Shown here one piece after another: positions 1-64,000 of a stretch of 64,000 nucleotides of DNA. The position numbers were made by a program, and so were the translations under genes. Positions within the stretch are counted from its first letter, which is position 1. Every line of letters starts with the position of its first letter. The stretch lies in the IMG/VR virus record IMGVR_UViG_3300025070_000023. One strand, 5' to 3'. The stretch is from an uncultured virus (IMG/VR IMGVR_UViG_3300025070_000023). Lineage: Duplodnaviria > Heunggongvirae > Uroviricota > Caudoviricetes. The notes under the pieces are model-generated. The model was not told the DNA's origin. It did no database searches and saw only the letters and a program-made list of their open reading frames with translations.

Positions 1-1
1 G

Positions 2-172
2 AAATGGCATAATAATCAAATGGCAGTTAAGAGACTAATGGCATCTTTTTATGGCATTGTTGCATTTCAAGGATTTAGTTGGGCTAATGTTACTTTAGCC
101 GCTAGTATTACTGCTAGTGCTAGAGAGGCGATTAGACTAGCCGCATTCAAGGCGAAGGAGTTGGAAGTATGA
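2..172 (+). CDS. polB: Family B DNA polymerase, end of N-terminal part (partial, runs off window start)
   Basis: Manual translation KWHNNQMAVKRLMASFYGIVAFQGFSWANVTLAASITASAREAIR...* matches PolB motif B (Q-x-A-x-K-x3-N-S-x-Y-G) and the following ITA.GR helix; stop TGA at 170-172. Confidence 0.85.
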   Translation, partial: KWHNNQMAVKRLMASFYGIVAFQGFSWANVTLAASITASAREAIRLAAFKAKELEV

Positions 173-423
173 AACTAGAAGGTAGAAAATGTAGATTCAA
201 AAACTGCGAAACTAGAATAATAGGTGAGCCTATGTCTATGGGTGAAGATTCTCCTTCATGGATTATTAAAGGATTAATGAACGGTTATTGCATGAAATGT
301 TCTCTTAGAGAGTTTTCTAATTTAATTCCTGTAATTAATCCTGACCCAAATGAAGAATTTGAGCATTGGTCTATAATAGACGGAGTGCCTACACCTTTGA
401 TTCCAAAGGAGGAAAACGAATGA
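169..423 (+). CDS. Small hypothetical protein with Cys pairs
   Basis: ATGA-coupled to polB-N; CRFKNC and CMKC. Confidence 0.65.
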   Translation: MKLEGRKCRFKNCETRIIGEPMSMGEDSPSWIIKGLMNGYCMKCSLREFSNLIPVINPDPNEEFEHWSIIDGVPTPLIPKEENE

Positions 424-542
424 AATGTAAAAAACCAAAAACACACAGACCTGAATTTGAAGGAAAGTATCATTGTAAAAGATGTGAACAAGAAGCGTTT
501 TTGGATTTGATAGAAGCAAGAAAGTGTGGTGAAGAGGAATGA
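420..542 (+). CDS. 40-aa putative Zn-binding microprotein
   Basis: Manual translation MKCKKPKTHRPEFEGKYHCKRCEQEAF...; ATGA overlaps at both ends; GGAGG upstream. Confidence 0.6.
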   Translation: MKCKKPKTHRPEFEGKYHCKRCEQEAFLDLIEARKCGEEE

Positions 543-742
543 ATAGTTTTTTTAAAAAATGGATAAGAGAAGCAGTAGGAACTAGAGAAGATGTATTTTC
601 TTCTAATAAAATATTAGAAGAGATAGTAACTAAATACGGAACAAGCCAGTATATCGGTTCGGTTTCAGCAATAGGTTGGTATCTCTCTAGACTAGATAAT
701 GTAGAGAGAATTAAAGAAAACAGATATAGGGTGGTAATATGA
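539..742 (+). CDS. Small hypothetical protein (possible wHTH)
   Basis: ATGA-coupled ORF, 67 aa. Confidence 0.6.
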   Translation: MNSFFKKWIREAVGTREDVFSSNKILEEIVTKYGTSQYIGSVSAIGWYLSRLDNVERIKENRYRVVI

Positions 743-912
743 AAACTAAATATGTAACAGTAAAAGTAAATTATGATACTCAAGAAACATGGGAAATTAC
801 CCTACAAGAAGTAGAGGAGATATTTCAAATGATGAATAATTTGAAGCGTAATGCTGTCATCATTGATATTGAACAAGGAGTAGATAAAAATGATGATGGA
901 CAGAACGAATGA
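739..912 (+). CDS. 57-aa hypothetical protein
   Basis: Manual translation MKTKYVTVKVNYDTQETWEITLQEVEEIF...; ATGA overlap, GGTGG upstream. Confidence 0.6.
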   Translation: MKTKYVTVKVNYDTQETWEITLQEVEEIFQMMNNLKRNAVIIDIEQGVDKNDDGQNE

Positions 913-1021
913 ATTATTAGAAGAATTGCTCGCTATGATAGCAAGAAGTAACAAGATATTGATGATGGTAAATATCGTGAACATAGCAACCATCATAACT
1001 ATAGTAACGGTGATAGTATGA
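890..1021 (+). CDS. 43-aa membrane-anchored microprotein
   Basis: Manual translation MMMDRTNELLEELLAMIARSNKILMMVNIVNIATIITIVTVIV; hydrophobic C-terminus. Confidence 0.55.
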   Translation: MMMDRTNELLEELLAMIARSNKILMMVNIVNIATIITIVTVIV

Positions 1022-1224
1022 ATAACGAAGAAATGAAAAAGAAAATTGAAGAATTAGAAATGAAGATTAAAGGATTGGAGAATGACTTAGATGACATGGA
1101 ACAGCAACTAGAAAGTGCTAACAAAGTTAAGCGGGCTGTTGTAGAGATACAAGATTTCCTAACAAGGAAGTCTAATGGCTACGAAGTTGATTTCCATTCT
1201 TACTTAGTAAGACTAAATAAGTGA
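1018..1224 (+). CDS. Small coiled-coil protein
   Basis: Heptad-like KKKIEELEMKIKGLENDLDDMEQQL; GGTGA RBS. Confidence 0.7.
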   Translation: MNNEEMKKKIEELEMKIKGLENDLDDMEQQLESANKVKRAVVEIQDFLTRKSNGYEVDFHSYLVRLNK

Positions 1225-1229
1225 TTAAC

Positions 1230-2123
1230 ATGAAAGTAGTTTACGGACACACAGATTCAATCTATGTACAAATAGATTCTGTTGCGAAAGCGCAGATGAT
1301 TTGTGCAGATATACAGGACAGTGTAAGAAAACATTTTCCTAATATTATGGGATTAAATGAACATCCCGTAGTATTAGAGTTTGAAAAATACTATTCCTCT
1401 TTAGGAGTAGGAACAACCAAAAACAGAAACGCAGGAATGATTACTTGGAAAGATGGTGAATGGTTAGATGAGCAGGAATTCACAATGACTGGCTTTACTG
1501 CCAAAAGAGTTAGTGAAACGGGTTTTGCTAAAGATACTCAATTAGATGTATTGAAAAGATGGGTAAATGCTGAATCAAGAGAACAAATCAATAAATCCCT
1601 TCATGATAGGTATGATAGTGCTTTGTCGGGAAATATTGATTTAAAGGATATTGTAAAAAGAAGCAGACTACGGGCTAATAGATTTAATGTCAAATGTCCG
1701 GAGTGCGGAACTAAATACCATCTTAAAGATTGTATTAAATTAGAATATTCTGTTTGTAGTAAATGCTCTACTCCGACAACTAGGTTTCAAACCTTAGAGG
1801 GAAAGAAACCGTCAATAGGTTCCGGAATAGCGGGTGTTCTGTTTGCTTGGGAAAAAGAAAATAAGCATTTTGATGACTCTTATCTTTCTATGAAAGTAAC
1901 GGGTGTAAGAGATACCTTTACCCATCCTTTAACTCAAGAAAACAGACAAGTAGAATATGTAGCAGGTGTTGAATTGAAAGACTTTGAGAGTTATAATCCT
2001 GATTATAAACACTATGCTGAGCAAATAGTTGATAAGGCAAAACCCATCTACAAGGCTATGGGTTGGGATTTATCAGCAATAAGAACAGGAAAAACACAAA
2101 AGACATTGGAGGAATGGTTTTGA
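1230..2123 (+). CDS. polB: Family B DNA polymerase, C-terminal part (motif C and thumb) with Zn-finger insert
   Basis: VVYGHTDSIYV (motif C variant), LEFEKYY, KNRNAG, CPECG...CSKC insert, DYKHYAEQ near end. Confidence 0.9.
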   Translation: MKVVYGHTDSIYVQIDSVAKAQMICADIQDSVRKHFPNIMGLNEHPVVLEFEKYYSSLGVGTTKNRNAGMITWKDGEWLDEQEFTMTGFTAKRVSETGFAKDTQLDVLKRWVNAESREQINKSLHDRYDSALSGNIDLKDIVKRSRLRANRFNVKCPECGTKYHLKDCIKLEYSVCSKCSTPTTRFQTLEGKKPSIGSGIAGVLFAWEKENKHFDDSYLSMKVTGVRDTFTHPLTQENRQVEYVAGVELKDFESYNPDYKHYAEQIVDKAKPIYKAMGWDLSAIRTGKTQKTLEEWF

Positions 2124-3034
2124 ATATAGATGAAAAATATAAAGCAAGAATAGCGAGCATGAAAGAATATACTTATGATTGGCAACCGGAAAATTATGAA
2201 GACCCGTCGCAACCAATACTGAAGATAAGTAAATCTTCTTTGGGTAGTTTTGATTGGTGTGCTAAAAAATATCAGTTTAATTATATTGAACGAAGACCGC
2301 AAGACCAAACAGAAGCCATGAAGAAAGGAACAATACTACATAACTCTAGAGAAGAATTTTTTGAAGTTTTTGATATTAAAAAAGCAGAAGCCATGAATGC
2401 AACGGAAGTATTAGATTATTGTACTAGCCTAATGCCTGTAGATGATTATTTTGATATTAGCCTAACAGTGGCGGCATTCGAAGCGCAAAGATACTTGGAT
2501 GCAAGAACAGAAGGAAAGGTAAATGAGTATTTACCAATAATTAACGAAGAGATGTTTGATTGTGAAATAACAATACCAAAAGACATAAATCCTAAATTTA
2601 CATTAGAAAGAGACTACATTGTTCACCTTCAAGGTATTATTGATAGAGTGTTTATTGAAGATGGTAATTTGATACCGTTTGAATATAAAACAGGGGCTTG
2701 GTCTACTAGCCCCGCTAAGAAAACTTCTATGAGAAAAGAAATGGCATTCTATAAACTCATGATTGAAAATTGCGAAGAAGAGATATTAGAAAAATACGGT
2801 CTTTCTAAAGATATGGAAGTAACACATTGGGGTTGGTATTATCCTGCTTCGGATTTTGTTTTTACTGAAAAAGTCAAAAAGCAAACAACTACAGCAGTTA
2901 TGAAAAACATAGCAAAACTACTTCACGCTTACGAACAAAAAGAATTCAAGGCTAGACAGTTCTATGCAAACATATGCACTAATTGCTCTTACTTCGGTAT
3001 TTGCGAAGATGCTCTACAAGATACATGGGTGTGA
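2114..3034 (+). CDS. Cas4/AddB-like PD-(D/E)xK exonuclease
   Basis: SKSSL..FDWC, GTILH, GIIDRV...EYKTG and C-terminal CTNCSYFGIC (1+3 Cys Fe-S layout); start uncertain (2114 ATG or 2120 TTG). Confidence 0.8.
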   Translation: MVLNIDEKYKARIASMKEYTYDWQPENYEDPSQPILKISKSSLGSFDWCAKKYQFNYIERRPQDQTEAMKKGTILHNSREEFFEVFDIKKAEAMNATEVLDYCTSLMPVDDYFDISLTVAAFEAQRYLDARTEGKVNEYLPIINEEMFDCEITIPKDINPKFTLERDYIVHLQGIIDRVFIEDGNLIPFEYKTGAWSTSPAKKTSMRKEMAFYKLMIENCEEEILEKYGLSKDMEVTHWGWYYPASDFVFTEKVKKQTTTAVMKNIAKLLHAYEQKEFKARQFYANICTNCSYFGICEDALQDTWV

Positions 3035-3038
3035 TATT

Positions 3039-3410
3039 ATGAAAGATTTAATTAAGAAAAAAGTATTATCTAAGAAATGGTCTTTTCTAGAAGTTAGCGA
3101 ATTAGCAAACTCTATTGGCCTTTTGGCAAATGAAATATACATTGAACTATCTCTACAGGAAAGATTCGAATTGGTTAGAGATATTAGAATAAATGAAAAT
3201 ATGATAGGAAGAACATATGAAGATATGTTTAGAGATATAGGTTTAATACAAATACAAGCAGATATGGCAGAAGTAGTTAAGCAAATGCTTAACTCGGCAA
3301 CAGTAAATTTTGGAGGTAATAATAATGAGATATCCGAGAATGGTTTGGGCGGGAAGTCAAATAAAGAACGCCCCACAGATGAAAAGAAAAAAGATGATAA
3401 CAAGAAATGA
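3039..3410 (+). CDS. Hypothetical protein
   Basis: ORF in operon, GGTGTGA upstream of ATG 3039. Confidence 0.6.
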   Translation: MKDLIKKKVLSKKWSFLEVSELANSIGLLANEIYIELSLQERFELVRDIRINENMIGRTYEDMFRDIGLIQIQADMAEVVKQMLNSATVNFGGNNNEISENGLGGKSNKERPTDEKKKDDNKK

Positions 3411-4365
3411 CTACATAGATTTTGTTCAAGCCCACAATAACAGAACAAATGTCTATACCACTGTTTATGATTTTGAGCATTTTTCAGAAAAGATGCCAAT
3501 AGAAAGCACAGTTATTATTGATAGAATCTTTCTTGATTTTGACGCACATGAAGATACTCTAGATAAGGCATGGCGTGATGTAAAGCAAGTTATGGAATTA
3601 GTAATTAAAAGAGATTATGAACACACTCTTTTCTTTTCGGGAAGAGGATTTCATATGTTTATTTTTGGTGAACCTGCCAAGAACATGCGTGAAGTCCAAG
3701 TTCTATTTAGAGAAATAAAAGAGTATTTGGTTTCTAAAGTTGGTAAAGACATTACTCTAGATGATAGAGTCGGGCAAATATCTAGGCTTAGAAGAGTTCC
3801 CAATACAGTTAATATGTCATCCTCCGATGGAAATGGTAATGCTCTATATTGCATACCTCTAAGAATAGAAGACTTAGATTTAACAGCGAGTGAAATACTC
3901 ACTTTATCTATAAACCCTCGATATCTCCCTTTCAAAGTGGAGGGAAGCAAGAAGGTGATTTTTCCTAAAGCAAAACCCATTGAAGCCATGAAAGGTTCTG
4001 TTTCCGTTCCCAAAACTGTTGGTAATTTACCTATCCTTCCTTGCTTGCACAATGCGGTAATGGTAGAAAATCCAACACACATAACAAGAGCATATCTTGT
4101 TTCATGGTATAGGGATATGATATCAGGCTATCAAAACTTAGAAACGAATGAAGAAAAAGAAAAGACATTGAATTTAGTTGTAGAAGAATTGGAAAGAGTG
4201 TTTGCTGATTCGGATTCTATTTGGTTAGATTGGGATAAAAGAGAAACTAAGAAACATGCTAAATTTACTGTCTACAATAATTACAATACCCCTCATTGTA
4301 ATAAGTTAATTAGTGAAGGATTCTGTGTCGGAAAGTGTTGGAGGTATAATGATGCTAATAATTGA
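3325..4365 (+). CDS. Archaeo-eukaryotic primase, catalytic domain with C-terminal PriL-like Cys cluster
   Basis: IFLDFD, FSGRGFH, RLRRVPNT motifs; LPCL...PHCNKL...FCVGKC. Confidence 0.85.
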   Translation: MRYPRMVWAGSQIKNAPQMKRKKMITRNDYIDFVQAHNNRTNVYTTVYDFEHFSEKMPIESTVIIDRIFLDFDAHEDTLDKAWRDVKQVMELVIKRDYEHTLFFSGRGFHMFIFGEPAKNMREVQVLFREIKEYLVSKVGKDITLDDRVGQISRLRRVPNTVNMSSSDGNGNALYCIPLRIEDLDLTASEILTLSINPRYLPFKVEGSKKVIFPKAKPIEAMKGSVSVPKTVGNLPILPCLHNAVMVENPTHITRAYLVSWYRDMISGYQNLETNEEKEKTLNLVVEELERVFADSDSIWLDWDKRETKKHAKFTVYNNYNTPHCNKLISEGFCVGKCWRYNDANN

Positions 4366-5041
4366 TTCTAGAGAAAACTCGGCTTTATCCGATTTAGTTG
4401 AAAAGAAAGCACAGGCTCTTTTAATTTCCAATGAAAGGCGGTTTTTAGAAATAGGAGATTATGTCTTTGATGATGTTTGTTTCGAAGCAAAATCGGTAAT
4501 TGATTTCATTAACTCCGTAATGTCAAAAAGACTTTGGACGCAGTTAGATAATATGGATAGACATTATCAAACGAATATAGTAATTATTTATGGCTGTTTA
4601 GATTTAGCAATAGCAAATATTATTGAGAACTCTAGAAGTAAATTAACTCCAAAGGCTAGAGCAGTATTAATGAATAACAAGTTTTATGGGGCTTTAGGTA
4701 AAATAACTTTAGATATGGATGTTAAACCATTTTGGGTAAAAGATGAAAAAGATGCGGCATCTGTTATAACTACAGTTTGTAAAATGAAACCCATAACTAG
4801 GGAAGTAATCGCCCCTCAAATATTTAAAAGAATTACAACAGATGATATGAGAATAGATACACTGACTAGCATTAAAGGGGTGTCTGTTAAAAAAGCAAAG
4901 GCACTCATAAAGGAATTCGGCTCTATTATGGAAATAGGAGAATGCTCCGAATTTGAAATACAGGCAATTGAAGGTGTTGGTAAGACCCTAGCCAAAAGAA
5001 TTCTTACCACATTAAACTCGGAAGAGAAGGTGAAAATATGA
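4349..5041 (+). CDS. ERCC4/XPF-family nuclease with tandem HhH
   Basis: IIDSRE, IGDY, FEAKS..DF..S; HhH motifs IKGVSVKKA and IEGVGKTLA. Confidence 0.88.
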   Translation: MMLIIDSRENSALSDLVEKKAQALLISNERRFLEIGDYVFDDVCFEAKSVIDFINSVMSKRLWTQLDNMDRHYQTNIVIIYGCLDLAIANIIENSRSKLTPKARAVLMNNKFYGALGKITLDMDVKPFWVKDEKDAASVITTVCKMKPITREVIAPQIFKRITTDDMRIDTLTSIKGVSVKKAKALIKEFGSIMEIGECSEFEIQAIEGVGKTLAKRILTTLNSEEKVKI

Positions 5042-6510
5042 ATGATGATATAAATGAAGAAGAATATATGAATGAATTAGAAAACAATACAGGACACTTT
5101 AGCGAAAGCCTACCGAAAGTAGTTCAAGAGTTCCAAAAATCAGCAGTAAAGGTATCACACTACAATGATGTTCCTGCGGCTATTTCTTTCTTTAATATAC
5201 TAGGACAGATTGTAAAAGATTTCGTTATAATCACAAATGGAAGAAATCATGAAGATACTCGAATACATTTTTGTTGGGTTCAAACTTCAGGAACAGGAAA
5301 ATCTACATTGTGGAATTTTATTAATCCTGTTTCAACGAAAACATTTCAAATGATTAACGAAACTAATGAACATCCTTCCTTGCGTAACGATGAAGGAATA
5401 CCGATGAAAAGAGTATTTGATACCTTTAGTCTAACGGATTATACTGATTCAGTTCTAATAGGAAAGTTCGCAAAGGACGAACCGGAAGAAAGAGGGGATG
5501 AGCCAACTTATACTAGAGTAAAAGGAATATTAGAAGGAAACGGTTTAGCCCATTGGGATGAGTTTGAATACTCCGGTGTATTTAAGCAAAGCCAACACCA
5601 AGAAAAAGCAATTGTATATTTGAATACTTTAATGAACAGTCTTTCGGGAGACTCATGGGTAATTAAGAAAGCACTGTCATCCTATGATAATCAAATAATG
5701 AAATGCTATTGTGAGCGTTCAGTATTGGCTATGACATATCCTCCTAGCAACCTAAATACTGTTATGGCAGAAAAGGGTGTTCTACAAAGAATGCTTCTTT
5801 ATGTTTGGGAAGTTCCGGAGTTTATTCAGCATAAAATGAGATTGGAACAAATAGACAAAGCAGGAACTATAGAAGAAGTTAATCAGCCTGTTGATAGGTT
5901 TGCTAACGCACTATTTGAGTTATACAAAATAACTAAGGAAAGATTCCTAGAAGTAAATGGCGACCCGCTTAAGACAATGAAATACACAAAAGATTTCAAC
6001 CAAGTGCTAAAGTTAGAATATGAAAATATGAGGAGATTTCTACAGAATACTAGGAGTGATGTATCAGCAATTGCTTCTAACTTTACAACTAGGCTCATGA
6101 AGATTCTATACAAAATGTCAGTATTATGTAGCATAGCCTCCGCACCATCCATAGAAAATAAAGATGAACGGTTCGTGGTTACAGGGCATAATGTTCGCCA
6201 AGCGGCTAATATTGTCCGAAGATGTTATATGACATTGGTAGACTGGTTAGAACGAAGCCTAAAGGTTAAGAGACAAAGTATAGCGGAAAATTCGCTAGAG
6301 TCATTATTCATTGATGCTTATAATAAACTAGAAAAAGACAGTGACGGGTTCCTAAATAAAACACTATTGCTAGCGGAAGTGAAAGACAAAGCCAAAAAAT
6401 CAAGAGCGCAGATATACAGACACTATGATGTAATAAGGCACAAATTTATAGAACAAAAAGAGTCGAATAATAAGACATATATTAAACTAATAAAAGGTGA
6501 TGATGAATGA
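5038..6510 (+). CDS. AAA+ ATPase, probable MCM-like replicative helicase
   Basis: Walker A SGTGKST, Walker B HWDEFE, LQRM Arg finger-like, C-terminal wHTH-like region; next to primase. Confidence 0.7.
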   Translation: MNDDINEEEYMNELENNTGHFSESLPKVVQEFQKSAVKVSHYNDVPAAISFFNILGQIVKDFVIITNGRNHEDTRIHFCWVQTSGTGKSTLWNFINPVSTKTFQMINETNEHPSLRNDEGIPMKRVFDTFSLTDYTDSVLIGKFAKDEPEERGDEPTYTRVKGILEGNGLAHWDEFEYSGVFKQSQHQEKAIVYLNTLMNSLSGDSWVIKKALSSYDNQIMKCYCERSVLAMTYPPSNLNTVMAEKGVLQRMLLYVWEVPEFIQHKMRLEQIDKAGTIEEVNQPVDRFANALFELYKITKERFLEVNGDPLKTMKYTKDFNQVLKLEYENMRRFLQNTRSDVSAIASNFTTRLMKILYKMSVLCSIASAPSIENKDERFVVTGHNVRQAANIVRRCYMTLVDWLERSLKVKRQSIAENSLESLFIDAYNKLEKDSDGFLNKTLLLAEVKDKAKKSRAQIYRHYDVIRHKFIEQKESNNKTYIKLIKGDDE

Positions 6511-6734
6511 AATGGGAAAACACATACTTAGTATTTGAAGTAGCAAAGGGGCCGAAAGTAATAATTGATACATTAAACACATATGGAAACGATGGTTGGG
6601 AATGTTGTTCTCAACTTATTGTAGCGGGTTCTCAAATAGTCTGCTTTCTAAAAAGAAGAACAGACTTAGAGGATAAACCTAAAGTCAATAAGGAAGAAGA
6701 AAAGATTTCTAAACTTTGGTCTGCAACGGAATGA
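6507..6734 (+). CDS. Small protein, DUF4177-like
   Basis: MKWE...LNTYGNDGWE...FLKR pattern. Confidence 0.6.
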   Translation: MKWENTYLVFEVAKGPKVIIDTLNTYGNDGWECCSQLIVAGSQIVCFLKRRTDLEDKPKVNKEEEKISKLWSATE

Positions 6735-7333
6735 TGCAAATGTCAGTTCTAGCAATTGACTTGGAAACTAAAAATATGTCATACGACATAGGCGGTTTTG
6801 GTAATACCCATATGTTTCAAGTCTCTACTGTTGCCACATGGGATGGTAAAACAGGAACAGTCTATGTTGATGAGCCTGTAGATAGTTTTGCTAAATCGGG
6901 TCATGTTATTAAATCAATTAGAGAACTAAAATATGATTTAGATGATAACTTTTCAAAAGGAGTAAAACTTCTAGGCCACAACATTAGGGCTTTTGACCTG
7001 CCTATCTTAAGAGATTCTTTAGATATATATTGTATAAATAAATATCTAGCACAAGAACAGTTTATTGATACTTCTAAATATTTAACTAAAGAACACGGTG
7101 AGAGGTATCAACTTAAAAATTTAGTTAAATGTACAATGAATGATTATAAATTAATGGACAGTGCAGATGCCCCTAAATTGTGGAAAATGGGTCAATATGA
7201 TGAAGTAGTAGAATATTGCATGAAAGATACTCAACTAGTATATGACTTGTGGAAATATGGTCAAGATAATGGAATAGTAAAGGGTTTTTCTATAGAAAAA
7301 GCAAAGCATGTAGATTTGGAGGTGAAATGGTGA
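6731..7333 (+). CDS. DEDD 3'-5' exonuclease (RNase H-like)
   Basis: IDLET, GHNIRAFDLP, YCMKDT. Confidence 0.85.
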   Translation: MMQMSVLAIDLETKNMSYDIGGFGNTHMFQVSTVATWDGKTGTVYVDEPVDSFAKSGHVIKSIRELKYDLDDNFSKGVKLLGHNIRAFDLPILRDSLDIYCINKYLAQEQFIDTSKYLTKEHGERYQLKNLVKCTMNDYKLMDSADAPKLWKMGQYDEVVEYCMKDTQLVYDLWKYGQDNGIVKGFSIEKAKHVDLEVKW

Positions 7334-7479
7334 CAGGTTGGGAATGGTTCGGCTTGTTTATTTTCGTTACTATCTTGATGCTTCTTTTCTTTGCCGCTTT
7401 CGGTGGAACTAATATCACCGATGAAAGCGTTGAGGAATATATGAAGCGTTTGATGAACGAAAATAAAAAAGTTCCGTGA
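7327..7479 (+). CDS. 50-aa single-TM protein
   Basis: Manual translation MVTGWEWFGLFIFVTILMLLFFAAFGG...; GGAGGTGA RBS. Confidence 0.65.
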   Translation: MVTGWEWFGLFIFVTILMLLFFAAFGGTNITDESVEEYMKRLMNENKKVP

Positions 7480-7483
7480 TTAG

Positions 7484-7627
7484 ATGGCATTAAAACAAGA
7501 GTGTAAGTTCTGCAAAGAACAAACCATAGCAAAAAGACTTCTAGGTTTTTATGTTGGTTCGGATGAACAAATAAAATTGTGGGAGTGTCGTCGCTGTAAA
7601 GGCATATGGTCAGAAAAAACAATATGA
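7484..7627 (+). CDS. 47-aa Zn-ribbon protein (TFS/TFIIS C-ribbon-like spacing)
   Basis: Manual translation MALKQECKFCKEQTIAKRLLGFYVGSDEQIKLWECRRCKGIWSEKTI. Confidence 0.7.
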   Translation: MALKQECKFCKEQTIAKRLLGFYVGSDEQIKLWECRRCKGIWSEKTI

Positions 7628-7655
7628 GGGGCTTCGGCCTCTCTAGTTTTTTTTT
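7626..7655 (+). terminator. Hairpin plus T-run ending the replication operon
   Basis: GAGGGGC-TTCG-GCCTCTC followed by T9. Confidence 0.75.
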
Positions 7656-7804
7656 GGTCTTTTGTCCACTATAATTTTTTTTATTAGGCGAAAATCAGGG
7701 TATTTCGTGTTCTTCGAGAAAAACAATGCCTGTTGTTTCTTTGCTTTTAAAATCAATAATTATAGTTAAATAGCCTAGAATAAAACCAAACAAAAACCAA
7801 CCTA

Positions 7805-8035
7805 TCATTGTTGGTCATCTCTTTTTTTCCATATTATACATTTAGTTTTATTATCATATCCTGCTTTATCAAAATAACTACTCAAAACATTTGTTAATTG
7901 TCTAAATGTTAGTTCTGCTTTTTTACGAGAACCGTTAGATAATCTTTCATGTATTTGTTTAGTTGTTAATTCATTTTCTCCTATTATTTCTATTATGTTA
8001 AGTATGGCTAATTTTTTACCTGCTCTTATTTTCAT
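7805..8035 (-). CDS. Small winged-helix DNA-binding protein
   Basis: LTTKQIHERL...LTFRQLTNVL...IIW pattern. Confidence 0.55.
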   Translation of the reverse strand: MKIRAGKKLAILNIIEIIGENELTTKQIHERLSNGSRKKAELTFRQLTNVLSSYFDKAGYDNKTKCIIWKKRDDQQ

Positions 8036-8044
8036 ATTAACAAC

Positions 8045-8527
8045 TCAATCAATGTCATACCAAAACCCTATGCTATCGCAGTAACTCCCATATTTGTGCG
8101 TCATAGCCGCTTTATAGCCGTCGTATGATAAAGGATTATCCCCTATCCAAGAATCAAACCAACCTATATCCCAATGCGAACCTGTGGGAATATTCCAAGT
8201 TTCTATATCTTCTTTAATTAAAGTAAATCTACTATCCTTAGCACAATAAGGCCAAACCATATCTATTACTTCTTGTGAGTTTTCTATAATAGTAACAGAA
8301 TTAAAAGTGTGGTTATCAATCAATTCTTTATTTAGAAAACCTATTCCCAAACCCGCTACTAATATATCTCCTGTTGCATTCTCCCAAAGCCACTTATGAG
8401 TATAATGTTCTAAAAAAGAATCTTTCATAATAGAACCTACGCTTTTCTTAATTAGCGAAAGTTCTCCATTATCCATTTCTAACTTCCAGTTAGTTGTTTC
8501 ATCTTCGGGTATATTTATTCCTAACAT
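8045..8527 (-). CDS. Class I SAM-dependent methyltransferase-like (spermidine synthase-like) protein
   Basis: GDILVAGLGIG motif I, VTIIE, EDI, WFDSW. Confidence 0.7.
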   Translation of the reverse strand: MLGINIPEDETTNWKLEMDNGELSLIKKSVGSIMKDSFLEHYTHKWLWENATGDILVAGLGIGFLNKELIDNHTFNSVTIIENSQEVIDMVWPYCAKDSRFTLIKEDIETWNIPTGSHWDIGWFDSWIGDNPLSYDGYKAAMTHKYGSYCDSIGFWYDID

Positions 8528-8535
8528 TTAATCAC

Positions 8536-9378
8536 CTAAGTTAATATTAACTCATAAAAGAAATGAGTTGCTTCGGTTTGAACGCTCGTATTGCCCCTTA
8601 CTTTAAATTGAATAATCATAGATTGTCCGGCAGTAGCAGTAGGGGCACCCCCACCTCTACCTGCAAAGTTTCTTAATGAACAAATACAATGACTATCGCC
8701 ACTGATAAACACTGTCGAATTTCCGGTAGTTACAACACCATTTGAACCAAGATGAGAGTTACTAGTAACCGTTCCTGTAGAGTTAAATAGTTCAGTAGCA
8801 TTAGTAAAACTTGTTGAATCTACAAGAGGATAAGTTTGCCCTACTTCGGAACGAGTAGTTTTAGCGGCTATACCCATACCTGTAAAGTTTGCAGATGCTC
8901 CAAGTATGCTTATATCCCCTTGTGAGAATGAAACAACTCCGGTGTTAGGAGATTCTAAAAACCATCCGAATAAAAAGAAAGTTTCATCAATGTTTACTGC
9001 CGAACCACCCGAACCAGTAAAGCCTGTTCCAAATAAACTATTAAAAGCAGAAGCGGGCATACTGTGTGATAATTTTATAGTATAATTTCCGCCATTAAGT
9101 TGAGGATTTGTTAAATCTGTAAGAGTCATACTTGCATTAGTAGTTTGATTACCATTAAATGGCGTTATTATTTGTGGGCCTATATTGTTTTGGAACAATT
9201 GAGTATAATTATTTCCTATTGCATGCACTGTAAATCCAACTGGCCCACCATTAGAAATAGCAGTATATATTTGGCTAGGTGGGGTTAATCCTGTAGGCGG
9301 AGAACCACCACCACCGCCACCACCGCTACTAGTGGCTTGATTTTGAACAACTCCAAATTGCCAATTAATTCCGCCCAT
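8536..9378 (-). CDS. Putative virion/tail-associated protein
   Basis: G/S/T/N-rich, beta-like, Gly tract; end of tail module. Confidence 0.5.
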   Translation of the reverse strand: MGGINWQFGVVQNQATSSGGGGGGGSPPTGLTPPSQIYTAISNGGPVGFTVHAIGNNYTQLFQNNIGPQIITPFNGNQTTNASMTLTDLTNPQLNGGNYTIKLSHSMPASAFNSLFGTGFTGSGGSAVNIDETFFLFGWFLESPNTGVVSFSQGDISILGASANFTGMGIAAKTTRSEVGQTYPLVDSTSFTNATELFNSTGTVTSNSHLGSNGVVTTGNSTVFISGDSHCICSLRNFAGRGGGAPTATAGQSMIIQFKVRGNTSVQTEATHFFYELILT

Positions 9379-9384
9379 AGTTAA

Positions 9385-11007
9385 TCATCCTATTCTTATC
9401 CAAGTATTATTACCACTACAAACAAAGGTAGCGGCCTTAAAAGATTCTATATCGTCTAAAGCACTAGCCGCACCGCCATTGATAGTTGCTGAATTAGAAA
9501 CGGCTATTTGTCCGTTTATTGCTGAACTTGTTTCATTAAATACTGTAAATTGAACACCTACGCTAGTAGCATTATTTATCGAAGGTAAAGTTAAATTAGA
9601 ACTAGCATTGGTAAATATAACTAATGTTCCTGAATCTCCAATAGTGGGAGCATAAGTAGCCGCACCAACAACAGCAGTTGTCGCTCTAGAATTTAATCCT
9701 GCATGAGTTGTGGCATTAGCAATAGTATCGGGTTGCCCTACACTTGCCACAATAGTTGAAACTGTATCGTCATCTTCATCAATCATAGATACGCCAAATT
9801 TAAGATTACCGCCTTTATCAAACAACCCATGACTTTCAGCCGAAAATGCGGCAATAAAAGCAGAAGATTCTAAAACCGAAGAAGGCACATTTCCATCAGT
9901 AGAATCAAAACCAACTCCACCGAGCAAGTTTCCTGTAATTGTTGTAGTATCTTCTCTAACTATCATTATCCCATTTTTACCATCAGTACCAGTATGACTG
10001 ACTTGAAAAGCATTAGCAGGAGTTGTAGTTCCGATACCTACTTTTCCTGAATCTTTTATCCTCATTCTTTCTGTTATTCCTGCATTTGCGTCATTAGTTG
10101 AAAATACTAAACTTCCATCATTAACTCCATCTGCTTCATTAAGTGCTGAAATTCTAGCACCAACATAAGAAGTTGGCCCACTATTAGAGTCATAGTTCTT
10201 TAAATCTATTTGTGCGAAAGCGGCCCCAGTTGCGAATCTTGCACCCTCAATAGTAAGTGTTGTAGTAATGCCGGTATCACCAGTTCTCGCTAATGTTCCA
10301 TCTCCCTTAACTTCTAATTTTGTGGTGGGGGAAGCCGTACCAATACCTACTCTTTTTTCGGAAGCATTTATTCTCATAACTTCTGCTCCTGCCGTATTAC
10401 CGTCTTTTACTTTGAAAATAATATCTTTATCTGCTTCTTTTGCTTCTATTTCTATATTTCCTGCATTAGATTGTATTGTTAATCCTTCTGTGTATTCGTT
10501 GTTATTATTTTCTCTAGCAATACTCAAACTGCTAGTTTTTTTATCGGCAGTTAAATATTGTATTTCCGGTGCGGTGGAACCGCCTAAATATTTTATTACT
10601 GCTACTATGGTATCTCCTGCGGTCAAATCGGGTATTGTATTTGTGGTAGTAGAAGTTCTCAAAAGTATTTGCGTAGAACCGCTAGAAGATGGTTTAGGTG
10701 CAACCACTAAATGAAAACTATTTATCGGAGGGGCAATTGCTATAGTTTGAGCATTACCAGTTACACCACATCTTTTCCCTTCTATTATTCCTATTCCCGC
10801 AGTAACAGTAACAAAATTATTTCCAGTGCTTCCTTGTGCAGAAGAATTACTTATAGTAATATCACACCCACTGATAATAGACCTATCCGACATAGCCCCG
10901 TTTAGTGCTTTAATTAGTCCACTATGAGGAAAATCTACTGCGTCTTTTATTTGATTAAGTGGGCTTGCATTACTTGATGTGCTAAAATAATTAGGGTTAC
11001 TTACCAT
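9385..11007 (-). CDS. Tail fibre/receptor-binding protein
   Basis: Repeated MRI...VGIGT.SP motifs typical of tail fibres. Confidence 0.7.
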   Translation of the reverse strand: MVSNPNYFSTSSNASPLNQIKDAVDFPHSGLIKALNGAMSDRSIISGCDITISNSSAQGSTGNNFVTVTAGIGIIEGKRCGVTGNAQTIAIAPPINSFHLVVAPKPSSSGSTQILLRTSTTTNTIPDLTAGDTIVAVIKYLGGSTAPEIQYLTADKKTSSLSIARENNNNEYTEGLTIQSNAGNIEIEAKEADKDIIFKVKDGNTAGAEVMRINASEKRVGIGTASPTTKLEVKGDGTLARTGDTGITTTLTIEGARFATGAAFAQIDLKNYDSNSGPTSYVGARISALNEADGVNDGSLVFSTNDANAGITERMRIKDSGKVGIGTTTPANAFQVSHTGTDGKNGIMIVREDTTTITGNLLGGVGFDSTDGNVPSSVLESSAFIAAFSAESHGLFDKGGNLKFGVSMIDEDDDTVSTIVASVGQPDTIANATTHAGLNSRATTAVVGAATYAPTIGDSGTLVIFTNASSNLTLPSINNATSVGVQFTVFNETSSAINGQIAVSNSATINGGAASALDDIESFKAATFVCSGNNTWIRIG

Positions 11008-11008
11008 T

Positions 11009-11350
11009 CTACTCTACCTCCATTGTTATGAAAATTTCAAGAGTTTCACTATTTGTTATCGGCCCAACTGCGTCAAAATTAATTCTTTGAAGCATATCGG
11101 GTGTAGAATTAAAAAGACCGACTTCTCTAATGGTCTTGCCATTTAAAGCAGAACCGGAAATTGTTAATTTAACATCTATAACTCCTCCCGTTTGACTAAC
11201 TGTTGTCGAGAGTCCTGTTAGGAGAGGAACATCTAATACATTGTTACTCGGATTAGTTGAATTTCCTCCTTGGCCAACAGCCCCCGAACCACTAGTTAAT
11301 GCGGTGTTCAATTGGGAAGCGATAAATTCTCTCATTTTTTCTGTTATCAT
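11009..11350 (-). CDS. Small tail/baseplate protein
   Basis: TIREVGLF motif; position in tail module. Confidence 0.55.
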   Translation of the reverse strand: MITEKMREFIASQLNTALTSGSGAVGQGGNSTNPSNNVLDVPLLTGLSTTVSQTGGVIDVKLTISGSALNGKTIREVGLFNSTPDMLQRINFDAVGPITNSETLEIFITMEVE

Positions 11351-14300
11351 ATTAAGTCCTCCTCTTTCAGCAAGGTTGCTGTACTAGAACCACCTATACC
11401 TAGTGGAGTTGTGTTTGTATTTAGTGTTGTTGTAAAACCTAAAGTTGCTCCCGAAGTTGCTCTCTTCCTAATGGTTAGAGAGATTGGCTTAACCTTAATT
11501 TTTTCTAAGAAGTCTAAAGAAGGGGTTTTTGATATATAGTCCTGCGACCTGTTTTTGTTTGCATTGTTCTGTGTTTTAAGCAATAATTCTGAAAATACAT
11601 CTTCTAATCTTTTAGAATATCTGCCTATTTCTAAAGTAACAAAGCCGAACAATTCGTGATTTACATTCAATACTAAGAAATTAGATAGTCCAATATTTTC
11701 TTGCTTAGATTCAAACTGTATTATATCCCCTGCTTTTACTTGTTCTACGCCTGTTGGTATTACCTTTATTTTGTGCTTTATGTTTAGATTACCGTGTATG
11801 TCTAGTAGTTTAGAAGCCTGTCTGTCTACCTCTTGTTGGGTAAGTAAACTACCATCCACTTCTTCTAGTGTTTTTCTTCCTATCTTATTTATGCTGTTTA
11901 GATTTCTTTTTGTTCCTTTATGTGCCGCACCATAAACAATAACTTCATTATAAAAGTCAAATGTTGTTTTAGTAGATTCAAATTCTATTAATTTATCATC
12001 ATCAATAAGTATATTTGTTACTAGACTAGAATCGCTATGAGGAACTACAGAAAAGACTCCTTCTGTTTCTAATAGCCTCAAATCTTTTTTCTTTAATAAG
12101 AAATTTATAGCAGTAAAGGCAGAAACACCTCTAAACTCCGGTGCAACAAACAAAGGATATGTTATGGTAGAATTAGTGAACTCTATTCCTTCTTCTTCAA
12201 ATATTTCATTGATTAGAGATTCTGTTTCATCTGTTATTGTAACTGTAGAACCAATACAGGCTCTAGTTGGATTTATTTTTAATTCTTCTAATGAGTCCAC
12301 AATAAAGGTTTGCGAAACTGAAATGACACCGTTTAATTTCTTCTTATTTGGTATAACCAAAGCATCTGCTGAACCAATCTTCGTGCATTTTGTGTTGCTT
12401 TTAAAAGAGTTTTTGCCATCACTAAAGAACAAATCTAAGTCTCCCTCTCCCAAAGGATTGACAGTCGAGACTAAATTACCACTACCTTGTTTATCTGCGT
12501 CTAAGGCAACATACATAGACAATACTGCTTCGTTTGTTGTTTCGTATTGTCTACCACCTTCAGTAAAGAAATAATTATTTTTTTGTTTTCCATACATTTC
12601 CTTAGAGTTTGCCTTTTTAGTGTATTCTGCTCTAGGAACAAGCAACTCGATATTATCCGGTGAGGTTTCATAAAAACATACAGGATTAGGTTGCATGACT
12701 CTATAAGCAGTATCATCAATTAACTCCGCCTCCGTATATATTTCTACATCTGCGGAAGCCTCGTTTACTTCATGAGCATAAACATATATTGGAGTGGTTT
12801 TAACTCCTATAATAGAATCTACAGAATTAACGGTAGAAGAACCGCTTTCCGGCACTAAATAACAGCCTGTTAAATCAACAAAACTTAACCATGCAGTTTT
12901 TTCAGAATGTGTGGGTGTGAATACAGTTTTGTAAATATCTCCACCGGATGATTTATGAGTGTTAGAGTTTCCTTGCCCCGATTGATTTGAGTCATAAAAT
13001 AGACGGAGTTTGAATCCTAAATAAGCACCATCGGCAGGTGAACGGTCATCGGATGTTCTATAGTTATGGAAAGTAGTATCGGTTGTTCTAAAAAATTGTT
13101 TAAAGTGCCTTAGTGAAGCGATTTTTACTATTTCTACACCGCCTATATGTGTTCCTCCGGCATTATTTGTAGTAGTGGAATCACCCAAAACGCCTGTGCA
13201 ATTTCCTGCTTCAAGTTTATGAAAAGAGTCTTCTATTCCGTATCTATCTAAAACTACACCTATTGTTCCACCAAAAGAGTTATTGCCTAAATCCGGATTC
13301 CCTGCTCTAAATAGATTCTGCGCTCTAGGTATGGTAAAAGCACCATTATGGTCAATAGTATAAAATTGGCTTGTAAACATTTTTTGTGGGAAGATAGTAG
13401 GCAAAACCAGTTCGGTATGGTTGTTATGAATTATCGCTGTGCCACCGTTTTTGCCCCTAGCATAGTCGTTGGGTTCTTGTCCATAATCATAGTTTTGATT
13501 ATAAGGAACAATAGCCCCTTTTAACGGGTGATAGCCGGCATCTCCATCGGCATCTATGCTATCCTTTCCATCTCTACCTCTAATGTTACTACCATAAATG
13601 CCTTTAACCAAAACAGGATTAGCGTGAGTTACTGAAAAACTAGGAGTATAAACATCATCTGCCGCATTTCTTACAATATTTACAGTTGAAGTGTTAGATT
13701 GGCTTCCATCAACTTTACCTATAAATTTATTTTGAGCCGTCCAAATTTGGTCGGTGTCCGATACATTTACATTAGATGCAAATGTTACTGTGGGAGGATT
13801 ACTTTGACCATTTATTCCAGTAATGTTAGGCAATATTATAGCGTCTTTCACAAAGAACGCTTCAACAAATGAATTGGGAGGATTAGGATATACTTCATTT
13901 ACATTCTTTTCGGGATTTATTAAGATAAAATTTTCATCATAAACACATTCTGTAAGTCTCATCAAGTTACACCTTTTAAGAGAATGAAGTTCTTGATTTG
14001 TGCTAAAAGATAAAGTTTGAAAGTTAGAGTCTTTAACAATAACATTATCATTTTGTGTCTTAGTTGTTCCATCTGTTAAAAACAAATTATAATCATTTAC
14101 TTCTTTTAGAGGAGAAAGTATGCTTCCACTTCTTAAGGAATAATACGGTAAAATATCACAGGTTATGTATAAAAATAACCTAGTAAAAGAATAGTCTTTA
14201 CTGTTGTAAATATAGGTTGTTGAAGATTTAGACATCCTAGAATCATGTAAGTTAATGGCCGTAGGAAAATTTCTGTTATTTCTTGTTAAAGAAGTTATAT

Positions 14301-17300
14301 TGCTACCGAAAGGGCTAGTTAATCCCCTCATATCATACGGTATTTTTCTATTAGTATCTGTTTTGTTTTCTTCTATAACATTATCTAACCCCGAATTGAC
14401 ATTTGGTTTAAATTGATAACAAGTGAAATTTTTGGTAAAATTACTCCCTCTACTACCATATAACTGTTGTAAAACATTATCATTATTATTAAAACTCTCA
14501 ATAAAATTAAAACTTTCGTGCGCTATTCTCCTTGTGTCGGAGTTAAATGTTTTGTAAATAGGCATTCCGAATATCGTGGCAATATCTGTAGTATTCAAGT
14601 GCATGTTAAAGGGAACCAATCCTCTCCCTACAGGTGATGAGTTTATTCTGTGATGAGGTATTGTAATCATTTTTCCTCCCCAAAGATGTGCCGAGTTTAT
14701 TAGATTGATGTGACTCCTTTTTCTAGTCGAATAATAAATAGTATCTCCGGTAGTAAAGTGTAGTTGTGTTCCGCTATTTGTTTCGGTTCTATCCAATGAT
14801 ACCATTATTATGTCTGTGTTTGTAGATGGAGTGCCACTAGCATATAAATTAGCAGATGTTTGTCTTATGTATATATCTAATACATATCCTATGAAGGCTT
14901 TAGTATCAGTAGTTCCGTCAAAATTATCAGCATATAGAGGGTCGCCAATATTTACATTAGCAGATAATGAATTAGTTAAAAAGGATGCCGTTCTACTTGA
15001 AGAACTATGTGCCGTAACTGTTGCGGCAGTAAGATATGTGGTTTCTATTCTGTCATTTGCTAAACCTTCATAAGTTATTTTTCTGCCTAAACTTAAAGGC
15101 ATATATGGTGCTAATTCTATTTCTGTAACATTATCTTTTTTGGTTGTTGAAACCACTTCAAAATCTATCAAACTATCAACTGTATCAAAATTACTTTCTC
15201 CATTATTTCCTATTTCGTCCTTTAATTTACATTGAAAGGCATTGTCATTAGCAATACTAGAAGGTTCATGCATTTGATAACCTATGGCTCTATTATCTGT
15301 TGAAGAATATTTACCAGTAGTTAAATCAAAAGAACCAAAAGAAGATGTATCTACTAAACTATCTCCTTCTGCTCCATTTAAATCTAAACCTAAATTCATG
15401 TTTCCCGCAGTAAATATAAGTCCTTTATTAGCAGTTCCTATCAACGAAGTTGCAGAAGAAGAAATGTGAGAAGAACCTAGTGCTTTTGTGAACATATAAT
15501 TTTTTTCAGTCTGTTTGTATATTGTTTCTCCTGCCGCTATTTTTACTAGGGAATTAGTTATGCTAACTTTAACATGATTTGAATTATTATAGACAGTAAG
15601 GGAATTAGATGTTACTCTCCCTATAAAACCACTAGCCGTAAACAATAAATCTCCTTTAACCGGAACAGATGTTAAGTTTCCTTGCGTTACTCCTAATTGT
15701 ATTTCTGTAGCAAAACAATTAGTGGAGTTAGGCGCACTACCGCCATTCCCTATAACCGCAGTTAGTTTATTATATGGACTTAGTGAGGAATAAACAATAT
15801 CTTCACTAAATAAAGCATTTTTATTTACTACAGGAGAAAGAAGTTTATTCATCGAGTCTCTTCCTTTTATATCTAAATAGGTTTGACCTTCCTCTTTTAT
15901 TTGATTAATCTCTTCTACTTCTCCTGTGAATCTTGTAGAAAATACTCTATATTCTCCTTTAGCAAACTTAACTGCTTCTACCCCATAATAACTTTTAAAC
16001 TCATTATCATCTAAAAGACCATTAAAAGTTAAAGTTGATTGGTCAATGTTTTTTGCTGTGACTTCTCCGAATAAATTTTTAAGGTTTCCAGATGTAAAAA
16101 CTATTTCTAGTTTATCAACTCCGCCACTTAAATCCATAGTTGTAAATATTCTTTGATTTGTATAATCTAAAGCCCTTCTTTGTAAAGTATCTCCTACAGT
16201 TGGATTAAAGGTAACTGAAGTAAATGTATTCTTTCCTGCTTCTCTTTTTTCTGCCCTTACTGTTATGTTCGTGCCACTAACGGCCTCTACTAACATAATT
16301 GTAGTTCCTAATCTTATTTCGTCTCCAACTCCCAATACTGTTTGTAAGTTGTATTCAGTATCAAAGACAAATACATTTGTGGATGAAGTAGAAGAATAAG
16401 TGGCCTTTAAATCAACAAAGTCGTTTAAGTTACCAATGTGAACTAATTGCTTTGTTTGGTATAGAGTATGTTCCTCTATCTTTTTTCGCATAATTCTAGC
16501 GTTATCTATAATTCTAGTTTCGGAAAAACTACCCTGCTCTATTGAATCTTCGGTTTCGTGTTGAGAAACTCCCGTAACTATGTTAGCACTTTTCGGAGAA
16601 GTATCGTAGTGTAAATATTTAGTTGGGCCGGTTTGAAACCAAGTTGAATCAATATTGTTATTATCGTCTCTTCTAGCGTTTGGATAGGCTAATGTATAAT
16701 TTGTATAATCTGTAGTAATAGAATCTGCACCATTGAAAGTGAAATTTAATAATGTAGTTCCCGAAGGAGTTGTGCCGAAACCATCTTCGTCTATATTTCT
16801 CAATACATCTGTCACTGTCACTGTTAATCCAAACTTACTATAATCAATAATTCTTTTACCGAAGTCTTGTTGTGTTCTAAATACTACCCCTGTAGTACCT
16901 GTTCCCATTTGGATTGTTCCGTTTCCAGTCCTAGAATTCATATGAGCAATATATTTTCTATTGTGATTTAATTCATTTTTCTTATCCAATTTACCATGAC
17001 CAGACGAAATTTCTTTATTATTATAAAAATAAAAATGCGGTCTTGCACAAACAATATTATTTTTTAGATTATAGGTGCTTTCTTGTTTTAGCCCAATTGA
17101 TAATGCTACTATTGAATCGTTATTTACTCCGGTAATAACTCTATATTTTGTTCCTTTTGGTATTTCATTACCCATTCTTGGTTCGAACTCAAAGGCATCT
17201 CCGGTAGTAGTTCCGTTTCCGCTATCTTCCGCTACTAGATTAGTTATTTTAGCAAAATGATGTTTAGCAGGGTCATCCGAATGTATTAAAACAAAATAGT

Positions 17301-17547
17301 CAATTGTTCCGAAAGAAGATAGAGTTAATAAATTACTGCCATCCGTATCGTGTTTAATTCTAAATCCTTTAGTATTTGTTTGGTTAGAGACTTCGCTACC
17401 TATAGTAAAGGTAGAATTGCCGTTTTCTCTATCTTGTATCAAAACAGCAAATAAATCCCCATCAGTAATTGATGAATCTGCAAATTTAGGATTTGTTGGA
17501 GACTCATCCCTGTTAGCCTGTGTATTAGGGCTTACATCTATAGCCAT
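11347..17547 (-). CDS. Very large tail tip/baseplate hub-like protein (2066 aa)
   Basis: Position downstream of TMP; FTGEVE...IKGRD and C-terminal YNEVIVYG...GDII hub-like segments. Confidence 0.6.
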   Translation of the reverse strand: MAIDVSPNTQANRDESPTNPKFADSSITDGDLFAVLIQDRENGNSTFTIGSEVSNQTNTKGFRIKHDTDGSNLLTLSSFGTIDYFVLIHSDDPAKHHFAKITNLVAEDSGNGTTTGDAFEFEPRMGNEIPKGTKYRVITGVNNDSIVALSIGLKQESTYNLKNNIVCARPHFYFYNNKEISSGHGKLDKKNELNHNRKYIAHMNSRTGNGTIQMGTGTTGVVFRTQQDFGKRIIDYSKFGLTVTVTDVLRNIDEDGFGTTPSGTTLLNFTFNGADSITTDYTNYTLAYPNARRDDNNNIDSTWFQTGPTKYLHYDTSPKSANIVTGVSQHETEDSIEQGSFSETRIIDNARIMRKKIEEHTLYQTKQLVHIGNLNDFVDLKATYSSTSSTNVFVFDTEYNLQTVLGVGDEIRLGTTIMLVEAVSGTNITVRAEKREAGKNTFTSVTFNPTVGDTLQRRALDYTNQRIFTTMDLSGGVDKLEIVFTSGNLKNLFGEVTAKNIDQSTLTFNGLLDDNEFKSYYGVEAVKFAKGEYRVFSTRFTGEVEEINQIKEEGQTYLDIKGRDSMNKLLSPVVNKNALFSEDIVYSSLSPYNKLTAVIGNGGSAPNSTNCFATEIQLGVTQGNLTSVPVKGDLLFTASGFIGRVTSNSLTVYNNSNHVKVSITNSLVKIAAGETIYKQTEKNYMFTKALGSSHISSSATSLIGTANKGLIFTAGNMNLGLDLNGAEGDSLVDTSSFGSFDLTTGKYSSTDNRAIGYQMHEPSSIANDNAFQCKLKDEIGNNGESNFDTVDSLIDFEVVSTTKKDNVTEIELAPYMPLSLGRKITYEGLANDRIETTYLTAATVTAHSSSSRTASFLTNSLSANVNIGDPLYADNFDGTTDTKAFIGYVLDIYIRQTSANLYASGTPSTNTDIIMVSLDRTETNSGTQLHFTTGDTIYYSTRKRSHINLINSAHLWGGKMITIPHHRINSSPVGRGLVPFNMHLNTTDIATIFGMPIYKTFNSDTRRIAHESFNFIESFNNNDNVLQQLYGSRGSNFTKNFTCYQFKPNVNSGLDNVIEENKTDTNRKIPYDMRGLTSPFGSNITSLTRNNRNFPTAINLHDSRMSKSSTTYIYNSKDYSFTRLFLYITCDILPYYSLRSGSILSPLKEVNDYNLFLTDGTTKTQNDNVIVKDSNFQTLSFSTNQELHSLKRCNLMRLTECVYDENFILINPEKNVNEVYPNPPNSFVEAFFVKDAIILPNITGINGQSNPPTVTFASNVNVSDTDQIWTAQNKFIGKVDGSQSNTSTVNIVRNAADDVYTPSFSVTHANPVLVKGIYGSNIRGRDGKDSIDADGDAGYHPLKGAIVPYNQNYDYGQEPNDYARGKNGGTAIIHNNHTELVLPTIFPQKMFTSQFYTIDHNGAFTIPRAQNLFRAGNPDLGNNSFGGTIGVVLDRYGIEDSFHKLEAGNCTGVLGDSTTTNNAGGTHIGGVEIVKIASLRHFKQFFRTTDTTFHNYRTSDDRSPADGAYLGFKLRLFYDSNQSGQGNSNTHKSSGGDIYKTVFTPTHSEKTAWLSFVDLTGCYLVPESGSSTVNSVDSIIGVKTTPIYVYAHEVNEASADVEIYTEAELIDDTAYRVMQPNPVCFYETSPDNIELLVPRAEYTKKANSKEMYGKQKNNYFFTEGGRQYETTNEAVLSMYVALDADKQGSGNLVSTVNPLGEGDLDLFFSDGKNSFKSNTKCTKIGSADALVIPNKKKLNGVISVSQTFIVDSLEELKINPTRACIGSTVTITDETESLINEIFEEEGIEFTNSTITYPLFVAPEFRGVSAFTAINFLLKKKDLRLLETEGVFSVVPHSDSSLVTNILIDDDKLIEFESTKTTFDFYNEVIVYGAAHKGTKRNLNSINKIGRKTLEEVDGSLLTQQEVDRQASKLLDIHGNLNIKHKIKVIPTGVEQVKAGDIIQFESKQENIGLSNFLVLNVNHELFGFVTLEIGRYSKRLEDVFSELLLKTQNNANKNRSQDYISKTPSLDFLEKIKVKPISLTIRKRATSGATLGFTTTLNTNTTPLGIGGSSTATLLKEEDLI

Positions 17548-18794
17548 TAAGCATCAACCTCCTCAAATCTAAGATAAAATAAAGTATTAGCATAGTTGGG
17601 TGTGAGATTGGTTATACTAGAAAATTGACTCTTAACTGTATTTACAAAAGACATCTCATGTAATTCCCCCATAAATTGTTCATTAGTTACTGCACTTCTT
17701 TCCCCCTGCGGAACCGTACCTCCTCCGTTACCAATTGCCCCTCTATTTTCTAGGCTAGCATCAAAAGCACCGCCATGTGTTCCAGTAGCATTAGCACCAA
17801 TATACATATTTTCTCTTAAAAACTCAAATGTTTCTGTGCTAGAACTAGTGCCTGTAAATATTAAACTACCATCTAAGAATATATTTATTCTCTTATCGGT
17901 ATCATCATAAGAACAAGCAACATGAAAAAGATTATTTACATATGCACAATCTTTTTCGGCTTCAATAAATATTTCTGCTCCGGAATTCAATAGAGAAGTA
18001 TAGTCTGTAATTGGGCCACTACCAACATGAACGGTAAGAAAAGTAGTGGCAAGATTCTTCAGTGTTCCTATTTGAATATAAGAATTCCCATCCTTAACAA
18101 ATACATCCTGCGCTCCATGAACAGTTGAATTGACAGGAAATGCACTATTATGTACTACGAATGTTCCATTCATATTTCCTCCGGTATAGCCAAAAGAACC
18201 TGCGGCAGACTCTCCTAATTTTATAAATGTAGTTCTGCCATTTGCATCTAATCCATTGAAACTATCGGAAGATGAATATTTTACATATGTGTCTTTAGTT
18301 GGTTGTATCGCTATAGGACTAGTAAATGTTTCAATAGAATTACTGCCGAGTTTTAACTTTACAACTATTTTGTATTCTGCCGGATTCCTATAGTTATGCT
18401 TAGATACATTCTGTAGAAACACTTGGAAAGTCGGGCTATAAAATATTGTCATCCTATGGTCTAGTCTATCGCTTTTATACATATAATACTGATTTCCTTC
18501 GCCTGTCGTTCCCGTAAATCCCAAATCGGGAAATATTTTTTTTGAGTTAATTATAGAAATATGACTTTGATTAATAGTATATGCTCCCGACCCGTTAATA
18601 TCATATGGCGTTACTATAGCCTCAAATGTAAATGAACCCTGATGCGCCCAAATACCATAAGGAATATCATCACTAGTATCTGCTGATGTTGTAGCATCGG
18701 GAACATTCTTCGCATAATCAATTGTTAAGAAACCATTACACATTACGGGAAACACTAAACTTTTTTGTTTTCCTGCAAATATACTGTATGACAT
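17547..18794 (-). CDS. Tail protein with LamG/concanavalin A-like domain
   Basis: FTFEAIV, FHVACSYD...IFLDG, YIGAN, FMGELHE. Confidence 0.65.
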   Translation of the reverse strand: MSYSIFAGKQKSLVFPVMCNGFLTIDYAKNVPDATTSADTSDDIPYGIWAHQGSFTFEAIVTPYDINGSGAYTINQSHISIINSKKIFPDLGFTGTTGEGNQYYMYKSDRLDHRMTIFYSPTFQVFLQNVSKHNYRNPAEYKIVVKLKLGSNSIETFTSPIAIQPTKDTYVKYSSSDSFNGLDANGRTTFIKLGESAAGSFGYTGGNMNGTFVVHNSAFPVNSTVHGAQDVFVKDGNSYIQIGTLKNLATTFLTVHVGSGPITDYTSLLNSGAEIFIEAEKDCAYVNNLFHVACSYDDTDKRINIFLDGSLIFTGTSSSTETFEFLRENMYIGANATGTHGGAFDASLENRGAIGNGGGTVPQGERSAVTNEQFMGELHEMSFVNTVKSQFSSITNLTPNYANTLFYLRFEEVDA

Positions 18795-18803
18795 CTATTC
18801 ACC

Positions 18804-19463
18804 TCAAGGCAATACTGTGGCTATTGTAAATTCCATATTAAAACTAATCTCTACTGTTTCCGCATTCAAATCATAACTGAATTGAGAAACGAATCCTTTG
18901 ATTCCCGTAGTTGAACCCGCAGAAGGAAATGAAGTCGGTCTAACAATATTAGTATTATCTTTACTGAAAGCATCTCCTCTAGCGGCAAAGGTGAGAGGTA
19001 TTTGTTGTATAAGAGTTCCTAATTTAGTAACATTAGAGTCAGCCGCTTTACCTCTATCTTCATAATTTTCATTTACTTTAGAATCCATATAAACTAATAA
19101 TTCATTGAACGCTTGGTATCTAGTTAATCCTGTAGCATCCACACCGGAAGCAATCAACTGTGCTATTTCTTGAGCAGTAAATTCTAATGCTATAGGTGTG
19201 GCAGGATTTCCTGTTTCTGTGTGACTTCTTTTTATTTGTGTATCTAATATAAATCCTGTTAAAGTTAATCTTTTAGTTGCCATTCCTAAATCTAATGCTA
19301 TTTTTTCCGATTCACCTGTGGCTAATCCCGCAAACGGAATACTAATATTTGGAACGGTTTTATCTACAGAAACGCTAACTGATTGAACCTTTAATGGTAT
19401 AGTGTCTACAGCCAAATCAGTTCCACTAAATTTTTGTAGTTTCAAATAAACATAATCTACCAC
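18804..19463 (-). CDS. Putative distal tail protein
   Basis: Directly downstream of TMP; beta-rich. Confidence 0.5.
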   Translation of the reverse strand: MVDYVYLKLQKFSGTDLAVDTIPLKVQSVSVSVDKTVPNISIPFAGLATGESEKIALDLGMATKRLTLTGFILDTQIKRSHTETGNPATPIALEFTAQEIAQLIASGVDATGLTRYQAFNELLVYMDSKVNENYEDRGKAADSNVTKLGTLIQQIPLTFAARGDAFSKDNTNIVRPTSFPSAGSTTGIKGFVSQFSYDLNAETVEISFNMEFTIATVLP

Positions 19464-19472
19464 TTAATCACC

Positions 19473-21113
19473 TCACATCGAAGACCTGTTAGGTGTTCTT
19501 CTATTTATTTTAGAAGATACCATCCTACCTATTTCATCTGCTATTCTTCTCATTTCTGCCTTAGAAGTATCTTTAGCATTAATTGTTATATTATAATTAT
19601 TAACAACACCGCCTTTTGCGTTTCTAGCAATATTTCTACTATCATTATTACTATGAACTCTAGAGCCTCTTGGTAATGAAACTAATTCGGGGCCTTTTTC
19701 ACCAACAAGTTGCATTCCTGTTGTTACTGTTCCGCCACTAGAGAAAATTCCTATTTTTTCTCCTAGTTTCTTTAATAGTACACCTATTGCTGTAAGGATA
19801 ACTGCCCCTATAACGAATGGGAATCCATAAATAAATGCTAATACTGCGAAACCGATTATTAGTATTCTTTTCAAATTATCTTTTAGATTCCCTTTAAGGT
19901 TTAAGAAATCAACAATAAAGTGCGCTCCTTTTTCTAAAACCTTTAGACCGAATCCAACAACAAAACCAAGTAATCCCATAAATAATGCTCCTGCTATTGA
20001 AAATGCTACTTGTATTAATCCCCAAGCAAGAGTCCAAAATCCTTCTATTACTCCTAATAAGTCTCCGCTAATCATTGAATCATATATCTGTTTTATGCCT
20101 TCAAATACAAACCCTATTCCTTGCGTTATGGCAGGAAGAACCTTTAATACAAAACTTCCTGCTATTTCTAAGCCTCTCATTATTGGTTTTCTAAGAAGCA
20201 CGATAGCGGCAGTAATCAATACCATGTATAGCATAGCCATAAATAAGAATTTAGCCAAATTAATTAAAACTATTTTTCCAAATTTAAAAACGGTAGTCGC
20301 CACCATTCCCCACTTAGGGGATTTAAAGAACGCCTTTAATCGTTCCATTCCTGCTTTTCTTCTATCTGTTGCTTCTTTCTTAAGTATAGAAAGTCTATCT
20401 TTAATATCAATGTTTTTGCTAGCGGCATCAAAGGTTGATTGGTCAAAAAGTCCTCCAAATCTGTCACCGCCACCTGTTCTTCGGGCATTTTGTGATTGAG
20501 TTTGTAGCATTTGCTTTCCTGCAAAATAACCACCACCTTTAGAACTAGCCATAGAAAACACTTTGCCAACGGTACTATCAAAGGAAGGTAGTTTTTTACT
20601 TACTTTCAAAAAAGTAGTGAGCATACTATCGGCTCCTTCGCCTCCATCTCTAATTCCTCTCATAGCCGCACCCACGGCATCAAAAGAAGTAGCAAGTTGA
20701 TTTATTAATCTAAATGCCCCTCTAGGCATAAAACCATACATTATTCTTCTAGCAGAAGCCGCTTCCATTCCAAATAATCTAACTTCTTCCTTTCCTGATT
20801 TCATGAATGTAGCGAGATACTCAAAAGTAGTTCCTCCCGCCCTTCTATAATCAGCAAAAGTCTTTGCTCCTAAATTTAATTGGTCATTATTCATTTTAAG
20901 AACAGTATTTAGAATTTTTGTTCTTTTAGTGATTCCTTCGGTATTTTCTACAACTTCCCTTAATTCTCTTTTATTTTTTTTAGTAATTTTATTAGCCTGT
21001 TCCATTTGTTGTGTGTATTCTCGTTGTTCTTTATTTACTTCTTGTAAAGCAGTTTTGAAGGCTTTGAGCATTTGCTCATATTCCTCTTGTTTCTGCCTTA
21101 TTGTTTTTACCAT
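19473..21113 (-). CDS. Tape measure protein
   Basis: N-terminal coiled coil, hydrophobic helical middle, C-terminal GG...VGEKGPELV motif; follows chaperone genes. Confidence 0.75.
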   Translation of the reverse strand: MVKTIRQKQEEYEQMLKAFKTALQEVNKEQREYTQQMEQANKITKKNKRELREVVENTEGITKRTKILNTVLKMNNDQLNLGAKTFADYRRAGGTTFEYLATFMKSGKEEVRLFGMEAASARRIMYGFMPRGAFRLINQLATSFDAVGAAMRGIRDGGEGADSMLTTFLKVSKKLPSFDSTVGKVFSMASSKGGGYFAGKQMLQTQSQNARRTGGGDRFGGLFDQSTFDAASKNIDIKDRLSILKKEATDRRKAGMERLKAFFKSPKWGMVATTVFKFGKIVLINLAKFLFMAMLYMVLITAAIVLLRKPIMRGLEIAGSFVLKVLPAITQGIGFVFEGIKQIYDSMISGDLLGVIEGFWTLAWGLIQVAFSIAGALFMGLLGFVVGFGLKVLEKGAHFIVDFLNLKGNLKDNLKRILIIGFAVLAFIYGFPFVIGAVILTAIGVLLKKLGEKIGIFSSGGTVTTGMQLVGEKGPELVSLPRGSRVHSNNDSRNIARNAKGGVVNNYNITINAKDTSKAEMRRIADEIGRMVSSKINRRTPNRSSM

Positions 21114-21123
21114 AAAGAACCCC

Positions 21124-21345
21124 TTACCGTTTAGCCTTAGCCTGTCGTTCTATTTTATCATATTCCTCTTTTTCTATTTCTAGCATAGCATTGTGAACCC
21201 CTAATAAATCCATAACTAAAGAAGAAGGCATCTTATAGACCTCAAGAGGACTAATGCCTAATGCCTTAGATAAGGAATATACAACGATTAAGGACATTTC
21301 TTTGGGGGTTCCTTTAGCCCCTTTAAAAATGGCCTTTATTCGTCG
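21124..21345 (-). CDS. Tail assembly chaperone, -1 frameshift extension (gpGT-like)
   Basis: Open -1 frame RRIKAIF...LSKALGISPLEVYKMP...KAKR* entered at slippery A-AAA-AAC. Confidence 0.7.
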   Translation of the reverse strand, partial: RRIKAIFKGAKGTPKEMSLIVVYSLSKALGISPLEVYKMPSSLVMDLLGVHNAMLEIEKEEYDKIERQAKAKR

Positions 21346-21710
21346 TTTTTTTGGTCATCCCCCTCAAATGCTGTAAAAGGATTAGGTAGGATTTCTTTAA
21401 TTTGATTACCCACATAAGGAGTTAATCGGAGAATATCAATAGCAGATAGGTGTGGTTCTGTTTTAACCACAAAATTTTCTACCATGAATTTAAACATGGC
21501 ATTTAAATCAATATCCATATCTTGTTTTTTAGCATCAATTTTCATCATGCTATTCATGGCTTTATCTACCTCAAGCCAAGTGGGTTCTTTAGTCCACACT
21601 TTGAGGTATTCTTCGCTTTCGGGTGCTACTCTAATATAATGTAGCGTAGGCTCGGTTAGTGCAAAAAGCACATTCTTATCACTTACAATTTTCTTGTCCA
21701 TATTATCCAC
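21336..21710 (-). CDS. Tail assembly chaperone (gpG-like)
   Basis: Between tail tube and TMP; slippery heptamer just before stop. Confidence 0.7.
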   Translation of the reverse strand: MDNMDKKIVSDKNVLFALTEPTLHYIRVAPESEEYLKVWTKEPTWLEVDKAMNSMMKIDAKKQDMDIDLNAMFKFMVENFVVKTEPHLSAIDILRLTPYVGNQIKEILPNPFTAFEGDDQKNDE

Positions 21711-21750
21711 CTATAAAACCAACAAACAAACAAACGGTGTTGGTGGAGTA

Positions 21751-21858
21751 TTATTTTTTAGCGTTCTTTTTTGGGCGACCTCGCTTTTTAGTAGGTTTAA
21801 CTTCTTTAGATTTAACTTCTATTTCTCGAAGTCTACGCATTTCATGTCTACTTGGCAT
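21751..21858 (-). CDS. 35-aa basic AT-hook microprotein
   Basis: Manual translation MPSRHEMRRLREIEVKSKEVKPTKKRGRPKKNAKK; GAGGTGA RBS. Confidence 0.6.
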   Translation of the reverse strand: MPSRHEMRRLREIEVKSKEVKPTKKRGRPKKNAKK

Positions 21859-21867
21859 CTACTCACC

Positions 21868-24039
21868 TCAAATTTTCCAATGAGTAATTACTTCACAAGT
21901 CGTCATAGTTCTAGGTAAAACCGTTGCTTCTACGACGATTGCTCCTTTATCATCGGGTATTGGGAAGTTGTTTGCACTTAGCATATAATCTTCGAACTTA
22001 AGAGTTATTTTCTCATCATTTGATTTTTCAAATACTAAGGTTATTTCTGTTCCCGAACCAGTTTGTTCAGTTCTGTTTAGTAGTTCTTGATAGAGTCTAT
22101 CATCAGTAACATGACCTGTAAATTGTATTTCGTATGTTCTTTCAGCAGGTATTGCTTCTTGTATGGAAGTATTGCCGACTCCCAAGAATCTTCTATCCTG
22201 TAGATTATTATTCATAGTCAAAGTTAAAGTATTTATCTTTAAGAAGGTATGATTAAATACACTAAACACTCCATCGGAAAAGAAAAATGGCTCTCTAAAT
22301 TCTGCAATAGAAGAATAGTTATACAAATTAGTATCATCCTCTATGCCCCTTCTTCCATCATATGCTTCATTAGTTTCTAGTGCGTGAACTGCTCTTGTAT
22401 TTACATCAACGGTCATCTTTACTTCTTCATTCTCATTAGCAGTAAGAGATAGTGTATTTACACGACATCCTCTAGCGATTTTAACAAAGTTCATAGATTC
22501 TAAAGTTTCGGTAGAGTCTGTTCTAAACTTATCTGTTCCCTCTAATTTACTTAGAGTTTGTTCCATAGCAAAAGAAGGAAGATTATCTCCATTTTCCTCC
22601 GCTATAGTATAAGTTATTCCTTTAGTCATGGTAGTAGTTCCTGTTGGTGGGTCTAATTCTTTTAGCGTAGTATGCGCTTGTAAATGGTCGGGATTTGGTG
22701 GACAAAGAGTTGTTCCTACAGTTCTATGGAAAAATGGCCCCGTAGAAGAAATATTAGATGTTTTAACATATACTTTATCTTCTGTTCCTATATAGTCGCT
22801 ACTAGGAGTTCCTGCTAGAGTTGTAGCACTAATACTTGTCATAGCACCAAAGAAATAATATAACCATGTTCCTTGATTTGCTACTATTCCTAAATTACCA
22901 CCACTAGCAGTTTCAATTCCTTTGTATTGGTAGGTTTTATTTCTTGATGTTCCTAATGATAGATTTACTTGTTTAGTTTCTATTTCTGTAGTTGGGAAAG
23001 TTACGCTTTCTACTATTCCTAACCATCCATCGGATAGAAGTCTTTTAGCAGAAGTTGTGGTGGTAGCGGCTAAAGCCAATATTCCGTTTGTTCCTCCATT
23101 AGAAGTAATAGTCAAATTACCACTTCCACTAACAGAAGAACCTGCATTTGTTACTGTAACAGCAGTAATAATTCCTCCTTGAACTCCTCCTGCGTTTCCA
23201 ATTGTAGTAGCACTAGTTGTAGTTTCTGTAATATGTGTTCCTACATATCCACCAGTATTATTAGTAATAGTTAATTCAGCACCGCTTCTTGTAACAGTTA
23301 CATCTTTTCCTGCTAATGCCGTTAATACGGACTGTGCGATTTCAGCACCAGTAGCACTATCAGCAATAGCGACGGTTACTGAATCATTAGCCGATGCTGA
23401 TGGTGCGGAGGCTCCCGCAGTATTAAACAAAACTTGTAATGTAGTAATTCCATTTGTTCCCGAAGCGGAAGCAAGATTAATTGTTAAAAGTCCACTATCA
23501 TAATTTGTTCCGCTTTCAGCAGGAAAAGTAACAGTAGAAATTTCTGCGCTTAAAGTAAGGACTAATTCTGCGCCTGTAGTAGTTAAACCCGAAACACCAG
23601 TGATTGCGGCATTACCTATAATGGATTCATCAGCCTCAATTTGAGTTCCTCCATTAGTTATGGCCGGTTGAGCCAAAACCGATGTTGCTCCCGTTACTTT
23701 CTTAGCAGGAACAGGTGCGCCATATCCCTTAATTACGAAAAAATCACCATCATCAGGAGTTGCGGCAGGAGTAAAAGTTATTGTGTCTGCTGTATTAGCA
23801 GTAATTCTATGTGTAGTTTGGAGAGTAGTTCCAGTATATCTTTCTAAAAGACAACCGACATATAAATTATTTACTAGAGAATAATGAGTAGAAAAAGTGG
23901 TTGCGGCTTTAATCGTAGTCAATGAAGAATTATCAAATGCCCCACTTGGATTTTTTGTTGATTCGAAATAAATATCAAATTCCGGTATTTTCGTTATGCT
24001 TGCCCCGCTTCCTAGAAATATATCTGTATTAACTGTCAT
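21868..24039 (-). CDS. Major tail tube protein with long T/S/G/A-rich extra region
   Basis: C-terminal LPSFAME...GCRVNTLSL...LTMNNNL tube-like segments; upstream of chaperones. Confidence 0.65.
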   Translation of the reverse strand: MTVNTDIFLGSGASITKIPEFDIYFESTKNPSGAFDNSSLTTIKAATTFSTHYSLVNNLYVGCLLERYTGTTLQTTHRITANTADTITFTPAATPDDGDFFVIKGYGAPVPAKKVTGATSVLAQPAITNGGTQIEADESIIGNAAITGVSGLTTTGAELVLTLSAEISTVTFPAESGTNYDSGLLTINLASASGTNGITTLQVLFNTAGASAPSASANDSVTVAIADSATGAEIAQSVLTALAGKDVTVTRSGAELTITNNTGGYVGTHITETTTSATTIGNAGGVQGGIITAVTVTNAGSSVSGSGNLTITSNGGTNGILALAATTTTSAKRLLSDGWLGIVESVTFPTTEIETKQVNLSLGTSRNKTYQYKGIETASGGNLGIVANQGTWLYYFFGAMTSISATTLAGTPSSDYIGTEDKVYVKTSNISSTGPFFHRTVGTTLCPPNPDHLQAHTTLKELDPPTGTTTMTKGITYTIAEENGDNLPSFAMEQTLSKLEGTDKFRTDSTETLESMNFVKIARGCRVNTLSLTANENEEVKMTVDVNTRAVHALETNEAYDGRRGIEDDTNLYNYSSIAEFREPFFFSDGVFSVFNHTFLKINTLTLTMNNNLQDRRFLGVGNTSIQEAIPAERTYEIQFTGHVTDDRLYQELLNRTEQTGSGTEITLVFEKSNDEKITLKFEDYMLSANNFPIPDDKGAIVVEATVLPRTMTTCEVITHWKI

Positions 24040-24067
24040 GCTACTCTCCCCCTTCCTAACTTACTTA

Positions 24068-24580
24068 CTAGGGAATACTTACTGCGAATCTTTTTGCTTC
24101 TAAACTTATTTTATATCCAAAGAGTCTTTTTGCTCGGTCATTACTTTCACTTCTAGAACCTACAAATAGTTGCTTAAAACTTGAACCATCGCTTGCAGTA
24201 TAACCTCGTCTCTTACTCTCAAGAACCCTAGTTAATATCAAGTATATAGCCCTTAGCCTATTTTTGCCATAAGAAGCGTCTAATCCGGAACGCTCATCGT
24301 GTAAAACTCTAATATGTAATGTAAAAGAATAAGTTTCATTTTTAATATCATAATGTATTGTGGGATATTCTATATTTTGAGAATCTTCGAAAACTACAAT
24401 TGTAGCAGGAGTTCTAGACAAATCTACTCTAACTCCTTTATTTGCTGTTGTTGTTCTTACATCAATTACATCGGGAGTGACAGCATTAGAAGCACTAATA
24501 GTTCCATTTGAAACTAATGCTTGTGCATTTGCAGACCAATTAGTATTAATTAAATCTATGATAAGACTGACTTCATCCAT
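24068..24580 (-). CDS. Putative tail terminator/neck protein
   Basis: Position upstream of tail tube; size. Confidence 0.5.
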   Translation of the reverse strand: MDEVSLIIDLINTNWSANAQALVSNGTISASNAVTPDVIDVRTTTANKGVRVDLSRTPATIVVFEDSQNIEYPTIHYDIKNETYSFTLHIRVLHDERSGLDASYGKNRLRAIYLILTRVLESKRRGYTASDGSSFKQLFVGSRSESNDRAKRLFGYKISLEAKRFAVSIP

Positions 24581-24771
24581 GACTCAACCTCCGCATTTAT
24601 TTGTTTTTCAATTAATTTAGCATAATCCTCTAATGCAAAATTCATAACTTCTTCATCGCTAAAAGAAATATCTTGTCCTAATGCACTAGAAAGTTCTATC
24701 ATGGCTAAATTTCTTTCTTTATGGATATCTAATAACTTTTCAAAAGCCCTCATGTCTATTTTAGTAGCCAT
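24556..24771 (-). CDS. Hypothetical protein
   Basis: ORF coupled within late operon. Confidence 0.55.
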   Translation of the reverse strand: MATKIDMRAFEKLLDIHKERNLAMIELSSALGQDISFSDEEVMNFALEDYAKLIEKQINAEVESWMKSVLS

Positions 24772-24776
24772 ATAAA

Positions 24777-26090
24777 TCAATCCAAGAAATAAACAATATC
24801 AGCCTTGCCCTTTAGAGTGTCCATGGCTTCCTTTCTTAATATATCATATTTTTCTTTAGTAGTAATATTAGCACCCGTTTCAGCAATAAGAACTGATTGG
24901 TCATCATTTCTTAATATTTCAGCCGCAGATAATTTTGTAGTTGCCTCATGAATAGCGGAAGGAACTCTAGTATCTCCTGCAACATATGTAACAACTACAG
25001 AATTATCCATATGATAAGGATAATCTTTTAGGAAAAATATTCTACCTTCTTCGTTAATAGTCCAATAGTCTCCTAATCTTCTCAAATCTTCTTTATCGGT
25101 GAAATCAGTAATGATGCAAACTGAAGGTATGCTTTGTCCTGTTGCCGTTGTAAAAGTTACAATCTCATTACTTAGTCCGTCATTAGTGATTGCCTTGTCT
25201 AAAACAATAGTTGTAGGATTTGTTATTGAGGTGATTGAAGTATCACTAGGAATATCAGTTCCCACTACAGACATGCCCACCACTAATTTGCTAGAATCTT
25301 GAACAGTTAAACTAGTAGATGTATTACTTCCCGAACAAGTCTGTTGGGTGCTTACTTTAATTGTGCATTCCGAACCATCATCCCCCGAAAGTAGGGAGGA
25401 AATGAGAATGCGCTTGCCATTATCTTTATCTTTAGAGGCATAGAAAAAGTCAGAAATAGTTAAATTATTACTAATTAGGCTTTTTGCCGCAGTTGCACCT
25501 GTAAATGTTGAAGTTGATGGGAATTCGCTGTTAATTAAAGCAGTTATGTCATTATTAGTGGTTTTTATTCCAAAAGTATTTGAAAACTCATCATTTCCTA
25601 AATTGCTTATATTATTTTCAGCGAGTAATGTAAATGACACTCCGCTATTTGGTAATTGTAATATAATAGAATGTATATCTCTAAAATTATCTAATAATTG
25701 TATTTTAGCCTGTGCAGATGCTATCTCTACATATTGCGTTCCTTGCCATACTAATAAAGAAACTATTTTACGAACTTTCATTTGTTTTAGTTGAATAAAT
25801 CCAACATGGCCACCATAATAAGAACGATGTGGCGGTCTTGAAAATTCAAAGTTGTGGTATTCGTCTTTTGTTACTATTGGTCGAAAAGACCTTTTTATTT
25901 TATCATCAACTATCCCTTCTATTCTTTTTATTATTGCACCTACTTGTGCTAATGTTGGAAAAGTAGTATTTGTAAATGCAGGAACTTGTAAAATATTAGC
26001 CACTTCAGTAGCATTAGTGTAAAAACCTCTCCCTTGACTATAATCAGGATTTATTTCCGTAAAATCGCTAGGGGAGAAGGTGGTTCCCAT
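24777..26090 (-). CDS. Putative head-tail adaptor with internal insertion
   Basis: YTNATEV N-terminus and VTYVAG..VPSAIHEATTKL C-terminus resemble adaptor proteins. Confidence 0.55.
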   Translation of the reverse strand: MGTTFSPSDFTEINPDYSQGRGFYTNATEVANILQVPAFTNTTFPTLAQVGAIIKRIEGIVDDKIKRSFRPIVTKDEYHNFEFSRPPHRSYYGGHVGFIQLKQMKVRKIVSLLVWQGTQYVEIASAQAKIQLLDNFRDIHSIILQLPNSGVSFTLLAENNISNLGNDEFSNTFGIKTTNNDITALINSEFPSTSTFTGATAAKSLISNNLTISDFFYASKDKDNGKRILISSLLSGDDGSECTIKVSTQQTCSGSNTSTSLTVQDSSKLVVGMSVVGTDIPSDTSITSITNPTTIVLDKAITNDGLSNEIVTFTTATGQSIPSVCIITDFTDKEDLRRLGDYWTINEEGRIFFLKDYPYHMDNSVVVTYVAGDTRVPSAIHEATTKLSAAEILRNDDQSVLIAETGANITTKEKYDILRKEAMDTLKGKADIVYFLD

Positions 26091-28147
26091 TATGACTCCA
26101 CCTCTTCTGTTACATCTCCGAATTTTCTTTCTATGGTTCTAATTTTAGTTTTCAAATCATTTACTCGGCTAGCCATTGGTCTATTAGCACTTTCTCTACC
26201 TGCGGGTTTAAGATTGAATTTGCCTTCTTGTCTTACATAGAAATCTAAAGCAAGCAAGAAAGGTATCTTTTTACTAAGAAACCCCTCTCCTGTAATCATT
26301 TCGCTTAATTTTAAATCACCAATAGCGTAAGTCTTTTTTCCTACAAAATTTACAGAAGATTTAACATTTTCAATTCCTGCACCAGTTTGCATAGTTAGAT
26401 TGGGAGCATATTTTTCTTTATCATCTAATGATAGTTTAGCATATTCATCAAAAGATATAAACTGTTCAGCAGTTTTTCTAGTTCTATTAAAGAGTTCTTT
26501 AAATTCTTCTAATTCCTCAATGTCTAATAACCTCATAACTTCGTCGGCTTTTTCTTCCATATCTTGAATATTTTGTAAAACCTTCTCATATGTAGCATTG
26601 TCAATAGTTTCGTCTTTTACTAATTGAATATCTCCTATCTTTACTGATTTACCAGTATATTTCCAAGAGAGTTTTTTCTTATCCTTTGTTTTTAGATTTT
26701 CTTTTAATACGAATGCTTTTTTTCCTAATTCATCCAATTTTTCCTTTCTTGCTTTTGCATCAATTTCGTTTAAATTTGTAAGTTTTACTTTACCTTTATC
26801 ATCAAGATTATCTCTAGAACCAATAGTAAAGCCCTCTAATTCTGCATCATCTTGCACTAGACTTTCTTTAAATTGGTCAAATGTTGCCTCGGCTCTTTCA
26901 CTTTTACTAAACTTGCCGCAAATAATAGGAACCATTATATCAGTAGCAGATTCTAAATAAGGTCTAAATATTTCTTGTATTTGTGCGTTGTTCTCCTCTA
27001 TTAATTTTGGAATATCTGTATCGTTTGTAAATTCAACAAATGCTTGTTTTAGTCTATATTGTGAACTAGAAGGGGCTTTAAAACCGTATAGTCCTTTTTT
27101 CCCGTCTACTTCTAATTCAAAATATTCTGCTTTACTTTCTATTGTAGCATTATATTGTTCGTGAGTAGGTTGTCCTTTTGCTTTCTCCCTAAAACCCAAT
27201 GTTCCTTCTCTTACTATTTCATAGTTTACCATAGTTTTAGGTTCACTACTTCCTTCTCTATAAGTGGGATTAGGTATTCTAGTTTTCTTATATTCATACC
27301 ATTCTATTGGTCTTTCTGCGGCTTGTTCAGTTACCTTCTTAATTACCTTATCACTAAATCTAACTTCGGTATTAAATACATCACTACCTATTTTGAATGT
27401 CTGTGTTTTACTTCTTTCCGGTATTGGGTTTTGTCCAGTTATCTCTCTTATATGATTTGTTTTAAGTTCTTCTAAGTCAGTAGATTTTATGTTCCCGTAG
27501 GTCATTTTAAAGTGATAGTTTTTTCCGTCCTGCTTAACATCCCCTTCGGGCATAAAAGAAAAAACTCCTGTTCCGCTACCTGTTTCTATATTTTCTTTTT
27601 CCCTTAAAATCATATCTTCTTGAATGGGAACATCGTTGTTTTTTTGAGTCCTTATGAAAGTTCTAAAATCAAAAGGAGGTAAATTCAATTTTTGGGTTCC
27701 TCTTTCAGCGAACTTTAATGCGCCTACACCGGAGAGTTTTTCTCTAACATCTCCGTCTTTGACCTCTTTTAGTTTTAAATTTTCTGCGTATCTAACATTG
27801 AAAGTATTTTCTGCACTACCTTCTTTTCCAGTTTTCATTCTACTAAATCTAGTCCAACCGTAACCGTCATTGTTAATATAAGAAATAAGGGGTTCTTCTT
27901 TAAAAAAATCTTTAATTATTTTAACGAACTCTTTTTCTACTAATTCTTTTCTTTCTTCCTTTTCATCTTCGCTTAGTTGGGTATCGGCCTCTATAGCCTT
28001 GATAGTTTTATTATATTCTCTAAGTAAGTCTTTTGTTTTTTTAGGTCTGCCTTTAGCATCCATATGTCCTTTTAATGTATTTATAATATCATTTCTACCC
28101 ATATCTTTAGATATATCAATATCTGACCCCTTCCAACTTATAATCAT
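26090..28147 (-). CDS. Large charged hypothetical protein
   Basis: 685-aa ORF in late operon. Confidence 0.7.
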   Translation of the reverse strand: MIISWKGSDIDISKDMGRNDIINTLKGHMDAKGRPKKTKDLLREYNKTIKAIEADTQLSEDEKEERKELVEKEFVKIIKDFFKEEPLISYINNDGYGWTRFSRMKTGKEGSAENTFNVRYAENLKLKEVKDGDVREKLSGVGALKFAERGTQKLNLPPFDFRTFIRTQKNNDVPIQEDMILREKENIETGSGTGVFSFMPEGDVKQDGKNYHFKMTYGNIKSTDLEELKTNHIREITGQNPIPERSKTQTFKIGSDVFNTEVRFSDKVIKKVTEQAAERPIEWYEYKKTRIPNPTYREGSSEPKTMVNYEIVREGTLGFREKAKGQPTHEQYNATIESKAEYFELEVDGKKGLYGFKAPSSSQYRLKQAFVEFTNDTDIPKLIEENNAQIQEIFRPYLESATDIMVPIICGKFSKSERAEATFDQFKESLVQDDAELEGFTIGSRDNLDDKGKVKLTNLNEIDAKARKEKLDELGKKAFVLKENLKTKDKKKLSWKYTGKSVKIGDIQLVKDETIDNATYEKVLQNIQDMEEKADEVMRLLDIEELEEFKELFNRTRKTAEQFISFDEYAKLSLDDKEKYAPNLTMQTGAGIENVKSSVNFVGKKTYAIGDLKLSEMITGEGFLSKKIPFLLALDFYVRQEGKFNLKPAGRESANRPMASRVNDLKTKIRTIERKFGDVTEEVES

Positions 28148-28157
28148 GGAAAACGCC

Positions 28158-28808
28158 TCACATTAACCATTTAGCCCAAGCCGCACCTTTTTGTATTGCT
28201 GAGCCTAATCCTAAACCGCTTTGTGGGGGTTCGTAAGACATTTGACCTTGAGCATCTACCCAATATGGCCTACCATATCCATCTGTTCCGCTAGGAGGAA
28301 TAGGATAACCAGTACCATTATTCATGGCACTATTCATTTGATTAAATTGTTGAGTATTTCCAGTTACATTTGCTAATGCCATTCCTGCTGATGGTTGTTG
28401 TCCGATTCCACCACCAAATCCTTGTGATTCTAAATATTGCTGTTTTGCCATTTTTCTTTGATTAATTACTTCGCTGTTGATAGCAGAACTTAATAATTTT
28501 TGAATATCTAAATCTATATTTTCTTGAGTAATTCTTTCGTATTCTCTAAGACAATCGGGGTTCACCGTTATTTTAGTTCCATCAGTGGAAAAAGATAGTT
28601 TAGATAACATTTGTGAAACTACTCTTTCTGTTACATCTTCCATTAATTTTTCAAGAGCCGTTAAGAAATGCTCACCATGATATTGAAAGAACTCTTCAAC
28701 ATGGTTATCTTGTAAAGATAGTAAGTTATTTACATTCTTGAATTGTTGGTCGCTTTGCTGTTGTACAGAAGCCAACACCGTTCCATTACTTGTTCCTAGT
28801 ATTCCCAT
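28158..28808 (-). CDS. Q/G-rich protein with C-terminal amphipathic helix
   Basis: Ends LGLGSAIQKGAAWAKWLM. Confidence 0.65.
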   Translation of the reverse strand: MGILGTSNGTVLASVQQQSDQQFKNVNNLLSLQDNHVEEFFQYHGEHFLTALEKLMEDVTERVVSQMLSKLSFSTDGTKITVNPDCLREYERITQENIDLDIQKLLSSAINSEVINQRKMAKQQYLESQGFGGGIGQQPSAGMALANVTGNTQQFNQMNSAMNNGTGYPIPPSGTDGYGRPYWVDAQGQMSYEPPQSGLGLGSAIQKGAAWAKWLM

Positions 28809-28810
28809 AT

Positions 28811-29470
28811 TTATTCCTCCGTTTCTTCTTCCGGAACCTTAATTTGATTGTTTAACAGTAAATGGTTTATTCTATCTGTCATGATATTGACTTCCGTTAC
28901 CAATCTAATTACTTCCTCCGTAGCGGTCTTGTTATCTGCTAGTGCGGGTGGTTTTATAAACCATCCTGCTGAAGTTAAGGATGCTACATCGTTTTTATTT
29001 AAAGTAGTTAATGGCCCACTTTTTAGAATTTTAGGCATTCTAGGTTTAAATGCCGCAAAGTCTAATCCGTGTTTATCTGCAAGTATTTGCTGTTGTAACA
29101 TTTCTAACTGCATATACATAGAAGCGTGTTTTGGACAATAAGTTCCCATTAGAGGTCTACCCTTAGTTACTTTATCTAGAGGTATTGGTGGTCGCATGTA
29201 ATCTCCTTGTTGCCAAATATGATGAAAACCGCACACTACACATCTATCCTTTAAGTTAAACTTTTTACCGTATTTTATTCCTAAGAATTTTTTAGGTTCA
29301 GATTTTAATACTGCTGTTAATTCTGCTAATTGTTTTTTAGGTTTAATTGCCACAAACTTGTATTCAGTTATAGCCCCACTTGCTCTTGCCTGTTGTAGCG
29401 GAGTCCTATTAAAATTACCAAAAGCAGGGTTTGGTGTGTTCTGTCCTATTATATTTGGTTGGTTATACAT
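28811..29470 (-). CDS. Putative Zn-binding protein with C-terminal coiled coil
   Basis: CVVCGFHH...YCPKH. Confidence 0.65.
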   Translation of the reverse strand: MYNQPNIIGQNTPNPAFGNFNRTPLQQARASGAITEYKFVAIKPKKQLAELTAVLKSEPKKFLGIKYGKKFNLKDRCVVCGFHHIWQQGDYMRPPIPLDKVTKGRPLMGTYCPKHASMYMQLEMLQQQILADKHGLDFAAFKPRMPKILKSGPLTTLNKNDVASLTSAGWFIKPPALADNKTATEEVIRLVTEVNIMTDRINHLLLNNQIKVPEEETEE

Positions 29471-29480
29471 CTTTAATTCC

Positions 29481-30149
29481 TCAATAATCTTTTATCATTG
29501 TTGTTACACCCCTATATACCATTTCGGGGTCGGATTTCGCTGAAACAATATATTTGAAACAGGGTATTCCCTTCTCATTTAACTGCCTCATTCCATACTT
29601 AAAAGGTTCAAATATTTCATGGTTGTCCATACTAGCCCCTTCTGTTAGTGGGTATTTTTCCGACCATATATCATATTTGTTAGCCCAAATCCCCACAGCC
29701 ATAGGATAATCTATTTCTTTTTTCTTTCTTCCTGTAGGCCAAGTATTTGCTACAATAGTGTCTACTAGAAATTTCCATGCTAATTGATGGTCTAAATTAG
29801 ATGAAGAGTCTAAGTGTCTATGGTCAATCATAAAAATAATATATTTTACTTTTCTTTTTTGCATATCCTTTACCCATTCTTTCCAGTAAATAGCCTCTCC
29901 GCCTATATCTGCACTTTTTATTGTATGGGAGTTTCCATCAATTTTTATATTTTTTCTGCTCGCTCTATGCAAGCCAACAGTTCTTTTATTCACTTGTGGA
30001 ACTTCTCCTCTTGTTCTAAGTTGTTTGCTAAGGGTTGTTTTACCAACCATTGTAGAACCATACACACCAAAGTTAATTGCATGAACTTTTTTGTAAAAGC
30101 CTATTAATGCTTCACCAACTAATATAGCAAAGCCCGTCATTATAGACAT
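29481..30149 (-). CDS. Small Ras-superfamily (Arf-like) GTPase
   Basis: G1 GSTMVGKT, G2 RTVG, G3 DIGG, G4 NKYD, G5 SAK. Confidence 0.85.
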   Translation of the reverse strand: MSIMTGFAILVGEALIGFYKKVHAINFGVYGSTMVGKTTLSKQLRTRGEVPQVNKRTVGLHRASRKNIKIDGNSHTIKSADIGGEAIYWKEWVKDMQKRKVKYIIFMIDHRHLDSSSNLDHQLAWKFLVDTIVANTWPTGRKKKEIDYPMAVGIWANKYDIWSEKYPLTEGASMDNHEIFEPFKYGMRQLNEKGIPCFKYIVSAKSDPEMVYRGVTTMIKDY

Positions 30150-30368
30150 TTAATGCCCCCAAATATCCTTAGCCCTCTCTATAATCCAACCCATTATATT
30201 AATGTCAAAGACTCCCATAATATTACCAATTAAAAACATAGCCAAAGTAGAGAATCCTCCCCAAAACCAAGCCTTCATTTTCAAAAAGAAAATATCAGCA
30301 GAATGCGCTCTAGATTGATTATAAGCATAATCGGAGTCGGAAAAACCCATCAAGTCGCCAAAGACCAT
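30150..30368 (-). CDS. Small membrane protein
   Basis: Hydrophobic AWFWGGFSTLAMFLIGNIMGVF. Confidence 0.65.
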   Translation of the reverse strand: MVFGDLMGFSDSDYAYNQSRAHSADIFFLKMKAWFWGGFSTLAMFLIGNIMGVFDINIMGWIIERAKDIWGH

Positions 30369-30377
30369 TTAACCACC

Positions 30378-30761
30378 TCATTGGAGTGCGGCTAAAAATT
30401 CATTACCGACGGTATTTTCTTCAGCCGGTTCAGTATTGCTGTAAAAGTTAGTATTGTATTGTCTAGCACTTTCACGCATCTTTTGTCTTTGCTGTTCGTC
30501 TCTAGCCTTTCTTTCCCAATATGCGGATATCTTTCTATCTAGTAGCCACATTTCTATCTTGTCATTTAGTGCTAAATCGAACAATGCTTTCATTACCATT
30601 ATTGCTCCTATTGTTCCAAGCCCAAATAGAACTGAATGTGCTAATGGCCCATATGGGAAACCTGTTCCGAATTGAGCATAAGCAAATACATTTGCCCCAC
30701 TTAATGTTCCTACGAACAATATAGTCATAACTAGTCTAGTATCTTGATTTAAAACAGCCAT
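30378..30761 (-). CDS. Two-TM membrane protein with C-terminal coiled coil
   Basis: Two hydrophobic segments then ERKARDEQQRQKMRE; start ATG 30761 after GAGG. Confidence 0.65.
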   Translation of the reverse strand: MAVLNQDTRLVMTILFVGTLSGANVFAYAQFGTGFPYGPLAHSVLFGLGTIGAIMVMKALFDLALNDKIEMWLLDRKISAYWERKARDEQQRQKMRESARQYNTNFYSNTEPAEENTVGNEFLAALQ

Positions 30762-30771
30762 TTGTAAAACC

Positions 30772-31047
30772 TCAAGCGAATTCAATAGAACATGCAACTT
30801 GGCCGGAAGTTTCTTCAAAGAAAAGCCCTGTGCTACATATTACTCCATGCATATCAAACTCTTTAGTTTCATTGGCAGATAGAACTATTCTAGCAACTTC
30901 TTTGCCACTATTACTAGTTCCATCAAATACCTTTATTGTAGCCGCACTACCACTAACTTCGCAAACATGAATTGAAACCAATTTACATTGACCAGTAAAA
31001 ACCAATTTACTTGCTGTTAATACACCGCTACTTCTGCATGAAGCCAT
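30772..31047 (-). CDS. Small putative virion protein
   Basis: 91-aa beta-rich ORF downstream of capsid genes. Confidence 0.55.
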   Translation of the reverse strand: MASCRSSGVLTASKLVFTGQCKLVSIHVCEVSGSAATIKVFDGTSNSGKEVARIVLSANETKEFDMHGVICSTGLFFEETSGQVACSIEFA

Positions 31048-31101
31048 ACTATCTACTCCCTTGAGACTAACTACAATACCAATACCATTTAAGATTATTG
31101 T

Positions 31102-31437
31102 CTAATCTTCTTTGGTTTTAGTTTCTTTTTGCTTTTTTGCCGCAGGTTTCCTTCCCCTCTTAACAGGTTTAGGAGGCAATAAAAGAGATTCTAGTTCATC
31201 ATGAGTGGTTATTGCGGAACCCAATACTCTATTGATAACATCAAATCTTTTTGGGTCTATTTCCGAAAGTGCCTTCCTATCGTCTTCTGTAAAGAGAATC
31301 TCTAGATTAGTGTCTCCTTTCAGCGTTATTGCTGTAAAAGGTTCTACATTATCTAGAGAATCCCTTTTTGTCAAAAGAACCCCACGGACAATTACTGATG
31401 GCTTATTTGCTATAGTTGCCATTTTAATTATTGCCAC
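31102..31437 (-). CDS. Hypothetical protein with basic C-terminal tail
   Basis: KRGRKPAAKK tail. Confidence 0.6.
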   Translation of the reverse strand: MAIIKMATIANKPSVIVRGVLLTKRDSLDNVEPFTAITLKGDTNLEILFTEDDRKALSEIDPKRFDVINRVLGSAITTHDELESLLLPPKPVKRGRKPAAKKQKETKTKED

Positions 31438-31446
31438 TAGAACACC

Positions 31447-32046
31447 TCAAAGATTTCCAGTAACTTTAACTCTAACTACGCCACAATCAGTATTTGCTGA
31501 TACTAAAGCACCGCTAGAAGCAACTACAGCCTTAAGTTCAAACTTGTCTACTGCACCATAAGCACCTGCTCTAGATACTACAGGAGTAATTCTGTGAAGA
31601 GAACTTTCCTGTCCTAAGATTTGAACGGAAGAAATACTTGATAGTCCTAAATCTACAGCATTAATCAATTCACTTGTTGGGGTGATAGTTGCATTTGCTC
31701 CGGTTTCATTTGCTAATAACAGGTCAGTTCCGTCTTTCTTTAGTCTTATCTCTCTATTAGCGGCATTTGCTGAACTCACAGTAATGCTGTCAATAATAGC
31801 AGTAATATCGTTGCTAGAGTTAGCAGAATCTATAATTACTTCTTGCCCTGCAAGTAAAGTTGTTATTCCGCTTGCCGCAGTAACAATAGTATCTGTTAAT
31901 TTAGAAACAGTAATACTAATTGTGCCTGTAGCGGCAGGTCTTGCGCCAGTTAAGTCTATAGCCGCAATAACGGAATATTCATCCCCTAGAGCCTTTGGTT
32001 TTGTAAAGCCTTTATGGTCGGCTAAAAGTGTTACAGTATGTGTCAC
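31447..32046 (-). CDS. Putative capsid decoration protein
   Basis: Directly downstream of MCP; A/T/S-rich. Confidence 0.5.
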   Translation of the reverse strand: MTHTVTLLADHKGFTKPKALGDEYSVIAAIDLTGARPAATGTISITVSKLTDTIVTAASGITTLLAGQEVIIDSANSSNDITAIIDSITVSSANAANREIRLKKDGTDLLLANETGANATITPTSELINAVDLGLSSISSVQILGQESSLHRITPVVSRAGAYGAVDKFELKAVVASSGALVSANTDCGVVRVKVTGNL

Positions 32047-32056
32047 TTAAATCGCC

Positions 32057-33394
32057 TCACAGAAGGTTTGTAATCTTTCCTTGACCCTTGAAGTATGAAC
32101 AAGCCATTTCACCAATTGTTCGGTATAGAGCCTTGTTTCCAAGGTTGCCAACACCGAATGGGTTTCCGTTACTAATACCATCTTCAAAGTATTGAGTTGG
32201 CTTCATCACTGATAGCCATAGATGGTCAGTATCTAGAACAAGCATGTCACCGATTAGAGAACTGTTTAGACCAGTAGAAGGCATAGCCGCTACAGGAATC
32301 AATGGGATATCGTAGTATGTAGAAACTCTAAATCCTACTTCTGCACCCTTAACGCCTCTAACACCATTTACAGTTGGAACAATCTCTTTTCTGTCCATAA
32401 ATCTCTCTTGTGCTTGTAGCAAATCACTTAGAGTTTGTAGAGTATCATATCCAGTTAGGATAACCTTTGGAGAACCTCCGGCTACTCTAATATCTCTTAG
32501 TAGAGAATTTAGAACTGTTAGAGTTAGTTGTCTTGCTTCACCGGAAGTATAACCTGCACCAAATGAAACTTGAGCATCTAGGAATGAATCACTTGCTCTT
32601 GACTTTCCATATAGTTTGTTAATGTCATCAGTTCGTGTAGCAACTACACTTGAAGCCTCCATTTCTGTCAATTCAGCATTACTAGAAACAATTTTCAATA
32701 GAGAAGTATAGTTTCTTTCCATTACATCTGCTGAACCGGAGTTGGCAGTAACATCTTGATAATGCTCAAGTGGCATTACTAGCATAGCGTTTTGAACTTC
32801 CGAATGGTGCTTACCCATGTCTTCTCTCAATTGCGCTCTAATGTCACCAATTCCGTCATCAATTGCCGCCATTTCCATAGCAAGTTCACTGAACTCAAAT
32901 TGATGAGCAATAATTTTAGGGCTAGTATTTAGCAAATCATATTCAGGAGCAATTGACATTAAACCATCTGCTTGACTATCTAGACTTGCATTTTCCGGAA
33001 CACCACCAATTCGGTCTGCTCTTAGAGTATCTGCACCATATAGTGAATCTGCTAGTGTAGCATTTCCGGTAATTGATAGGAAGTTTCCGCTTCCACCACC
33101 GGCTCTCTTTGCCAAAACTCTCCAACCACTTGATGTATATGGCCTCTTTGAAATAACTGAAAGTGCATTACATTCCCTGTTTAGCATTGACCAAACTTTT
33201 TGCCCATACATAATATTGTATAGATTTGCATTTATTCCGCTTGGTGCGGAAGTTGCATGTCCGTGGTTATATGCGGTATGAATACCACTAATGCCACCTT
33301 GAGCCTTTAATAGTTCATTTCCGATTGAACCCATTGTGTTTAGTCCGTATGTGCTTGCTTCTAAATCTGCTATTGTGTTAATATATCCTGTCAT
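32057..33394 (-). CDS. Major capsid protein (HK97-type)
   Basis: Follows prohead protease; 445 aa; GGVPEN, PKIIAH, YYDIPLIP, GKITNL end. Confidence 0.8.
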   Translation of the reverse strand: MTGYINTIADLEASTYGLNTMGSIGNELLKAQGGISGIHTAYNHGHATSAPSGINANLYNIMYGQKVWSMLNRECNALSVISKRPYTSSGWRVLAKRAGGGSGNFLSITGNATLADSLYGADTLRADRIGGVPENASLDSQADGLMSIAPEYDLLNTSPKIIAHQFEFSELAMEMAAIDDGIGDIRAQLREDMGKHHSEVQNAMLVMPLEHYQDVTANSGSADVMERNYTSLLKIVSSNAELTEMEASSVVATRTDDINKLYGKSRASDSFLDAQVSFGAGYTSGEARQLTLTVLNSLLRDIRVAGGSPKVILTGYDTLQTLSDLLQAQERFMDRKEIVPTVNGVRGVKGAEVGFRVSTYYDIPLIPVAAMPSTGLNSSLIGDMLVLDTDHLWLSVMKPTQYFEDGISNGNPFGVGNLGNKALYRTIGEMACSYFKGQGKITNLL

Positions 33395-33405
33395 AGTAAA
33401 TCACC

Positions 33406-34647
33406 TCAAATGAGTCCTCCGGCCATTTTATGAATGTCCGACCAATCCATTTCAGCCAGTTCTTCCATACTTGGGAGTTTAATTTGTGCTTCTTCTTGTG
33501 CCTTTAGTATTGTTTCTTTTTCTGTTGTCAAAGACTTTCTTAGGGAAACAAATTCATCTTTTAGGGAAGCAATTTCTGCTTGAGCATCATAGTTTGCCTT
33601 TTCTATTACTGTTTCTCTATTTGCTGTTTCTCTAGCAAATCTTTGTGCAAAAGACTTTTCTAGATTGCTGTAAGCCAACTTTTCTAGTTGTTCTTGTCGG
33701 AAAGCCTCATATGCTTTCTCAATGTTTCCAACAGTCAAATCAAGTGTTTCTAGTTCAGTATTGCTAAATGCTTTAACAACTGGTAAATCACTTGCTTTTG
33801 GCTTTCCATTGTCAATAACAATTCTATCTGCGGGTTCGCCAATTTCTACACCTGCTCCATCAAGAGTGGATAAAAGGGCTTTTCTTTCTTCCATGAGTTT
33901 CTCATAGTCTCCCTTTTCTTGGTCTAGAGGCATGGCAGATTCTTTATCATCGTCTTCCATTTTCTCGCCCATCATTTTTTCGTTCATCTTTTCATCCGTC
34001 TCATCCATCTTTTCACCATCTGCCATTTCTTCCTTACGGAGAGAATTGACTTCTGCCATCAAAGCGTCTAATTCTTCCAATGCTTTCTCTATTCGTGTCA
34101 TACTTTTCACCTTTGTTTTTGTTTTTGTTTTTTTGTCTTGTTTTAAAATATCAAATCGTGCTTCTGGATTTATTCCCTTTTCACAAATTGTTACCTCATG
34201 TAATTCTAATTTACTTATTTCGTTGTAGTCGCCTAGTTCTTTGTGACTCTTTTTCACTTTTTCTAAAGCCTGTCCTCCAATACTAAATGACCTCAACGAA
34301 CCTTTCCTTATGCCTCTATTAATTTCTTTGGCTTTTTCTATATCATCTCTTAACTTAATTACTACAAAGAACCCAACATCGTCCACTTCTGTTTTCCATA
34401 ATCTCCCTGTTGTATCTCTATATGATTCTACTACTTCTCCCACTTGAACATTTGAATGATTTGTCATTACATTTCTAAACTTGGGATTCTCCATATATTT
34501 TTTTACTGCCTCATTAAGTGCTTTGAGTGTGATTAAATCATTTTGCTTATCAACGATTTCTATGCTTGCATATCCTCCAATCATTAAATCGTTGCTTTTG
34601 AGAATCCTAAAGTCTGTTGTTTTGTTTGCCAATACCGCAGACGACAT
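33406..34647 (-). CDS. Prohead protease fused to C-terminal scaffold
   Basis: IGGYAS..IVDKQND, H in MTNHS, SFSIGG, LHEVTIC..GINPEA; acidic coiled-coil tail. Confidence 0.88.
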   Translation of the reverse strand: MSSAVLANKTTDFRILKSNDLMIGGYASIEIVDKQNDLITLKALNEAVKKYMENPKFRNVMTNHSNVQVGEVVESYRDTTGRLWKTEVDDVGFFVVIKLRDDIEKAKEINRGIRKGSLRSFSIGGQALEKVKKSHKELGDYNEISKLELHEVTICEKGINPEARFDILKQDKKTKTKTKVKSMTRIEKALEELDALMAEVNSLRKEEMADGEKMDETDEKMNEKMMGEKMEDDDKESAMPLDQEKGDYEKLMEERKALLSTLDGAGVEIGEPADRIVIDNGKPKASDLPVVKAFSNTELETLDLTVGNIEKAYEAFRQEQLEKLAYSNLEKSFAQRFARETANRETVIEKANYDAQAEIASLKDEFVSLRKSLTTEKETILKAQEEAQIKLPSMEELAEMDWSDIHKMAGGLI

Positions 34648-34676
34648 TCCTCTCAAAAACTAATTAATAGAACGAC

Positions 34677-34684
34677 TATATAAA
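34677..34684 (-). promoter_or_regulatory. TATA-box candidate for protease-MCP transcript
   Basis: TTTATATA about 30 nt upstream of ATG 34647 in a short intergenic gap. Confidence 0.45.
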
Positions 34685-34699
34685 GAACACACTGTTTTT

Positions 34700-37642
34700 T
34701 TATTCAGGCAAGGGTGTTTTAGCAAATTTATCTTCATAAATATTCCAAATACCTTCATCACCTTCAGTATCAGCAGGTTCTTGTTTATATCCAGTCCAAG
34801 CCAACCACATCTTTTTCTCTTGAACAGGTAAATAACGAATATGTAGTTTAGTTTCGAATTTGTTTCCTTTTAAGAAATATTCATGATATCCGTCTCTTTG
34901 GACTCCTAACTCAATATCTCCCGAATCAATTACCTTTCCTTGTTCTAAACTTTTAGAAACTTCAGCAGGATATTTTCCTGCCGCACCGAACAAATCAAAC
35001 AACTCTTCTTCATTATCTAGTTGAATAGTCCAAAACATAGACTCATTTTCTACTAATATTCCAAAAGAAACATTACCATCTTCTCTATCGTATATTTTGA
35101 ATTTACCTGTTCTATATTCTTTAGGAGTTTTATAGGCTTTTAACATAGCATACTTGTCTGTAAAATCTGAACCGAAACCCATTTTACATCTATCATATTC
35201 TTCTAACATTTCTCTTGCCTTTGGTATAGATTCAATTTGCCTTACTAATTCTTCACATTCAGTATTGGCTACTGTTATTTCTGCTAACTGCCTTAACTCT
35301 TCTACAGTTGTAAGAGTGACTCCATTTAGTCGCTCATAATCATCAATAACCTGTCTAGCGGAAGGGTCATCCCTAAGATTTGTTCCTTTTAATGAATCTA
35401 AACCTTCATTGACTCCTTGTAGATATTTTTGTTTTAAATCATTACAACATTTATCTTCATCAGTAGAATCATAAGACATAGATACCATAGGTGTTTCCTT
35501 TTGTCTTTCAATAGTTATTGGAACATTACGCATTGGTTTTCCACCTTTATTTGCTAATTCCATTAATGCCCCCATGACAGATTTAGCGATAGTATCTTCC
35601 TGTAGAACTTTGCTAGGGTCTACTAGGAATTTATTTCCCTCTTTTTCTAATCCGTCTCTTTGGGGAACAAAATCAGCAAGGTTCGTTTCTTTTCCTTGTA
35701 AAGTATCTTCATAAATAGCAGGATGTTTTTGATTTAGAAACTCATGAGTTTCTTTTATGGTTCTAGGTTTTGGTTTTAGATAATGATATAAAATTAATGC
35801 CAAATCATTATTTTTACTTTTCATAACTTCTTCTGCTTGATTCTTCCACATATCTAAATCAGCCAAAGCATTCTTAGACATCAAATTATTCTCTTCAAAA
35901 CCATATAATACAAAGCCACTAGTGTCGTATTTTGCTATAATAGTTGTCTCACCGTGAATATAGTCTGTAACTTTAATTCCCTTTTCTAAAGCGACAACAT
36001 CATAGTTAAGTGATTTCTTAGTATCTTGAGAAAGTATCTCTAGAGTAATTGGTTTATCCGGATATTCTACTTCGGGAACTTCTATTACTTTGGCAGAAAA
36101 CAAACTATAACTTTCTCCCTTTTTCTTGACTTCATCTACCTTTACTCTAATGATATCGCCAACATCAACATTAATTTTAGTATTGAGTGCTTTACCTACA
36201 TTCATATAATTTTGACCTTTTATTTCTACTAATCCTTCGATATCCTGTAAAACCGGCCCCACTCCTACAGAATATGAAAATAAATTACTTTTGGTTTTAT
36301 TTTTATCTAAAACTATAACATCCAAGTCTACAAAGTTTTTCCATTTTATCCATTTAGGATTCTTTTTAGTTCCAATATAATATGTTGAAGTAGCGTCTTT
36401 TATTACAACTCCTTCTGCTGTTGGTATTTCCATCATTTCTTTAGAATATTTTTCTAAGTCTTCTAAGTTATCTGCCTGTCTAGTATCTTTCTTAGAAGGA
36501 TAAGCAATCGCTTCGCCACTTTTAGCAGAATAATTATTGAAAAGAATGGTCATTCTATTAGATAATTCTTCTTCGGCCAAAGTCTGTGATTCGTGCCTCA
36601 TAATATCAAAAACATGACATCTTAATTTAGCATCTTTATATTTATTTTTGAATACATGGGCGATAGTATCTGCCCTGTGTAATGCTTCATTACCATCAAA
36701 TAATATTAGTTCCCCATCTAGAATACAATCCCCATATTCTTTCTTATTTAATTCTTGGACTTGAGCAGAACATTTATCTGTGATATTTTTCTCATTGTAA
36801 GAATAAATAGTAACCTTGCCATCTAACTTATGCAATTGTATTCTCATACCATCGTATTTTTCTTGAACAAACCAATCGCCACTAAATCCCTTTAGTTGCT
36901 CAATGTCTTCTATTTCAAAAATCCTATACATTGGTTTGTTAGGTACAATAAAGTGTGAGAGGGATTTTTCTTCTTTTTCTCCGTCTTCGTTCTTTTCAAT
37001 CTCTACTAACTCTTCCCAATCTTCTTCATCATTCCTAGAAAAGAAAATCGTTTCTAAAATATCCATAGCGGCCTTTACCTTTCCTTCGACTTCCCTAGAA
37101 TCCTTGCCGTCTCCATAGTGTTCGATAATATACAGCCCTATGTCGTCTGCCTCTAGGTCAAGTCCATCAAGACCCTCCGTTATTGTGTCACTTTGCATGT
37201 CTTTTATTGCTAATACATCCTTTGAAAGTGCTTTATTATCGTTTCTTAGTGCATAATGCACAAATTTAACCATAGTCTCCGGATTACTCAATAATTCTTC
37301 AAGAACATTACCTTTGAACATATCAGCAAATGGGTCAATTACAATTTTAGAAGTATATCTTAAAAGTTTAATATCTTCAAAGAGTTTCTGTGCCTTTAGA
37401 CTTTCAGGATTCTTTGTGTCTTTATCTTTTAAATCTTCTTCTTCAATAAATCTCTTAAGTTCTTTTCCTACTGCATTTAATTTTTCATATGATTCTATAA
37501 TCATATCTACAGCATTTTGCCATCTACTTCTGTATTCTTTTGGGTCTTCTTTTGCTGATAAATAGGCGACTCTAGATTTTTCAAACAATCTAAGTATTTC
37601 TACCGAAGGTTGTTTGTCCTTCTCGATAGAGTCTAGTTTCAA
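34700..37642 (-). CDS. lig: ATP-dependent DNA ligase with long N- and C-terminal extensions
   Basis: QEKYDGMR (motif I), LDGEL, FDIM, EGVVIK, WIKWK, then OB fold. Confidence 0.9.
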   Translation of the reverse strand: MKLDSIEKDKQPSVEILRLFEKSRVAYLSAKEDPKEYRSRWQNAVDMIIESYEKLNAVGKELKRFIEEEDLKDKDTKNPESLKAQKLFEDIKLLRYTSKIVIDPFADMFKGNVLEELLSNPETMVKFVHYALRNDNKALSKDVLAIKDMQSDTITEGLDGLDLEADDIGLYIIEHYGDGKDSREVEGKVKAAMDILETIFFSRNDEEDWEELVEIEKNEDGEKEEKSLSHFIVPNKPMYRIFEIEDIEQLKGFSGDWFVQEKYDGMRIQLHKLDGKVTIYSYNEKNITDKCSAQVQELNKKEYGDCILDGELILFDGNEALHRADTIAHVFKNKYKDAKLRCHVFDIMRHESQTLAEEELSNRMTILFNNYSAKSGEAIAYPSKKDTRQADNLEDLEKYSKEMMEIPTAEGVVIKDATSTYYIGTKKNPKWIKWKNFVDLDVIVLDKNKTKSNLFSYSVGVGPVLQDIEGLVEIKGQNYMNVGKALNTKINVDVGDIIRVKVDEVKKKGESYSLFSAKVIEVPEVEYPDKPITLEILSQDTKKSLNYDVVALEKGIKVTDYIHGETTIIAKYDTSGFVLYGFEENNLMSKNALADLDMWKNQAEEVMKSKNNDLALILYHYLKPKPRTIKETHEFLNQKHPAIYEDTLQGKETNLADFVPQRDGLEKEGNKFLVDPSKVLQEDTIAKSVMGALMELANKGGKPMRNVPITIERQKETPMVSMSYDSTDEDKCCNDLKQKYLQGVNEGLDSLKGTNLRDDPSARQVIDDYERLNGVTLTTVEELRQLAEITVANTECEELVRQIESIPKAREMLEEYDRCKMGFGSDFTDKYAMLKAYKTPKEYRTGKFKIYDREDGNVSFGILVENESMFWTIQLDNEEELFDLFGAAGKYPAEVSKSLEQGKVIDSGDIELGVQRDGYHEYFLKGNKFETKLHIRYLPVQEKKMWLAWTGYKQEPADTEGDEGIWNIYEDKFAKTPLPE

Positions 37643-37664
37643 AATGACTCCCTGCCTAAAATAA

Positions 37665-37928
37665 TTAGTCGTCTAATTTACTTTTTTTTAAACTGTCACC
37701 CGCAGTAGCATGACTACCTAAACCAAATCCGGAGTGTGTTCCTTGTGGTTTCATTTCTAGATTTACATTTTCTGCTTTTGGCCTTTTTACTTTTACTGCC
37801 TCGGATTCATCTTCTAACTCGCTTCTATTATTATCCATTAAAGATTGGTATAATATCTCTTTAGCGTTTCTAGCCTTTTCTATAGCCATGCTTATTTTTC
37901 TTTCTTCTGCTGTCACTCTTTCGGGCAT
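37665..37928 (-). CDS. Hypothetical head-module protein
   Basis: 87-aa coupled ORF. Confidence 0.6.
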   Translation of the reverse strand: MPERVTAEERKISMAIEKARNAKEILYQSLMDNNRSELEDESEAVKVKRPKAENVNLEMKPQGTHSGFGLGSHATAGDSLKKSKLDD

Positions 37929-38176
37929 TATTGTCCACCTGCCTTTTCTACCATTTTGTGAATATCACTCCAATCCATATTAGAAATATTTTCCATAGAA
38001 TTTTCTCCTCCTATGGTGCTTGTCATAACAGGAGTTGGACTATCAGTAACAACATATCCTGCCTTCATAAGTAGGCTATCTTTAGCATAAATTGTCTTTT
38101 CGAGTGCCTCTACCTTTGCTGTTAGGGCTTTTACAATTTCAAGCATTTCTTCATTTATTGTTCGTTCTTCGGTCAT
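37928..38176 (-). CDS. Small coiled-coil protein ending in scaffold-like MDWSDIHKM
   Basis: Nine residues identical to the protease/scaffold C-terminus. Confidence 0.7.
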   Translation of the reverse strand: MTEERTINEEMLEIVKALTAKVEALEKTIYAKDSLLMKAGYVVTDSPTPVMTSTIGGENSMENISNMDWSDIHKMVEKAGGQ

Positions 38177-38547
38177 TCTATCTTCTCCCGTTCTTTTTTA
38201 CCACTAGGATATACTAAGTCTCGTAACTGACGATACAATAATTCGTACTCCTTACGAAGTTTGGTAGCCGTGGCTACAATATCAATGTTCCGTTCATCCA
38301 TAGATTTCATTTTTTTATTAAGTTTCTTATCGGATTTCATTAAATCTAATTCTTTTAGAGAAGAAATTAAATCCCCCAACTTAGTAAAGTCTTGACCAAA
38401 AAATTCTGTTGGTTCAGCCGCCTGTAATGTTTTCTTTAGTCTTTTTTTACCCTTAACATCCAAAGAGTCTAATATCTTTTTTGGGCTTTTTGTTTTCTCT
38501 TCTTTGAATATTATCTCTCTTCCATCATCATAATAATCCCATGTCAT
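38173..38547 (-). CDS. Hypothetical head-module protein
   Basis: Coupled ORF starting MTWDYY. Confidence 0.65.
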   Translation of the reverse strand: MTWDYYDDGREIIFKEEKTKSPKKILDSLDVKGKKRLKKTLQAAEPTEFFGQDFTKLGDLISSLKELDLMKSDKKLNKKMKSMDERNIDIVATATKLRKEYELLYRQLRDLVYPSGKKEREKIE

Positions 38548-38552
38548 ATTTA

Positions 38553-40082
38553 TCACTCCAACATTCCGTCTACAATATTTAATTTTTGCTCTAATTCTTT
38601 TACCCTGCCAAAAAATCTAATGGCTAATGAAGATATTTCTGAAGTCTTATCCATACTAATGGAACCGAATCCCGAAGAAAGTTCAATAGTTTCGCTTTCT
38701 ATGTAGTCTTTTAATCCGGTTTTAAATTTATCCTCTATTTCATCAAATTGTTTAAGCAATTCTTTTAAATCATTTACTGTTCTTATTCCTGTTAAAAGAA
38801 CTTTACTTATTTGTCTTTTCACATCTTTAGACACAGCAATTTCCGGTGCTAATTTTGCGGCTACCTTTTGTAGTCTTTCTAGTGAAGGTTTCGCTTCTGC
38901 TACAAAATTAGCCTTATCAATAAGTTCATTTAATTTAGACTCCTCTTCCTCTATTTTTTCAGAAAAATCTAATTTTGCTTGCTGAATATACTTATCTTTA
39001 TTTTCAGTTATATCTTTAACTTTAGCCATTAACGATTGTAATTTAACATCCTTATCTCCCTTTACTTTTTTTCTCTCAGTATTAATCAATTCATTAATAC
39101 CTTGCCGAAGCCTTCTTACTTTGTTTGCTATTATTTTATCTTCGTCATTTTCCATCTCTTTTAATTCAGCAAGGCGGTCTTTTAACAGATTTTTTTCTGT
39201 TTCTATTTTTGCTAAATCTCTCATAGCCTTTCTAAATTTAGGCATATACCTTCTTTTTATTGATTCTACATCCCCTAATTTTCCTTGTAGAGCGTCCATG
39301 CCTACCATTAATTCATCCTTTCGTCTAGGTCTGTTTATGACACTAAGTGGTTCATATCCTTCAACGCTAGAAAAACAATATAGAAGAACATCTACACCAG
39401 TAAAGGTAGTTCCATCTACATTAAATTCCTTTAACGCTAAAGTCCTAGCCCTTTTCTCTAATTCACTAATATCGAAAAAGTCATCCTTTCCGTCACCGTA
39501 AAATAATTTTCCTCTTTGAAGTATATCCTTGAATTTTTTTGATAAGAGTGTAGGTTGCCCCTTTAACGCTTTCAATTTGTTAATTATCTGTTCTGCTTTT
39601 TTTGGATTTGTTCCGAACCTTCGGTATATTTTTCTCCATCCAGTTCCTTCTATCTCTAAATTACCATCTTTCAGTTTTAAAGTAACACTATCCAATAGTT
39701 CTTCCACATCGTCAAGGGAATCAAATAAAACAGATATTTCTTTTACAGCAAATTTTATCTTTCTTTCTCCAATAAGCCTGTCTCTTTCTACACCGCTTTC
39801 GATATTTTTATCTGCTGATAGCCTCCCTTCACGCTGTAATTCTGTTTTTGGAGCAACATAATCCTCTTCCTCGCTAGCCCTAGCCGAACCTGCTTCATCT
39901 TTGGCCTTTTGAATGTATTTTCTATATTCTATCATATTGTTTGAATTAATATTTTTTTCAAGTGATTTTTTAATCTCACTAGCCGAAGCCTGTTGTTCTA
40001 CTAGTTTGCTAGTCTCGTCATCTAACTCTACTTTGCTCAAAACATATAGTAAAGATTTATTTTTAGACAACTGTAAAAACAT
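38553..40082 (-). CDS. Long coiled-coil protein
   Basis: 509 aa, K/E-rich heptads. Confidence 0.7.
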   Translation of the reverse strand: MFLQLSKNKSLLYVLSKVELDDETSKLVEQQASASEIKKSLEKNINSNNMIEYRKYIQKAKDEAGSARASEEEDYVAPKTELQREGRLSADKNIESGVERDRLIGERKIKFAVKEISVLFDSLDDVEELLDSVTLKLKDGNLEIEGTGWRKIYRRFGTNPKKAEQIINKLKALKGQPTLLSKKFKDILQRGKLFYGDGKDDFFDISELEKRARTLALKEFNVDGTTFTGVDVLLYCFSSVEGYEPLSVINRPRRKDELMVGMDALQGKLGDVESIKRRYMPKFRKAMRDLAKIETEKNLLKDRLAELKEMENDEDKIIANKVRRLRQGINELINTERKKVKGDKDVKLQSLMAKVKDITENKDKYIQQAKLDFSEKIEEEESKLNELIDKANFVAEAKPSLERLQKVAAKLAPEIAVSKDVKRQISKVLLTGIRTVNDLKELLKQFDEIEDKFKTGLKDYIESETIELSSGFGSISMDKTSEISSLAIRFFGRVKELEQKLNIVDGMLE

Positions 40083-40091
40083 AGTATCGCC

Positions 40092-40316
40092 TCAAAATGG
40101 AATATTCTCTCTTCGGTTCTTTCGTTTTGGCGGTAATGTAATTACATCCGGAACATCTGCTGAATGTAGTTTCTTTTTTACCGTTGTATCAGCAGGTACT
40201 CCTACTGTAAAATCCCTACTTGGTTTTAGTTTAGCGTTCTTATTAGCATTTAATGCTCTTACTTGTGCTAATTCTTTCTTTAGTCTAATTTCTTTTTGCC
40301 TACTATCTTCTGTCAT
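40092..40316 (-). CDS. Small basic protein
   Basis: Starts just after portal stop. Confidence 0.55.
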   Translation of the reverse strand: MTEDSRQKEIRLKKELAQVRALNANKNAKLKPSRDFTVGVPADTTVKKKLHSADVPDVITLPPKRKNRRENIPF

Positions 40317-40317
40317 A

Positions 40318-41952
40318 TTAACCAACTCTTCTTTCTGTTCTTTTGTCATTGTTTTGATTTCCTGCATCTACTGGTAATCCTGTTAATCTTTTATCGGGGC
40401 CTCTATTCATAGAAGGTTTATTCCTTGTTGTTGGTGGGTTCTCTTGTGGCTTACTTAACTGTTGCTCTTGCATTTGCCCCATTTGAGAAGCATCTATGTT
40501 AGTTCCTGCATATGGGTCTACTTCAAATGCACCATCTTCTTTTTGTTCTCCTCCTTCCGGTTCTTTAGGTTCCGGTTTAGAAAAAGTAAAGTTTCCATCT
40601 TCATCCATATCAACTTCAAATCCTAAATTCTTTATCGAACCTGCTACATTCACTTCTAATTCTCTCTTTCTTATTACTGCTATTTCATCTTCTTCTTCGC
40701 TTGGTGGTAGTTTTAAATTCCAATCAGTAATTCCGAATTGCTTTACAAGGAATGGGAAGACATAGTTATTATAGACAGTTTGTGCTTTTTGGACTGCTCT
40801 ATTCGTTACAAGAATCTGCATGCCTTCATTGTTTAATCCGCCACTTGTGGTATTATCAGCCATGAAGACTTTACTGACTCCGTAGAACGCTGATATTCTG
40901 TCTCTCAAATCATCCTTAACAGAAACATAGTCCATTTCTTTTAGGCTGTCCATGAATTTAATCCACTCAACAGCCCCTTTCCCGCTTTCTGATTCTATAC
41001 CCATAACAGGAATAAAGTGAGGGTCTGTTTCCATTTTTTCTTTTACTGACCTCCAAAAAGAACGCATTGAATCCATGTTTCTAGTTTGAACAGCCAATAA
41101 ACCTCTTGGCATACGGCTCTTAGTATAAGATGAATTGACATAATTTTCCATAGCAATCAATGTCATAATATTATTAAATAGAGTTACAATAGGCGACATT
41201 CCATACAATCTAGAAGGACTATACTTGCTAAAATGCAAAACCTCTCCTTTCAAGAAATGTTGGTCTTTGCCATTTGCCCTATTCACATAATGAACGGGGA
41301 ACATATTTCCTCCACATTGGTCGCAAATTTCATGAGCGTCGGTAGTTATTTTATCTCTATGATTGACACAAGTAAAACCCTTAGTTCCCCTTTGCCCCAA
41401 TTCATCAGCATAAATAAACATAGTAACAGGGTCGCCACGATAAACTTCTTTTATCCTGTGCATTCTTATTTTACCATTACCATCAATAAAATATTCTTTT
41501 ACTAGAACGATATAGGCATCATCCATTATATTCAAATCATCTTCTAGTTCTTGTAAAACATCAATAAATAACTGCTCGGATTTATTTACATATCCTTCGA
41601 TAAACTTTTCAGCGTACTCTAATTGTTTTATATCCGGCTTTTTTAAATCAGTAGAATTGCACCTTAGACACTCATTAACTGGCCTACTGTGTTCTTTTCC
41701 GCAGTTATTACATCTTGCTTCGTATGCCTTTTCCCAAACATATCCTCTTCGAAAAACCTCTTGTTTTAATTGAGTGATACAGGTTCTCGCTATTACAGAC
41801 TGATTAACCAAATTGTAAATAATCGGGCCGGTAATCATGTGATGTTGCTGTCTTTCTTGTATTCCCATATTATATACGGTTCTATCAGCAGGTTTGGGAG
41901 TCTGTCTTCTAAATAGATTAGTTAGTTTAAATCTTCTTTTTTCCTCTACCAT
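40318..41952 (-). CDS. Portal protein
   Basis: EVLHFSKYSPSRLYGMSP, PRGLL, ISAFYGVS; between terminase and protease. Confidence 0.85.
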   Translation of the reverse strand: MVEEKRRFKLTNLFRRQTPKPADRTVYNMGIQERQQHHMITGPIIYNLVNQSVIARTCITQLKQEVFRRGYVWEKAYEARCNNCGKEHSRPVNECLRCNSTDLKKPDIKQLEYAEKFIEGYVNKSEQLFIDVLQELEDDLNIMDDAYIVLVKEYFIDGNGKIRMHRIKEVYRGDPVTMFIYADELGQRGTKGFTCVNHRDKITTDAHEICDQCGGNMFPVHYVNRANGKDQHFLKGEVLHFSKYSPSRLYGMSPIVTLFNNIMTLIAMENYVNSSYTKSRMPRGLLAVQTRNMDSMRSFWRSVKEKMETDPHFIPVMGIESESGKGAVEWIKFMDSLKEMDYVSVKDDLRDRISAFYGVSKVFMADNTTSGGLNNEGMQILVTNRAVQKAQTVYNNYVFPFLVKQFGITDWNLKLPPSEEEDEIAVIRKRELEVNVAGSIKNLGFEVDMDEDGNFTFSKPEPKEPEGGEQKEDGAFEVDPYAGTNIDASQMGQMQEQQLSKPQENPPTTRNKPSMNRGPDKRLTGLPVDAGNQNNDKRTERRVG

Positions 41953-41988
41953 AGACTACACCCCTAAAATTTCCACAAAACACATCGG

Positions 41989-42132
41989 TTATAGAACCTT
42001 CGACGCAATAGGTTTTCCTTCTTTAATCCAGCATTCTTTACATAAACCAAATGGGTAGGCTTTATCTGCAATATAGCAACAGGCGGAGAAGGATAGTTCG
42101 GTTGATTTTTTCCAAACCAACCATTCCTTCAT
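41989..42132 (-). CDS. 47-aa Cys-containing microprotein
   Basis: Manual translation MKEWLVWKKSTELSFSACCYIADKAYPFGLCKECWIKEGKPIASKVL fills the gap. Confidence 0.4.
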   Translation of the reverse strand: MKEWLVWKKSTELSFSACCYIADKAYPFGLCKECWIKEGKPIASKVL

Positions 42133-42134
42133 GT

Positions 42135-43499
42135 TCAAGCAATTATTCCTCCGATATTTTCTAAATCGTCCATTATAGACATCTTACAATTGTTCTTGTA
42201 TTTCTGTATATCATCTAGATATATTCCTTCTTTTAGCCAATCATACCCAACATGGTCTTTATGATTCTCCCACTTCATTAGTTTGAAAATCTCATCACAT
42301 CTTCCCTTATACCAATCAGCCTTCTTATATGACTTCTTCATTCGTATAAGTTCTAGGAGTAGTTTAGCATTACCCTTTTTTAGTCTAAAATGCGGAAGAC
42401 ACTTTGTCAGCAATTGTTTAACATCACCTTGAGAATAAAAATTTAAACGATTTATGAGCCTAGTATTTTGTGGTGACTTTTGGTCTAGATGCATTTTACC
42501 AAAACCTATTGATTTGTGCATTTCCTGCATGAATGCCTTTCCTCTTTCACCCGTAGCAACAAGACCCACTCTAGGATTCATGTTCCTGTCTAAAGTAATA
42601 AATCCATCCGAGTCAATAAAAGCCGCAGTATAAGCCCAAATATTCTTCTTAATCATTGAAGGCATCTTATAGTATGACCCTCTATAGGAAGTAATATCTA
42701 ATTTTTTGATTGCTTTGGATATTGAGTTAGGGCTACTTATTTTGAAAAGTGATGTTGGCATTCTTTCATGTATTTCTTTTGCTGTTATTCCTTGATTTTC
42801 ACAGACCGCCTTCACTATAAAATCTTCTTGCATTTCTTTCTTAGTTTTGTTAATTGATTGGTCAGTTATTTTATTTATGGTCTTTCTAAATTCTTTTTTT
42901 GCACTTACCATTTCTTTGTGCAATTCAGAATAATCTTGCCCATAAGCCATTCCTTTTTGATTCTGTTCTGCTTCCCAAAACTTACATAGAGAATCAATAG
43001 TTTCTCTTCTTAGTTCAGCACTCTTCATTTTATTTAATTTGTATAGGTCTTTTTCATTGTATCTCATTTTAGATAAAGGTATAGTATAATCCGATAACCA
43101 TGTAATAGAGCCTATGCACTTTTGTAAATAATCAGCATAAGCATCTATCATTGTGTCAATGGCCTTAGTCATTTTTTCTCTATGTTCTCCCTTTAGTTTT
43201 CTCCTAGCCTTTCTCATTTTTTTAACCAAATCGGGAACACTTTGTTCTTGAATAATATATTCATCGGGGAATGTATCTAGTTGTTTTCTAGCCTCACTAG
43301 CGTTTATATTATAGTGAGTAGATAGTTTAACTATTTCTTCATGCTCCGATAAAACCCCTTGATTGGAAAATATACTTTTCAGTTCTACCCCTAGTTGTCT
43401 TTCGGCTTCATCCATGACTTCTTCTTCCTCTTCATCTAACTCGGCTAACCTTTCCATTTGTTCAGCCGCTTGACGATACTTTTCTGCTTGTTCTGTCAT
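42135..43499 (-). CDS. LAGLIDADG endonuclease-domain protein with long N-terminal extension
   Basis: WAYTAAFIDSDGFI, then IGFGKM, LPHFRLKK. Confidence 0.8.
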   Translation of the reverse strand: MTEQAEKYRQAAEQMERLAELDEEEEEVMDEAERQLGVELKSIFSNQGVLSEHEEIVKLSTHYNINASEARKQLDTFPDEYIIQEQSVPDLVKKMRKARRKLKGEHREKMTKAIDTMIDAYADYLQKCIGSITWLSDYTIPLSKMRYNEKDLYKLNKMKSAELRRETIDSLCKFWEAEQNQKGMAYGQDYSELHKEMVSAKKEFRKTINKITDQSINKTKKEMQEDFIVKAVCENQGITAKEIHERMPTSLFKISSPNSISKAIKKLDITSYRGSYYKMPSMIKKNIWAYTAAFIDSDGFITLDRNMNPRVGLVATGERGKAFMQEMHKSIGFGKMHLDQKSPQNTRLINRLNFYSQGDVKQLLTKCLPHFRLKKGNAKLLLELIRMKKSYKKADWYKGRCDEIFKLMKWENHKDHVGYDWLKEGIYLDDIQKYKNNCKMSIMDDLENIGGIIA

Positions 43500-43508
43500 A
43501 TAATCACC

Positions 43509-44939
43509 TTAGAAGTTCAGCCCCATCGGATTTATTCTGCCTTTTCTAACTTGTGGCTTGGAATCCTCAAATATACCCATATCATCTAATAAAATAAAAC
43601 TATCAGTTGCTTGATAAGTTGCCGCATTCGCTAATGCTAGGCTCATAACCATGTCATCATGCGCTCCGACACCCTCAAATTTACCCCTTTCTGTAATGGC
43701 AAACATTGATAATTCCTCTAATAAAACACTAGTAACTCTTCTGCTTTCTTCATTCCCATAAGGAAAGTTCATCTTACCGTTCTCCAAAGTCATCTGTAAA
43801 TTTAAAATTATTTCTTGTTTCTTTCTTCTAGTAGTATTAAAATCATGAATATTTAAATCAGCGACTTGTCGCAACTCTTGCGTAAACGATTTAGCGAATG
43901 TATTTGTTTCAAACAGTATTGCTTCCGGTCTAAACAATTGCCCTATCAGTTTTACTTTCTGTATGTTCTCTCTAAACTCTACATTTTTAGACCTATCAAC
44001 ATACACTACTGATTTATTTTCTTCTTCATCCATTTCTATTACAGTAATTACATTGTAGTCACCATCAGTAGAAATAGCAGGGTCTACACCCACAAAATAT
44101 TTGTAGGCTTCACGCTTTAATGGCTTCAAAACTAAATCTTTATTTTTGGCATTATCTAAATGTTCGGGATTAAATAGAGAAGTTCCTGTAGATATAGGAA
44201 CACACATATATTCTCTTGTGAACATCATAGAACCTACTTCCGCTTTACGAGCCATTAATGCTTCATAGTTCCATCTTTCAGGCCAAAGCGGTTCATTTAG
44301 AGCATTAAGACAAGGATAAGTATTGACAGTATAAGCAGGATTTTCAGCAAGTTGTTGGTAAATATCTGTGTAACTAAATGGAGTTCCAATAACTCTTAAA
44401 GAAGCAGTATGGTGAAGTGTTGGTATCATGTCACCATAAAACCAATCTGTGACTTTTTGAATACCAGTCATACTAAATTCCTTCAAAGGGTCGTCAATAA
44501 TAATCTCTTGAGGATGAAGTCCACGAATCTGTGAACCGACGGAACGCTCTAAGATTTGATTACCGTTAGTCAATGTAATGTTTCCAATAGCCCAACCCCT
44601 AGCGGGTTTGTATTTTTTAAGCATAGGGTGAGTAAACATTTTGTCAATATCTCTCATGTGAACTAAAGTCTGTTTTTGGTTAGAAGAAATATATAGCATT
44701 TGATAAGGAGGCTCTTCAAAAATTAATTTCCATACTACCCAAGCATGCATGAATACTGATTTCCCATGGTCACGACTACAAATAATTACAGTTCTTTGAG
44801 TAGTTTCCATAAGTTCATGCCACTCTTGAATATATGAAGGAAAGTCAAACCCAAGAACATTTTGAAAGAAATATGGAAAAGAATTTTTAGATAACTCCAT
44901 ATCCATTCGATGTTCGAAATTAAATCCTTCTAATTCCAT
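43509..44939 (-). CDS. terL: Terminase large subunit
   Basis: SRDHGKS, IRGLHP.EIIIDD, VIGTP, VGVDPA, HDDMVMSLALA. Confidence 0.92.
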   Translation of the reverse strand: MELEGFNFEHRMDMELSKNSFPYFFQNVLGFDFPSYIQEWHELMETTQRTVIICSRDHGKSVFMHAWVVWKLIFEEPPYQMLYISSNQKQTLVHMRDIDKMFTHPMLKKYKPARGWAIGNITLTNGNQILERSVGSQIRGLHPQEIIIDDPLKEFSMTGIQKVTDWFYGDMIPTLHHTASLRVIGTPFSYTDIYQQLAENPAYTVNTYPCLNALNEPLWPERWNYEALMARKAEVGSMMFTREYMCVPISTGTSLFNPEHLDNAKNKDLVLKPLKREAYKYFVGVDPAISTDGDYNVITVIEMDEEENKSVVYVDRSKNVEFRENIQKVKLIGQLFRPEAILFETNTFAKSFTQELRQVADLNIHDFNTTRRKKQEIILNLQMTLENGKMNFPYGNEESRRVTSVLLEELSMFAITERGKFEGVGAHDDMVMSLALANAATYQATDSFILLDDMGIFEDSKPQVRKGRINPMGLNF

Positions 44940-44949
44940 GATATTTCAC

Positions 44950-45414
44950 CTAGTCCTCTTTGTAGGGGCGATATCTAAACATAGGCAAAACCTTCATTTG
45001 GTTATACATATCCTCGGGCATTATATCATCTACTTGAGAATACTCTTCTATTCTTAACCCTCCTCTTTTTTCTACCATGTCAAATAGTCTTTGATTATCT
45101 GTTCCTTTTAATGGATTTAATAAAGTCACTTGTGCTTTATCCGAGCCTAGTTTGGAATCCCTATATTTGAGAACCTTACCATAAGAACCTTTGACAAATG
45201 AAAAACTGTTTCCTACAAAATAAAACTTATCGAATTCCTTGAATGAAGTATATCCTTTTAGTTTTCCAGTATCGTCATCGAAATCTGCAACAATATTAAG
45301 AGGATGAATAATAGAAGGATATCCTTTATCTTCTGCCTTTATGAATTCATCTAGGTCTAAGAGTTTCTCTTCGGGTAGAATCTCTATCCTCTTTAATATG
45401 TTCCACCAAGACAT
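44950..45414 (-). CDS. Tagged protein (MSWWNILK), unknown cargo
   Basis: Start reassigned to ATG 45414 just after upstream stop. Confidence 0.7.
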   Translation of the reverse strand: MSWWNILKRIEILPEEKLLDLDEFIKAEDKGYPSIIHPLNIVADFDDDTGKLKGYTSFKEFDKFYFVGNSFSFVKGSYGKVLKYRDSKLGSDKAQVTLLNPLKGTDNQRLFDMVEKRGGLRIEEYSQVDDIMPEDMYNQMKVLPMFRYRPYKED

Positions 45415-45415
45415 T

Positions 45416-45784
45416 TCAACTACCTTTACGCCACTTTTTGTTTTTCTTTTCTTTGGTTTTCTTAGGACTCCATTTTTCTTTATTAGCCCAATAAGCCGCA
45501 GACATTTTCCCACGCTTGATATTTTCAGCATGACGAGATTTGAAGGCTTCTCTTTGCCCTTTAGTTTGATTTGTTTTGACACCTTTCTGTCCGAATTTCA
45601 TGTATTTTGCTTTCTTACTTTTGGCATCCCAAGCCATTACATGATGAGACTTGCTTTTATCATCTCTTAGTGCCTGTGCGTCATTCAATCCGGAAAGACC
45701 TTTTTTTCTTGCTCTTTCCAATGCCCGTTTTCTAGGACTTTTGGGTTTCTTTTTCTTTTTGAGAATATCCATCCAATCACTCAT
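45416..45784 (-). CDS. Tagged basic protein (MSDWMDILK), DUF5754-like cargo
   Basis: KFGQKG...FKSRH...SAAYWA..KW recalled similarity. Confidence 0.65.
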   Translation of the reverse strand: MSDWMDILKKKKKPKSPRKRALERARKKGLSGLNDAQALRDDKSKSHHVMAWDAKSKKAKYMKFGQKGVKTNQTKGQREAFKSRHAENIKRGKMSAAYWANKEKWSPKKTKEKKNKKWRKGS

Positions 45785-46352
45785 ACGCATCACCTATTAG
45801 ATATCCTAATTTCTTTCCTGCTTCTATATCGCTAGGGTAGTGGCTACCCATTTGAATTCTAGATAGTGATATTCTATCAGCCATTTGTTTTAACTCTTTC
45901 TTCTTATTTGGGTATTTTTTACCTAACACTCTTTCTAAACCATGTGCGGCCATTGAGTGACCACTAGGAAAAGCAGGAGTATCGTCTGTAGTTGTTTTAG
46001 TGGATTTAATTTTATTACTTATTTGATGGGGTCTTGGTCTTTGGTATTTCATTTTTAATGACATGGCATAATAATTAATATCTTTAATTAAATCTTCATA
46101 GTCTTCTTTATCTGCACCGACAATATCAAACATCTCTTTTTGCGGCTTAAGGTCTGCATCTTCCATTTGTTTTGGATTTAGTTTTTTCTCTTTAATTATT
46201 TTTAATATGGCGGGTATTTCTGTCTCTTCTTTTGGATAACTTAGTTTAGGAATATCTATTTTTATTTTTGGACTCCTCTCAAGCATAGCCTTTTTCTTAC
46301 TAGAAAGTGTGCCTTGCCACTTTCTTTTCTTGAGAATATCCATCCAACTCAT
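45777..46352 (-). CDS. Tagged PAP2-family phosphatase (MSWMDILK)
   Basis: K-x6-RP, PSGH, SR-x5-H-x3-D motifs. Confidence 0.85.
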   Translation of the reverse strand: MSWMDILKKRKWQGTLSSKKKAMLERSPKIKIDIPKLSYPKEETEIPAILKIIKEKKLNPKQMEDADLKPQKEMFDIVGADKEDYEDLIKDINYYAMSLKMKYQRPRPHQISNKIKSTKTTTDDTPAFPSGHSMAAHGLERVLGKKYPNKKKELKQMADRISLSRIQMGSHYPSDIEAGKKLGYLIGDAYE

Positions 46353-46356
46353 GCTA

Positions 46357-46707
46357 TCACTTCGGGTTATGAGTATAAATATCTCCGTCTTTGTGCATGA
46401 ATACTTTACCGTCTTTTTCTAATTCGGCTAAGGCTCGTTTTATTTCTGCCTCTTCACCAAACTGTTTTAGATTTTTCATACCTAATGCCCCGCCTTCTTT
46501 TTTAATTTCGGCAAGTATTTTTGCTTTTATATCTTGCTTAACCATTCTTCCAACGGAAGACCTTTGCCTTGCCCCTTTACCTGTTTTTCTTCTAACTATT
46601 TTTTCGGCTTTTTCACGCATCATGTTTCTAAATCGCATTAAGTCTTGAACTTGTTTTTCTTCTTCGGGCGTTAAAGGCGGTGCCTTCAGTATATCTTTCC
46701 ATGTCAT
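46357..46707 (-). CDS. Tagged protein (MTWKDILK) with wHTH-like C-terminus
   Basis: IKRALAELEKDGKV. Confidence 0.65.
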   Translation of the reverse strand: MTWKDILKAPPLTPEEEKQVQDLMRFRNMMREKAEKIVRRKTGKGARQRSSVGRMVKQDIKAKILAEIKKEGGALGMKNLKQFGEEAEIKRALAELEKDGKVFMHKDGDIYTHNPK

Positions 46708-46737
46708 GCTTTCATCCTCTTTGTTTTTCTTTTTCAT

Positions 46738-47466
46738 TTAACCACCTATACCGTATTTAATTTCTAATAGCCTTAACTGCAATAACAATAAAAATAATTC
46801 TTTAGGTCGTTTCATTGATACACCAACTGCATTACCTATGAACATATCCATATCATTTTTTGATATTTGTTCGCTAGTGCTTAGATTATTAAATAACTTA
46901 GGGAAAGTATCAAGACCTTGTTCTAGTTCATCTTTAGTTATATTAAATATTTTATATCCAAACAAACTATCAATATTGGTTGCTGTTGCTACTGCTTTAG
47001 CAGATGCAGTAGTTAAAACATCGGCAGCGATAAGATTGCTTTTGAATATAGTATAATATTTATTAAATTCATTAGTAGGCATAACTTCAAAATCAACTTT
47101 ATTTTCAGACCCAGTTCCTCCAAGCATTATATGTTGCCTTCCTGTCATCATCGTAGTATCATTAAAATCATAAAATAATTCTACTTCATCTTCTGTTAAT
47201 TTTGCGACATTTATTATGGGCTTACCTGTTATTCTAAAATCTCCACCTGTGCTACCGAATAAAGCATAAGGCATAGACTCATATATATTTGTAGACCAAT
47301 ATTCGCTTGAACCACCTTCTTGATTTCCTTGATAAATAGTTTCCACTATTTTTTCATCAAACTTTGGTAGTCCTTCTTGCCAATAACTACCAGTTTCTCT
47401 TTCATCAAAATTAGGATTTTTTAATCTATATGGAGACTTTAGAATATTTTTCCACAAAATATTCAC
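46738..47466 (-). CDS. Tagged protein (MNILWKNILK), unknown cargo
   Basis: GTG start overlapping upstream stop. Confidence 0.65.
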   Translation of the reverse strand: MNILWKNILKSPYRLKNPNFDERETGSYWQEGLPKFDEKIVETIYQGNQEGGSSEYWSTNIYESMPYALFGSTGGDFRITGKPIINVAKLTEDEVELFYDFNDTTMMTGRQHIMLGGTGSENKVDFEVMPTNEFNKYYTIFKSNLIAADVLTTASAKAVATATNIDSLFGYKIFNITKDELEQGLDTFPKLFNNLSTSEQISKNDMDMFIGNAVGVSMKRPKELFLLLLQLRLLEIKYGIGG

Positions 47467-47951
47467 CTCCCCATATCAAAGGATTCTTCTAAATCTTTGG
47501 CGTATCTAAGCATGTTTCTGCCTTCTCTAATCCTTCTTCTATTGCCAGTAATTAACAACTCGCCAGTTAATTTCATCATCTTTATTGTTTTTTGAAACAT
47601 GGCTTCTGTTCCTTCATCTAATTTATCGGAGTATTTTCTACGCTGTGTATATTTCCCCCTTTCAAAATCCTTCAAAACATTTTCAACTATTCCGTTGTTG
47701 ATTCCTTGTTGTAGACTACCCTGTGATAATTCAAGCCATCTACCATCAGCATAAAATTCAGCAAGAAAACTATAATACTCTTCAAATTTTTCCTGTGGAA
47801 CTTGTATTGGTACTGAAGAAAGATTCTGTGGTTTAGATGTAAAGACATTACCTATATTTTGTTTAGTTCCTTTTCTTTGTAACCAAAGATTAGCATTAGC
47901 GGCCATTCTGCCAACTATTGCTGTCTGTTTGATTACTTTGAACCAAGACAT
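47463..47951 (-). CDS. Tagged protein (MSWFKVIK)
   Basis: N-terminal motif. Confidence 0.7.
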   Translation of the reverse strand: MSWFKVIKQTAIVGRMAANANLWLQRKGTKQNIGNVFTSKPQNLSSVPIQVPQEKFEEYYSFLAEFYADGRWLELSQGSLQQGINNGIVENVLKDFERGKYTQRRKYSDKLDEGTEAMFQKTIKMMKLTGELLITGNRRRIREGRNMLRYAKDLEESFDMGR

Positions 47952-47952
47952 A

Positions 47953-48219
47953 TCATCTACCTTCTACTCTACGATATACCTTTTTAGCAGTCTTTCCTCT
48001 AGGAACATGCTGTTTTCCCTTTTTCTTTCCTTCGCTTTTCTTGCGATTTTCATATGCCTTTTGGTTATCAGTAAGTGCATCTGCTACTGCTTTAGGGGCA
48101 TACCTATCATTTTTTCCATCACCAAGAGGTTGCCAATTTTCTTTATTCCATTCATCCATATCTTTTTGCTTATCGGTTAAACCTTTAAGAATATTCCACC
48201 AATTACTTTTTATTGACAA
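47953..48219 (-). CDS. Tagged protein (..NWWNILK), resembles second half of DUF5872
   Basis: QKDMDEWNKENW...RYAPK...NRKK...GKQHV; start TTG 48219 or GTG 48228. Confidence 0.6.
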   Translation of the reverse strand: MSIKSNWWNILKGLTDKQKDMDEWNKENWQPLGDGKNDRYAPKAVADALTDNQKAYENRKKSEGKKKGKQHVPRGKTAKKVYRRVEGR

Positions 48220-48715
48220 AACCGCCACCTGCCTTTTGATATCTTCTATTTAGTTCTTGAGATTTACGGGCAGACCACTGACCTGCGGCAGTTCCATGAG
48301 TATTTTGATTAAGTAAAGTTGCGTGTATTCTTTCCCTTAGTTTCGGTTGAGTATATACTCCTTTAGGCGCAGTATATCCTGATTTCTTTTTCTTTTTCTT
48401 TAGAATATCTTGCCAAGACTTACCTAATGTTTTATTAAAACTTCCATCTTGGAGTTGCCTATATCCTGCTCTAGTAGCGGCTCCTTTCATACTCATGCTA
48501 ATTTTCCTAGACATTTTTTCTCCCATGTTTCTAAAATCCCTAGTAAGGGCGTTTTTGGTTCCTTGAGTTTCTAATTTTTTAAGCAAGTTTTCATAGAATT
48601 CTCTATACTCGCTATAATCTAATCTAAACTCGTCACCCAAATTCATCAAAGCAAATGCTTTATCTGCTGTTTCACTAGGTATCTTATATTTTGCTTTGTT
48701 TAATATTTCTGTCAT
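48203..48715 (-). CDS. Protein with internal tag (SWQDILK) followed by a region resembling first half of DUF5872
   Basis: YTQPKLRERI...GQWSARKSQ...YQKAGGGF. Confidence 0.65.
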   Translation of the reverse strand: MTEILNKAKYKIPSETADKAFALMNLGDEFRLDYSEYREFYENLLKKLETQGTKNALTRDFRNMGEKMSRKISMSMKGAATRAGYRQLQDGSFNKTLGKSWQDILKKKKKKSGYTAPKGVYTQPKLRERIHATLLNQNTHGTAAGQWSARKSQELNRRYQKAGGGFVNKK

Positions 48716-48720
48716 AATTA

Positions 48721-51249
48721 TCACCTAAATTCTGCCTTAATAAGATATACTTGGTCTGCACTTATTCCATATTCTTTTGCTATATTGTTGTGAGAATCGT
48801 CACCCGTAACTATCTTTTCTACTTCATAAACGCTCAAATCAATCTGTTGCTCTACTTGCATTTTATTAATTACTTTATTTATTCCGTGAGTATTGAGTAT
48901 TCTTCGGCCATGAACAACCTCTTTTCCTAATTGCTTTCTAATAATATCGTGAGCCTTCAGCATCTTATGCAATAGAACTGGCAAGTCTATTTGGACATTT
49001 TCAAATAAATCTTTGAGTCTATTGTATTGTTTTCTTTTGGTAGAATCCTGCGTTAATGCTCCTTGATTTCGGTCTAACCATGTAGGCAAGGCAAATATTG
49101 GGAATCCTTGTTTTTTATTGTGCTGTTCATAAAACGCATCATACCTTTCTTTGATTGTCTTTCGTGCAAACTTTCTTTTTCCGAACTTTTCTAGTTTTTC
49201 TTCATCAAATGCATCTTTAGCAAAATGGTAAATTATAGCGGCACAATAATTATCATTTTCTTCTTCCTTTCCGAATATTCTAGTTAATCCATCAGCCGCT
49301 TCCACGCCTTCATCTATCAAATCTGCCCCAATTGTAACTCCCGAATCAAACATATTTTCTAAAAAGTCGGCTATGCTTCGTAAATCATCGTTGCTAGCCT
49401 CATTTAAACTTCCCTCAAATGCCATTTCTATGGAACTAGATAAGACAGTCTCCACTCCTAAATCTACACTGAGTAATTGGAAAACTTGTGTACCTAAACT
49501 TCTTCCAAAGGTAGGAACGGAAATCGGTAAATAACCTGCATAAATAGGATTGAAGAAATATTCTACTGCTGATTTCATCATCTTTTTTAGCGCATCGGAA
49601 ACTTCTTCCATTACCTCTCTAAGTTCTCCACCTCTTTGTAGAGGAACAGGGAATTCTGTTTTAGGTGCGACTCCTAATCTTTTTTTATCTCTACTATCCA
49701 TCATTGAACCCCTCAATCCTGTAGAACTTCTAATTTGGACTTCTGCTCTAAATTGGTCTGCTGTCAATAGCCTATACAAATCTTCAAAGAAATCTTTAAT
49801 CATATCTAAATTATCTAAACTTATTTTTTCACCATTAAGTGCTTCAAAACTCTCACCTTTAGGATAAGATTCAGCAAAGTTCGAATTAGTCATTACTGAT
49901 ATAGGTAGGGCAAATTTAGCCTTGTAGTCCTCATCTAAAACAGTAGTATCTTCCATCTCATCAGCCCATCTTTGTAAATCATATTGAGTGTTTAAAGAAA
50001 TTATTTCTTGGCCTTCTAGACCTTCTCTATTAGAGAGGCTTTCTTGTATATCCTGTAAAGCATCTAATAATTCTAATTCAGCCTCTTCTGTAATTGATAC
50101 TAATTTATTATTAGTATTATCTTCATAAATTAACAGTGGGTCTGCTACTGCTCTTAACTTTGAAACATCACCACTAAATTCGGTAGTGTTTTCATCAGTA
50201 TATTGCCCTAGACTTTCTCCGGATAGTGTCTGCCCTCCTCCCGCATCTTGGCTAAGACTAGACATTAAATCTGCTGTTAATTCAGAATTTATATCTGCAA
50301 AACTAACAGGGTCATCTTCATATCTTTCTTCTAATGATTCTTTATCAAACAAATCTTCTGCTATCATTATGTTAAAGATAATGTTCCAAAACTTTTGTCT
50401 TCTATTTGTGAAGTCTCTATCTACAGATGGGAAATAAGCAACATATTGTAACTTGTTTAAGTCTATTTTTTGTAAATCTTCTAAAGCGTCTTGAGCCTCA
50501 TCAGCCTCTTCGGGAAATTGTAATTTTTCTAATTTCTCAAATAATTTTTCAGTATCTTCTTTGAACTGCTCGAACTTTTTAGTGGTACTATTCCAAAAAT
50601 CATAAATTTCTATTCTAGTAGATTTTTTAGATGCATCTGCTACTCCCAAATACCTCTTGACAGGAAACTTTCTTTCAACTATTGATATTTCTGCTTCTTT
50701 TTCTTCCATATCCTCCGATAATTTTTCTATAATAAAATCATAGTTATCGGCTAATATTTTCAAGTCATCGTTCTGTGAAGCCCCCGCTACTGCGGCCTGT
50801 AGGCTTTCATTTTCTAGTAAAGAAATGTCTTTATTTCGTATTTCTATATTTCTCCTATCCCTTAGTTTAATTTTAACCAAGTCATTATAGTCTACTAAAA
50901 CACCATCTACGACTATATTCATATCAAGTAGTGGCTGTATTACTGACCTAATTTGTTTGACTCCTCCTTCCAAAACCGCCCTAGTTCCTGTTCCGGACAA
51001 ATTTCTTATTTGTTTGTTAAGGTCTTTTTTGAGTTCATCAGTTTCCTCTTTTATGTATTTTTTTCTAGCCTCTAAGTTTTGTGTAGTTTGTTCAGCCTCT
51101 TGGTTTGGTTTATCGGGAAATTTCTCGTTGGCTTCCTGTTCTATTTGTTCTATATATGGTGCAAGCATTCTTCCACGAATAGCCTTTCTTTGGACTTTAT
51201 TTGCTTCACTTAGAAATTTAAGTTGTTCTTTATCAAATTCGACTTTCAT
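48721..51249 (-). CDS. Large acidic protein (842 aa), possible internal virion protein
   Basis: Long helical D/E-rich ORF, no recognised motif. Confidence 0.7.
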   Translation of the reverse strand: MKVEFDKEQLKFLSEANKVQRKAIRGRMLAPYIEQIEQEANEKFPDKPNQEAEQTTQNLEARKKYIKEETDELKKDLNKQIRNLSGTGTRAVLEGGVKQIRSVIQPLLDMNIVVDGVLVDYNDLVKIKLRDRRNIEIRNKDISLLENESLQAAVAGASQNDDLKILADNYDFIIEKLSEDMEEKEAEISIVERKFPVKRYLGVADASKKSTRIEIYDFWNSTTKKFEQFKEDTEKLFEKLEKLQFPEEADEAQDALEDLQKIDLNKLQYVAYFPSVDRDFTNRRQKFWNIIFNIMIAEDLFDKESLEERYEDDPVSFADINSELTADLMSSLSQDAGGGQTLSGESLGQYTDENTTEFSGDVSKLRAVADPLLIYEDNTNNKLVSITEEAELELLDALQDIQESLSNREGLEGQEIISLNTQYDLQRWADEMEDTTVLDEDYKAKFALPISVMTNSNFAESYPKGESFEALNGEKISLDNLDMIKDFFEDLYRLLTADQFRAEVQIRSSTGLRGSMMDSRDKKRLGVAPKTEFPVPLQRGGELREVMEEVSDALKKMMKSAVEYFFNPIYAGYLPISVPTFGRSLGTQVFQLLSVDLGVETVLSSSIEMAFEGSLNEASNDDLRSIADFLENMFDSGVTIGADLIDEGVEAADGLTRIFGKEEENDNYCAAIIYHFAKDAFDEEKLEKFGKRKFARKTIKERYDAFYEQHNKKQGFPIFALPTWLDRNQGALTQDSTKRKQYNRLKDLFENVQIDLPVLLHKMLKAHDIIRKQLGKEVVHGRRILNTHGINKVINKMQVEQQIDLSVYEVEKIVTGDDSHNNIAKEYGISADQVYLIKAEFR

Positions 51250-53612
51250 GTTGTTACTCTCCTTATTATTGGTGGACTCGCTGATGATAGTTTATCTAAT
51301 ACTTCCTTTACCATAGTATCTTTAAATTGTTCGGGATTTTCTATTAACTTTTGGACGGTTTGTTTGAAGCCTTCGACGATATCATCTCTTGCTCTATTTA
51401 GAATTGAAGCCATATTGTCATTTAACTTTTCTGCTTCTTTCATGGCTTTATCGGGATTTTCCTGTATATTTGAGTCTATTATTTTGTAAGATTTTTTGAC
51501 TTCATCCCCTCTTATAGAGGCTATAACTCCTAAAAAGATTAAACTCCTTTCAGCACTAATGACATCCAAAGCACCCTTATCTCGATTGTAAGTTTTTACA
51601 TGGTCAATTAGATTGTTTTCTTTAGCAAAATCTATTAAAAAAGCAGGGAAATTACCCTTTGAGTTTATTTGATTTCTAAGTTTTTGTGTAGATTCTTTTA
51701 TATCTCCACTAAGACCTTCCTTTAATTTTGCTTCTAACTCTTCTATTTTTTGTTTGAGTTTTTTCTCGGATTGAATTACCTTAGCCCTTCCTCCTTCTTT
51801 GGGTTTGGCTGTGCTTAATTTTCTTTCTTTTGGTTTCCCTTCTACTTGGGATAGTAGTTTTTTAGCCCTTTCTAATTCATCCTTTATTCTTTCTTCTATC
51901 ATTTCAGTAGTGCCTGTTTCTACCTGTATTCCTTCATTTTCTTTGGCATCTTTAAAAGTAAATGGCATAAAATCATTCACTTCATTCCCTTCGTCGTCTT
52001 CTTCTTCAAAAGTAAATATTTTAGCACTATCGGCTCTATCTTTACCATCATACTCTTTTATTTTTGGAGAACCGTCAGGATTCCTAACAATATTCCCATC
52101 ATTATCTCTTTCTTCTGCTTCATATTTGGCAGGACTACTTCGGAAAAAATAATCTACTCTAACTTCATCTTCTTCATATCCTTGTTCTAATAAATATTTT
52201 TTAATTGCTTCTGCTTCTTTAACAGTATAACTATTTTTTAGAAACTGATATGTTTCGTTTCTTACTATTTCCACTTTATCAGTTACTATTGCATCTGCCC
52301 TTTCACTATCGGTCAAAACTTTGTAGACTTTTCTTCTTAATTTATCAAATGGTAAATTTATATTCTCTATTGAACTTCTAAATATTCTAAGAGGAACATT
52401 ATAGTCTTCGCTTTCTCGTTTTCCAGTATCGGGTAAAGTCCTAGTAATGTCTTCTACGATAAGCGTTTTTGCCTGTTTTTCGGACAGGCTTCCTTGTGTT
52501 CGTATTTGGTCAAAAAATACATCAGCCCAATTTTGTTTTTGAAATACATTTTTCATAATTATTTCTGCATAGGGATTAAAATTAAAACTTTTTTTACTGC
52601 CTTTTTCTAAAAACAATAACTTAGGTAGTTTTACTATGCGGGATTTATCTTCTAATATTTCTTTAAATCTTACTGGTTTAAAACTAGTAACTACTCCTGC
52701 AACTCTATCTATGATTCGCATATAATTTATGATTGAACTTGCTCCGAAGGGTTCTACTAATTCATATTTGACATTTTTAGCGGATAAAGTTACTGCTTCT
52801 ATTACTTTAGGGTCAATTTCCACAACTTTAGAGTCAATATTTAACATTAAACCATTTTTATCCTTAAATTTGTTATATAATTGTAGAGCAACTGCTTTTT
52901 CTTTTACCGCATCGTCATTATCTAAAATTTCAACTTTATTTTCCTTGTCTCGCTTGGTTTTAGGTTGCACAAGGAGCCTAAAATCAGTTAGAGTTTTGAT
53001 ATTTAGAAGAATTACATCTCCATCCACTCTAGCCGCATTAGTATTCGACTTTCCTCCTAGATTTTCTGCTAATTTTTTCATTTCTGCGTTGCTAGGTGGT
53101 GTTTGAGTAAAATAAATGTAAGATTTTTGAGTATCAAGGCGCAAATATTTCAATTTGGCGGCTATTTTTTTGTTTTTCTTTAGTGTGCTTACTCCCAAAG
53201 ACCCAAATCTGTCAATTTTTTCTAAAATTTTAACAACTTCATCGTGTTTTCCTTCATTTTTTAGTTGAACTGCTTGGTCAAGCAACTTTTCTATCTCTAC
53301 TTTTGGCAAAAAAGTTAAACTTTCCATTAATTCTGTTAAGTTTCTTTGTATTTCATCCATTGATAAGTCCATGTGGCCGGTATTCTTCCAAGTTTCTACA
53401 AATTTTTCTAAAGGAAGTTGGCCAGTTCCAACCTGTCTAAGAGTATTCTTTATTGTTTCAAGCCCGCCTTCGGTGTCTGCGTCTCCGCTAGCCACGGCAT
53501 CTTTTACTTGCTGTAAATATTTTTGAAATTGCGCCCTATTTACTAAATTATAGGCTATCATAGTTTTATTAGATTGCACTTTAGGCATCTTTAGAACTGC
53601 TTGCCACGACAA
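51246..53612 (-). CDS. Large tagged protein (MSWQAVLK, TTG start, 788 aa)
   Basis: GGTGA RBS before TTG-TCG-TGG. Confidence 0.7.
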   Translation of the reverse strand: MSWQAVLKMPKVQSNKTMIAYNLVNRAQFQKYLQQVKDAVASGDADTEGGLETIKNTLRQVGTGQLPLEKFVETWKNTGHMDLSMDEIQRNLTELMESLTFLPKVEIEKLLDQAVQLKNEGKHDEVVKILEKIDRFGSLGVSTLKKNKKIAAKLKYLRLDTQKSYIYFTQTPPSNAEMKKLAENLGGKSNTNAARVDGDVILLNIKTLTDFRLLVQPKTKRDKENKVEILDNDDAVKEKAVALQLYNKFKDKNGLMLNIDSKVVEIDPKVIEAVTLSAKNVKYELVEPFGASSIINYMRIIDRVAGVVTSFKPVRFKEILEDKSRIVKLPKLLFLEKGSKKSFNFNPYAEIIMKNVFQKQNWADVFFDQIRTQGSLSEKQAKTLIVEDITRTLPDTGKRESEDYNVPLRIFRSSIENINLPFDKLRRKVYKVLTDSERADAIVTDKVEIVRNETYQFLKNSYTVKEAEAIKKYLLEQGYEEDEVRVDYFFRSSPAKYEAEERDNDGNIVRNPDGSPKIKEYDGKDRADSAKIFTFEEEDDEGNEVNDFMPFTFKDAKENEGIQVETGTTEMIEERIKDELERAKKLLSQVEGKPKERKLSTAKPKEGGRAKVIQSEKKLKQKIEELEAKLKEGLSGDIKESTQKLRNQINSKGNFPAFLIDFAKENNLIDHVKTYNRDKGALDVISAERSLIFLGVIASIRGDEVKKSYKIIDSNIQENPDKAMKEAEKLNDNMASILNRARDDIVEGFKQTVQKLIENPEQFKDTMVKEVLDKLSSASPPIIRRVTT

Positions 53613-53618
53613 TATAAA

Positions 53619-53858
53619 TCACCTGTATAAAATATATCCTGCGGCTCTCGCTAACAGCCTTAAAGTGTCATATTCATCACCATCGGGAAAATCTAATTCT
53701 TCCCATTGGTTAAATGTAAATCGAATTGCATCATAATATTTATTTTGTTTATTATTTTCTAGCCATTCACGAATCGTATTAGCATGTTCTTGTTTAACAC
53801 TAATATAATTACCCTCTTTATCTTTAGGGCGGTGTTTAATTATATTTAGCCAACTCAT
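53619..53858 (-). CDS. Tagged protein (MSWLNIIK)
   Basis: ATGA overlap with upstream gene. Confidence 0.65.
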   Translation of the reverse strand: MSWLNIIKHRPKDKEGNYISVKQEHANTIREWLENNKQNKYYDAIRFTFNQWEELDFPDGDEYDTLRLLARAAGYILYR

Positions 53859-54520
53859 TGTAACTTCTCCTGCATTCTTTGTTTGATGTCTAACCAAATC
53901 TCCGGATTATTCTGTGCTAATACTTCTTGAACTATTTGCATTTGGGCAACAATAATGGTATCTTGTCTCTTGTGAACCAATTTACCCTTAAACTCCATAA
54001 GATATTTTAGCGACTCTCTAATTTCTCTAGCAAGTTTTGTTAAAGCATCAATCATCTTTGGGTCTAAATCATTTCCTAAGTCGTTGAACACTTGCTCCAA
54101 CCTAACATCTAATTTAGAAACATTGTTAGAAAGTAATTCAACTTCATTAACTTCTTTTCTTGCTATCATCATAGCGGCACTTTCTTGAACAATAGGCATT
54201 AAATGGTGTTTCATGTGCCTTTGGATTTGTTGTTTAGTAGTATCTAATGCTTCTGCAACAGACTCACTTTCAATACTACCTTCACTAATTGCCTGTTCAT
54301 AGTGTTTTCTCATTGGGTCTACGCACAATTTGCATTTTGGATTCGAACTCATTTTATATTCGCCCATGTGGTTTCTTTGGTGTTGTGCCGCAGTTCCACT
54401 TCTCCAACCATACTTCTCATCTAATTCATCACAAGTTATTTCTCCGGAGTCGAGCATTCGCTCTAATTCTGCCCTGTCTTCATGTTGGCACATGCCGCAC
54501 CTTTTTCGGCTAATGGCCAA
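53855..54520 (-). CDS. Protein with two CxxC...HxxxH repeats and coiled coil; terminase small subunit candidate
   Basis: CGMCQH...HQRNH and CKLC...HMKHH, each with HTH-like spacing. Confidence 0.5.
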   Translation of the reverse strand: MAISRKRCGMCQHEDRAELERMLDSGEITCDELDEKYGWRSGTAAQHQRNHMGEYKMSSNPKCKLCVDPMRKHYEQAISEGSIESESVAEALDTTKQQIQRHMKHHLMPIVQESAAMMIARKEVNEVELLSNNVSKLDVRLEQVFNDLGNDLDPKMIDALTKLAREIRESLKYLMEFKGKLVHKRQDTIIVAQMQIVQEVLAQNNPEIWLDIKQRMQEKLQ

Positions 54521-54521
54521 T

Positions 54522-55823
54522 TTATCTCCTCCAAAGATTCTGTTGCCAAAATTTAGAAATTACTTTAGTATCAGGCTTATACTTTGAATTTTTATCATCT
54601 ACACTATCGCCAAACTTTTCTCTTGCAGTTTTTCTATAATCAAAACCGCCCCTTCTAGTATTTTGCCACGCTCTAAAACCATTTGGTGCTTTCTTTTCTT
54701 TACTCCCAAATTTTCTTTGAAGGGCTAAATCTACTAGACCTATAACCGGAGTAGCAGTAGAAGTTAATCTCATTCTGTTAAAATAAACTAGTATTCCGTC
54801 TTCTCCCGATTCTATTCCCGCTAAGCCCCTAACTAAGTTTTGGTCACGGTTTCCTAATGTTAAATCAGTAGCATTGAGGCCGCTTCTAACTTTATTTGTT
54901 AATAGTCTACCACCTGCATTCCAAAGAGACTCATTGGTTACAACCTTGTCAAAATATTCTCTTACGGATTCTATTTTGTTCAATTCCGAAGCAGGAGTTC
55001 TAGGAGGAATATTATCTAACTTAATACCCACAGGGCCATCTCTTTCTAATTCTTCTTCTGCTTCTCTCATAATTTCTATGAGTCCTTTTGGCTTGGAAAA
55101 TTTAGTATCTGTTTTAGAAAATAATGCCAAGTGTGGAGGATTTTCCCCCGCTAGCCAAGAAGGGTCTACTCCATTACCTTCACCTGCATAATTGTCAGTC
55201 TTATAATGCCCTTGAACTTCTTTTTCTTCTATTACTTCACCTGTGTCGGGGTCTTTTATTTTATCAGTAAATAATATGAAAGCAGGGTCAAATGCTTCAG
55301 TACCTCCTCCTGCATCCTTTCCTGTGTCTTTATATTTTTCTAATTCATTTGCGAATTCGGTAATTAGTTTTGCTTCTGCCTTGGTCAAGAATCTGTTTTC
55401 TTCCATTATCTCGTCAATCTTATCCAAAAATTCAATCGCACCTTGACCCGACCTTCCTTTGTTTCTACTACCGTCACGAATAATATCTTCTGTCTTTAGG
55501 TGCATTTTAAGAAACTTATACAAATTACCTACATTTTTAGTTTCCAAATCCCCATCAGTAATGTTGGTGCAATTTGTTTTCCATTGTTGGTATTTACTAG
55601 GGAAAGAATAGTTTGGGGCATCTACAGGATTACCATTGATGTCTATTTCATCTTTCTTCTTTTCGTCTTTGTTGCCCTTCTTCTTTTCATTTTTTAGAAG
55701 GTCGTCTTTTTTCTTCTTTTTCTTTTTAGAATATGATGTATTAAACATAGCGGGAGAAGATGTAGTGGTAACAGCACCTGCCATTTTTTCTTCTTCATCT
55801 TTTAGAATATTTCTCCATGACAT
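54522..55823 (-). CDS. Tagged protein (MSWRNILK) with poly-Lys tract
   Basis: N-terminal motif, K8 run. Confidence 0.7.
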   Translation of the reverse strand: MSWRNILKDEEEKMAGAVTTTSSPAMFNTSYSKKKKKKKDDLLKNEKKKGNKDEKKKDEIDINGNPVDAPNYSFPSKYQQWKTNCTNITDGDLETKNVGNLYKFLKMHLKTEDIIRDGSRNKGRSGQGAIEFLDKIDEIMEENRFLTKAEAKLITEFANELEKYKDTGKDAGGGTEAFDPAFILFTDKIKDPDTGEVIEEKEVQGHYKTDNYAGEGNGVDPSWLAGENPPHLALFSKTDTKFSKPKGLIEIMREAEEELERDGPVGIKLDNIPPRTPASELNKIESVREYFDKVVTNESLWNAGGRLLTNKVRSGLNATDLTLGNRDQNLVRGLAGIESGEDGILVYFNRMRLTSTATPVIGLVDLALQRKFGSKEKKAPNGFRAWQNTRRGGFDYRKTAREKFGDSVDDKNSKYKPDTKVISKFWQQNLWRR

Positions 55824-55833
55824 TCTAATCACC

Positions 55834-56196
55834 TTAAATTCCTTCTCTACCGAAATAATATACTGTTTCTTCTAAAGCATCTTTCATGCTAGCGATTGGG
55901 TCTTTTCTAAATTCTTCAAAGGATTGCTCTTGTATTTGTCCTCGTAAGTTGTTAGTATATCCTAGAATATCCTTATCGTATTTACTAGAGGGTCGAATAT
56001 TATCTATGGCCTGATTAAAGGCTTCTTCATAGCCCATGTCTCGTTTCAACCGAATTACATCTTCAACAAAATTAAAAATTATATCTTCGTTCTCTATGAG
56101 AAATTCTGTTCTCTCTACTTCTTCTCCGAACTCAAGATTATATCTCTTGATGGCATCTACATCATATCCTTTTCTCAACTGTTCCTTCCACGACAT
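55834..56196 (-). CDS. Tagged protein (MSWKEQLRK, variant)
   Basis: N-terminal motif, GAGGTGA RBS. Confidence 0.7.
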   Translation of the reverse strand: MSWKEQLRKGYDVDAIKRYNLEFGEEVERTEFLIENEDIIFNFVEDVIRLKRDMGYEEAFNQAIDNIRPSSKYDKDILGYTNNLRGQIQEQSFEEFRKDPIASMKDALEETVYYFGREGI

Positions 56197-56201
56197 TTTA
56201 A

Positions 56202-56399
56202 TCACCTCTTAGTAAAAACACTTCTAGCAACGCTTCTACCCTTTTTCTTTGCCTGTAAAACCTTGAAGTCTTTTTCATCTATTTTGTTTTTTGGGGGGGC
56301 TTGTTCGGCTATTTTCTTTTGATTACCAAAAAGTTTCTTTTCGAATTCTTCTCTCTCCACATCGGTTTTTTCGGTTTTGAGAACTTTTTTCCATGACAT
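56202..56399 (-). CDS. Tagged protein (MSWKKVLK)
   Basis: N-terminal motif, GGTGA RBS. Confidence 0.7.
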   Translation of the reverse strand: MSWKKVLKTEKTDVEREEFEKKLFGNQKKIAEQAPPKNKIDEKDFKVLQAKKKGRSVARSVFTKR

Positions 56400-56444
56400 A
56401 GTTTTCACCCCTTATCTATCCGTTAATGCCCATATGTTATAGTT

Positions 56445-56693
56445 TTAACTGCCTTCTACTTTCTCCATTATAGTTACCAAAACAGTTCTTATTGCATCTG
56501 CCAACATATAATGCTTTTTAGCAAGGTCTTCTAACCTTTCCATATCTAAATCTTTTTCACTAAAAAATTCTGCAATAGTTCTCTCTATATTTTTCAATGT
56601 TATAATCTGTTGTCCTATAACATCTATGGCCATTTCATAATCTTTGAATTGTGTTCCAATTCTTTCATCTTTTAATATTGTTTTCCATGTCAT
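56445..56693 (-). CDS. Tagged protein (MTWKTILK)
   Basis: N-terminal motif. Confidence 0.7.
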   Translation of the reverse strand: MTWKTILKDERIGTQFKDYEMAIDVIGQQIITLKNIERTIAEFFSEKDLDMERLEDLAKKHYMLADAIRTVLVTIMEKVEGS

Positions 56694-56702
56694 AGTATCA
56701 TC

Positions 56703-57830
56703 TCATAGTGTTTCTAATAAATGCAAAAAATATCTAGAATAGGCTCTTGCATTTTCGGGAGTAGTTGTAAAATATTCTTCCTTAGCGTGAGTGGTTCCTT
56801 CCAAAGAAGACATTTTTCTATCTGCTTCTTGTCTCTTTTTTAAATACATATCAATGGCTTTTTTGATAGTCTCATCTTTCATTACCTCTATCATTCTGCC
56901 ATATTTTTTTACTTCGGAAGTATCTAATGTGTTTATTATTTCTCTAGCGAGGGCAACTGGCATACCTAAATCAACTACCTTTCTGCTTAGAATTCTTTTC
57001 TCAACAGGTCGCCTTTTAAGAACAGTCTGCCAATCATTATTGGGTGAATCTCCCTTTTTTACATTTTTTGAGTTATAGAGACTTAATTCTAATTTTATAC
57101 CTCTTCTAGCCTCTCTTGTTGAAAGGAAAGGAACAATTGACTCTAACTGTTTTATTATCGTATTTTTCATGTTCATTAACTCCGATTTAATTTTTGCATT
57201 TTGCTCGCTTGATAATTTTACTCTACTAACTAGAGGCTTTAGTATCTCATATTCTTCTTGACTCATACGCATTGGTTTATTATCATAATAAGAATTAAAC
57301 TCGTTATATATCGTTGTTTTTAATTTTTTAATGTGAGACTCATCTGTTAAGTTTCCGCCTTTTAGCCCGATGTTATCTCTAAAGTCTCTTGACAACTTTA
57401 GATATTTTTCTACAAGAGGTGAAAGTGTTTCTTCAAATTTTTCTCTTGCTTCCTCTAAATCATCTAGATATTGTTCATGGTTTGTTTCTTTTAAGGTTTC
57501 TATTCTTTCCCTTCTATTTTTTTCGTCATCCCGTGGGTAATGTAAATCTGCTATCCTGTTCTCTTCTCTATTGAATTTGCTATATTCATTCCATATTTCT
57601 CTATCTATATCGTCCATCCCACCGGAAGGTGCGATAATTACTCTTTCCATTACTCTTTTATATGTATCAGTCATAGAGGCTTGAAGCCTTAACTGGTTTT
57701 GTTCTCTTTTGATTTCGCTATTATCTCTTATAGCAGGGGTAGACATCATAAATCTACTAGGGTCTACTCCGCCCTTTTTTCTTTTAGGGATTTTAATTTT
57801 CCTGTTTTTTATGATGTCTTCCCAACTCAT
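56703..57830 (-). CDS. Tagged protein (MSWEDIIK) with second internal tag (DWQTVLK)
   Basis: Two motif copies. Confidence 0.7.
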   Translation of the reverse strand: MSWEDIIKNRKIKIPKRKKGGVDPSRFMMSTPAIRDNSEIKREQNQLRLQASMTDTYKRVMERVIIAPSGGMDDIDREIWNEYSKFNREENRIADLHYPRDDEKNRRERIETLKETNHEQYLDDLEEAREKFEETLSPLVEKYLKLSRDFRDNIGLKGGNLTDESHIKKLKTTIYNEFNSYYDNKPMRMSQEEYEILKPLVSRVKLSSEQNAKIKSELMNMKNTIIKQLESIVPFLSTREARRGIKLELSLYNSKNVKKGDSPNNDWQTVLKRRPVEKRILSRKVVDLGMPVALAREIINTLDTSEVKKYGRMIEVMKDETIKKAIDMYLKKRQEADRKMSSLEGTTHAKEEYFTTTPENARAYSRYFLHLLETL

Positions 57831-57934
57831 TTCTTACCACCTGTAACAAAACACTTCTTTGACTTTGACTCTTTCTTATCTACTTCCTTTGATTTTGCAT
57901 CAAACCACTTATCGAGATAATTGCACCTTGTCAT
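57827..57934 (-). CDS. 35-aa untagged microprotein
   Basis: Manual translation MTRCNYLDKWFDAKSKEVDKKESKSKKCFVTGGKK; ATGA overlap. Confidence 0.55.
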   Translation of the reverse strand: MTRCNYLDKWFDAKSKEVDKKESKSKKCFVTGGKK

Positions 57935-57943
57935 ATTATTCGC

Positions 57944-58255
57944 CTACAAATTTTTTAGTTTATCGTATAGTTCGCCTATTAATTCATACGCTTCATCTAG
58001 CAAAGTTTCATTATCTAAACGGTCAATTAGTGGCATGCAATCTCCTAAAGCATCCTTTGCATTATTCTGCAAAAAAGTAATAGTCGGGTTTCTTACCCTA
58101 CCTACTTCCCGTTTCTTATTTACCTTATCTTCGAATTGAGGAATAAGAGGATATTCTTTTGACGGCAATCCTTGTTTGATTCTCTCCCTTGCTCTCTTTA
58201 CATCTGCCGGTAAATCTTCTTCTTCTTCTTCTTTAATTATTTTTTTCCAACTCAT
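57944..58255 (-). CDS. Tagged protein (MSWKKIIK)
   Basis: N-terminal motif, GGAGG RBS. Confidence 0.7.
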   Translation of the reverse strand: MSWKKIIKEEEEEDLPADVKRARERIKQGLPSKEYPLIPQFEDKVNKKREVGRVRNPTITFLQNNAKDALGDCMPLIDRLDNETLLDEAYELIGELYDKLKNL

Positions 58256-58258
58256 AAT

Positions 58259-58705
58259 TTAATCCTCCTTTTCGGAATTTCTATCTAAAAAGGTAGAATA
58301 ATCCATAACTACCTTTTTGAAGCCATTGGCATGAACTAGCCAATGTTGATTATTGTCTTTGTCAAAAAATATATCTAAAACCGATGAAGAACGAAGTGGT
58401 TTAGAAACTTCTAGTTTCATGTTCCAACCATCATTTTCTCCCGCAAATTCTTTAGCCCATTCTTCATCCACATTATTGGTTAATCTAAATAATGATTCGG
58501 GGCCAACTTCCTTTCCATCAAATTGAACGCTAGCAACATGCTCGTAATATTTATCAAATAATTCAGGAGTTATATCTAGAGGGGTTTGACCATACCCATT
58601 AACCATCAAAAGTTCCTTCCGTATGTTTTCGGGAACATCGTCTCTAAAGAAATAAACTTCCCAATCTTTACCATTAGATAATTTTAAAATATCTTTCCAT
58701 GTCAT
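58259..58705 (-). CDS. Tagged protein (MTWKDILK), YodL-like cargo
   Basis: LFRLTN...RSSSVLDI...WLVHANGFKKV resembles the YodL pattern. Confidence 0.65.
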   Translation of the reverse strand: MTWKDILKLSNGKDWEVYFFRDDVPENIRKELLMVNGYGQTPLDITPELFDKYYEHVASVQFDGKEVGPESLFRLTNNVDEEWAKEFAGENDGWNMKLEVSKPLRSSSVLDIFFDKDNNQHWLVHANGFKKVVMDYSTFLDRNSEKED

Positions 58706-58714
58706 ATTACTCAC

Positions 58715-59038
58715 CTAATACCCATACCTAAATGTATTTTCGGGAAACATCTCACTACTCGTAGGTTCTGTCGGAGTTTTGCTAAAATCAATATCATAAA
58801 GTTCTCCATAGAAATAATCCCAAACATTATCATAATCCGATTTTTCCTTTAGGAACTTATTTAATTTATCTCTAGGTAATTGACTCACGGTATAATCAGG
58901 GTTTTCAATAATGTTATTCATTACATCTACATCGTCTTGACTAAACATATAATCATCGTCGGGGTAATCAAACTTTGAAAAATATTCAATAAGACCTTCT
59001 CTAGTTAATTCTGCTTTTAGCACATCTTTCCATGTCAT
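58715..59038 (-). CDS. Tagged acidic protein (MTWKDVLK)
   Basis: N-terminal motif. Confidence 0.7.
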   Translation of the reverse strand: MTWKDVLKAELTREGLIEYFSKFDYPDDDYMFSQDDVDVMNNIIENPDYTVSQLPRDKLNKFLKEKSDYDNVWDYFYGELYDIDFSKTPTEPTSSEMFPENTFRYGY

Positions 59039-59047
59039 ATTATTCAC

Positions 59048-59437
59048 CTAATCATCTCTTGAAGCAAAATCAGCCGACCTTTCTCTTCTTTCGGCTATTC
59101 TCCTTTCTGCTTCTGCTTCTTCTCTAGCCTCTCCCTCTACATCGGAAGAATACAATTCAAATTCTTCTTTTAAAATTTCATTAATATCCTTATCAAAATC
59201 GTCTATCATTTTTTGAACGGAATCTCTTATTTCATCATGTAATTCTACTGCCAAAAGAGTCGCCTTTTGTCTACCGTCAAATTCTTTAAGTCCTAGTTGA
59301 AAATATTTAACTACTTCTGTCATGTTTTTATTTACACTTTCGAAAATCTCATCCCTAAGTTTTAACAAATCATCACTATGATTAGACCCCATCATATCGA
59401 GTCTTTTCTTTTCTTTTAATATGTCGTGCCATGTCAT
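59048..59437 (-). CDS. Tagged protein (MTWHDILK)
   Basis: N-terminal motif. Confidence 0.7.
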   Translation of the reverse strand: MTWHDILKEKKRLDMMGSNHSDDLLKLRDEIFESVNKNMTEVVKYFQLGLKEFDGRQKATLLAVELHDEIRDSVQKMIDDFDKDINEILKEEFELYSSDVEGEAREEAEAERRIAERRERSADFASRDD

Positions 59438-59446
59438 ATTATCCAC

Positions 59447-59716
59447 CTAATAATCACCCTCAAATTCAGCCCTACTTTGAGCGTCATCATCTATTCTCAT
59501 TTGTTGCATTTTGCGTATTTCATCAGCAAGAACTTCCATAGCCATATATTCGGGGTCAATATAGGATTTTAGTCTCTCACTCTCAGATTTAGCGTTTTTA
59601 ATACATTCAGGTCTTTTAGCCAAGTCTAATATTGCATCCTCTATTACATCTAAAGATTCATTCCTAAGTGAACGGTTAATATTTAGTGCTTTCTTTATCT
59701 CTTCTTTCCATGTCAT
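59447..59716 (-). CDS. Tagged protein (MTWKEEIK, variant)
   Basis: N-terminal motif. Confidence 0.7.
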   Translation of the reverse strand: MTWKEEIKKALNINRSLRNESLDVIEDAILDLAKRPECIKNAKSESERLKSYIDPEYMAMEVLADEIRKMQQMRIDDDAQSRAEFEGDY

Positions 59717-59726
59717 ATTATTCACC

Positions 59727-60125
59727 TTAAACATCATACATTCCTTGAATGGCCGCTTTCAATTCTTCAACTGTTAAATTATCAATGTTTGATTCTATTA
59801 TTCCACTATATCCATCATTAGCGGTAAAATCTGCAAGTGCTATATCTTTCCCACTTGGGGTAGAAAACTCTATTCTGTAATGTGCTAAATCAGCATCAAA
59901 CAAATCCCCTTGTTCTAAATCATCGGATTCTCCTTCATCATCTGCTAGGCTTCTATCAAATGTAATGTCTAAGTTTAAACCATCTGCTGAATTGAAACCG
60001 CCTGTTTCCATTTGTTCAAAATCATATTGCATTTTGCCTCTTCCCCAATCTTCTATTAGTTCATCTAATTTAATCTGCAACTCTTCTTTTTCATCATCTT
60101 TTTTTAGTATATTTTTCCATGTCAT
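59727..60125 (-). CDS. Tagged highly acidic protein (MTWKNILK)
   Basis: N-terminal motif; D/E-rich. Confidence 0.7.
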   Translation of the reverse strand: MTWKNILKKDDEKEELQIKLDELIEDWGRGKMQYDFEQMETGGFNSADGLNLDITFDRSLADDEGESDDLEQGDLFDADLAHYRIEFSTPSGKDIALADFTANDGYSGIIESNIDNLTVEELKAAIQGMYDV

Positions 60126-60126
60126 A

Positions 60127-60339
60127 TTATTCACCTAACCGATTAACTAACTCTTGAACTTCTTTGAGTAATACAGGTTTTAACTTTTTATCTACTAAGG
60201 TATCAAGAAAATCCATATCTCTATTTTCTGTCATAGTATCATCATCAAATAATTTAGAATACATTGTGTCTATCATAGCAGATACAGTTTCCTGTAATCC
60301 TGCTTCTGTTCTAATTTTCAATATATTCTCCCATGTCAT
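60127..60339 (-). CDS. Tagged protein (MTWENILK), first gene of array
   Basis: N-terminal motif, GGTGA RBS. Confidence 0.7.
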   Translation of the reverse strand: MTWENILKIRTEAGLQETVSAMIDTMYSKLFDDDTMTENRDMDFLDTLVDKKLKPVLLKEVQELVNRLGE

Positions 60340-61069
60340 ATTATCACCTAAAATTTCTCAAAAAATGTGGCGGAATTTTTTTGGCACTTGCGCGCTCATT
60401 TTTTTCTATAGATTTATATTCCCACAATAAAATCATAAACAATAAACCGTGAGGTTTTATTTTATTAGATTTAAATAAACTGGTTTGTTTATTATAATTG
60501 CGCCCATTTAAATTGTTTAATTTAGTATTATTACTTCGCAGTATATTGTTTATTACTAAAAAGGGCAATTTAATGTGATTAAGAATGGTGCGATAAACTA
60601 GTGGTGGGAGGTTTAGAAACATAGTTTATCAGTAGTGGGGAAATCGCCTTAGATTATAATATATTCGGTTCTAAAATGGTTGAATTAATCGTTTAATATT
60701 CAAAATAGAGCATTAAATCGTTGTGTTTTAAATCTAATGAAATAAAAATTTTGGAAAACAAAGCATATGGTTGTAGATTAGAATATGCAAAATGCATAAA
60801 GGGCATTTATTCTCAAGGTTAGTCAATGATTGTTTATAGCGGCTAACAAACGAATAAAAAACGCATTACGCAACTACTCAATGTTTAATTCCGAAGCCTA
60901 CATCCTTCCTAAACAATGCCCTTGTTCAACATTCTCTAATTATGCACAATGAATTGCCATCGCATGTTGCCAATTGCTACTACAACCATATGGTTGGAGA
61001 CTTTGGCGATATAACCCTACCTATAATCGCCATTACAGCGATATAGGGATTACGGGGGAGTATTATTAC

Positions 61070-61402
61070 TCACTCCTTTTCAATTACTACCTTGTCCTCT
61101 AATAGTAGCCCAATATCTAGGTTGGTTGCTTCATTGATATTTACACGATAGAACCATGCTCTAACATATACATTCAAATTTTCGTCGTTTAGTATTCTTT
61201 GAATCATAGCCATATTACTACGGTCTAATACACCTATTTGGCCACTCTTTTCCAATTGGCCATTATAGCCCACACCACATGCACTTAGAGTATCAAATAG
61301 CATTCTCAAAGTGCTAATAGCCCCGCTACCAAATTCATCGAATAGCAGGCTAAACAGTTTATTCACATTTTCATCCTCTTTTATATCATTAATCCTTGAC
61401 AT
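61070..61402 (-). CDS. Hypothetical protein (probably leaderless)
   Basis: ATG 61402 lies 19 nt after ACCTTATAC. Confidence 0.65.
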   Translation of the reverse strand: MSRINDIKEDENVNKLFSLLFDEFGSGAISTLRMLFDTLSACGVGYNGQLEKSGQIGVLDRSNMAMIQRILNDENLNVYVRAWFYRVNINEATNLDIGLLLEDKVVIEKE

Positions 61403-61495
61403 ACCGATATTATTTTTATTCGTATAAGGTAGTTTGTCCACAAAGTTTCCACTACCATATGGTAAGACACTTTGGTAGTATTACCGGATATAAAT

Positions 61496-61534
61496 AAAAA
61501 AAGCCAACCCTACCCCCGAAAGGGTAAGGAAGGC
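61496..61534 (-). terminator. Hairpin plus T-run
   Basis: Minus strand CCTTACCC-TTTCG-GGGGTAGGG then GGCTTTTTTT. Confidence 0.7.
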
Positions 61535-61545
61535 AGTTATAGTCC

Positions 61546-61854
61546 TCAAACTATTGTCCATTCGTTGCCGTTCTCCCACATTCTATCATTTAGATACCAT
61601 GTGAAATCCTTTTGATGAATGTGAACATTTGGCAAGCCGTTCAAGCGTTCTTTAGTGGTGTTAGTTTGCCATCCTGCGTGACGAATATATAACTCACCTT
61701 TGGTAAGTTTAGCAATACCGCTACCGTGTAAATACATAACCATAGAACTAGTCGCAGAAGAATAGTTGATTACTTCTTTGACTTCTGTATTATCTCGCTT
61801 GAAGTCTCTTTTCTCATATAGTGCCTTTATTGCGTCTTGTGTAATTTTTCGCAT
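61546..61854 (-). CDS. Hypothetical viral protein
   Basis: YLHGSGIA...GWQTNTTKERLNGL; bounded by palindrome and terminator. Confidence 0.7.
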   Translation of the reverse strand: MRKITQDAIKALYEKRDFKRDNTEVKEVINYSSATSSMVMYLHGSGIAKLTKGELYIRHAGWQTNTTKERLNGLPNVHIHQKDFTWYLNDRMWENGNEWTIV

Positions 61855-61969
61855 GATTATTATATTTCAGTTCTAATATGTGAGGTTGAACAAAGTACCA
61901 ACCATATGGTTGGCTTTGCCATTCGTAGAAGAACCCCGTTAAGGGTGCTTGGTGAGCAATTCCTTCAAA

Positions 61970-62476
61970 TCACTCTTCTTCTTTTACCTCCATTTCGGCT
62001 TTGACCGGAGGTGGAGTCATCAGTGGGATATCTCCATCCATTTCGCCATTCCAACGACCTTCCTTATATCCAGTCACTAGATTTTTGTATGCTTTTGCCG
62101 CATACTCTTTGGCAATAGCGTCCATGTCTTTGTATGCGCCACCAGTTCGTCCGTGTGGTAGTATTGTAGCCAAAATGATTTGTGGGTTAGTAAGTGAAAC
62201 AAAGGCAGTATAAACCGCATTCATTACAGATGTAGCATTTGATTCCATTTCGTCGGGTAATGCAGACTCTCGACCTCTTCTCGCTTTTGGGAAATCGTCA
62301 AAAACGCTCCCAATAGACCGAATAGCCGTCCAGTATGTAGACCTAACTTCATCGCTTTTACAATTGTTTCCAAGGGTAATTGATAATTCAATCGCTTGAC
62401 CCTCATCGCCTCTATCTTCTAGGTTTAGCCAGTTTGCGACTTCACCAATATTCTTATTCCAGTTTTCTATCTTCAT
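61970..62476 (-). CDS. Hypothetical protein
   Basis: GAGGTGA RBS, 168 aa. Confidence 0.75.
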   Translation of the reverse strand: MKIENWNKNIGEVANWLNLEDRGDEGQAIELSITLGNNCKSDEVRSTYWTAIRSIGSVFDDFPKARRGRESALPDEMESNATSVMNAVYTAFVSLTNPQIILATILPHGRTGGAYKDMDAIAKEYAAKAYKNLVTGYKEGRWNGEMDGDIPLMTPPPVKAEMEVKEEE

Positions 62477-62641
62477 AATATTTCACCTCAAAAAATTGTG
62501 ATTTTCCAAAATTACTCACACAAGCAATAGAACAGATGTGGTTCCGGATAAGGTTGTTATCAAGACGAGGGCAAAGCCATAACAACCATATGGTTGTGTA
62601 ACTTTGTGTTGCAGACGACCCGAAGGCCGAATTTGTGGATA

Positions 62642-62782
62642 TTATATCCAACCTCTTAAAGAGGCTTTAAACTCATAATAAGCATCCCAAGATATGTAAC
62701 ACTTACAAGTTGGACACTCAAAACTTTCATTCAATCCATTAGATACCATAGGCTCATCACAATCATCACACCATGCCGACAT
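62642..62782 (-). CDS. 46-aa Zn-ribbon microprotein
   Basis: Manual translation MSAWCDDCDEPMVSNGLNESFECPTCKCYISWDAYYEFKASLRGWI; ATG 19 nt after ACCTTATAC. Confidence 0.65.
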   Translation of the reverse strand: MSAWCDDCDEPMVSNGLNESFECPTCKCYISWDAYYEFKASLRGWI

Positions 62783-62859
62783 GGTAATACTCTAATAGAA
62801 AGTATAAGGTTGCTTAATGCGAAACAAAGTTTCAAGCAACCATATGGTTGTAGACTTTG

Positions 62860-63170
62860 GTAATGAAATGTAAACCCTATCCCCATGCAAAACTCCGGCT
62901 ACTCGTTCAAAGCAAGTGAACACGCTGATACTTGGTAGGTTTGATGAGAGGTCACTAATTAACTAGTATTTAGATAACTTCAATCTCTTTCCATATCCTT
63001 CCGAATTACATTTTGAACTTTGACTTTCGCCTTCGTTTCACAATGGGGTTATGGCCACTAATAGCCATTGGAATAGGAGGGTTGTTCAACTAACATATAA
63101 TATCGCTATATGCTCACCCCCGCACTACCTCTAGTGAAGGTATTGGTATTCGTCGAACTACCCGTGACAA
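62860..63170 (-). ncRNA. Candidate structured non-coding RNA
   Basis: About 310 nt with no ORF of 60 aa or more and at least six hairpins; strand inferred from neighbours. Confidence 0.35.
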
Positions 63171-63461
63171 TTATTCTTCTTCATCTTTATTCCAAAAGAC
63201 AAATACTTCTTGTCTGTATAAATTGAAATCTACATATTCTTGAATCTCAATTTCATTAGTGTTAAAATTCATGGTTTTAATTTCGTCTTCTTCCCAAGCC
63301 ATGCTATCCCAAAACAGAACCATATTGGATGCTGTATCGAATCCTATGGTCATTTTTTTAGCAATAGTTCCATCGGAATAAACAGTGGTTCCAAAACGGG
63401 TTTCTGAATTTACTACTCCTTGTTCATTGGTTGTTGGTAATTTATCATCCATATCAATCAC
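63171..63461 (-). CDS. Hypothetical acidic protein
   Basis: Coupled to upstream ORF. Confidence 0.6.
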   Translation of the reverse strand: MIDMDDKLPTTNEQGVVNSETRFGTTVYSDGTIAKKMTIGFDTASNMVLFWDSMAWEEDEIKTMNFNTNEIEIQEYVDFNLYRQEVFVFWNKDEEE

Positions 63462-63673
63462 AACTCATTATTTTGAATAATAGTAGTAACTACCCTTTCA
63501 CCGTCTAAAACTTTGTTCAATGCGCTAAGGCTAATTCTTAATGCAACATATGTTTGACCATCCGAGGTTGTGTATTTTCTACACTCTTCAAACGCATCAA
63601 CATTAACTGATACTTTGATTTCACTACCTGCATTACTTCTTCTAACATATCCAACCAATCTACTTTGATTCAT
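63458..63673 (-). CDS. Hypothetical protein
   Basis: Start reassigned to ATG 63673 (MNQSRLVGYVRRS), 20 nt after AACCCTAATC. Confidence 0.65.
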   Translation of the reverse strand: MNQSRLVGYVRRSNAGSEIKVSVNVDAFEECRKYTTSDGQTYVALRISLSALNKVLDGERVVTTIIQNNEL

Positions 63674-63762
63674 GTCTAAATAATATGATTTAGGATTAGG
63701 GTTCGGCCTCAAAGATGCCTTACCATATGGGTGATACTTTGATAATAGCCCCGAAGGGCGGC

Positions 63763-63981
63763 CTATAGGCCAACTTCATGATATCCGTATAAGTCGAATA
63801 TTTCTTCCATTACATATCTGCCAGTGTCTCGGTCATAGTGTTTTAGGGCAAAATAAATTTGACCATCACAATCACTATTATGATTCATAGCGAATTCTGC
63901 TGCAATTTTCAATACCGAAGTCAGTGCTTGAGACAATCCAGTAACATAAATATAAATTGTATTATCAGGATTCCAAACCAT
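63763..63981 (-). CDS. Hypothetical protein
   Basis: 72-aa ORF followed by hairpin. Confidence 0.55.
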   Translation of the reverse strand: MVWNPDNTIYIYVTGLSQALTSVLKIAAEFAMNHNSDCDGQIYFALKHYDRDTGRYVMEEIFDLYGYHEVGL

Positions 63982-64000
63982 TTCTAAAAATTCTCTAGCC

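What the first reader, a model, noticed from the sequence alone, without database searches (positions are those of the whole stretch)
28158..30761. Five-gene Arf-like GTPase plus membrane protein module in the late operon: candidate egress/membrane-remodelling system
Seen: a GTPase with all five G motifs, Arf/Sar1-style DIGG...W and IIFMID, and an N-terminal hydrophobic helix. It is tightly linked to a 2-TM coiled-coil protein, a 1-TM protein, a Cys/His protein and a Q/G-rich protein ending in an amphipathic helix. No holin or endolysin is recognisable in the window. Established: Arf/Sar1 bend membranes via N-terminal helices, and a small GTPase is linked to vesicle formation in haloarchaea. 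Inference: a virus-encoded lysis, budding or vesicle machine.
Basis: partly seen in the sequence, partly recalled or inferred. Interest (0 to 1): 0.82.

Follow-up and report, generated by a model that had tools for sequence, protein, structure and literature searches.

The report
Magrovirus membrane-anchored small GTPase cassette
A tailed virus of abundant ocean archaea carries a strongly conserved five-gene block built around its own membrane-anchored GTP switch; nobody has described it, and it may control how the virus breaks out of its host, but that job is untested.

Summary
Window 28158-30761 (minus strand) carries five tightly packed genes. They encode a 2-TM protein, a 1-TM protein, a 222-aa small GTPase with all G motifs and a hydrophobic N-terminal helix, a Cys/His protein and a Q/G-rich protein. 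All are under strong purifying selection (dN/dS 0.08-0.14; MCP 0.18).

The window is a magrovirus (a tailed virus of Marine Group II/Poseidoniales). The block is complete and in the same order in 63 of 64 close relatives. The same order recurs in two deeply divergent lineages, where the GTPase is 24-33% identical. In four related records it lies 20-23 kb from the capsid gene, so it moves as a unit. The cultured relative HVTV-1 lacks it. It is therefore not an ordinary virion part.

The family is virus-restricted: 79 hits among 1.84 billion representatives, and 5 short MAG contigs among 185,579 genomes. "Arf-like" is only partly supported. The G3/switch motifs and the top fold matches lean towards Arf/Sar1/SRbeta/Galpha/Rag, but Pfam thresholds are not met. 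The N-terminal helix looks like a transmembrane anchor (SRbeta-like), not an amphipathic one.

The egress function remains an inference. This scan has already noted the cassette on other DNA (99 notes, at least 80 genomes).

The parts
30378..30761 (-). g1: 127-aa membrane protein with two hydrophobic segments (9-29, 38-65) and a charged, Q-rich helical tail
   Evidence: ORF. The ATG at 30761 is preceded by TGAGG. TM windows. Found in 79 of 80 close loci. dN/dS 0.089. Profile-profile match to the positional counterpart in the distant lineage: P 6.5e-4 over 78 columns, against controls of 0.017-0.48. BLASTP to L081 gives 30% over 76 aa, E 3e-5.
30150..30368 (-). g2: 72-aa protein with one long hydrophobic segment (about 33-63) and a short Trp-rich C-terminus; its stop abuts the GTPase start (0-nt gap)
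   Evidence: Found in 79 of 80 close loci. dN/dS 0.118. In the distant lineage, 77 of 80 loci have a 55-115-aa ORF in the same position, but homology was not shown (hhalign P 0.017, equal to the best control).
29481..30149 (-). g3: 222-aa small GTPase with G1-G5 motifs and an N-terminal hydrophobic helix (residues 1-19)
   Evidence: Motifs and invariant residues. AF2 model: pLDDT 69.6, helix 2-24 followed by a Ras-like alpha/beta core. Fold matches Z 11-12.9 to Rag-like, Galpha, Arf6, SRbeta and Sar1. Weak sub-threshold Pfam and NCBIfam GTPase hits. dN/dS 0.081.
28811..29470 (-). g4: 219-aa Cys/His protein (C77-x2-C80 ... C112-P-K-H115), a possible metal site, with a Q/N-rich N-terminus and a long C-terminal helix
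   Evidence: Jackhmmer links it to the gene directly after the GTPase in 73 of 80 close and 80 of 80 distant loci. C77, G81, G104, C112 and H115 are invariant in 54 sequences. AF2 pLDDT 68.9. No fold match: best Z 4.5; in BFVD only its own homologue. dN/dS 0.116.
28158..28808 (-). g5: 216-aa protein with a helical N-terminal half, a Q/G/N/M-rich middle and a near-invariant C-terminal ...AIQKGAAWAKWLM
   Evidence: Found in 67 of 80 close loci, many of which end before it. hhalign to the distant-lineage counterpart: probability 87%, P 3.9e-6 over 94 columns. An ITQENID-type motif is shared with L173 and L176. C-terminus conservation and muH 0.35. dN/dS 0.141.

Best explanation
The five genes form one virus-specific functional module. 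It encodes a small GTPase held at the host cytoplasmic membrane by its own hydrophobic N-terminal helix, made together with two small membrane proteins (g1, g2) and two soluble orphan partners (g4, a probable metal-binding protein; g5, a Q/G-rich protein with a conserved C-terminal helix).

Shown: the genes are real, tightly linked, strongly constrained, co-inherited across deep magrovirus lineages, mobile as a block, and absent from cells.

Inferred: the GTPase domain faces the cytoplasm (the KK motif follows the helix) and cycles nucleotide (all binding residues are invariant). The module is made late, since it has no room for a promoter of its own inside the head-neck operon.

Most likely function (inference only): it controls or executes release of progeny through the host membrane. 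g1 has holin-like features (small, two TM segments, charged C-terminal tail) and would be the membrane-breaching element. The GTPase with g4 and g5 would be the switch that times or localises the breach.
For: The operon is tight, with gaps of 0-10 nt. dN/dS is 0.08-0.14, at or below the MCP value.

All five genes are in order in 63 of 64 close loci. The same order recurs in the distant set L081-L160 (positional candidates in 75-79 of 80 loci) and in L173/L176. Homology across lineages is supported for g3 and g4 (jackhmmer, 80 of 80) and for g5 (hhalign 87%).

The block is relocated as a unit. It lies 20-23 kb upstream of the MCP in G003, G004, G008 and G009, while terminase, portal, ligase, protease, MCP, neck and tube stay collinear with the window in G004. 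HVTV-1 has no GTPase and no such membrane cluster between its MCP and tail genes.

The cassette holds 3 of the 9 window ORFs with a hydrophobic 19-aa window; one other is the tape-measure-like protein. No holin, endolysin or other lytic enzyme was found by Pfam in 78 ORFs.

The family is virus-restricted. None of the five proteins carries the W-x-x-I-L-K leader seen on about 20 other proteins of this virus.

The review PMC10791045 (passages read) states that the players of lytic egress in head-tailed archaeal viruses are completely uncharacterised.
Against: No experiment or computation here touches function. None of the five proteins resembles a known holin, lysin, spanin or pyramid protein. 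No known lysis system uses a GTPase.

The cassette is missing from haloarchaeal relatives, which are reported to lyse their hosts (PMC10791045 passages). It cannot therefore be the general solution for tailed archaeal viruses.

Its place inside morphogenesis operons fits an assembly role equally well. Homology of g2 across lineages is not shown, and that of g1 is only suggestive.

The TM predictions rest on hydropathy windows alone. The N-terminal helix is less hydrophobic in other lineages (<H> 0.25-0.51).
Confidence: 0.38

Rival explanations
1. Membrane-anchored morphogenesis platform. The GTPase and membrane proteins tether or chaperone prohead or portal assembly, or DNA packaging, at the cytoplasmic membrane. 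The recalled precedent is phage T4, whose prohead assembly starts on the membrane with portal gp20 and the membrane chaperone gp40.
For: In the window the block lies between head and neck genes in one gap-free transcription unit. In the other lineage it lies on the same strand, upstream of the terminase, portal and head genes. It is conserved as strongly as core virion genes.
Against: Its position is not fixed relative to any head gene. HVTV-1 shares the MCP, protease and tail module but builds virions without it. No similarity to any head-assembly family was found in Pfam or PHROGs.
Confidence: 0.2
2. Host-envelope takeover unrelated to release. Examples are superinfection exclusion, blocking or rewiring host secretion or S-layer biogenesis, or a membrane-bound sensor of host state.
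For: Small membrane proteins are typical of exclusion systems (general knowledge). In the third lineage, the genes after the block encode proteins with N-terminal or C-terminal hydrophobic anchors (L176, L173). The distant lineage adds a third small membrane protein.
Against: Accessory functions of this kind are usually variable. This block is near-universal and highly constrained. There are no PADLOC matches. Placement in a late operon is unusual for exclusion genes.
Confidence: 0.2
3. Non-lytic release or vesicle formation. The GTPase drives budding of membrane vesicles, analogous to ArvA in haloarchaea.
For: In Haloferax, ArvA, a small GTPase with a hydrophobic N-terminal helix, is needed for vesicle formation. 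It sits in an operon with a Zn-ribbon protein, ArvC (PMC10927574, passages read). The viral block likewise pairs a GTPase with a Cys/His protein.
Against: None of the 54 g4 homologues matches ArvC's DUF2072, and no cassette protein matches ArvB's DUF2073. Tailed, non-enveloped virions have no known vesicle route. The exhaustive profile search found no large cellular GTPase family (79 hits only).
Confidence: 0.08
4. Ordinary virion or ejected proteins. The membrane proteins would be packaged and would form the DNA conduit on entry.
For: The block lies in the structural gene cluster. Ejection proteins of some phages have TM segments (general knowledge).
Against: The block relocates as a unit away from head and tail genes. 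It is absent from HVTV-1. There are no PHROG structural matches. The cassette proteins lack the shared N-terminal leader that may mark head cargo in this virus (the meaning of that leader is itself untested). A GTPase has no nucleotide supply inside a virion.
Confidence: 0.07

Closest known systems
Arf family small GTPases (Arf1/Arf6, Arl8, Sar1; Asgard ArfR)
   Same: The G3 motif has Gly-Gly (DIGG) followed by Trp at +11. The switch-I TVG and the hydrophobic strand IIFMID align with Arl8A/B. There is an N-terminal helix before the G domain. Arf6, Sar1, Arl13B, Arl15, Arl8B and Hodarchaeal ArfR are among the fold matches at Z 10.3-12.5. Five of 18 remote relatives pass Pfam's Arf cut-off.
   Different: The window protein does not reach the Pfam Arf threshold; Arf is not even listed at E<=0.1. 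The catalytic Gln is Glu here, and Q, H, D or E in other lineages. G5 is SAK, which is Ras-like. The N-terminal helix is uniformly hydrophobic rather than amphipathic. Foldseek ranks Ras and Galpha first. The protein is encoded by a prokaryotic virus with four orphan partners.
SRbeta (signal recognition particle receptor beta subunit)
   Same: It is an Arf-related GTPase anchored by an N-terminal transmembrane helix with the G domain in the cytoplasm. SRbeta structures score Z 12.4, 11.8, 11.4 and 10.9. SRPRB is a weak Pfam match in 15 of 54 members. One remote relative is named SRbeta by its source.
   Different: It falls below the Pfam cut-off (15.2 versus 25 bits). The G3 motif is DIGGE, not the DxPGH recalled for SRbeta. 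No SRalpha/SRX-like partner was recognised.
ArvA-ArvB-ArvC vesiculation operon of Euryarchaeota (PMC10927574)
   Same: It is a small GTPase with a hydrophobic N-terminal helix, in an operon with a Zn-binding protein, and it acts on the archaeal membrane.
   Different: There is no detectable similarity of g4 to DUF2072, or of any partner to DUF2073. The viral block adds two membrane proteins. ArvA itself was not compared directly because no reference sequence was available through the tools.
Phage holin/antiholin lysis cassettes
   Same: g1 is small, has two TM segments and a highly charged C-terminal tail. It sits next to a second small membrane protein in a late operon.
   Different: There is no adjacent endolysin and no sequence or family match. 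No known holin system contains a GTPase. The block is far more conserved than typical lysis genes.
Small GTPases of giant viruses (Rab, Ras, Ran of Nucleocytoviricota)
   Same: They are virus-encoded Ras-superfamily GTPases. All 10 BFVD matches at E<=0.001 are proteins of such viruses; 8 are named Ras/Rab/Ran GTPases and 2 are uncharacterised.
   Different: Those are recent captures of eukaryotic host genes without membrane partners. This one is in a tailed virus of archaea, is highly divergent, and comes with a fixed set of partners.

Membership tests
Ras-superfamily small GTPase (TRAFAC class) | G1 P-loop, G2 Thr, G3 DxxG, G4 NKxD and G5 SA-type motifs in order on a roughly 20-kDa alpha/beta fold | tested here: met
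   The motifs are at 31-38, 57, 81-84, 157-160 and 203-205. K37, T38, D81, G84, N157, K158 and D160 are invariant in 54 sequences. The AF2 core matches GTPases at Z 10-12.9.
Arf family (Pfam PF00025) | Score at or above the curated gathering cut-off (22.3 bits) | tested here: not met
   Arf is not listed for the window protein at E<=0.1. Nine of 54 family members give sub-threshold hits, best E 7.8e-4. P0121 scores 16.8 bits. Only remote relatives (5 of 18) pass.
Arf family | G3 DxGGQ with a switch-II Trp, and switch-I T(I/V)G | tested here: inconclusive
   DIGG, W92 and TVG align with Arl8. However, Gln is replaced by Glu85, which is invariant in this lineage, and switch I differs in the other lineages.
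Arf family | N-terminal amphipathic helix that inserts on GTP binding | tested here: not met
   A helix is present (model residues 2-24). Residues 2-19 have <H> 0.69 and muH 0.18, which is uniformly hydrophobic and anchor-like. Other lineages vary (muH 0.15-0.38).
Arf family | Interswitch toggle (two-residue register shift between the GDP and GTP states) | not testable with these tools
   This needs structures of both nucleotide states.
Arf family | Nearest solved structures are Arf/Arl/Sar | tested here: inconclusive
   By VIA-align, the top rows tied within 1 Z are a Rag-like Asgard GTPase, Gi, Arf6, Gs and SRbeta (Z 12.4-12.9). Sar1 is at 11.7, and Rab/Ras rows are at about 10. Foldseek ranks Ras and Galpha first at TM about 0.4. 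The model pLDDT is only 69.6.
SRbeta (Pfam PF09439) | Curated cut-off (25 bits) and an N-terminal TM anchor | tested here: inconclusive
   An anchor-like helix is present. The Pfam score is 15.2 bits, E 0.014, below the cut-off.
ArvABC vesiculation system | Partners with DUF2073 (ArvB) and DUF2072 (ArvC) next to the GTPase | tested here: not met
   No such Pfam match for g1, g2, g4 or g5 at E<=0.01, nor for the 54 g4 homologues at E<=1.
Holin | Small membrane protein with at least one TMD and a charged C-terminus, next to an endolysin, that permeabilises the membrane | tested here: inconclusive
   g1 meets the size, TMD and charged-tail criteria. There is no endolysin in the window and no holin family match. 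Activity cannot be tested here.

The most novel reading that the evidence does not exclude
Magroviruses carry a GTP-gated egress machine. A virus-encoded, membrane-anchored Arf/SRbeta-like GTPase, with a metal-binding regulator (g4) and a Q/G-rich adaptor (g5), decides when and where the small membrane proteins g1 and g2 open or remodel the host membrane. This could couple release to the nucleotide state of the exhausted cell. It would be the first defined lysis system of a tailed archaeal virus and the first lysis system of any virus run by a small GTPase.
Probability: 0.3. Interest if true: 0.85.

Novelty: new variant of a known kind. Interest (0 to 1): 0.62.

Why it matters
[quoted passage not shown] How head-tailed archaeal viruses leave their hosts is an acknowledged open question (PMC10791045, passages read).

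This cassette is a concrete, testable candidate. It has five small genes that can be expressed together or singly. It includes a GTPase with obvious switch mutants, and it shows natural variation at the catalytic position (E, Q, H, D).

Even if the function is not egress, it would still be notable. A small GTPase with fixed membrane partners in a prokaryotic virus would be a new setting for Ras-superfamily switches. Among predicted viral structures, only giant-virus proteins matched at E<=0.001, most of them named Ras/Rab/Ran GTPases.

Tried and rejected
- Complex prediction (GTPase plus g4 with GTP and Mg) was not available. No binding test was made.
- The search for related loci with alignment A2 failed for lack of a conserved stretch; a single protein was used instead.
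- Remote GTPase relatives P0170, P0189 and P0132 gave no viral-contig loci. Their cluster records carry no useful names beyond one 'SRbeta' label.
- Fold searches for g4 gave nothing: best Z 4.5 in PDB; in BFVD only its own homologue.
- ESM Atlas for g5 and g4 gave scores of 0.81 and 0.79, with no family and no model.
- PADLOC: 0 matches for 11 proteins.
- No longer or fused forms of the GTPase were found (weak evidence, as that tool notes).
- The sixth small 2-TM gene of the distant lineage has no counterpart in the window (best E 0.2).
- RNA libraries: five metatranscriptome runs hold small shares (0.06-0.12) of the sampled 31-letter words. The contigs of four of them (X1-X4), laid on the window, came from relatives. 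They cover mainly the protease, MCP and 199-aa genes, with only short pieces on g1 (30463-30746 in X1; 30694-30938 in X4). Contigs cannot rank genes, and DNA may be present in such libraries, so this neither shows nor excludes transcription of the cassette.
- My first literature search was set too loosely and returned only general GTPase papers.
- A phylogeny against Arf, Sar1, Asgard and haloarchaeal GTPases was not made.
Full report
**What is in the window.** The window is a magrovirus, a tailed virus linked to Marine Group II (Poseidoniales) archaea. The best named relative of the GTPase is a hypothetical protein, gp088, of 'Poseidoniales virus YSH_150918'. The minus strand carries these genes:
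- terminase (43509-44939) and portal (40318-41952);
- an ATP-dependent DNA ligase domain inside a 980-aa protein (34700-37642);
- prohead protease (33406-34656);
- HK97-type MCP (32057-33394);
- a neck or virion protein (24777-26090);
- a tube-like protein (21868-24039);
- a tape-measure-like protein and tail-fibre-like proteins.

A ligase embedded in the structural module is the feature Philosof et al. describe for magroviruses (PMC5434244, passages read).

**The observation.** Five minus-strand ORFs fill 28158-30761 exactly. Gaps between them are 9, 0, 10 and 2 nt, and 10 nt to each flanking gene.

The GTPase (g3) has G1 GSTMVGKT, T57, DIGG, NKYD and SAK. The nucleotide-binding residues are invariant in 18 close homologues and in 54 sequences spanning two deep lineages.

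Hydropathy windows predict two segments in g1, one long segment in g2 and the first 19 residues of g3.

In g4, C77, C112 and H115 are invariant, but C80 is not.

g5 is rich in Q/G/N/M and ends in a near-invariant ...AIQKGAAWAKWLM.

Median dN/dS of the window against up to 10 relatives (8-10 usable pairs per gene) is 0.08-0.14 for the five genes and 0.18 for the MCP. dS is close to saturation, so these are rough values.

**Co-conservation.** A word-indexed search found 394 homologues of the GTPase; the 120 listed are all at least 69% identical. In IMG/VR, 293 of 297 candidate stretches encode a relative, and 80 loci were kept.

Jackhmmer over all ORFs of the 160 loci held at that point found g1 and g2 in 79, g4 in 73 and g5 in 67 of these 80 loci; several loci end inside the block. 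Of the 64 loci with room for the whole block, 63 have all five genes, always in the order g1-g2-g3-g4-g5. The exception, L019, lacks only the g5 hit.

An exhaustive profile search of 1.84 billion representative proteins gave only 79 hits at E<=0.001. Among them are full-length proteins of 240-264 aa that define other lineages.

One of these, P0135, led to 80 further viral loci in which the GTPase is 24-33% identical to the window's. Another, P0136, led to four more loci.

In both lineages the GTPase is preceded by a TM-plus-basic-helix protein and by a 1-TM protein of about 75 aa. It is followed by a Cys/His protein and then a Q/G/N/M-rich protein. Positional candidates exist in 75 (g1), 77 (g2) and 79 (g5) of the 80 loci.

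Evidence for homology across lineages:

| Gene | Test | Result | Verdict |
|---|---|---|---|
| g4 | jackhmmer | 80 of 80 distant loci | supported |
| g5 | hhalign | probability 87%, P 3.9e-6 over 94 columns | supported |
| g1 | hhalign | P 6.5e-4, against 0.017-0.48 for six mismatched controls | suggestive |
| g2 | hhalign | P 0.017, equal to the best control | not shown |

The distant lineage adds a sixth small 2-TM gene (in 76 of 80 loci) that has no counterpart in the window.

**The block moves as a unit and is not needed for the basic virion plan.** In G004, a 118-kb record rated complete, these genes are collinear with the window: terminase, the gene after it, portal, ligase, protease, MCP, the neck protein, the tube protein and the gene after the tube. 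The cassette, however, lies at 15.8 kb, 22.7 kb upstream of the MCP, directly after a 2282-aa gene.

The same holds in G003, G008 and G009: 20-23 kb away, on the same strand. The third-lineage records G006 and G007 gave no MCP match with this query.

HVTV-1 is a cultured haloarchaeal virus whose MCP matches the window's. It has eight small genes between its MCP and its tail chaperones. None has a P-loop, and only one has a hydrophobic N-terminus. A tblastn search of the GTPase against 50,697 phage records found nothing.

These results argue against 'ordinary virion parts'.

**Restriction to viruses.** A scan of one genome for each of 185,579 prokaryote species confirmed only 5 loci. All are on MAG contigs of 8-16 kb labelled Maricaulis, Parvibaculum or Promethearchaeati, and are most simply explained as mis-binned viral contigs. 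No longer or fused forms were found.

**What kind of GTPase.** Sequence searches give only weak matches:
- Pfam MMR_HSR1 (E 0.0011) and Roc (0.0026), both below threshold;
- NCBIfam small_GTP at 22 bits, against a cut-off of 42.5;
- PDB sequences Arl8A and Arl8B at E about 0.7-0.9, with DIGG, W92, TVG and IIFMID aligned.

Across 54 family members the sub-threshold Pfam matches are MMR_HSR1 27, Roc 26, Ras 18, SRPRB 15 and Arf 9. Five of 18 remote relatives from the profile search pass Pfam's Arf cut-off.

The AF2 model is of middling quality (pLDDT 69.6, pTM 0.71). Foldseek against PDB ranks Ras and Galpha first at TM about 0.4.

The Foldseek-independent VIA-align search puts these rows at Z 11.7-12.9: a Rag-like Asgard GTPase, Gi, Arf6, Gs, SRbeta and Sar1. 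Arl15, Arl13B, Arl8B and Arf1 follow at about 11, and Rab, Miro and Ras-like rows at about 10.

The N-terminal helix of this lineage has <H> 0.69 and muH 0.18, which resembles a transmembrane anchor. In the other lineages <H> is 0.25-0.51 and muH is 0.15-0.38.

My reading: this is a very divergent Ras-superfamily GTPase that leans towards the Arf/Sar1/SRbeta/Galpha side. In its membrane anchor it is most like SRbeta. Membership of the Arf family was tested and not met at the curated threshold.

**The partners.** The g4 model (54-sequence alignment, pLDDT 68.9) has no fold match: best Z 4.5, and in BFVD only its own homologue at 61% identity. Pfam scans of its 54 homologues give only scattered noise, and none matches ArvC's DUF2072. 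There is no invariant Arg that could serve as a GAP finger. g5 and g4 gave no leads in the ESM Atlas. PADLOC has no match.

**Function.** The points in favour of a late, membrane-directed role, most likely release, are:
- the block's place in a gap-free stretch of the late operon;
- three membrane-associated products, of which g1 has holin-like features;
- the lack of any recognisable lysis gene among 78 ORFs;
- near-universal, strongly constrained conservation;
- independence from the head, neck and tail gene order.

The review by Kuiper et al. states that the players of lytic egress in head-tailed archaeal viruses are uncharacterised, and it mentions the haloarchaeal vesiculation GTPase only as a speculation for enveloped viruses (PMC10791045, passages read).

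Mills et al. show that ArvA with ArvB (DUF2073) and ArvC (a Zn-ribbon protein, DUF2072) drives vesicle formation (PMC10927574, passages read). The viral block resembles this in outline (a GTPase plus a Cys/His protein), but no homology was detected.

The points against are given in the Against line. The chief ones are that haloarchaeal relatives, which are reported to lyse their hosts, lack the block, and that an assembly role at the membrane fits the gene position equally well.

**In print?** 'GTPase' occurs 0 times in the main text of Philosof 2017, Xu 2023, Prabhu 2025 and Liu 2021. It also occurs 0 times in the supplementary files held for Xu 2023 (3 files) and Prabhu 2025 (2 files). Supplements of the other two papers were not looked at.

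Searches requiring 'Poseidoniales'+'virus'+'GTPase', and 'marine group II'+'viruses'+'small GTPase', returned 3 papers each, judged unrelated from their titles and abstracts in the search listing. Some database records already carry JGI's automatic name 'GTPase SAR1 family protein'.

This scan has noted the same cassette before on other DNA: 99 notes in at least 80 genomes, one of them marked 'part of it fell' without saying which part.

Noticed in passing
window 45408-60333, minus strand (starts near 60333, 60119, 59431, 59032, 58699, 58249, 57824, 56687, 56393, 55817, 53852, 53606, 48201, 47945, 47454, 46701, 46346, 45775, 45408): About 20 otherwise unrelated ORFs begin with the same peptide, M-(S/T)-W-x-x-(I/V)-(I/L)-K. 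In 23 of 63 related loci, extra variable genes with the same leader (MWFNILK, MWKNILK and similar) are inserted inside the cassette, between g2|g3 or g3|g4. None of the five cassette proteins has it. It could be a head-cargo targeting or cleavage tag like the T4 internal-protein CTS (recalled), or a shared recombination or translation-start box.
   Followed up: partly
L081 8781-10002; L083 11535-13179: In the distant lineage, several small Cys-rich (zinc-ribbon-like) proteins and a large basic protein carry an internal motif, AFxxGWSV(V/I)K, reminiscent of the W-x-x-I-L-K leader.
   Followed up: no
window 45777-46352 (-) and 44950-45582 (-): A 191-aa protein has a PAP2 (lipid phosphatase/haloperoxidase superfamily) domain, E 1.4e-12, and carries the leader peptide. 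It lies just upstream of a 210-aa protein with an N-terminal hydrophobic segment and of the terminase. It is a second possible membrane- or lipid-directed function in this virus.
   Followed up: no
window 34657-34699 and 31048-31101: The 43-nt gap upstream of the protease gene contains TTTATATA, an archaeal TATA-box-like sequence. The only other gap of at least 40 nt between here and the tail genes is the 54-nt gap after the 111-aa gene. RNA-library contigs of relatives cover about 31.1-34.5 kb most continuously. This is a weak hint of a strong protease-MCP transcript.
   Followed up: partly
window 26090-28147 (-): The K/E-rich gene directly after the cassette varies greatly in length among close relatives (377 to 861 aa, against 685 here), while its neighbours stay constant.
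   Followed up: no
window 61546-61854 (-): A 102-aa protein matches Pfam Kyano_Gp96 (E 2.7e-19), a family named after cyanophage proteins.
   Followed up: no
L177-L181: The only 'cellular' genomes holding the GTPase are MAGs labelled Maricaulis, Parvibaculum and Promethearchaeati, on 8-16-kb contigs. L177 is 86% identical to the window protein. These are probably viral contigs binned by mistake.
   Followed up: no
L118 491-7102; G004 about 8-15 kb: In the distant lineage the cassette always follows a giant gene of 1962-2364 aa with Cys motifs and no Pfam or PHROG match. BLASTP at E<=1e-3 found no similarity to the window's 2066-aa protein at 11347-17547.
   Followed up: no

Follow-up and report, generated by a model that had tools for sequence, protein, structure and literature searches.

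A short portable peptide on unrelated magrovirus proteins is a candidate capsid-loading label

In the head-assembly arm of a magrovirus, a marine virus of archaea, 21 mutually unrelated proteins carry the same short peptide, M-[S/N/T]-W-x-[D/N/E]-[I/V]-[L/I]-K; in most cases a charged linker comes next. This tag is modular, is selected as a peptide and is confined to the head-assembly arm. With moderate confidence we interpret it as a portable label for capsid loading that the head protease probably removes. It would act in the manner of the capsid targeting sequence (CTS) of phage T4, to whose family it does not belong. As the tag appears to copy the tail of the virus's own capsid scaffold, the proteins that it most likely brings into the head form a fast-changing set. 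No paper describing the tag was found in the literature.

Tagged array

The window, that is, the whole stretch of 64,000 nucleotides analysed here (IMG/VR record IMGVR_UViG_3300025070_000023), is the head and tail arm of a magrovirus. The array occupies positions 44950–60339 of the minus strand, on which all genes given below are encoded. An earlier note on this DNA had claimed a common tag at about 21 gene starts with unrelated sequences of 65–788 aa behind it, directly upstream of the large terminase gene terL. All 21 starts are present. The motif W-x-x-[IV]-[LI]-K is satisfied by 19 of them, and the other two are variants (W-K-E-E-I-K at 59716 and W-K-E-Q-L-R at 56196); the earlier observation is confirmed. 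The lengths agree, none of the 210 pairs of proteins compared with the tag removed gave a BLASTP match with E<0.01, and a gap of 10 nt separates the last tagged gene from terL, which lies downstream. The opening ATG-x-TGG is found in 18 of the 21 genes, and most tagged starts are preceded at about 7 nt by an AGGTGA-like Shine-Dalgarno sequence. Other openings include M-S-D-W at 45784, a TTG start codon at 53612, TTG followed directly by TGG at 47460 (alternative GTG at 47466), and a TTG start at 48219 (alternative GTG at 48228), 5–8 residues ahead of the Trp. The strict DNA pattern ATGNNNTGGNNNNNNRTHNTNAAR has 14 matches, all on the minus strand at 45391–60339, given a mean of 0.05 in 100 shuffles. 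Among automatically called ORFs, the strict tag is carried by 17 of the 23 minus-strand ORFs in 44950–60339 and by none of the 42 ORFs in the rest of the window.

Tagged genes lie at 60127–60339 (70 aa, MTWENILK), 59727–60125 (132 aa, MTWKNILK), 59048–59437 (129 aa, MTWHDILK), 58259–58705 (148 aa, MTWKDILK), 57944–58255 (103 aa, MSWKKIIK), 56445–56693 (82 aa, MTWKTILK), 56202–56399 (65 aa, MSWKKVLK), 53619–53858 (79 aa, MSWLNIIK), 47463–47951 (162 aa, MSWFKVIK), 46357–46707 (116 aa, MTWKDILK) and 44950–45414 (154 aa, MSWWNILK, adjoining terL). Further tagged genes lie at 59447–59716 (89 aa, variant tag MTWKEEIK), 58715–59038 (107 aa, MTWKDVLK), 55834–56196 (120 aa, variant tag MSWKEQLR), 54522–55823 (433 aa, MSWRNILK and then an acidic and Lys-rich linker), 46738–47466 (240–242 aa, (M)LWKNILK or (M)WKNILK), 51246–53612 (788 aa, a conserved family with (M)SWQAVLK) and 56703–57830 (375 aa, MSWEDIIK); the last has a second in-frame copy, W-Q-T-V-L-K, at aa 267 (57015–57032). 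Two conserved genes within the array are untagged: 48721–51249 (842 aa, no homology to the 788-aa neighbour), and 53855–54520 (221 aa), which belongs to a cluster of 41 proteins, none tagged, and has a weak match to a DNA-binding domain (phrog_867, 6.3e-5).

Downstream of the array lie terL (43509–44939; phrog_38, 2e-55) and the portal protein gene (40318–41952; phrog_18178, 6e-65), both untagged. The array belongs to a tightly packed block running from 60622 to 42135. Upstream of the block is an AT-rich non-coding stretch of 447 nt (60623–61069), a candidate promoter, in which a TATA-like run precedes the ATG at 60622 by about 35 nt.

Tag in related magroviruses

The motif is enriched at N-termini and at this locus in relatives, as the earlier note had proposed to check. 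In 80 related terL loci the N-terminal tag occurs on 524 coding-strand ORFs and on none of the other strand. The tag is carried by 614 of 1770 terL-strand ORFs, and by 174 of the 302 clusters formed by the protein bodies, so that at least 174 unrelated families are tagged, the count being a lower bound. More than half of the tagged clusters (107 of 174) are confined to one locus. The clusters of terL, portal, ligase and other core genes contain no tags, except for one of 82 members of a 454-aa cluster. Five complete genomes (90–97 kb) have 8–16 strict matches each, every one of them on the terL strand within the terL-bearing stretch; they span about 13–21 kb per genome. The reversed pattern gave no matches in the same genomes. 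Genes with the tag are interspersed among terL, portal and other genes as far as the protease, and none are found in the replication or tail modules. In a second magrovirus group, with a capsid protein 63% identical, 137 tags are on the coding strand and none on the other. A membrane-like segment was found in none of the 174 tagged clusters, compared with 13 of the 128 untagged ones.

Position of the tag and its relation to protein domains

Most strict motifs (542 of 614) are within the first 30 aa. The remaining 72 lie deeper in the protein, most of them with neither a Met nor a Shine-Dalgarno sequence upstream. Among long members of the GNAT cluster, the tag follows the enzyme domain in 55 of 73, and 18 of these 55 proteins end within 5 aa of it. 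Fusions with several tags also occur (tag-A-tag-B and GNAT-tag-body). The tag is thus independent of its position in the protein; that it can form the C-terminal end of a GNAT enzyme or lie at a fusion junction is new here. In the window, the 173-aa ORF at 48203–48724 (phrog_17747, 1.1e-11) contains an in-frame copy, K-S-W-Q-D-I-L-K, at aa 104 (W-Q-D-I-L-K, 48398–48415). It reads as an upstream piece fused to a tagged gene, because only aa 109–169, after the tag, match a stand-alone phage family.

The earlier note had inferred a modular label. The spread over so many families agrees with this, and so do the following observations. Three window proteins match untagged phage families only downstream of the tag. 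In the gene at 45416–45784 (122 aa), MSDWMDILK and a Lys-rich linker precede a domain that is untagged in other phages (phrog_7595, 4.2e-17, aa 22–105); in that at 47953–48228 (88–91 aa), where 5–8 extra residues precede N-W-W-N-I-L-K, phrog_14910 matches aa 17–84. The product of the gene at 45777–46352 (191 aa, MSWMDILK) is a soluble enzyme resembling class-A acid phosphatases (PAP2), with catalytic motifs intact. The tag is present on 58 of its 69 magroviral homologues. Of the 11 untagged ones, nine begin inside or after the tag, one has a different N-terminus and one has its sole motif match at residue 86. Of 18 distant homologues none has an N-terminal tag. In the AlphaFold model of the PAP2 protein the first ten residues have pLDDT 48 compared with 89.8 overall, and in that of the 788-aa protein, for which no recognisable fold was found, the values are 42 and 77, residues 1–9 being below 50. 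The tag is predicted to lie outside the fold, i.e. to be flexible, in both models. It is therefore a flexible add-on, missing from distant homologues of the same domains. The tagged set includes acid phosphatase, GNAT, HExxH and pentapeptide-repeat proteins, possibly with a DNA mimic among them.

Similarity to head-assembly proteins

At the sequence level, the tag resembles a C-terminal tail common to two head proteins. One is the prohead protease (S78) fused to the scaffold (33406–34656), with the tail W-S-D-I-H-K at 33427–33444. The other is an 82-aa helical head-module protein (37928–38176), which ends in M-D-W-S-D-I-H-K-M (W-S-D-I-H-K at 37955–37972). In 66 protease-scaffold sequences, W405 and H409 are conserved in all, I408 and K410 in 64 and D407 in 59; the tail of the small protein is kept in 59 of 64 family members. 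In the second magrovirus group, most of the 25 commonest C-terminal variants among 70 ORFs have M-S-W-x-D-I-H. The protease-scaffold contains three further tag-like sites: I-L-K at 34597–34605, E-T-I-L-K at 33502–33516 and F-D-I-L-K at 34141–34155. The last closes the protease domain, with an indel-rich Lys/Thr linker after it, and is found at this junction in all 66 sequences and in all 12 commonest variants of the second group (52 of 70 ORFs). The HK97-type major capsid protein (32057–33394) has an invariant N-x-L-L-K (aa 26–30, 33305–33319) within a variable stretch.

When 44 untagged window proteins (15,115 positions) were scored with a matrix derived from the tags, the protease-scaffold junction was the top site and four of the top nine sites fell in the protease-scaffold. 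These matches are weak: the tag-like sites of head proteins score at most 7.2 bits, whereas real tags have a median of 20.7. With 0.8 bits, the scaffold tail ranked eighth, since His stands where the tags have Leu. The tripeptide [IVL][IL]K is common (41 occurrences in 15,684 residues of untagged proteins), and its four occurrences in the protease-scaffold are only about four times the expectation.

Alternative explanations

The conserved stretch might be mainly a DNA device, in which ribosome-binding site, start and first codons form a strong translation start and a junction for cassette swapping, the peptide being a by-product. Several features suit this. When the array was compared with relatives by blastn, 119 of 292 homology ends, which are not mutually independent, lay within 30 nt of the tag W codon, compared with 6.2% for random positions, and 22 nt, TTAGGTGAATAATATGACATGG, are common to six distal junctions. 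The breakpoint pile-up and this common sequence mean that conservation is partly at the DNA level. Further, A-N-T is favoured at the codon that follows ATG (AGT makes up 0.84 of the Ser codons versus 0.28 in the background). However, in the tag's I, L and K codons usage does not depart from the background: all six Leu codons, both CTN and TTR, occur at tag position 4, and AAA and AAG are used for Lys at 0.73 and 0.27, as in the background. The tag is also kept at C-termini and internal junctions that have no upstream ribosome-binding site, and its residues are also conserved in the scaffold tails, where no gene begins. Selection on the I-L-K core thus acts on the peptide, and a nucleotide-level signal, named in the earlier note as a refuting alternative, is largely excluded for this core. 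Such a signal does hold at the residue after Met and at the six distal junctions. As the principal explanation a DNA device is very unlikely; as a secondary role, the junction (Shine-Dalgarno sequence plus tag codons) is likely a site at which cargo cassettes are swapped between genomes.

Two other explanations concern the peptide itself. It seems highly improbable that the tag is only a protease recognition site, with polyprotein-like maturation at W-x-x-I-L-K and no targeting role. The fusions with several tags and the D-I-L-K between protease and scaffold, before its indel-rich linker, speak for such a site. On the other hand, about 90% of the tags are N-terminal, where a cut would remove just eight residues; in the 18 GNAT-cluster proteins that end just after the tag it would remove almost nothing; and the junction site lacks an equivalent of the invariant Trp. 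Moreover, prohead proteases, as in T4 and HK97, act inside proheads, so their substrates must first be targeted there. A less unlikely, though still doubtful, explanation is that the tag, as a short docking motif, binds a different partner common to the tagged proteins, which would act in the cell and not be packaged. This partner might be a viral or host hub, for example the terminase or portal complex, a chaperonin, or a protease or unfoldase that times removal. Consistent with docking, the tag resembles short linear motifs in being independent of position and in lying on a flexible segment, terL itself is flanked by many tagged genes, and the cargo set is big and varied. Against it, nothing in the proteome resembles the tag more closely than the two head-assembly protein tails and the protease-scaffold junction, and the replication and tail modules lack tagged genes.

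Proposed function

We infer head loading from the location among head genes, the likeness to the scaffold tail and junction, and the lack of membrane-like segments in tagged families. The tag would be a docking peptide that places unrelated soluble proteins inside the assembling procapsid, mimicking the tail that the protease-scaffold and the small helical head protein may use to enter it. In a short helix, its W, I and L would share one face and contact the site that the scaffold tail binds, which could belong to the capsid protein or to a scaffold partner. Once the procapsid has assembled, the prohead serine protease would probably cut after the tag Lys. D-I-L-K recurs at the junction of this protease with the scaffold. 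The freed cargo could then exit with the DNA at infection. Counting against head loading, the load is large, as the 21 proteins sum to 3,796 aa at one copy each, one of them having 788 aa, and the array could be an accessory-gene hot spot merely beside head genes. No match to internal head protein families was found among 23 array proteins or 150 family representatives.

Comparison with known systems

The scaffolding protein gp8 of P22 has a C-terminal element described as essential for coat protein binding (10.1101/2022.12.13.520362), and this domain is a model for the putative role of the W-S-D-I-H-K tail. Unlike the tail, it is a helix-turn-helix domain, and no cargo proteins are known to copy it. 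In SPN3US and phiKZ-like giant phages, ejection proteins and the prohead protease (the latter at its C-terminus) are reported to carry removable propeptides with one cut motif and a proposed role in prohead-core targeting (PMC7411985). Unlike the tag, these propeptides are long (64–130 aa) and, in that account, have no common short consensus. For P1, the N-terminal 30 residues of DarB, an anti-restriction protein of the Dar system delivered at infection, are described as sufficient to bring a reporter into the capsid, and the authors report no N-terminal consensus among Dar proteins (PMC9024508). By contrast, the magrovirus consensus is sharp and is found on a fifth to a third of the genes of the head-assembly strand. 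In encapsulins and microcompartments, short terminal peptides on flexible linkers (cargo-loading peptides and encapsulation peptides, respectively) attach unrelated enzymes to the inside of a protein shell; the encapsulin shell has the HK97 fold. These peptides serve cellular compartments rather than virions, differ in sequence from the tag and involve no cleavage or ejection step.

There is also a likeness to the T4 CTS, an N-terminal sequence of about 10–20 aa described as the sole feature common to the diverse, fast-evolving proteins IPI, IPII, IPIII and Alt; it carries them into the prohead and is then removed by the prohead protease, and the cargo, which includes anti-defence proteins and an enzyme, exits with the DNA (PMC3012670, PMC7411985). 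The magrovirus tag is likewise a short N-terminal peptide on otherwise diverse proteins. It differs in number: a genome has about 21 genes with the tag, and the tagged families number at least 174, compared with the four T4 proteins named in those sources. The array proteins lack homology to internal head protein families. Unlike the CTS, the tag resembles the scaffold's own C-terminal tail, also takes C-terminal and internal positions, and belongs to viruses of an archaeon.

Gene content of the window

Gene identities in the window were assigned with Pfam and PHROGs. The minus strand carries tail genes (8–30 kb), the HK97-type major capsid protein (32057–33394), an S78-family prohead serine protease that has a long extension at its C-terminus (33406–34656), an ATP-dependent DNA ligase (34700–37642), the portal (40318–41952), a 454-aa protein, one part of which is HNH- or homing-endonuclease-like (42135–43499), and the large terminase, TerL (43509–44939). 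An 82-aa helical protein is encoded on the same strand between the portal block and the ligase (37928–38176). The GC content is 0.32–0.39, and there are no tRNA genes. The window contains the head and tail of a tailed virus together with some of its replication arm. We read this virus as a magrovirus, a group whose assigned hosts are Marine Group II archaea. TerL has only distant relatives in the GenBank phage collection (at most 27.7% identity). The first magrovirus paper remarks on the ligase inside the structural module and reports magroviruses to be dominant in the surface-ocean archaeal virome (PMC5434244).

The HNH/homing-endonuclease-like region of the 454-aa protein, located in the interval between terL and the portal gene, spans residues 288–416 (PHROG, 5e-5; PADLOC HEase, 1.4e-4). 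As it occurs in 82 loci, this protein is a constant component of the packaging module and not an intron-type mobile insert. The apparent gap before the portal gene (41953–42134) contains an unannotated 47-aa Cys-rich, zinc-ribbon-like ORF. Signatures of family-B DNA polymerase are found on separate ORFs several kb apart (1221–2123 and 6716–7333), a 300-aa polymerase-domain ORF and a 205-aa exonuclease ORF, which suggests a split polymerase. The 102-aa protein at 61546–61854 matches Kyano_Gp96 (Pfam, 2.7e-19) and phrog_554 (3e-23), a family of functionally uncharacterised proteins common to cyanophages and the present archaeal virus. The 2066-aa ORF of the tail region (11347–17547) has no Pfam or PHROG matches.

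The tag array

The earlier note described about 21 genes at 44950–60339 whose otherwise unrelated products begin with a common short peptide, or tag. All 21 starts listed there are present on the minus strand, and 19 of them fit W-x-x-[IV]-[LI]-K; the variants are W-K-E-E-I-K at 59716 and W-K-E-Q-L-R at 56196. The tag has the consensus M-[S/N/T]-W-x-[D/N/E]-[I/V]-[L/I]-K. A strict DNA pattern has 14 matches in the window, every one of them at 45391–60339 on the minus strand, with 0.05 expected from shuffled sequences. With automatic ORF calls, the strict tag is carried by 17 of 23 ORFs in the array versus none of the 42 other minus-strand ORFs. Two more in-frame copies lie inside proteins (57015–57032 and 48398–48415). 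Once the tag is removed, none of the 210 pairs of the 21 proteins are similar at BLASTP E<0.01, so the bodies are unrelated, as the note had stated.

From 60622 to 42135 the genes are separated by at most 45 nt, with a single exception of 113 nt (57831–57943). This gap holds an unannotated 35-aa Lys-rich ORF whose stop codon overlaps the start of the next tagged gene. Upstream of the packed block there is an AT-rich non-coding stretch of 447 nt. Two conserved genes within the array are untagged, encoding proteins of 842 and 221 aa. Scans of 42000–61500 for bacterial-type promoters (74 versus 73.3 expected) and terminators (15 versus 9.7 expected) showed no enrichment, and the two terminator-like sites on the coding strand of this region are both within terL. 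Comparison of the array with NCBIfam, PADLOC and Rfam gave nothing except a weak PhoC match to the phosphatase considered below. Sequencing runs matching 44950–54900 were all marine metagenome DNA, with no RNA among them.

Tags in related viruses

The TerL relatives are encoded on IMG/VR contigs of about 90–97 kb. We collected 80 loci around TerL relatives (81–99% identical) and scanned ORFs of at least 40 aa. There were 524 tag-headed ORFs on the terL strand and none on the opposite strand. The first 45 residues contained a tag in 614 of 1770 terL-strand ORFs. Clustering of the bodies without the tag produced 302 clusters, 174 of which were tagged, a cluster being counted as such if at least 30% of its members carry the tag; 107 of these 174 are confined to a single locus. 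None of the core genes (terL, portal, ligase, those of the 842-aa and 221-aa proteins, and others) is tagged, except for a single member among the 82 in the 454-aa cluster. Where clusters are mixed, the untagged members mostly have variants such as I-L-Q or I-I-H, or miscalled starts.

Enrichment at this locus is also seen in five complete genomes of relatives (90–97 kb), which have 8–16 strict matches each, spanning about 13–21 kb per genome, all on the terL strand and in the stretch holding terL; the reversed pattern, used as a control, gave no matches in these genomes. On the maps the tagged genes lie upstream of terL, between terL and the portal gene, and after the latter up to the genes preceding the ligase and the protease, and are interleaved with conserved head genes.

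In a second group, magroviruses with a capsid protein 63% identical to that of the window, 1.03 Mb of loci contain 137 coding-strand tags and none on the opposite strand. Four tailed-virus loci with a 45% identical capsid protein (within L161–L165) contain no tags, which indicates that the tag system is specific to the magrovirus lineage. A scan of genome collections with the capsid protein yielded only two virus-like contigs, both binned in a 'Maricaulis sp.' MAG and both without a strict tag in the stretch examined. These contigs (L246 and L247; GTDB NZMJ01000024.1 and NZMJ01000101.1) are magrovirus-like, with capsid proteins 77% and 59% identical, respectively, and their placement probably reflects a binning artefact and not a host signal.

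Conservation of the peptide and its position

The codons for I, L and K of the tag are used at the background frequencies of the same genes: Leu is encoded by all six codons, and the AAA/AAG proportions for Lys (0.73/0.27) equal the background. Selection therefore acts on the peptide, in agreement with the protein-level conservation claimed in the earlier note. Following the initial Met, A-N-T codons are in excess (AGT makes up 0.84 of Ser codons versus 0.28 expected), which is a preference at the nucleotide level, close to the start codon.

The tag is an add-on to existing domains. Three window proteins match stand-alone phage families solely downstream of the tag and a Lys-rich linker. In two AlphaFold models, of the phosphatase and of a 788-aa protein, the first ten residues have mean pLDDT of 48 and 42, respectively, and are modelled with no more than a single turn of helix, apart from the fold.

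Of 614 strict motifs in the relatives, 72 lie more than 30 residues into a protein. Most of these internal motifs have neither a preceding Met nor a ribosome-binding site and follow Lys-Lys, Lys-Ser or Lys-Gly. They mark fusions of the types tag-A-tag-B and domain-tag-body, for example, a phosphatase followed by K-S-W-E-D-I-L-Q and a Cys-rich body. A GNAT acetyltransferase (Pfam, 1.7e-6 and 3.9e-8) is encoded directly upstream of terL in many relatives (cluster 1). Among the long members of this cluster, 55 of 73 have the tag C-terminal to the enzyme domain; 18 of these 55 end within five residues past the tag. We had considered cluster 1 as a small terminase with a TerL-binding C-terminal tag, and rejected this given the Pfam assignment. 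Position independence of the tag is a new finding of this analysis.

The tagged proteins

The tagged proteins appear to be soluble: a membrane-like segment was found in none of the 174 tagged clusters versus 13 of the 128 untagged ones. Several tagged families are very rich in Lys and Arg. Only two of 150 representatives reached the Pfam cut-off, with PAP2 and pentapeptide-repeat matches. In the window, the tagged 191-aa protein (45777–46352; PAP2, 1.4e-12) is a soluble enzyme similar to class-A acid phosphatases: its catalytic motifs are invariant in the alignment, and its AlphaFold model (pLDDT 89.8) is best matched in PDB by the acid phosphatase 7f18_A (TM 0.64). The PAP2 match prompted us to consider a role in membrane targeting, which was rejected because of this soluble model and the lack of membrane-like segments in tagged families. 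The tag is present in 58 of 69 homologues with at least 49% identity. Nine of the remaining 11 begin within or after the tag, one has a different N-terminus, and in one the sole motif match is at residue 86. None of 18 distant homologues has an N-terminal tag.

The tagged pentapeptide-repeat protein (locus L013, 7981–8739) matches Pfam at 7.9e-11; the pentapeptide-repeat fold is known as a DNA mimic. A metalloprotease-type HExxH motif occurs in nine tagged proteins of the relatives (L032:421–1263, L038:154–1005, L069:2712–3524 and others), none of which matches a Pfam family.

The 788-aa protein (51246–53612) is the largest conserved tagged protein. Its model, of moderate confidence (pLDDT 77, pTM 0.59), is mostly helical and multi-domain, has no fold match in PDB at E≤0.001, and in BFVD matches five unnamed viral proteins with TM of 0.20–0.25. 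Searches of PDB sequences with this protein and with the untagged 842-aa protein (48721–51249), using single sequences and profiles, gave nothing significant (no matches or best E-values of 0.03–0.36), and the ESM Atlas provided no lead for either. There is no homology between the two (0.1% probability in hhalign). The last 80 residues of the 842-aa protein are strongly conserved, with invariant H767, R771, D804 and E809 and an end similar to G-I-S-x-E-Q-V-Y-L-I-K, and resemble a small DNA-binding module.

Similarity between the tag and the scaffold tail

The protease ORF (33406–34656) is a protease-scaffold fusion. Its conservation was counted over 66 distinct sequences. The protease domain ends with the invariant F-D-I-L-K-Q, followed by an indel-rich Lys/Thr linker and a helical region; F-D-I-L-K at this junction is found in all 66 sequences. 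The scaffold tail, W-S-D-I-H-K, is similarly conserved: W405 and H409 are present in all 66 sequences, I408 and K410 in 64, and D407 in 59. The scaffold tail, in full M-D-W-S-D-I-H-K-M, recurs at the C-terminus of the 82-aa helical protein, where 59 of 64 relatives retain it. Second-group scaffolds usually end in M-S-W-x-D-I-H (so read most of the 25 C-terminal variants that are commonest among 70 ORFs), matching the first six residues of the commonest tag, and F-D-I-L-K occurs at the junction in all 12 commonest variants (52 of 70 ORFs). Hence the W-x-D-I residues and their spacing are common to the tag and the scaffold tail and conserved across both virus groups.

A tag scoring matrix was built from 476 tags and run on 15,115 positions of 44 untagged window proteins. 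The top site is the protease-scaffold junction, and this protein contributes four of the top nine sites while accounting for 2.75% of positions. These matches in untagged proteins are weak, at most 7.2 bits versus a median of 20.7 for tags, and the tripeptide alone is common (41 occurrences in 15,684 residues). An invariant N-x-L-L-K occupies residues 26–30 of the capsid protein, in an otherwise variable stretch. The tag-like D-I-L-K and L-L-K of the protease-scaffold and the capsid protein are low-scoring candidate cleavage motifs.

In the second group, the position of the ligase just upstream of the protease is occupied by a protein of 860–880 aa with Y-G-K-K-W-K-D-I-V-K-K at residue 44, scoring about 16 bits with the tag matrix (L215, L217, L218, L220, L239 and others). 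At the matching place the window ligase has only R-S-R-W-Q-N-A-V-D. If the second-group copy is functional, the structural-module ligase itself would be head cargo. In one of the distant tailed viruses without tags, an ORF just upstream of the capsid gene (L164:7392–8162) ends with S-K-M-T-W-R-E-V-E-D-Y-V-A-K-M; judging from this single example, the Trp-centred scaffold-type tail may be older than the tag system.

Possible function of the tag

Use at either end of proteins, location in a flexible segment and likeness to the tails of two assembly proteins are features of a docking motif. They do not fit an N-terminally read signal or a translation device. The account that we lean towards, with modest confidence, is that the tag, by mimicking the tail of the scaffold, would dock soluble proteins in the procapsid during assembly. 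Cleavage by the head protease would probably follow, after the tag Lys, as it would at the D-I-L-K junction of the protease itself, and the freed cargo would leave the head together with the DNA. Of the capsid-targeting interpretation in the earlier note, the modularity of the tag is upheld and likeness to the scaffold tail is added; all later steps are what we infer from these two.

The tag might instead serve another common partner with no packaging involved, which we regard as unlikely. If it were a cleavage site only, an idea that we find hard to credit, the invariant Trp would be left unexplained, as would the tags followed by just two to five residues. A DNA-level junction deserves attention since 119 of 292 ends of homology (HSPs) fall within 30 nt of the tag W codon versus 6.2% for random positions, a comparison made with random positions rather than gene boundaries and with ends that are not independent of each other. 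The six distal junctions, and those only, also have 22 nt in common. The junction as the sole cause is nevertheless improbable, given the background usage of I, L and K codons and the copies kept away from gene starts. These observations argue that the junction is a second use and not the reason for the peptide's retention, and a nucleotide-level signal, the alternative named in the earlier note, does not account for the conservation of I, L and K.

Returning to docking in the procapsid, we tentatively suggest a stronger and more doubtful form of it: cargo loading may be open, such that eight residues copied from the capsid-binding tail of the scaffold would let any soluble protein be packed and injected, with genes swapped at the same 24 nt. 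If so, at least one fifth of the head-arm genes would constitute a rapidly shuffled arsenal of pre-made effectors, including the phosphatase and the acetyltransferase, proteins resembling metalloproteases, a putative DNA mimic and numerous uncharacterised proteins, and the 24 nt of the tag would double as a recombination joint by which cargo genes move between genomes.

Most magrovirus genes are functionally uncharacterised. Under a shared address peptide, its carriers would gain both a location (inside the virion) and a timing (present at entry), and such a rule would cover about 20 uncharacterised genes per genome and hundreds of families across the group. Cargo recognition by mimicry of the scaffold tail is a specific, testable claim. 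Scanning metagenomes for the tag would provide a practical filter for candidate virion cargo and counter-defence genes. Being eight residues long and apparently working from either end, the tag could be tried for loading engineered HK97-type capsids; if the docking account is true, it would be a ready-made encapsulation tag for an HK97-fold shell.

Comparison with known systems

In the literature searched, we found no description of the tag in magroviruses and none of capsid targeting in archaeal viruses. If confirmed, the tag would be the first signal for capsid targeting known from archaeal viruses. Protein injection by capsid-targeting leaders, as in T4 and P1, would then occur in archaeal viruses too, at a far greater scale. 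The T4 capsid-targeting sequence (CTS) is described as bringing internal proteins and Alt into the prohead by a docking, cutting and exit route (PMC3012670, PMC7411985), the first 30 residues of P1 DarB as acting likewise (PMC9024508), and a terminal element of the P22 scaffold as essential for coat binding (10.1101/2022.12.13.520362).

Comparison of the array proteins with PHROG, Pfam and NCBIfam, and of the 150 representatives with Pfam, gave no match to an internal head protein. The magrovirus tag resembles the T4 CTS in being a short conserved N-terminal peptide on otherwise unrelated proteins (21 genes in the window, 174 clusters among the relatives). It differs in having no homology to the T4 internal proteins or their leader, in its far larger set of carriers, in its mimicry of the scaffold tail and in its position independence. 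By analogy, the best reading is that the magrovirus tag functions like the T4 CTS without being a member of the CTS family.
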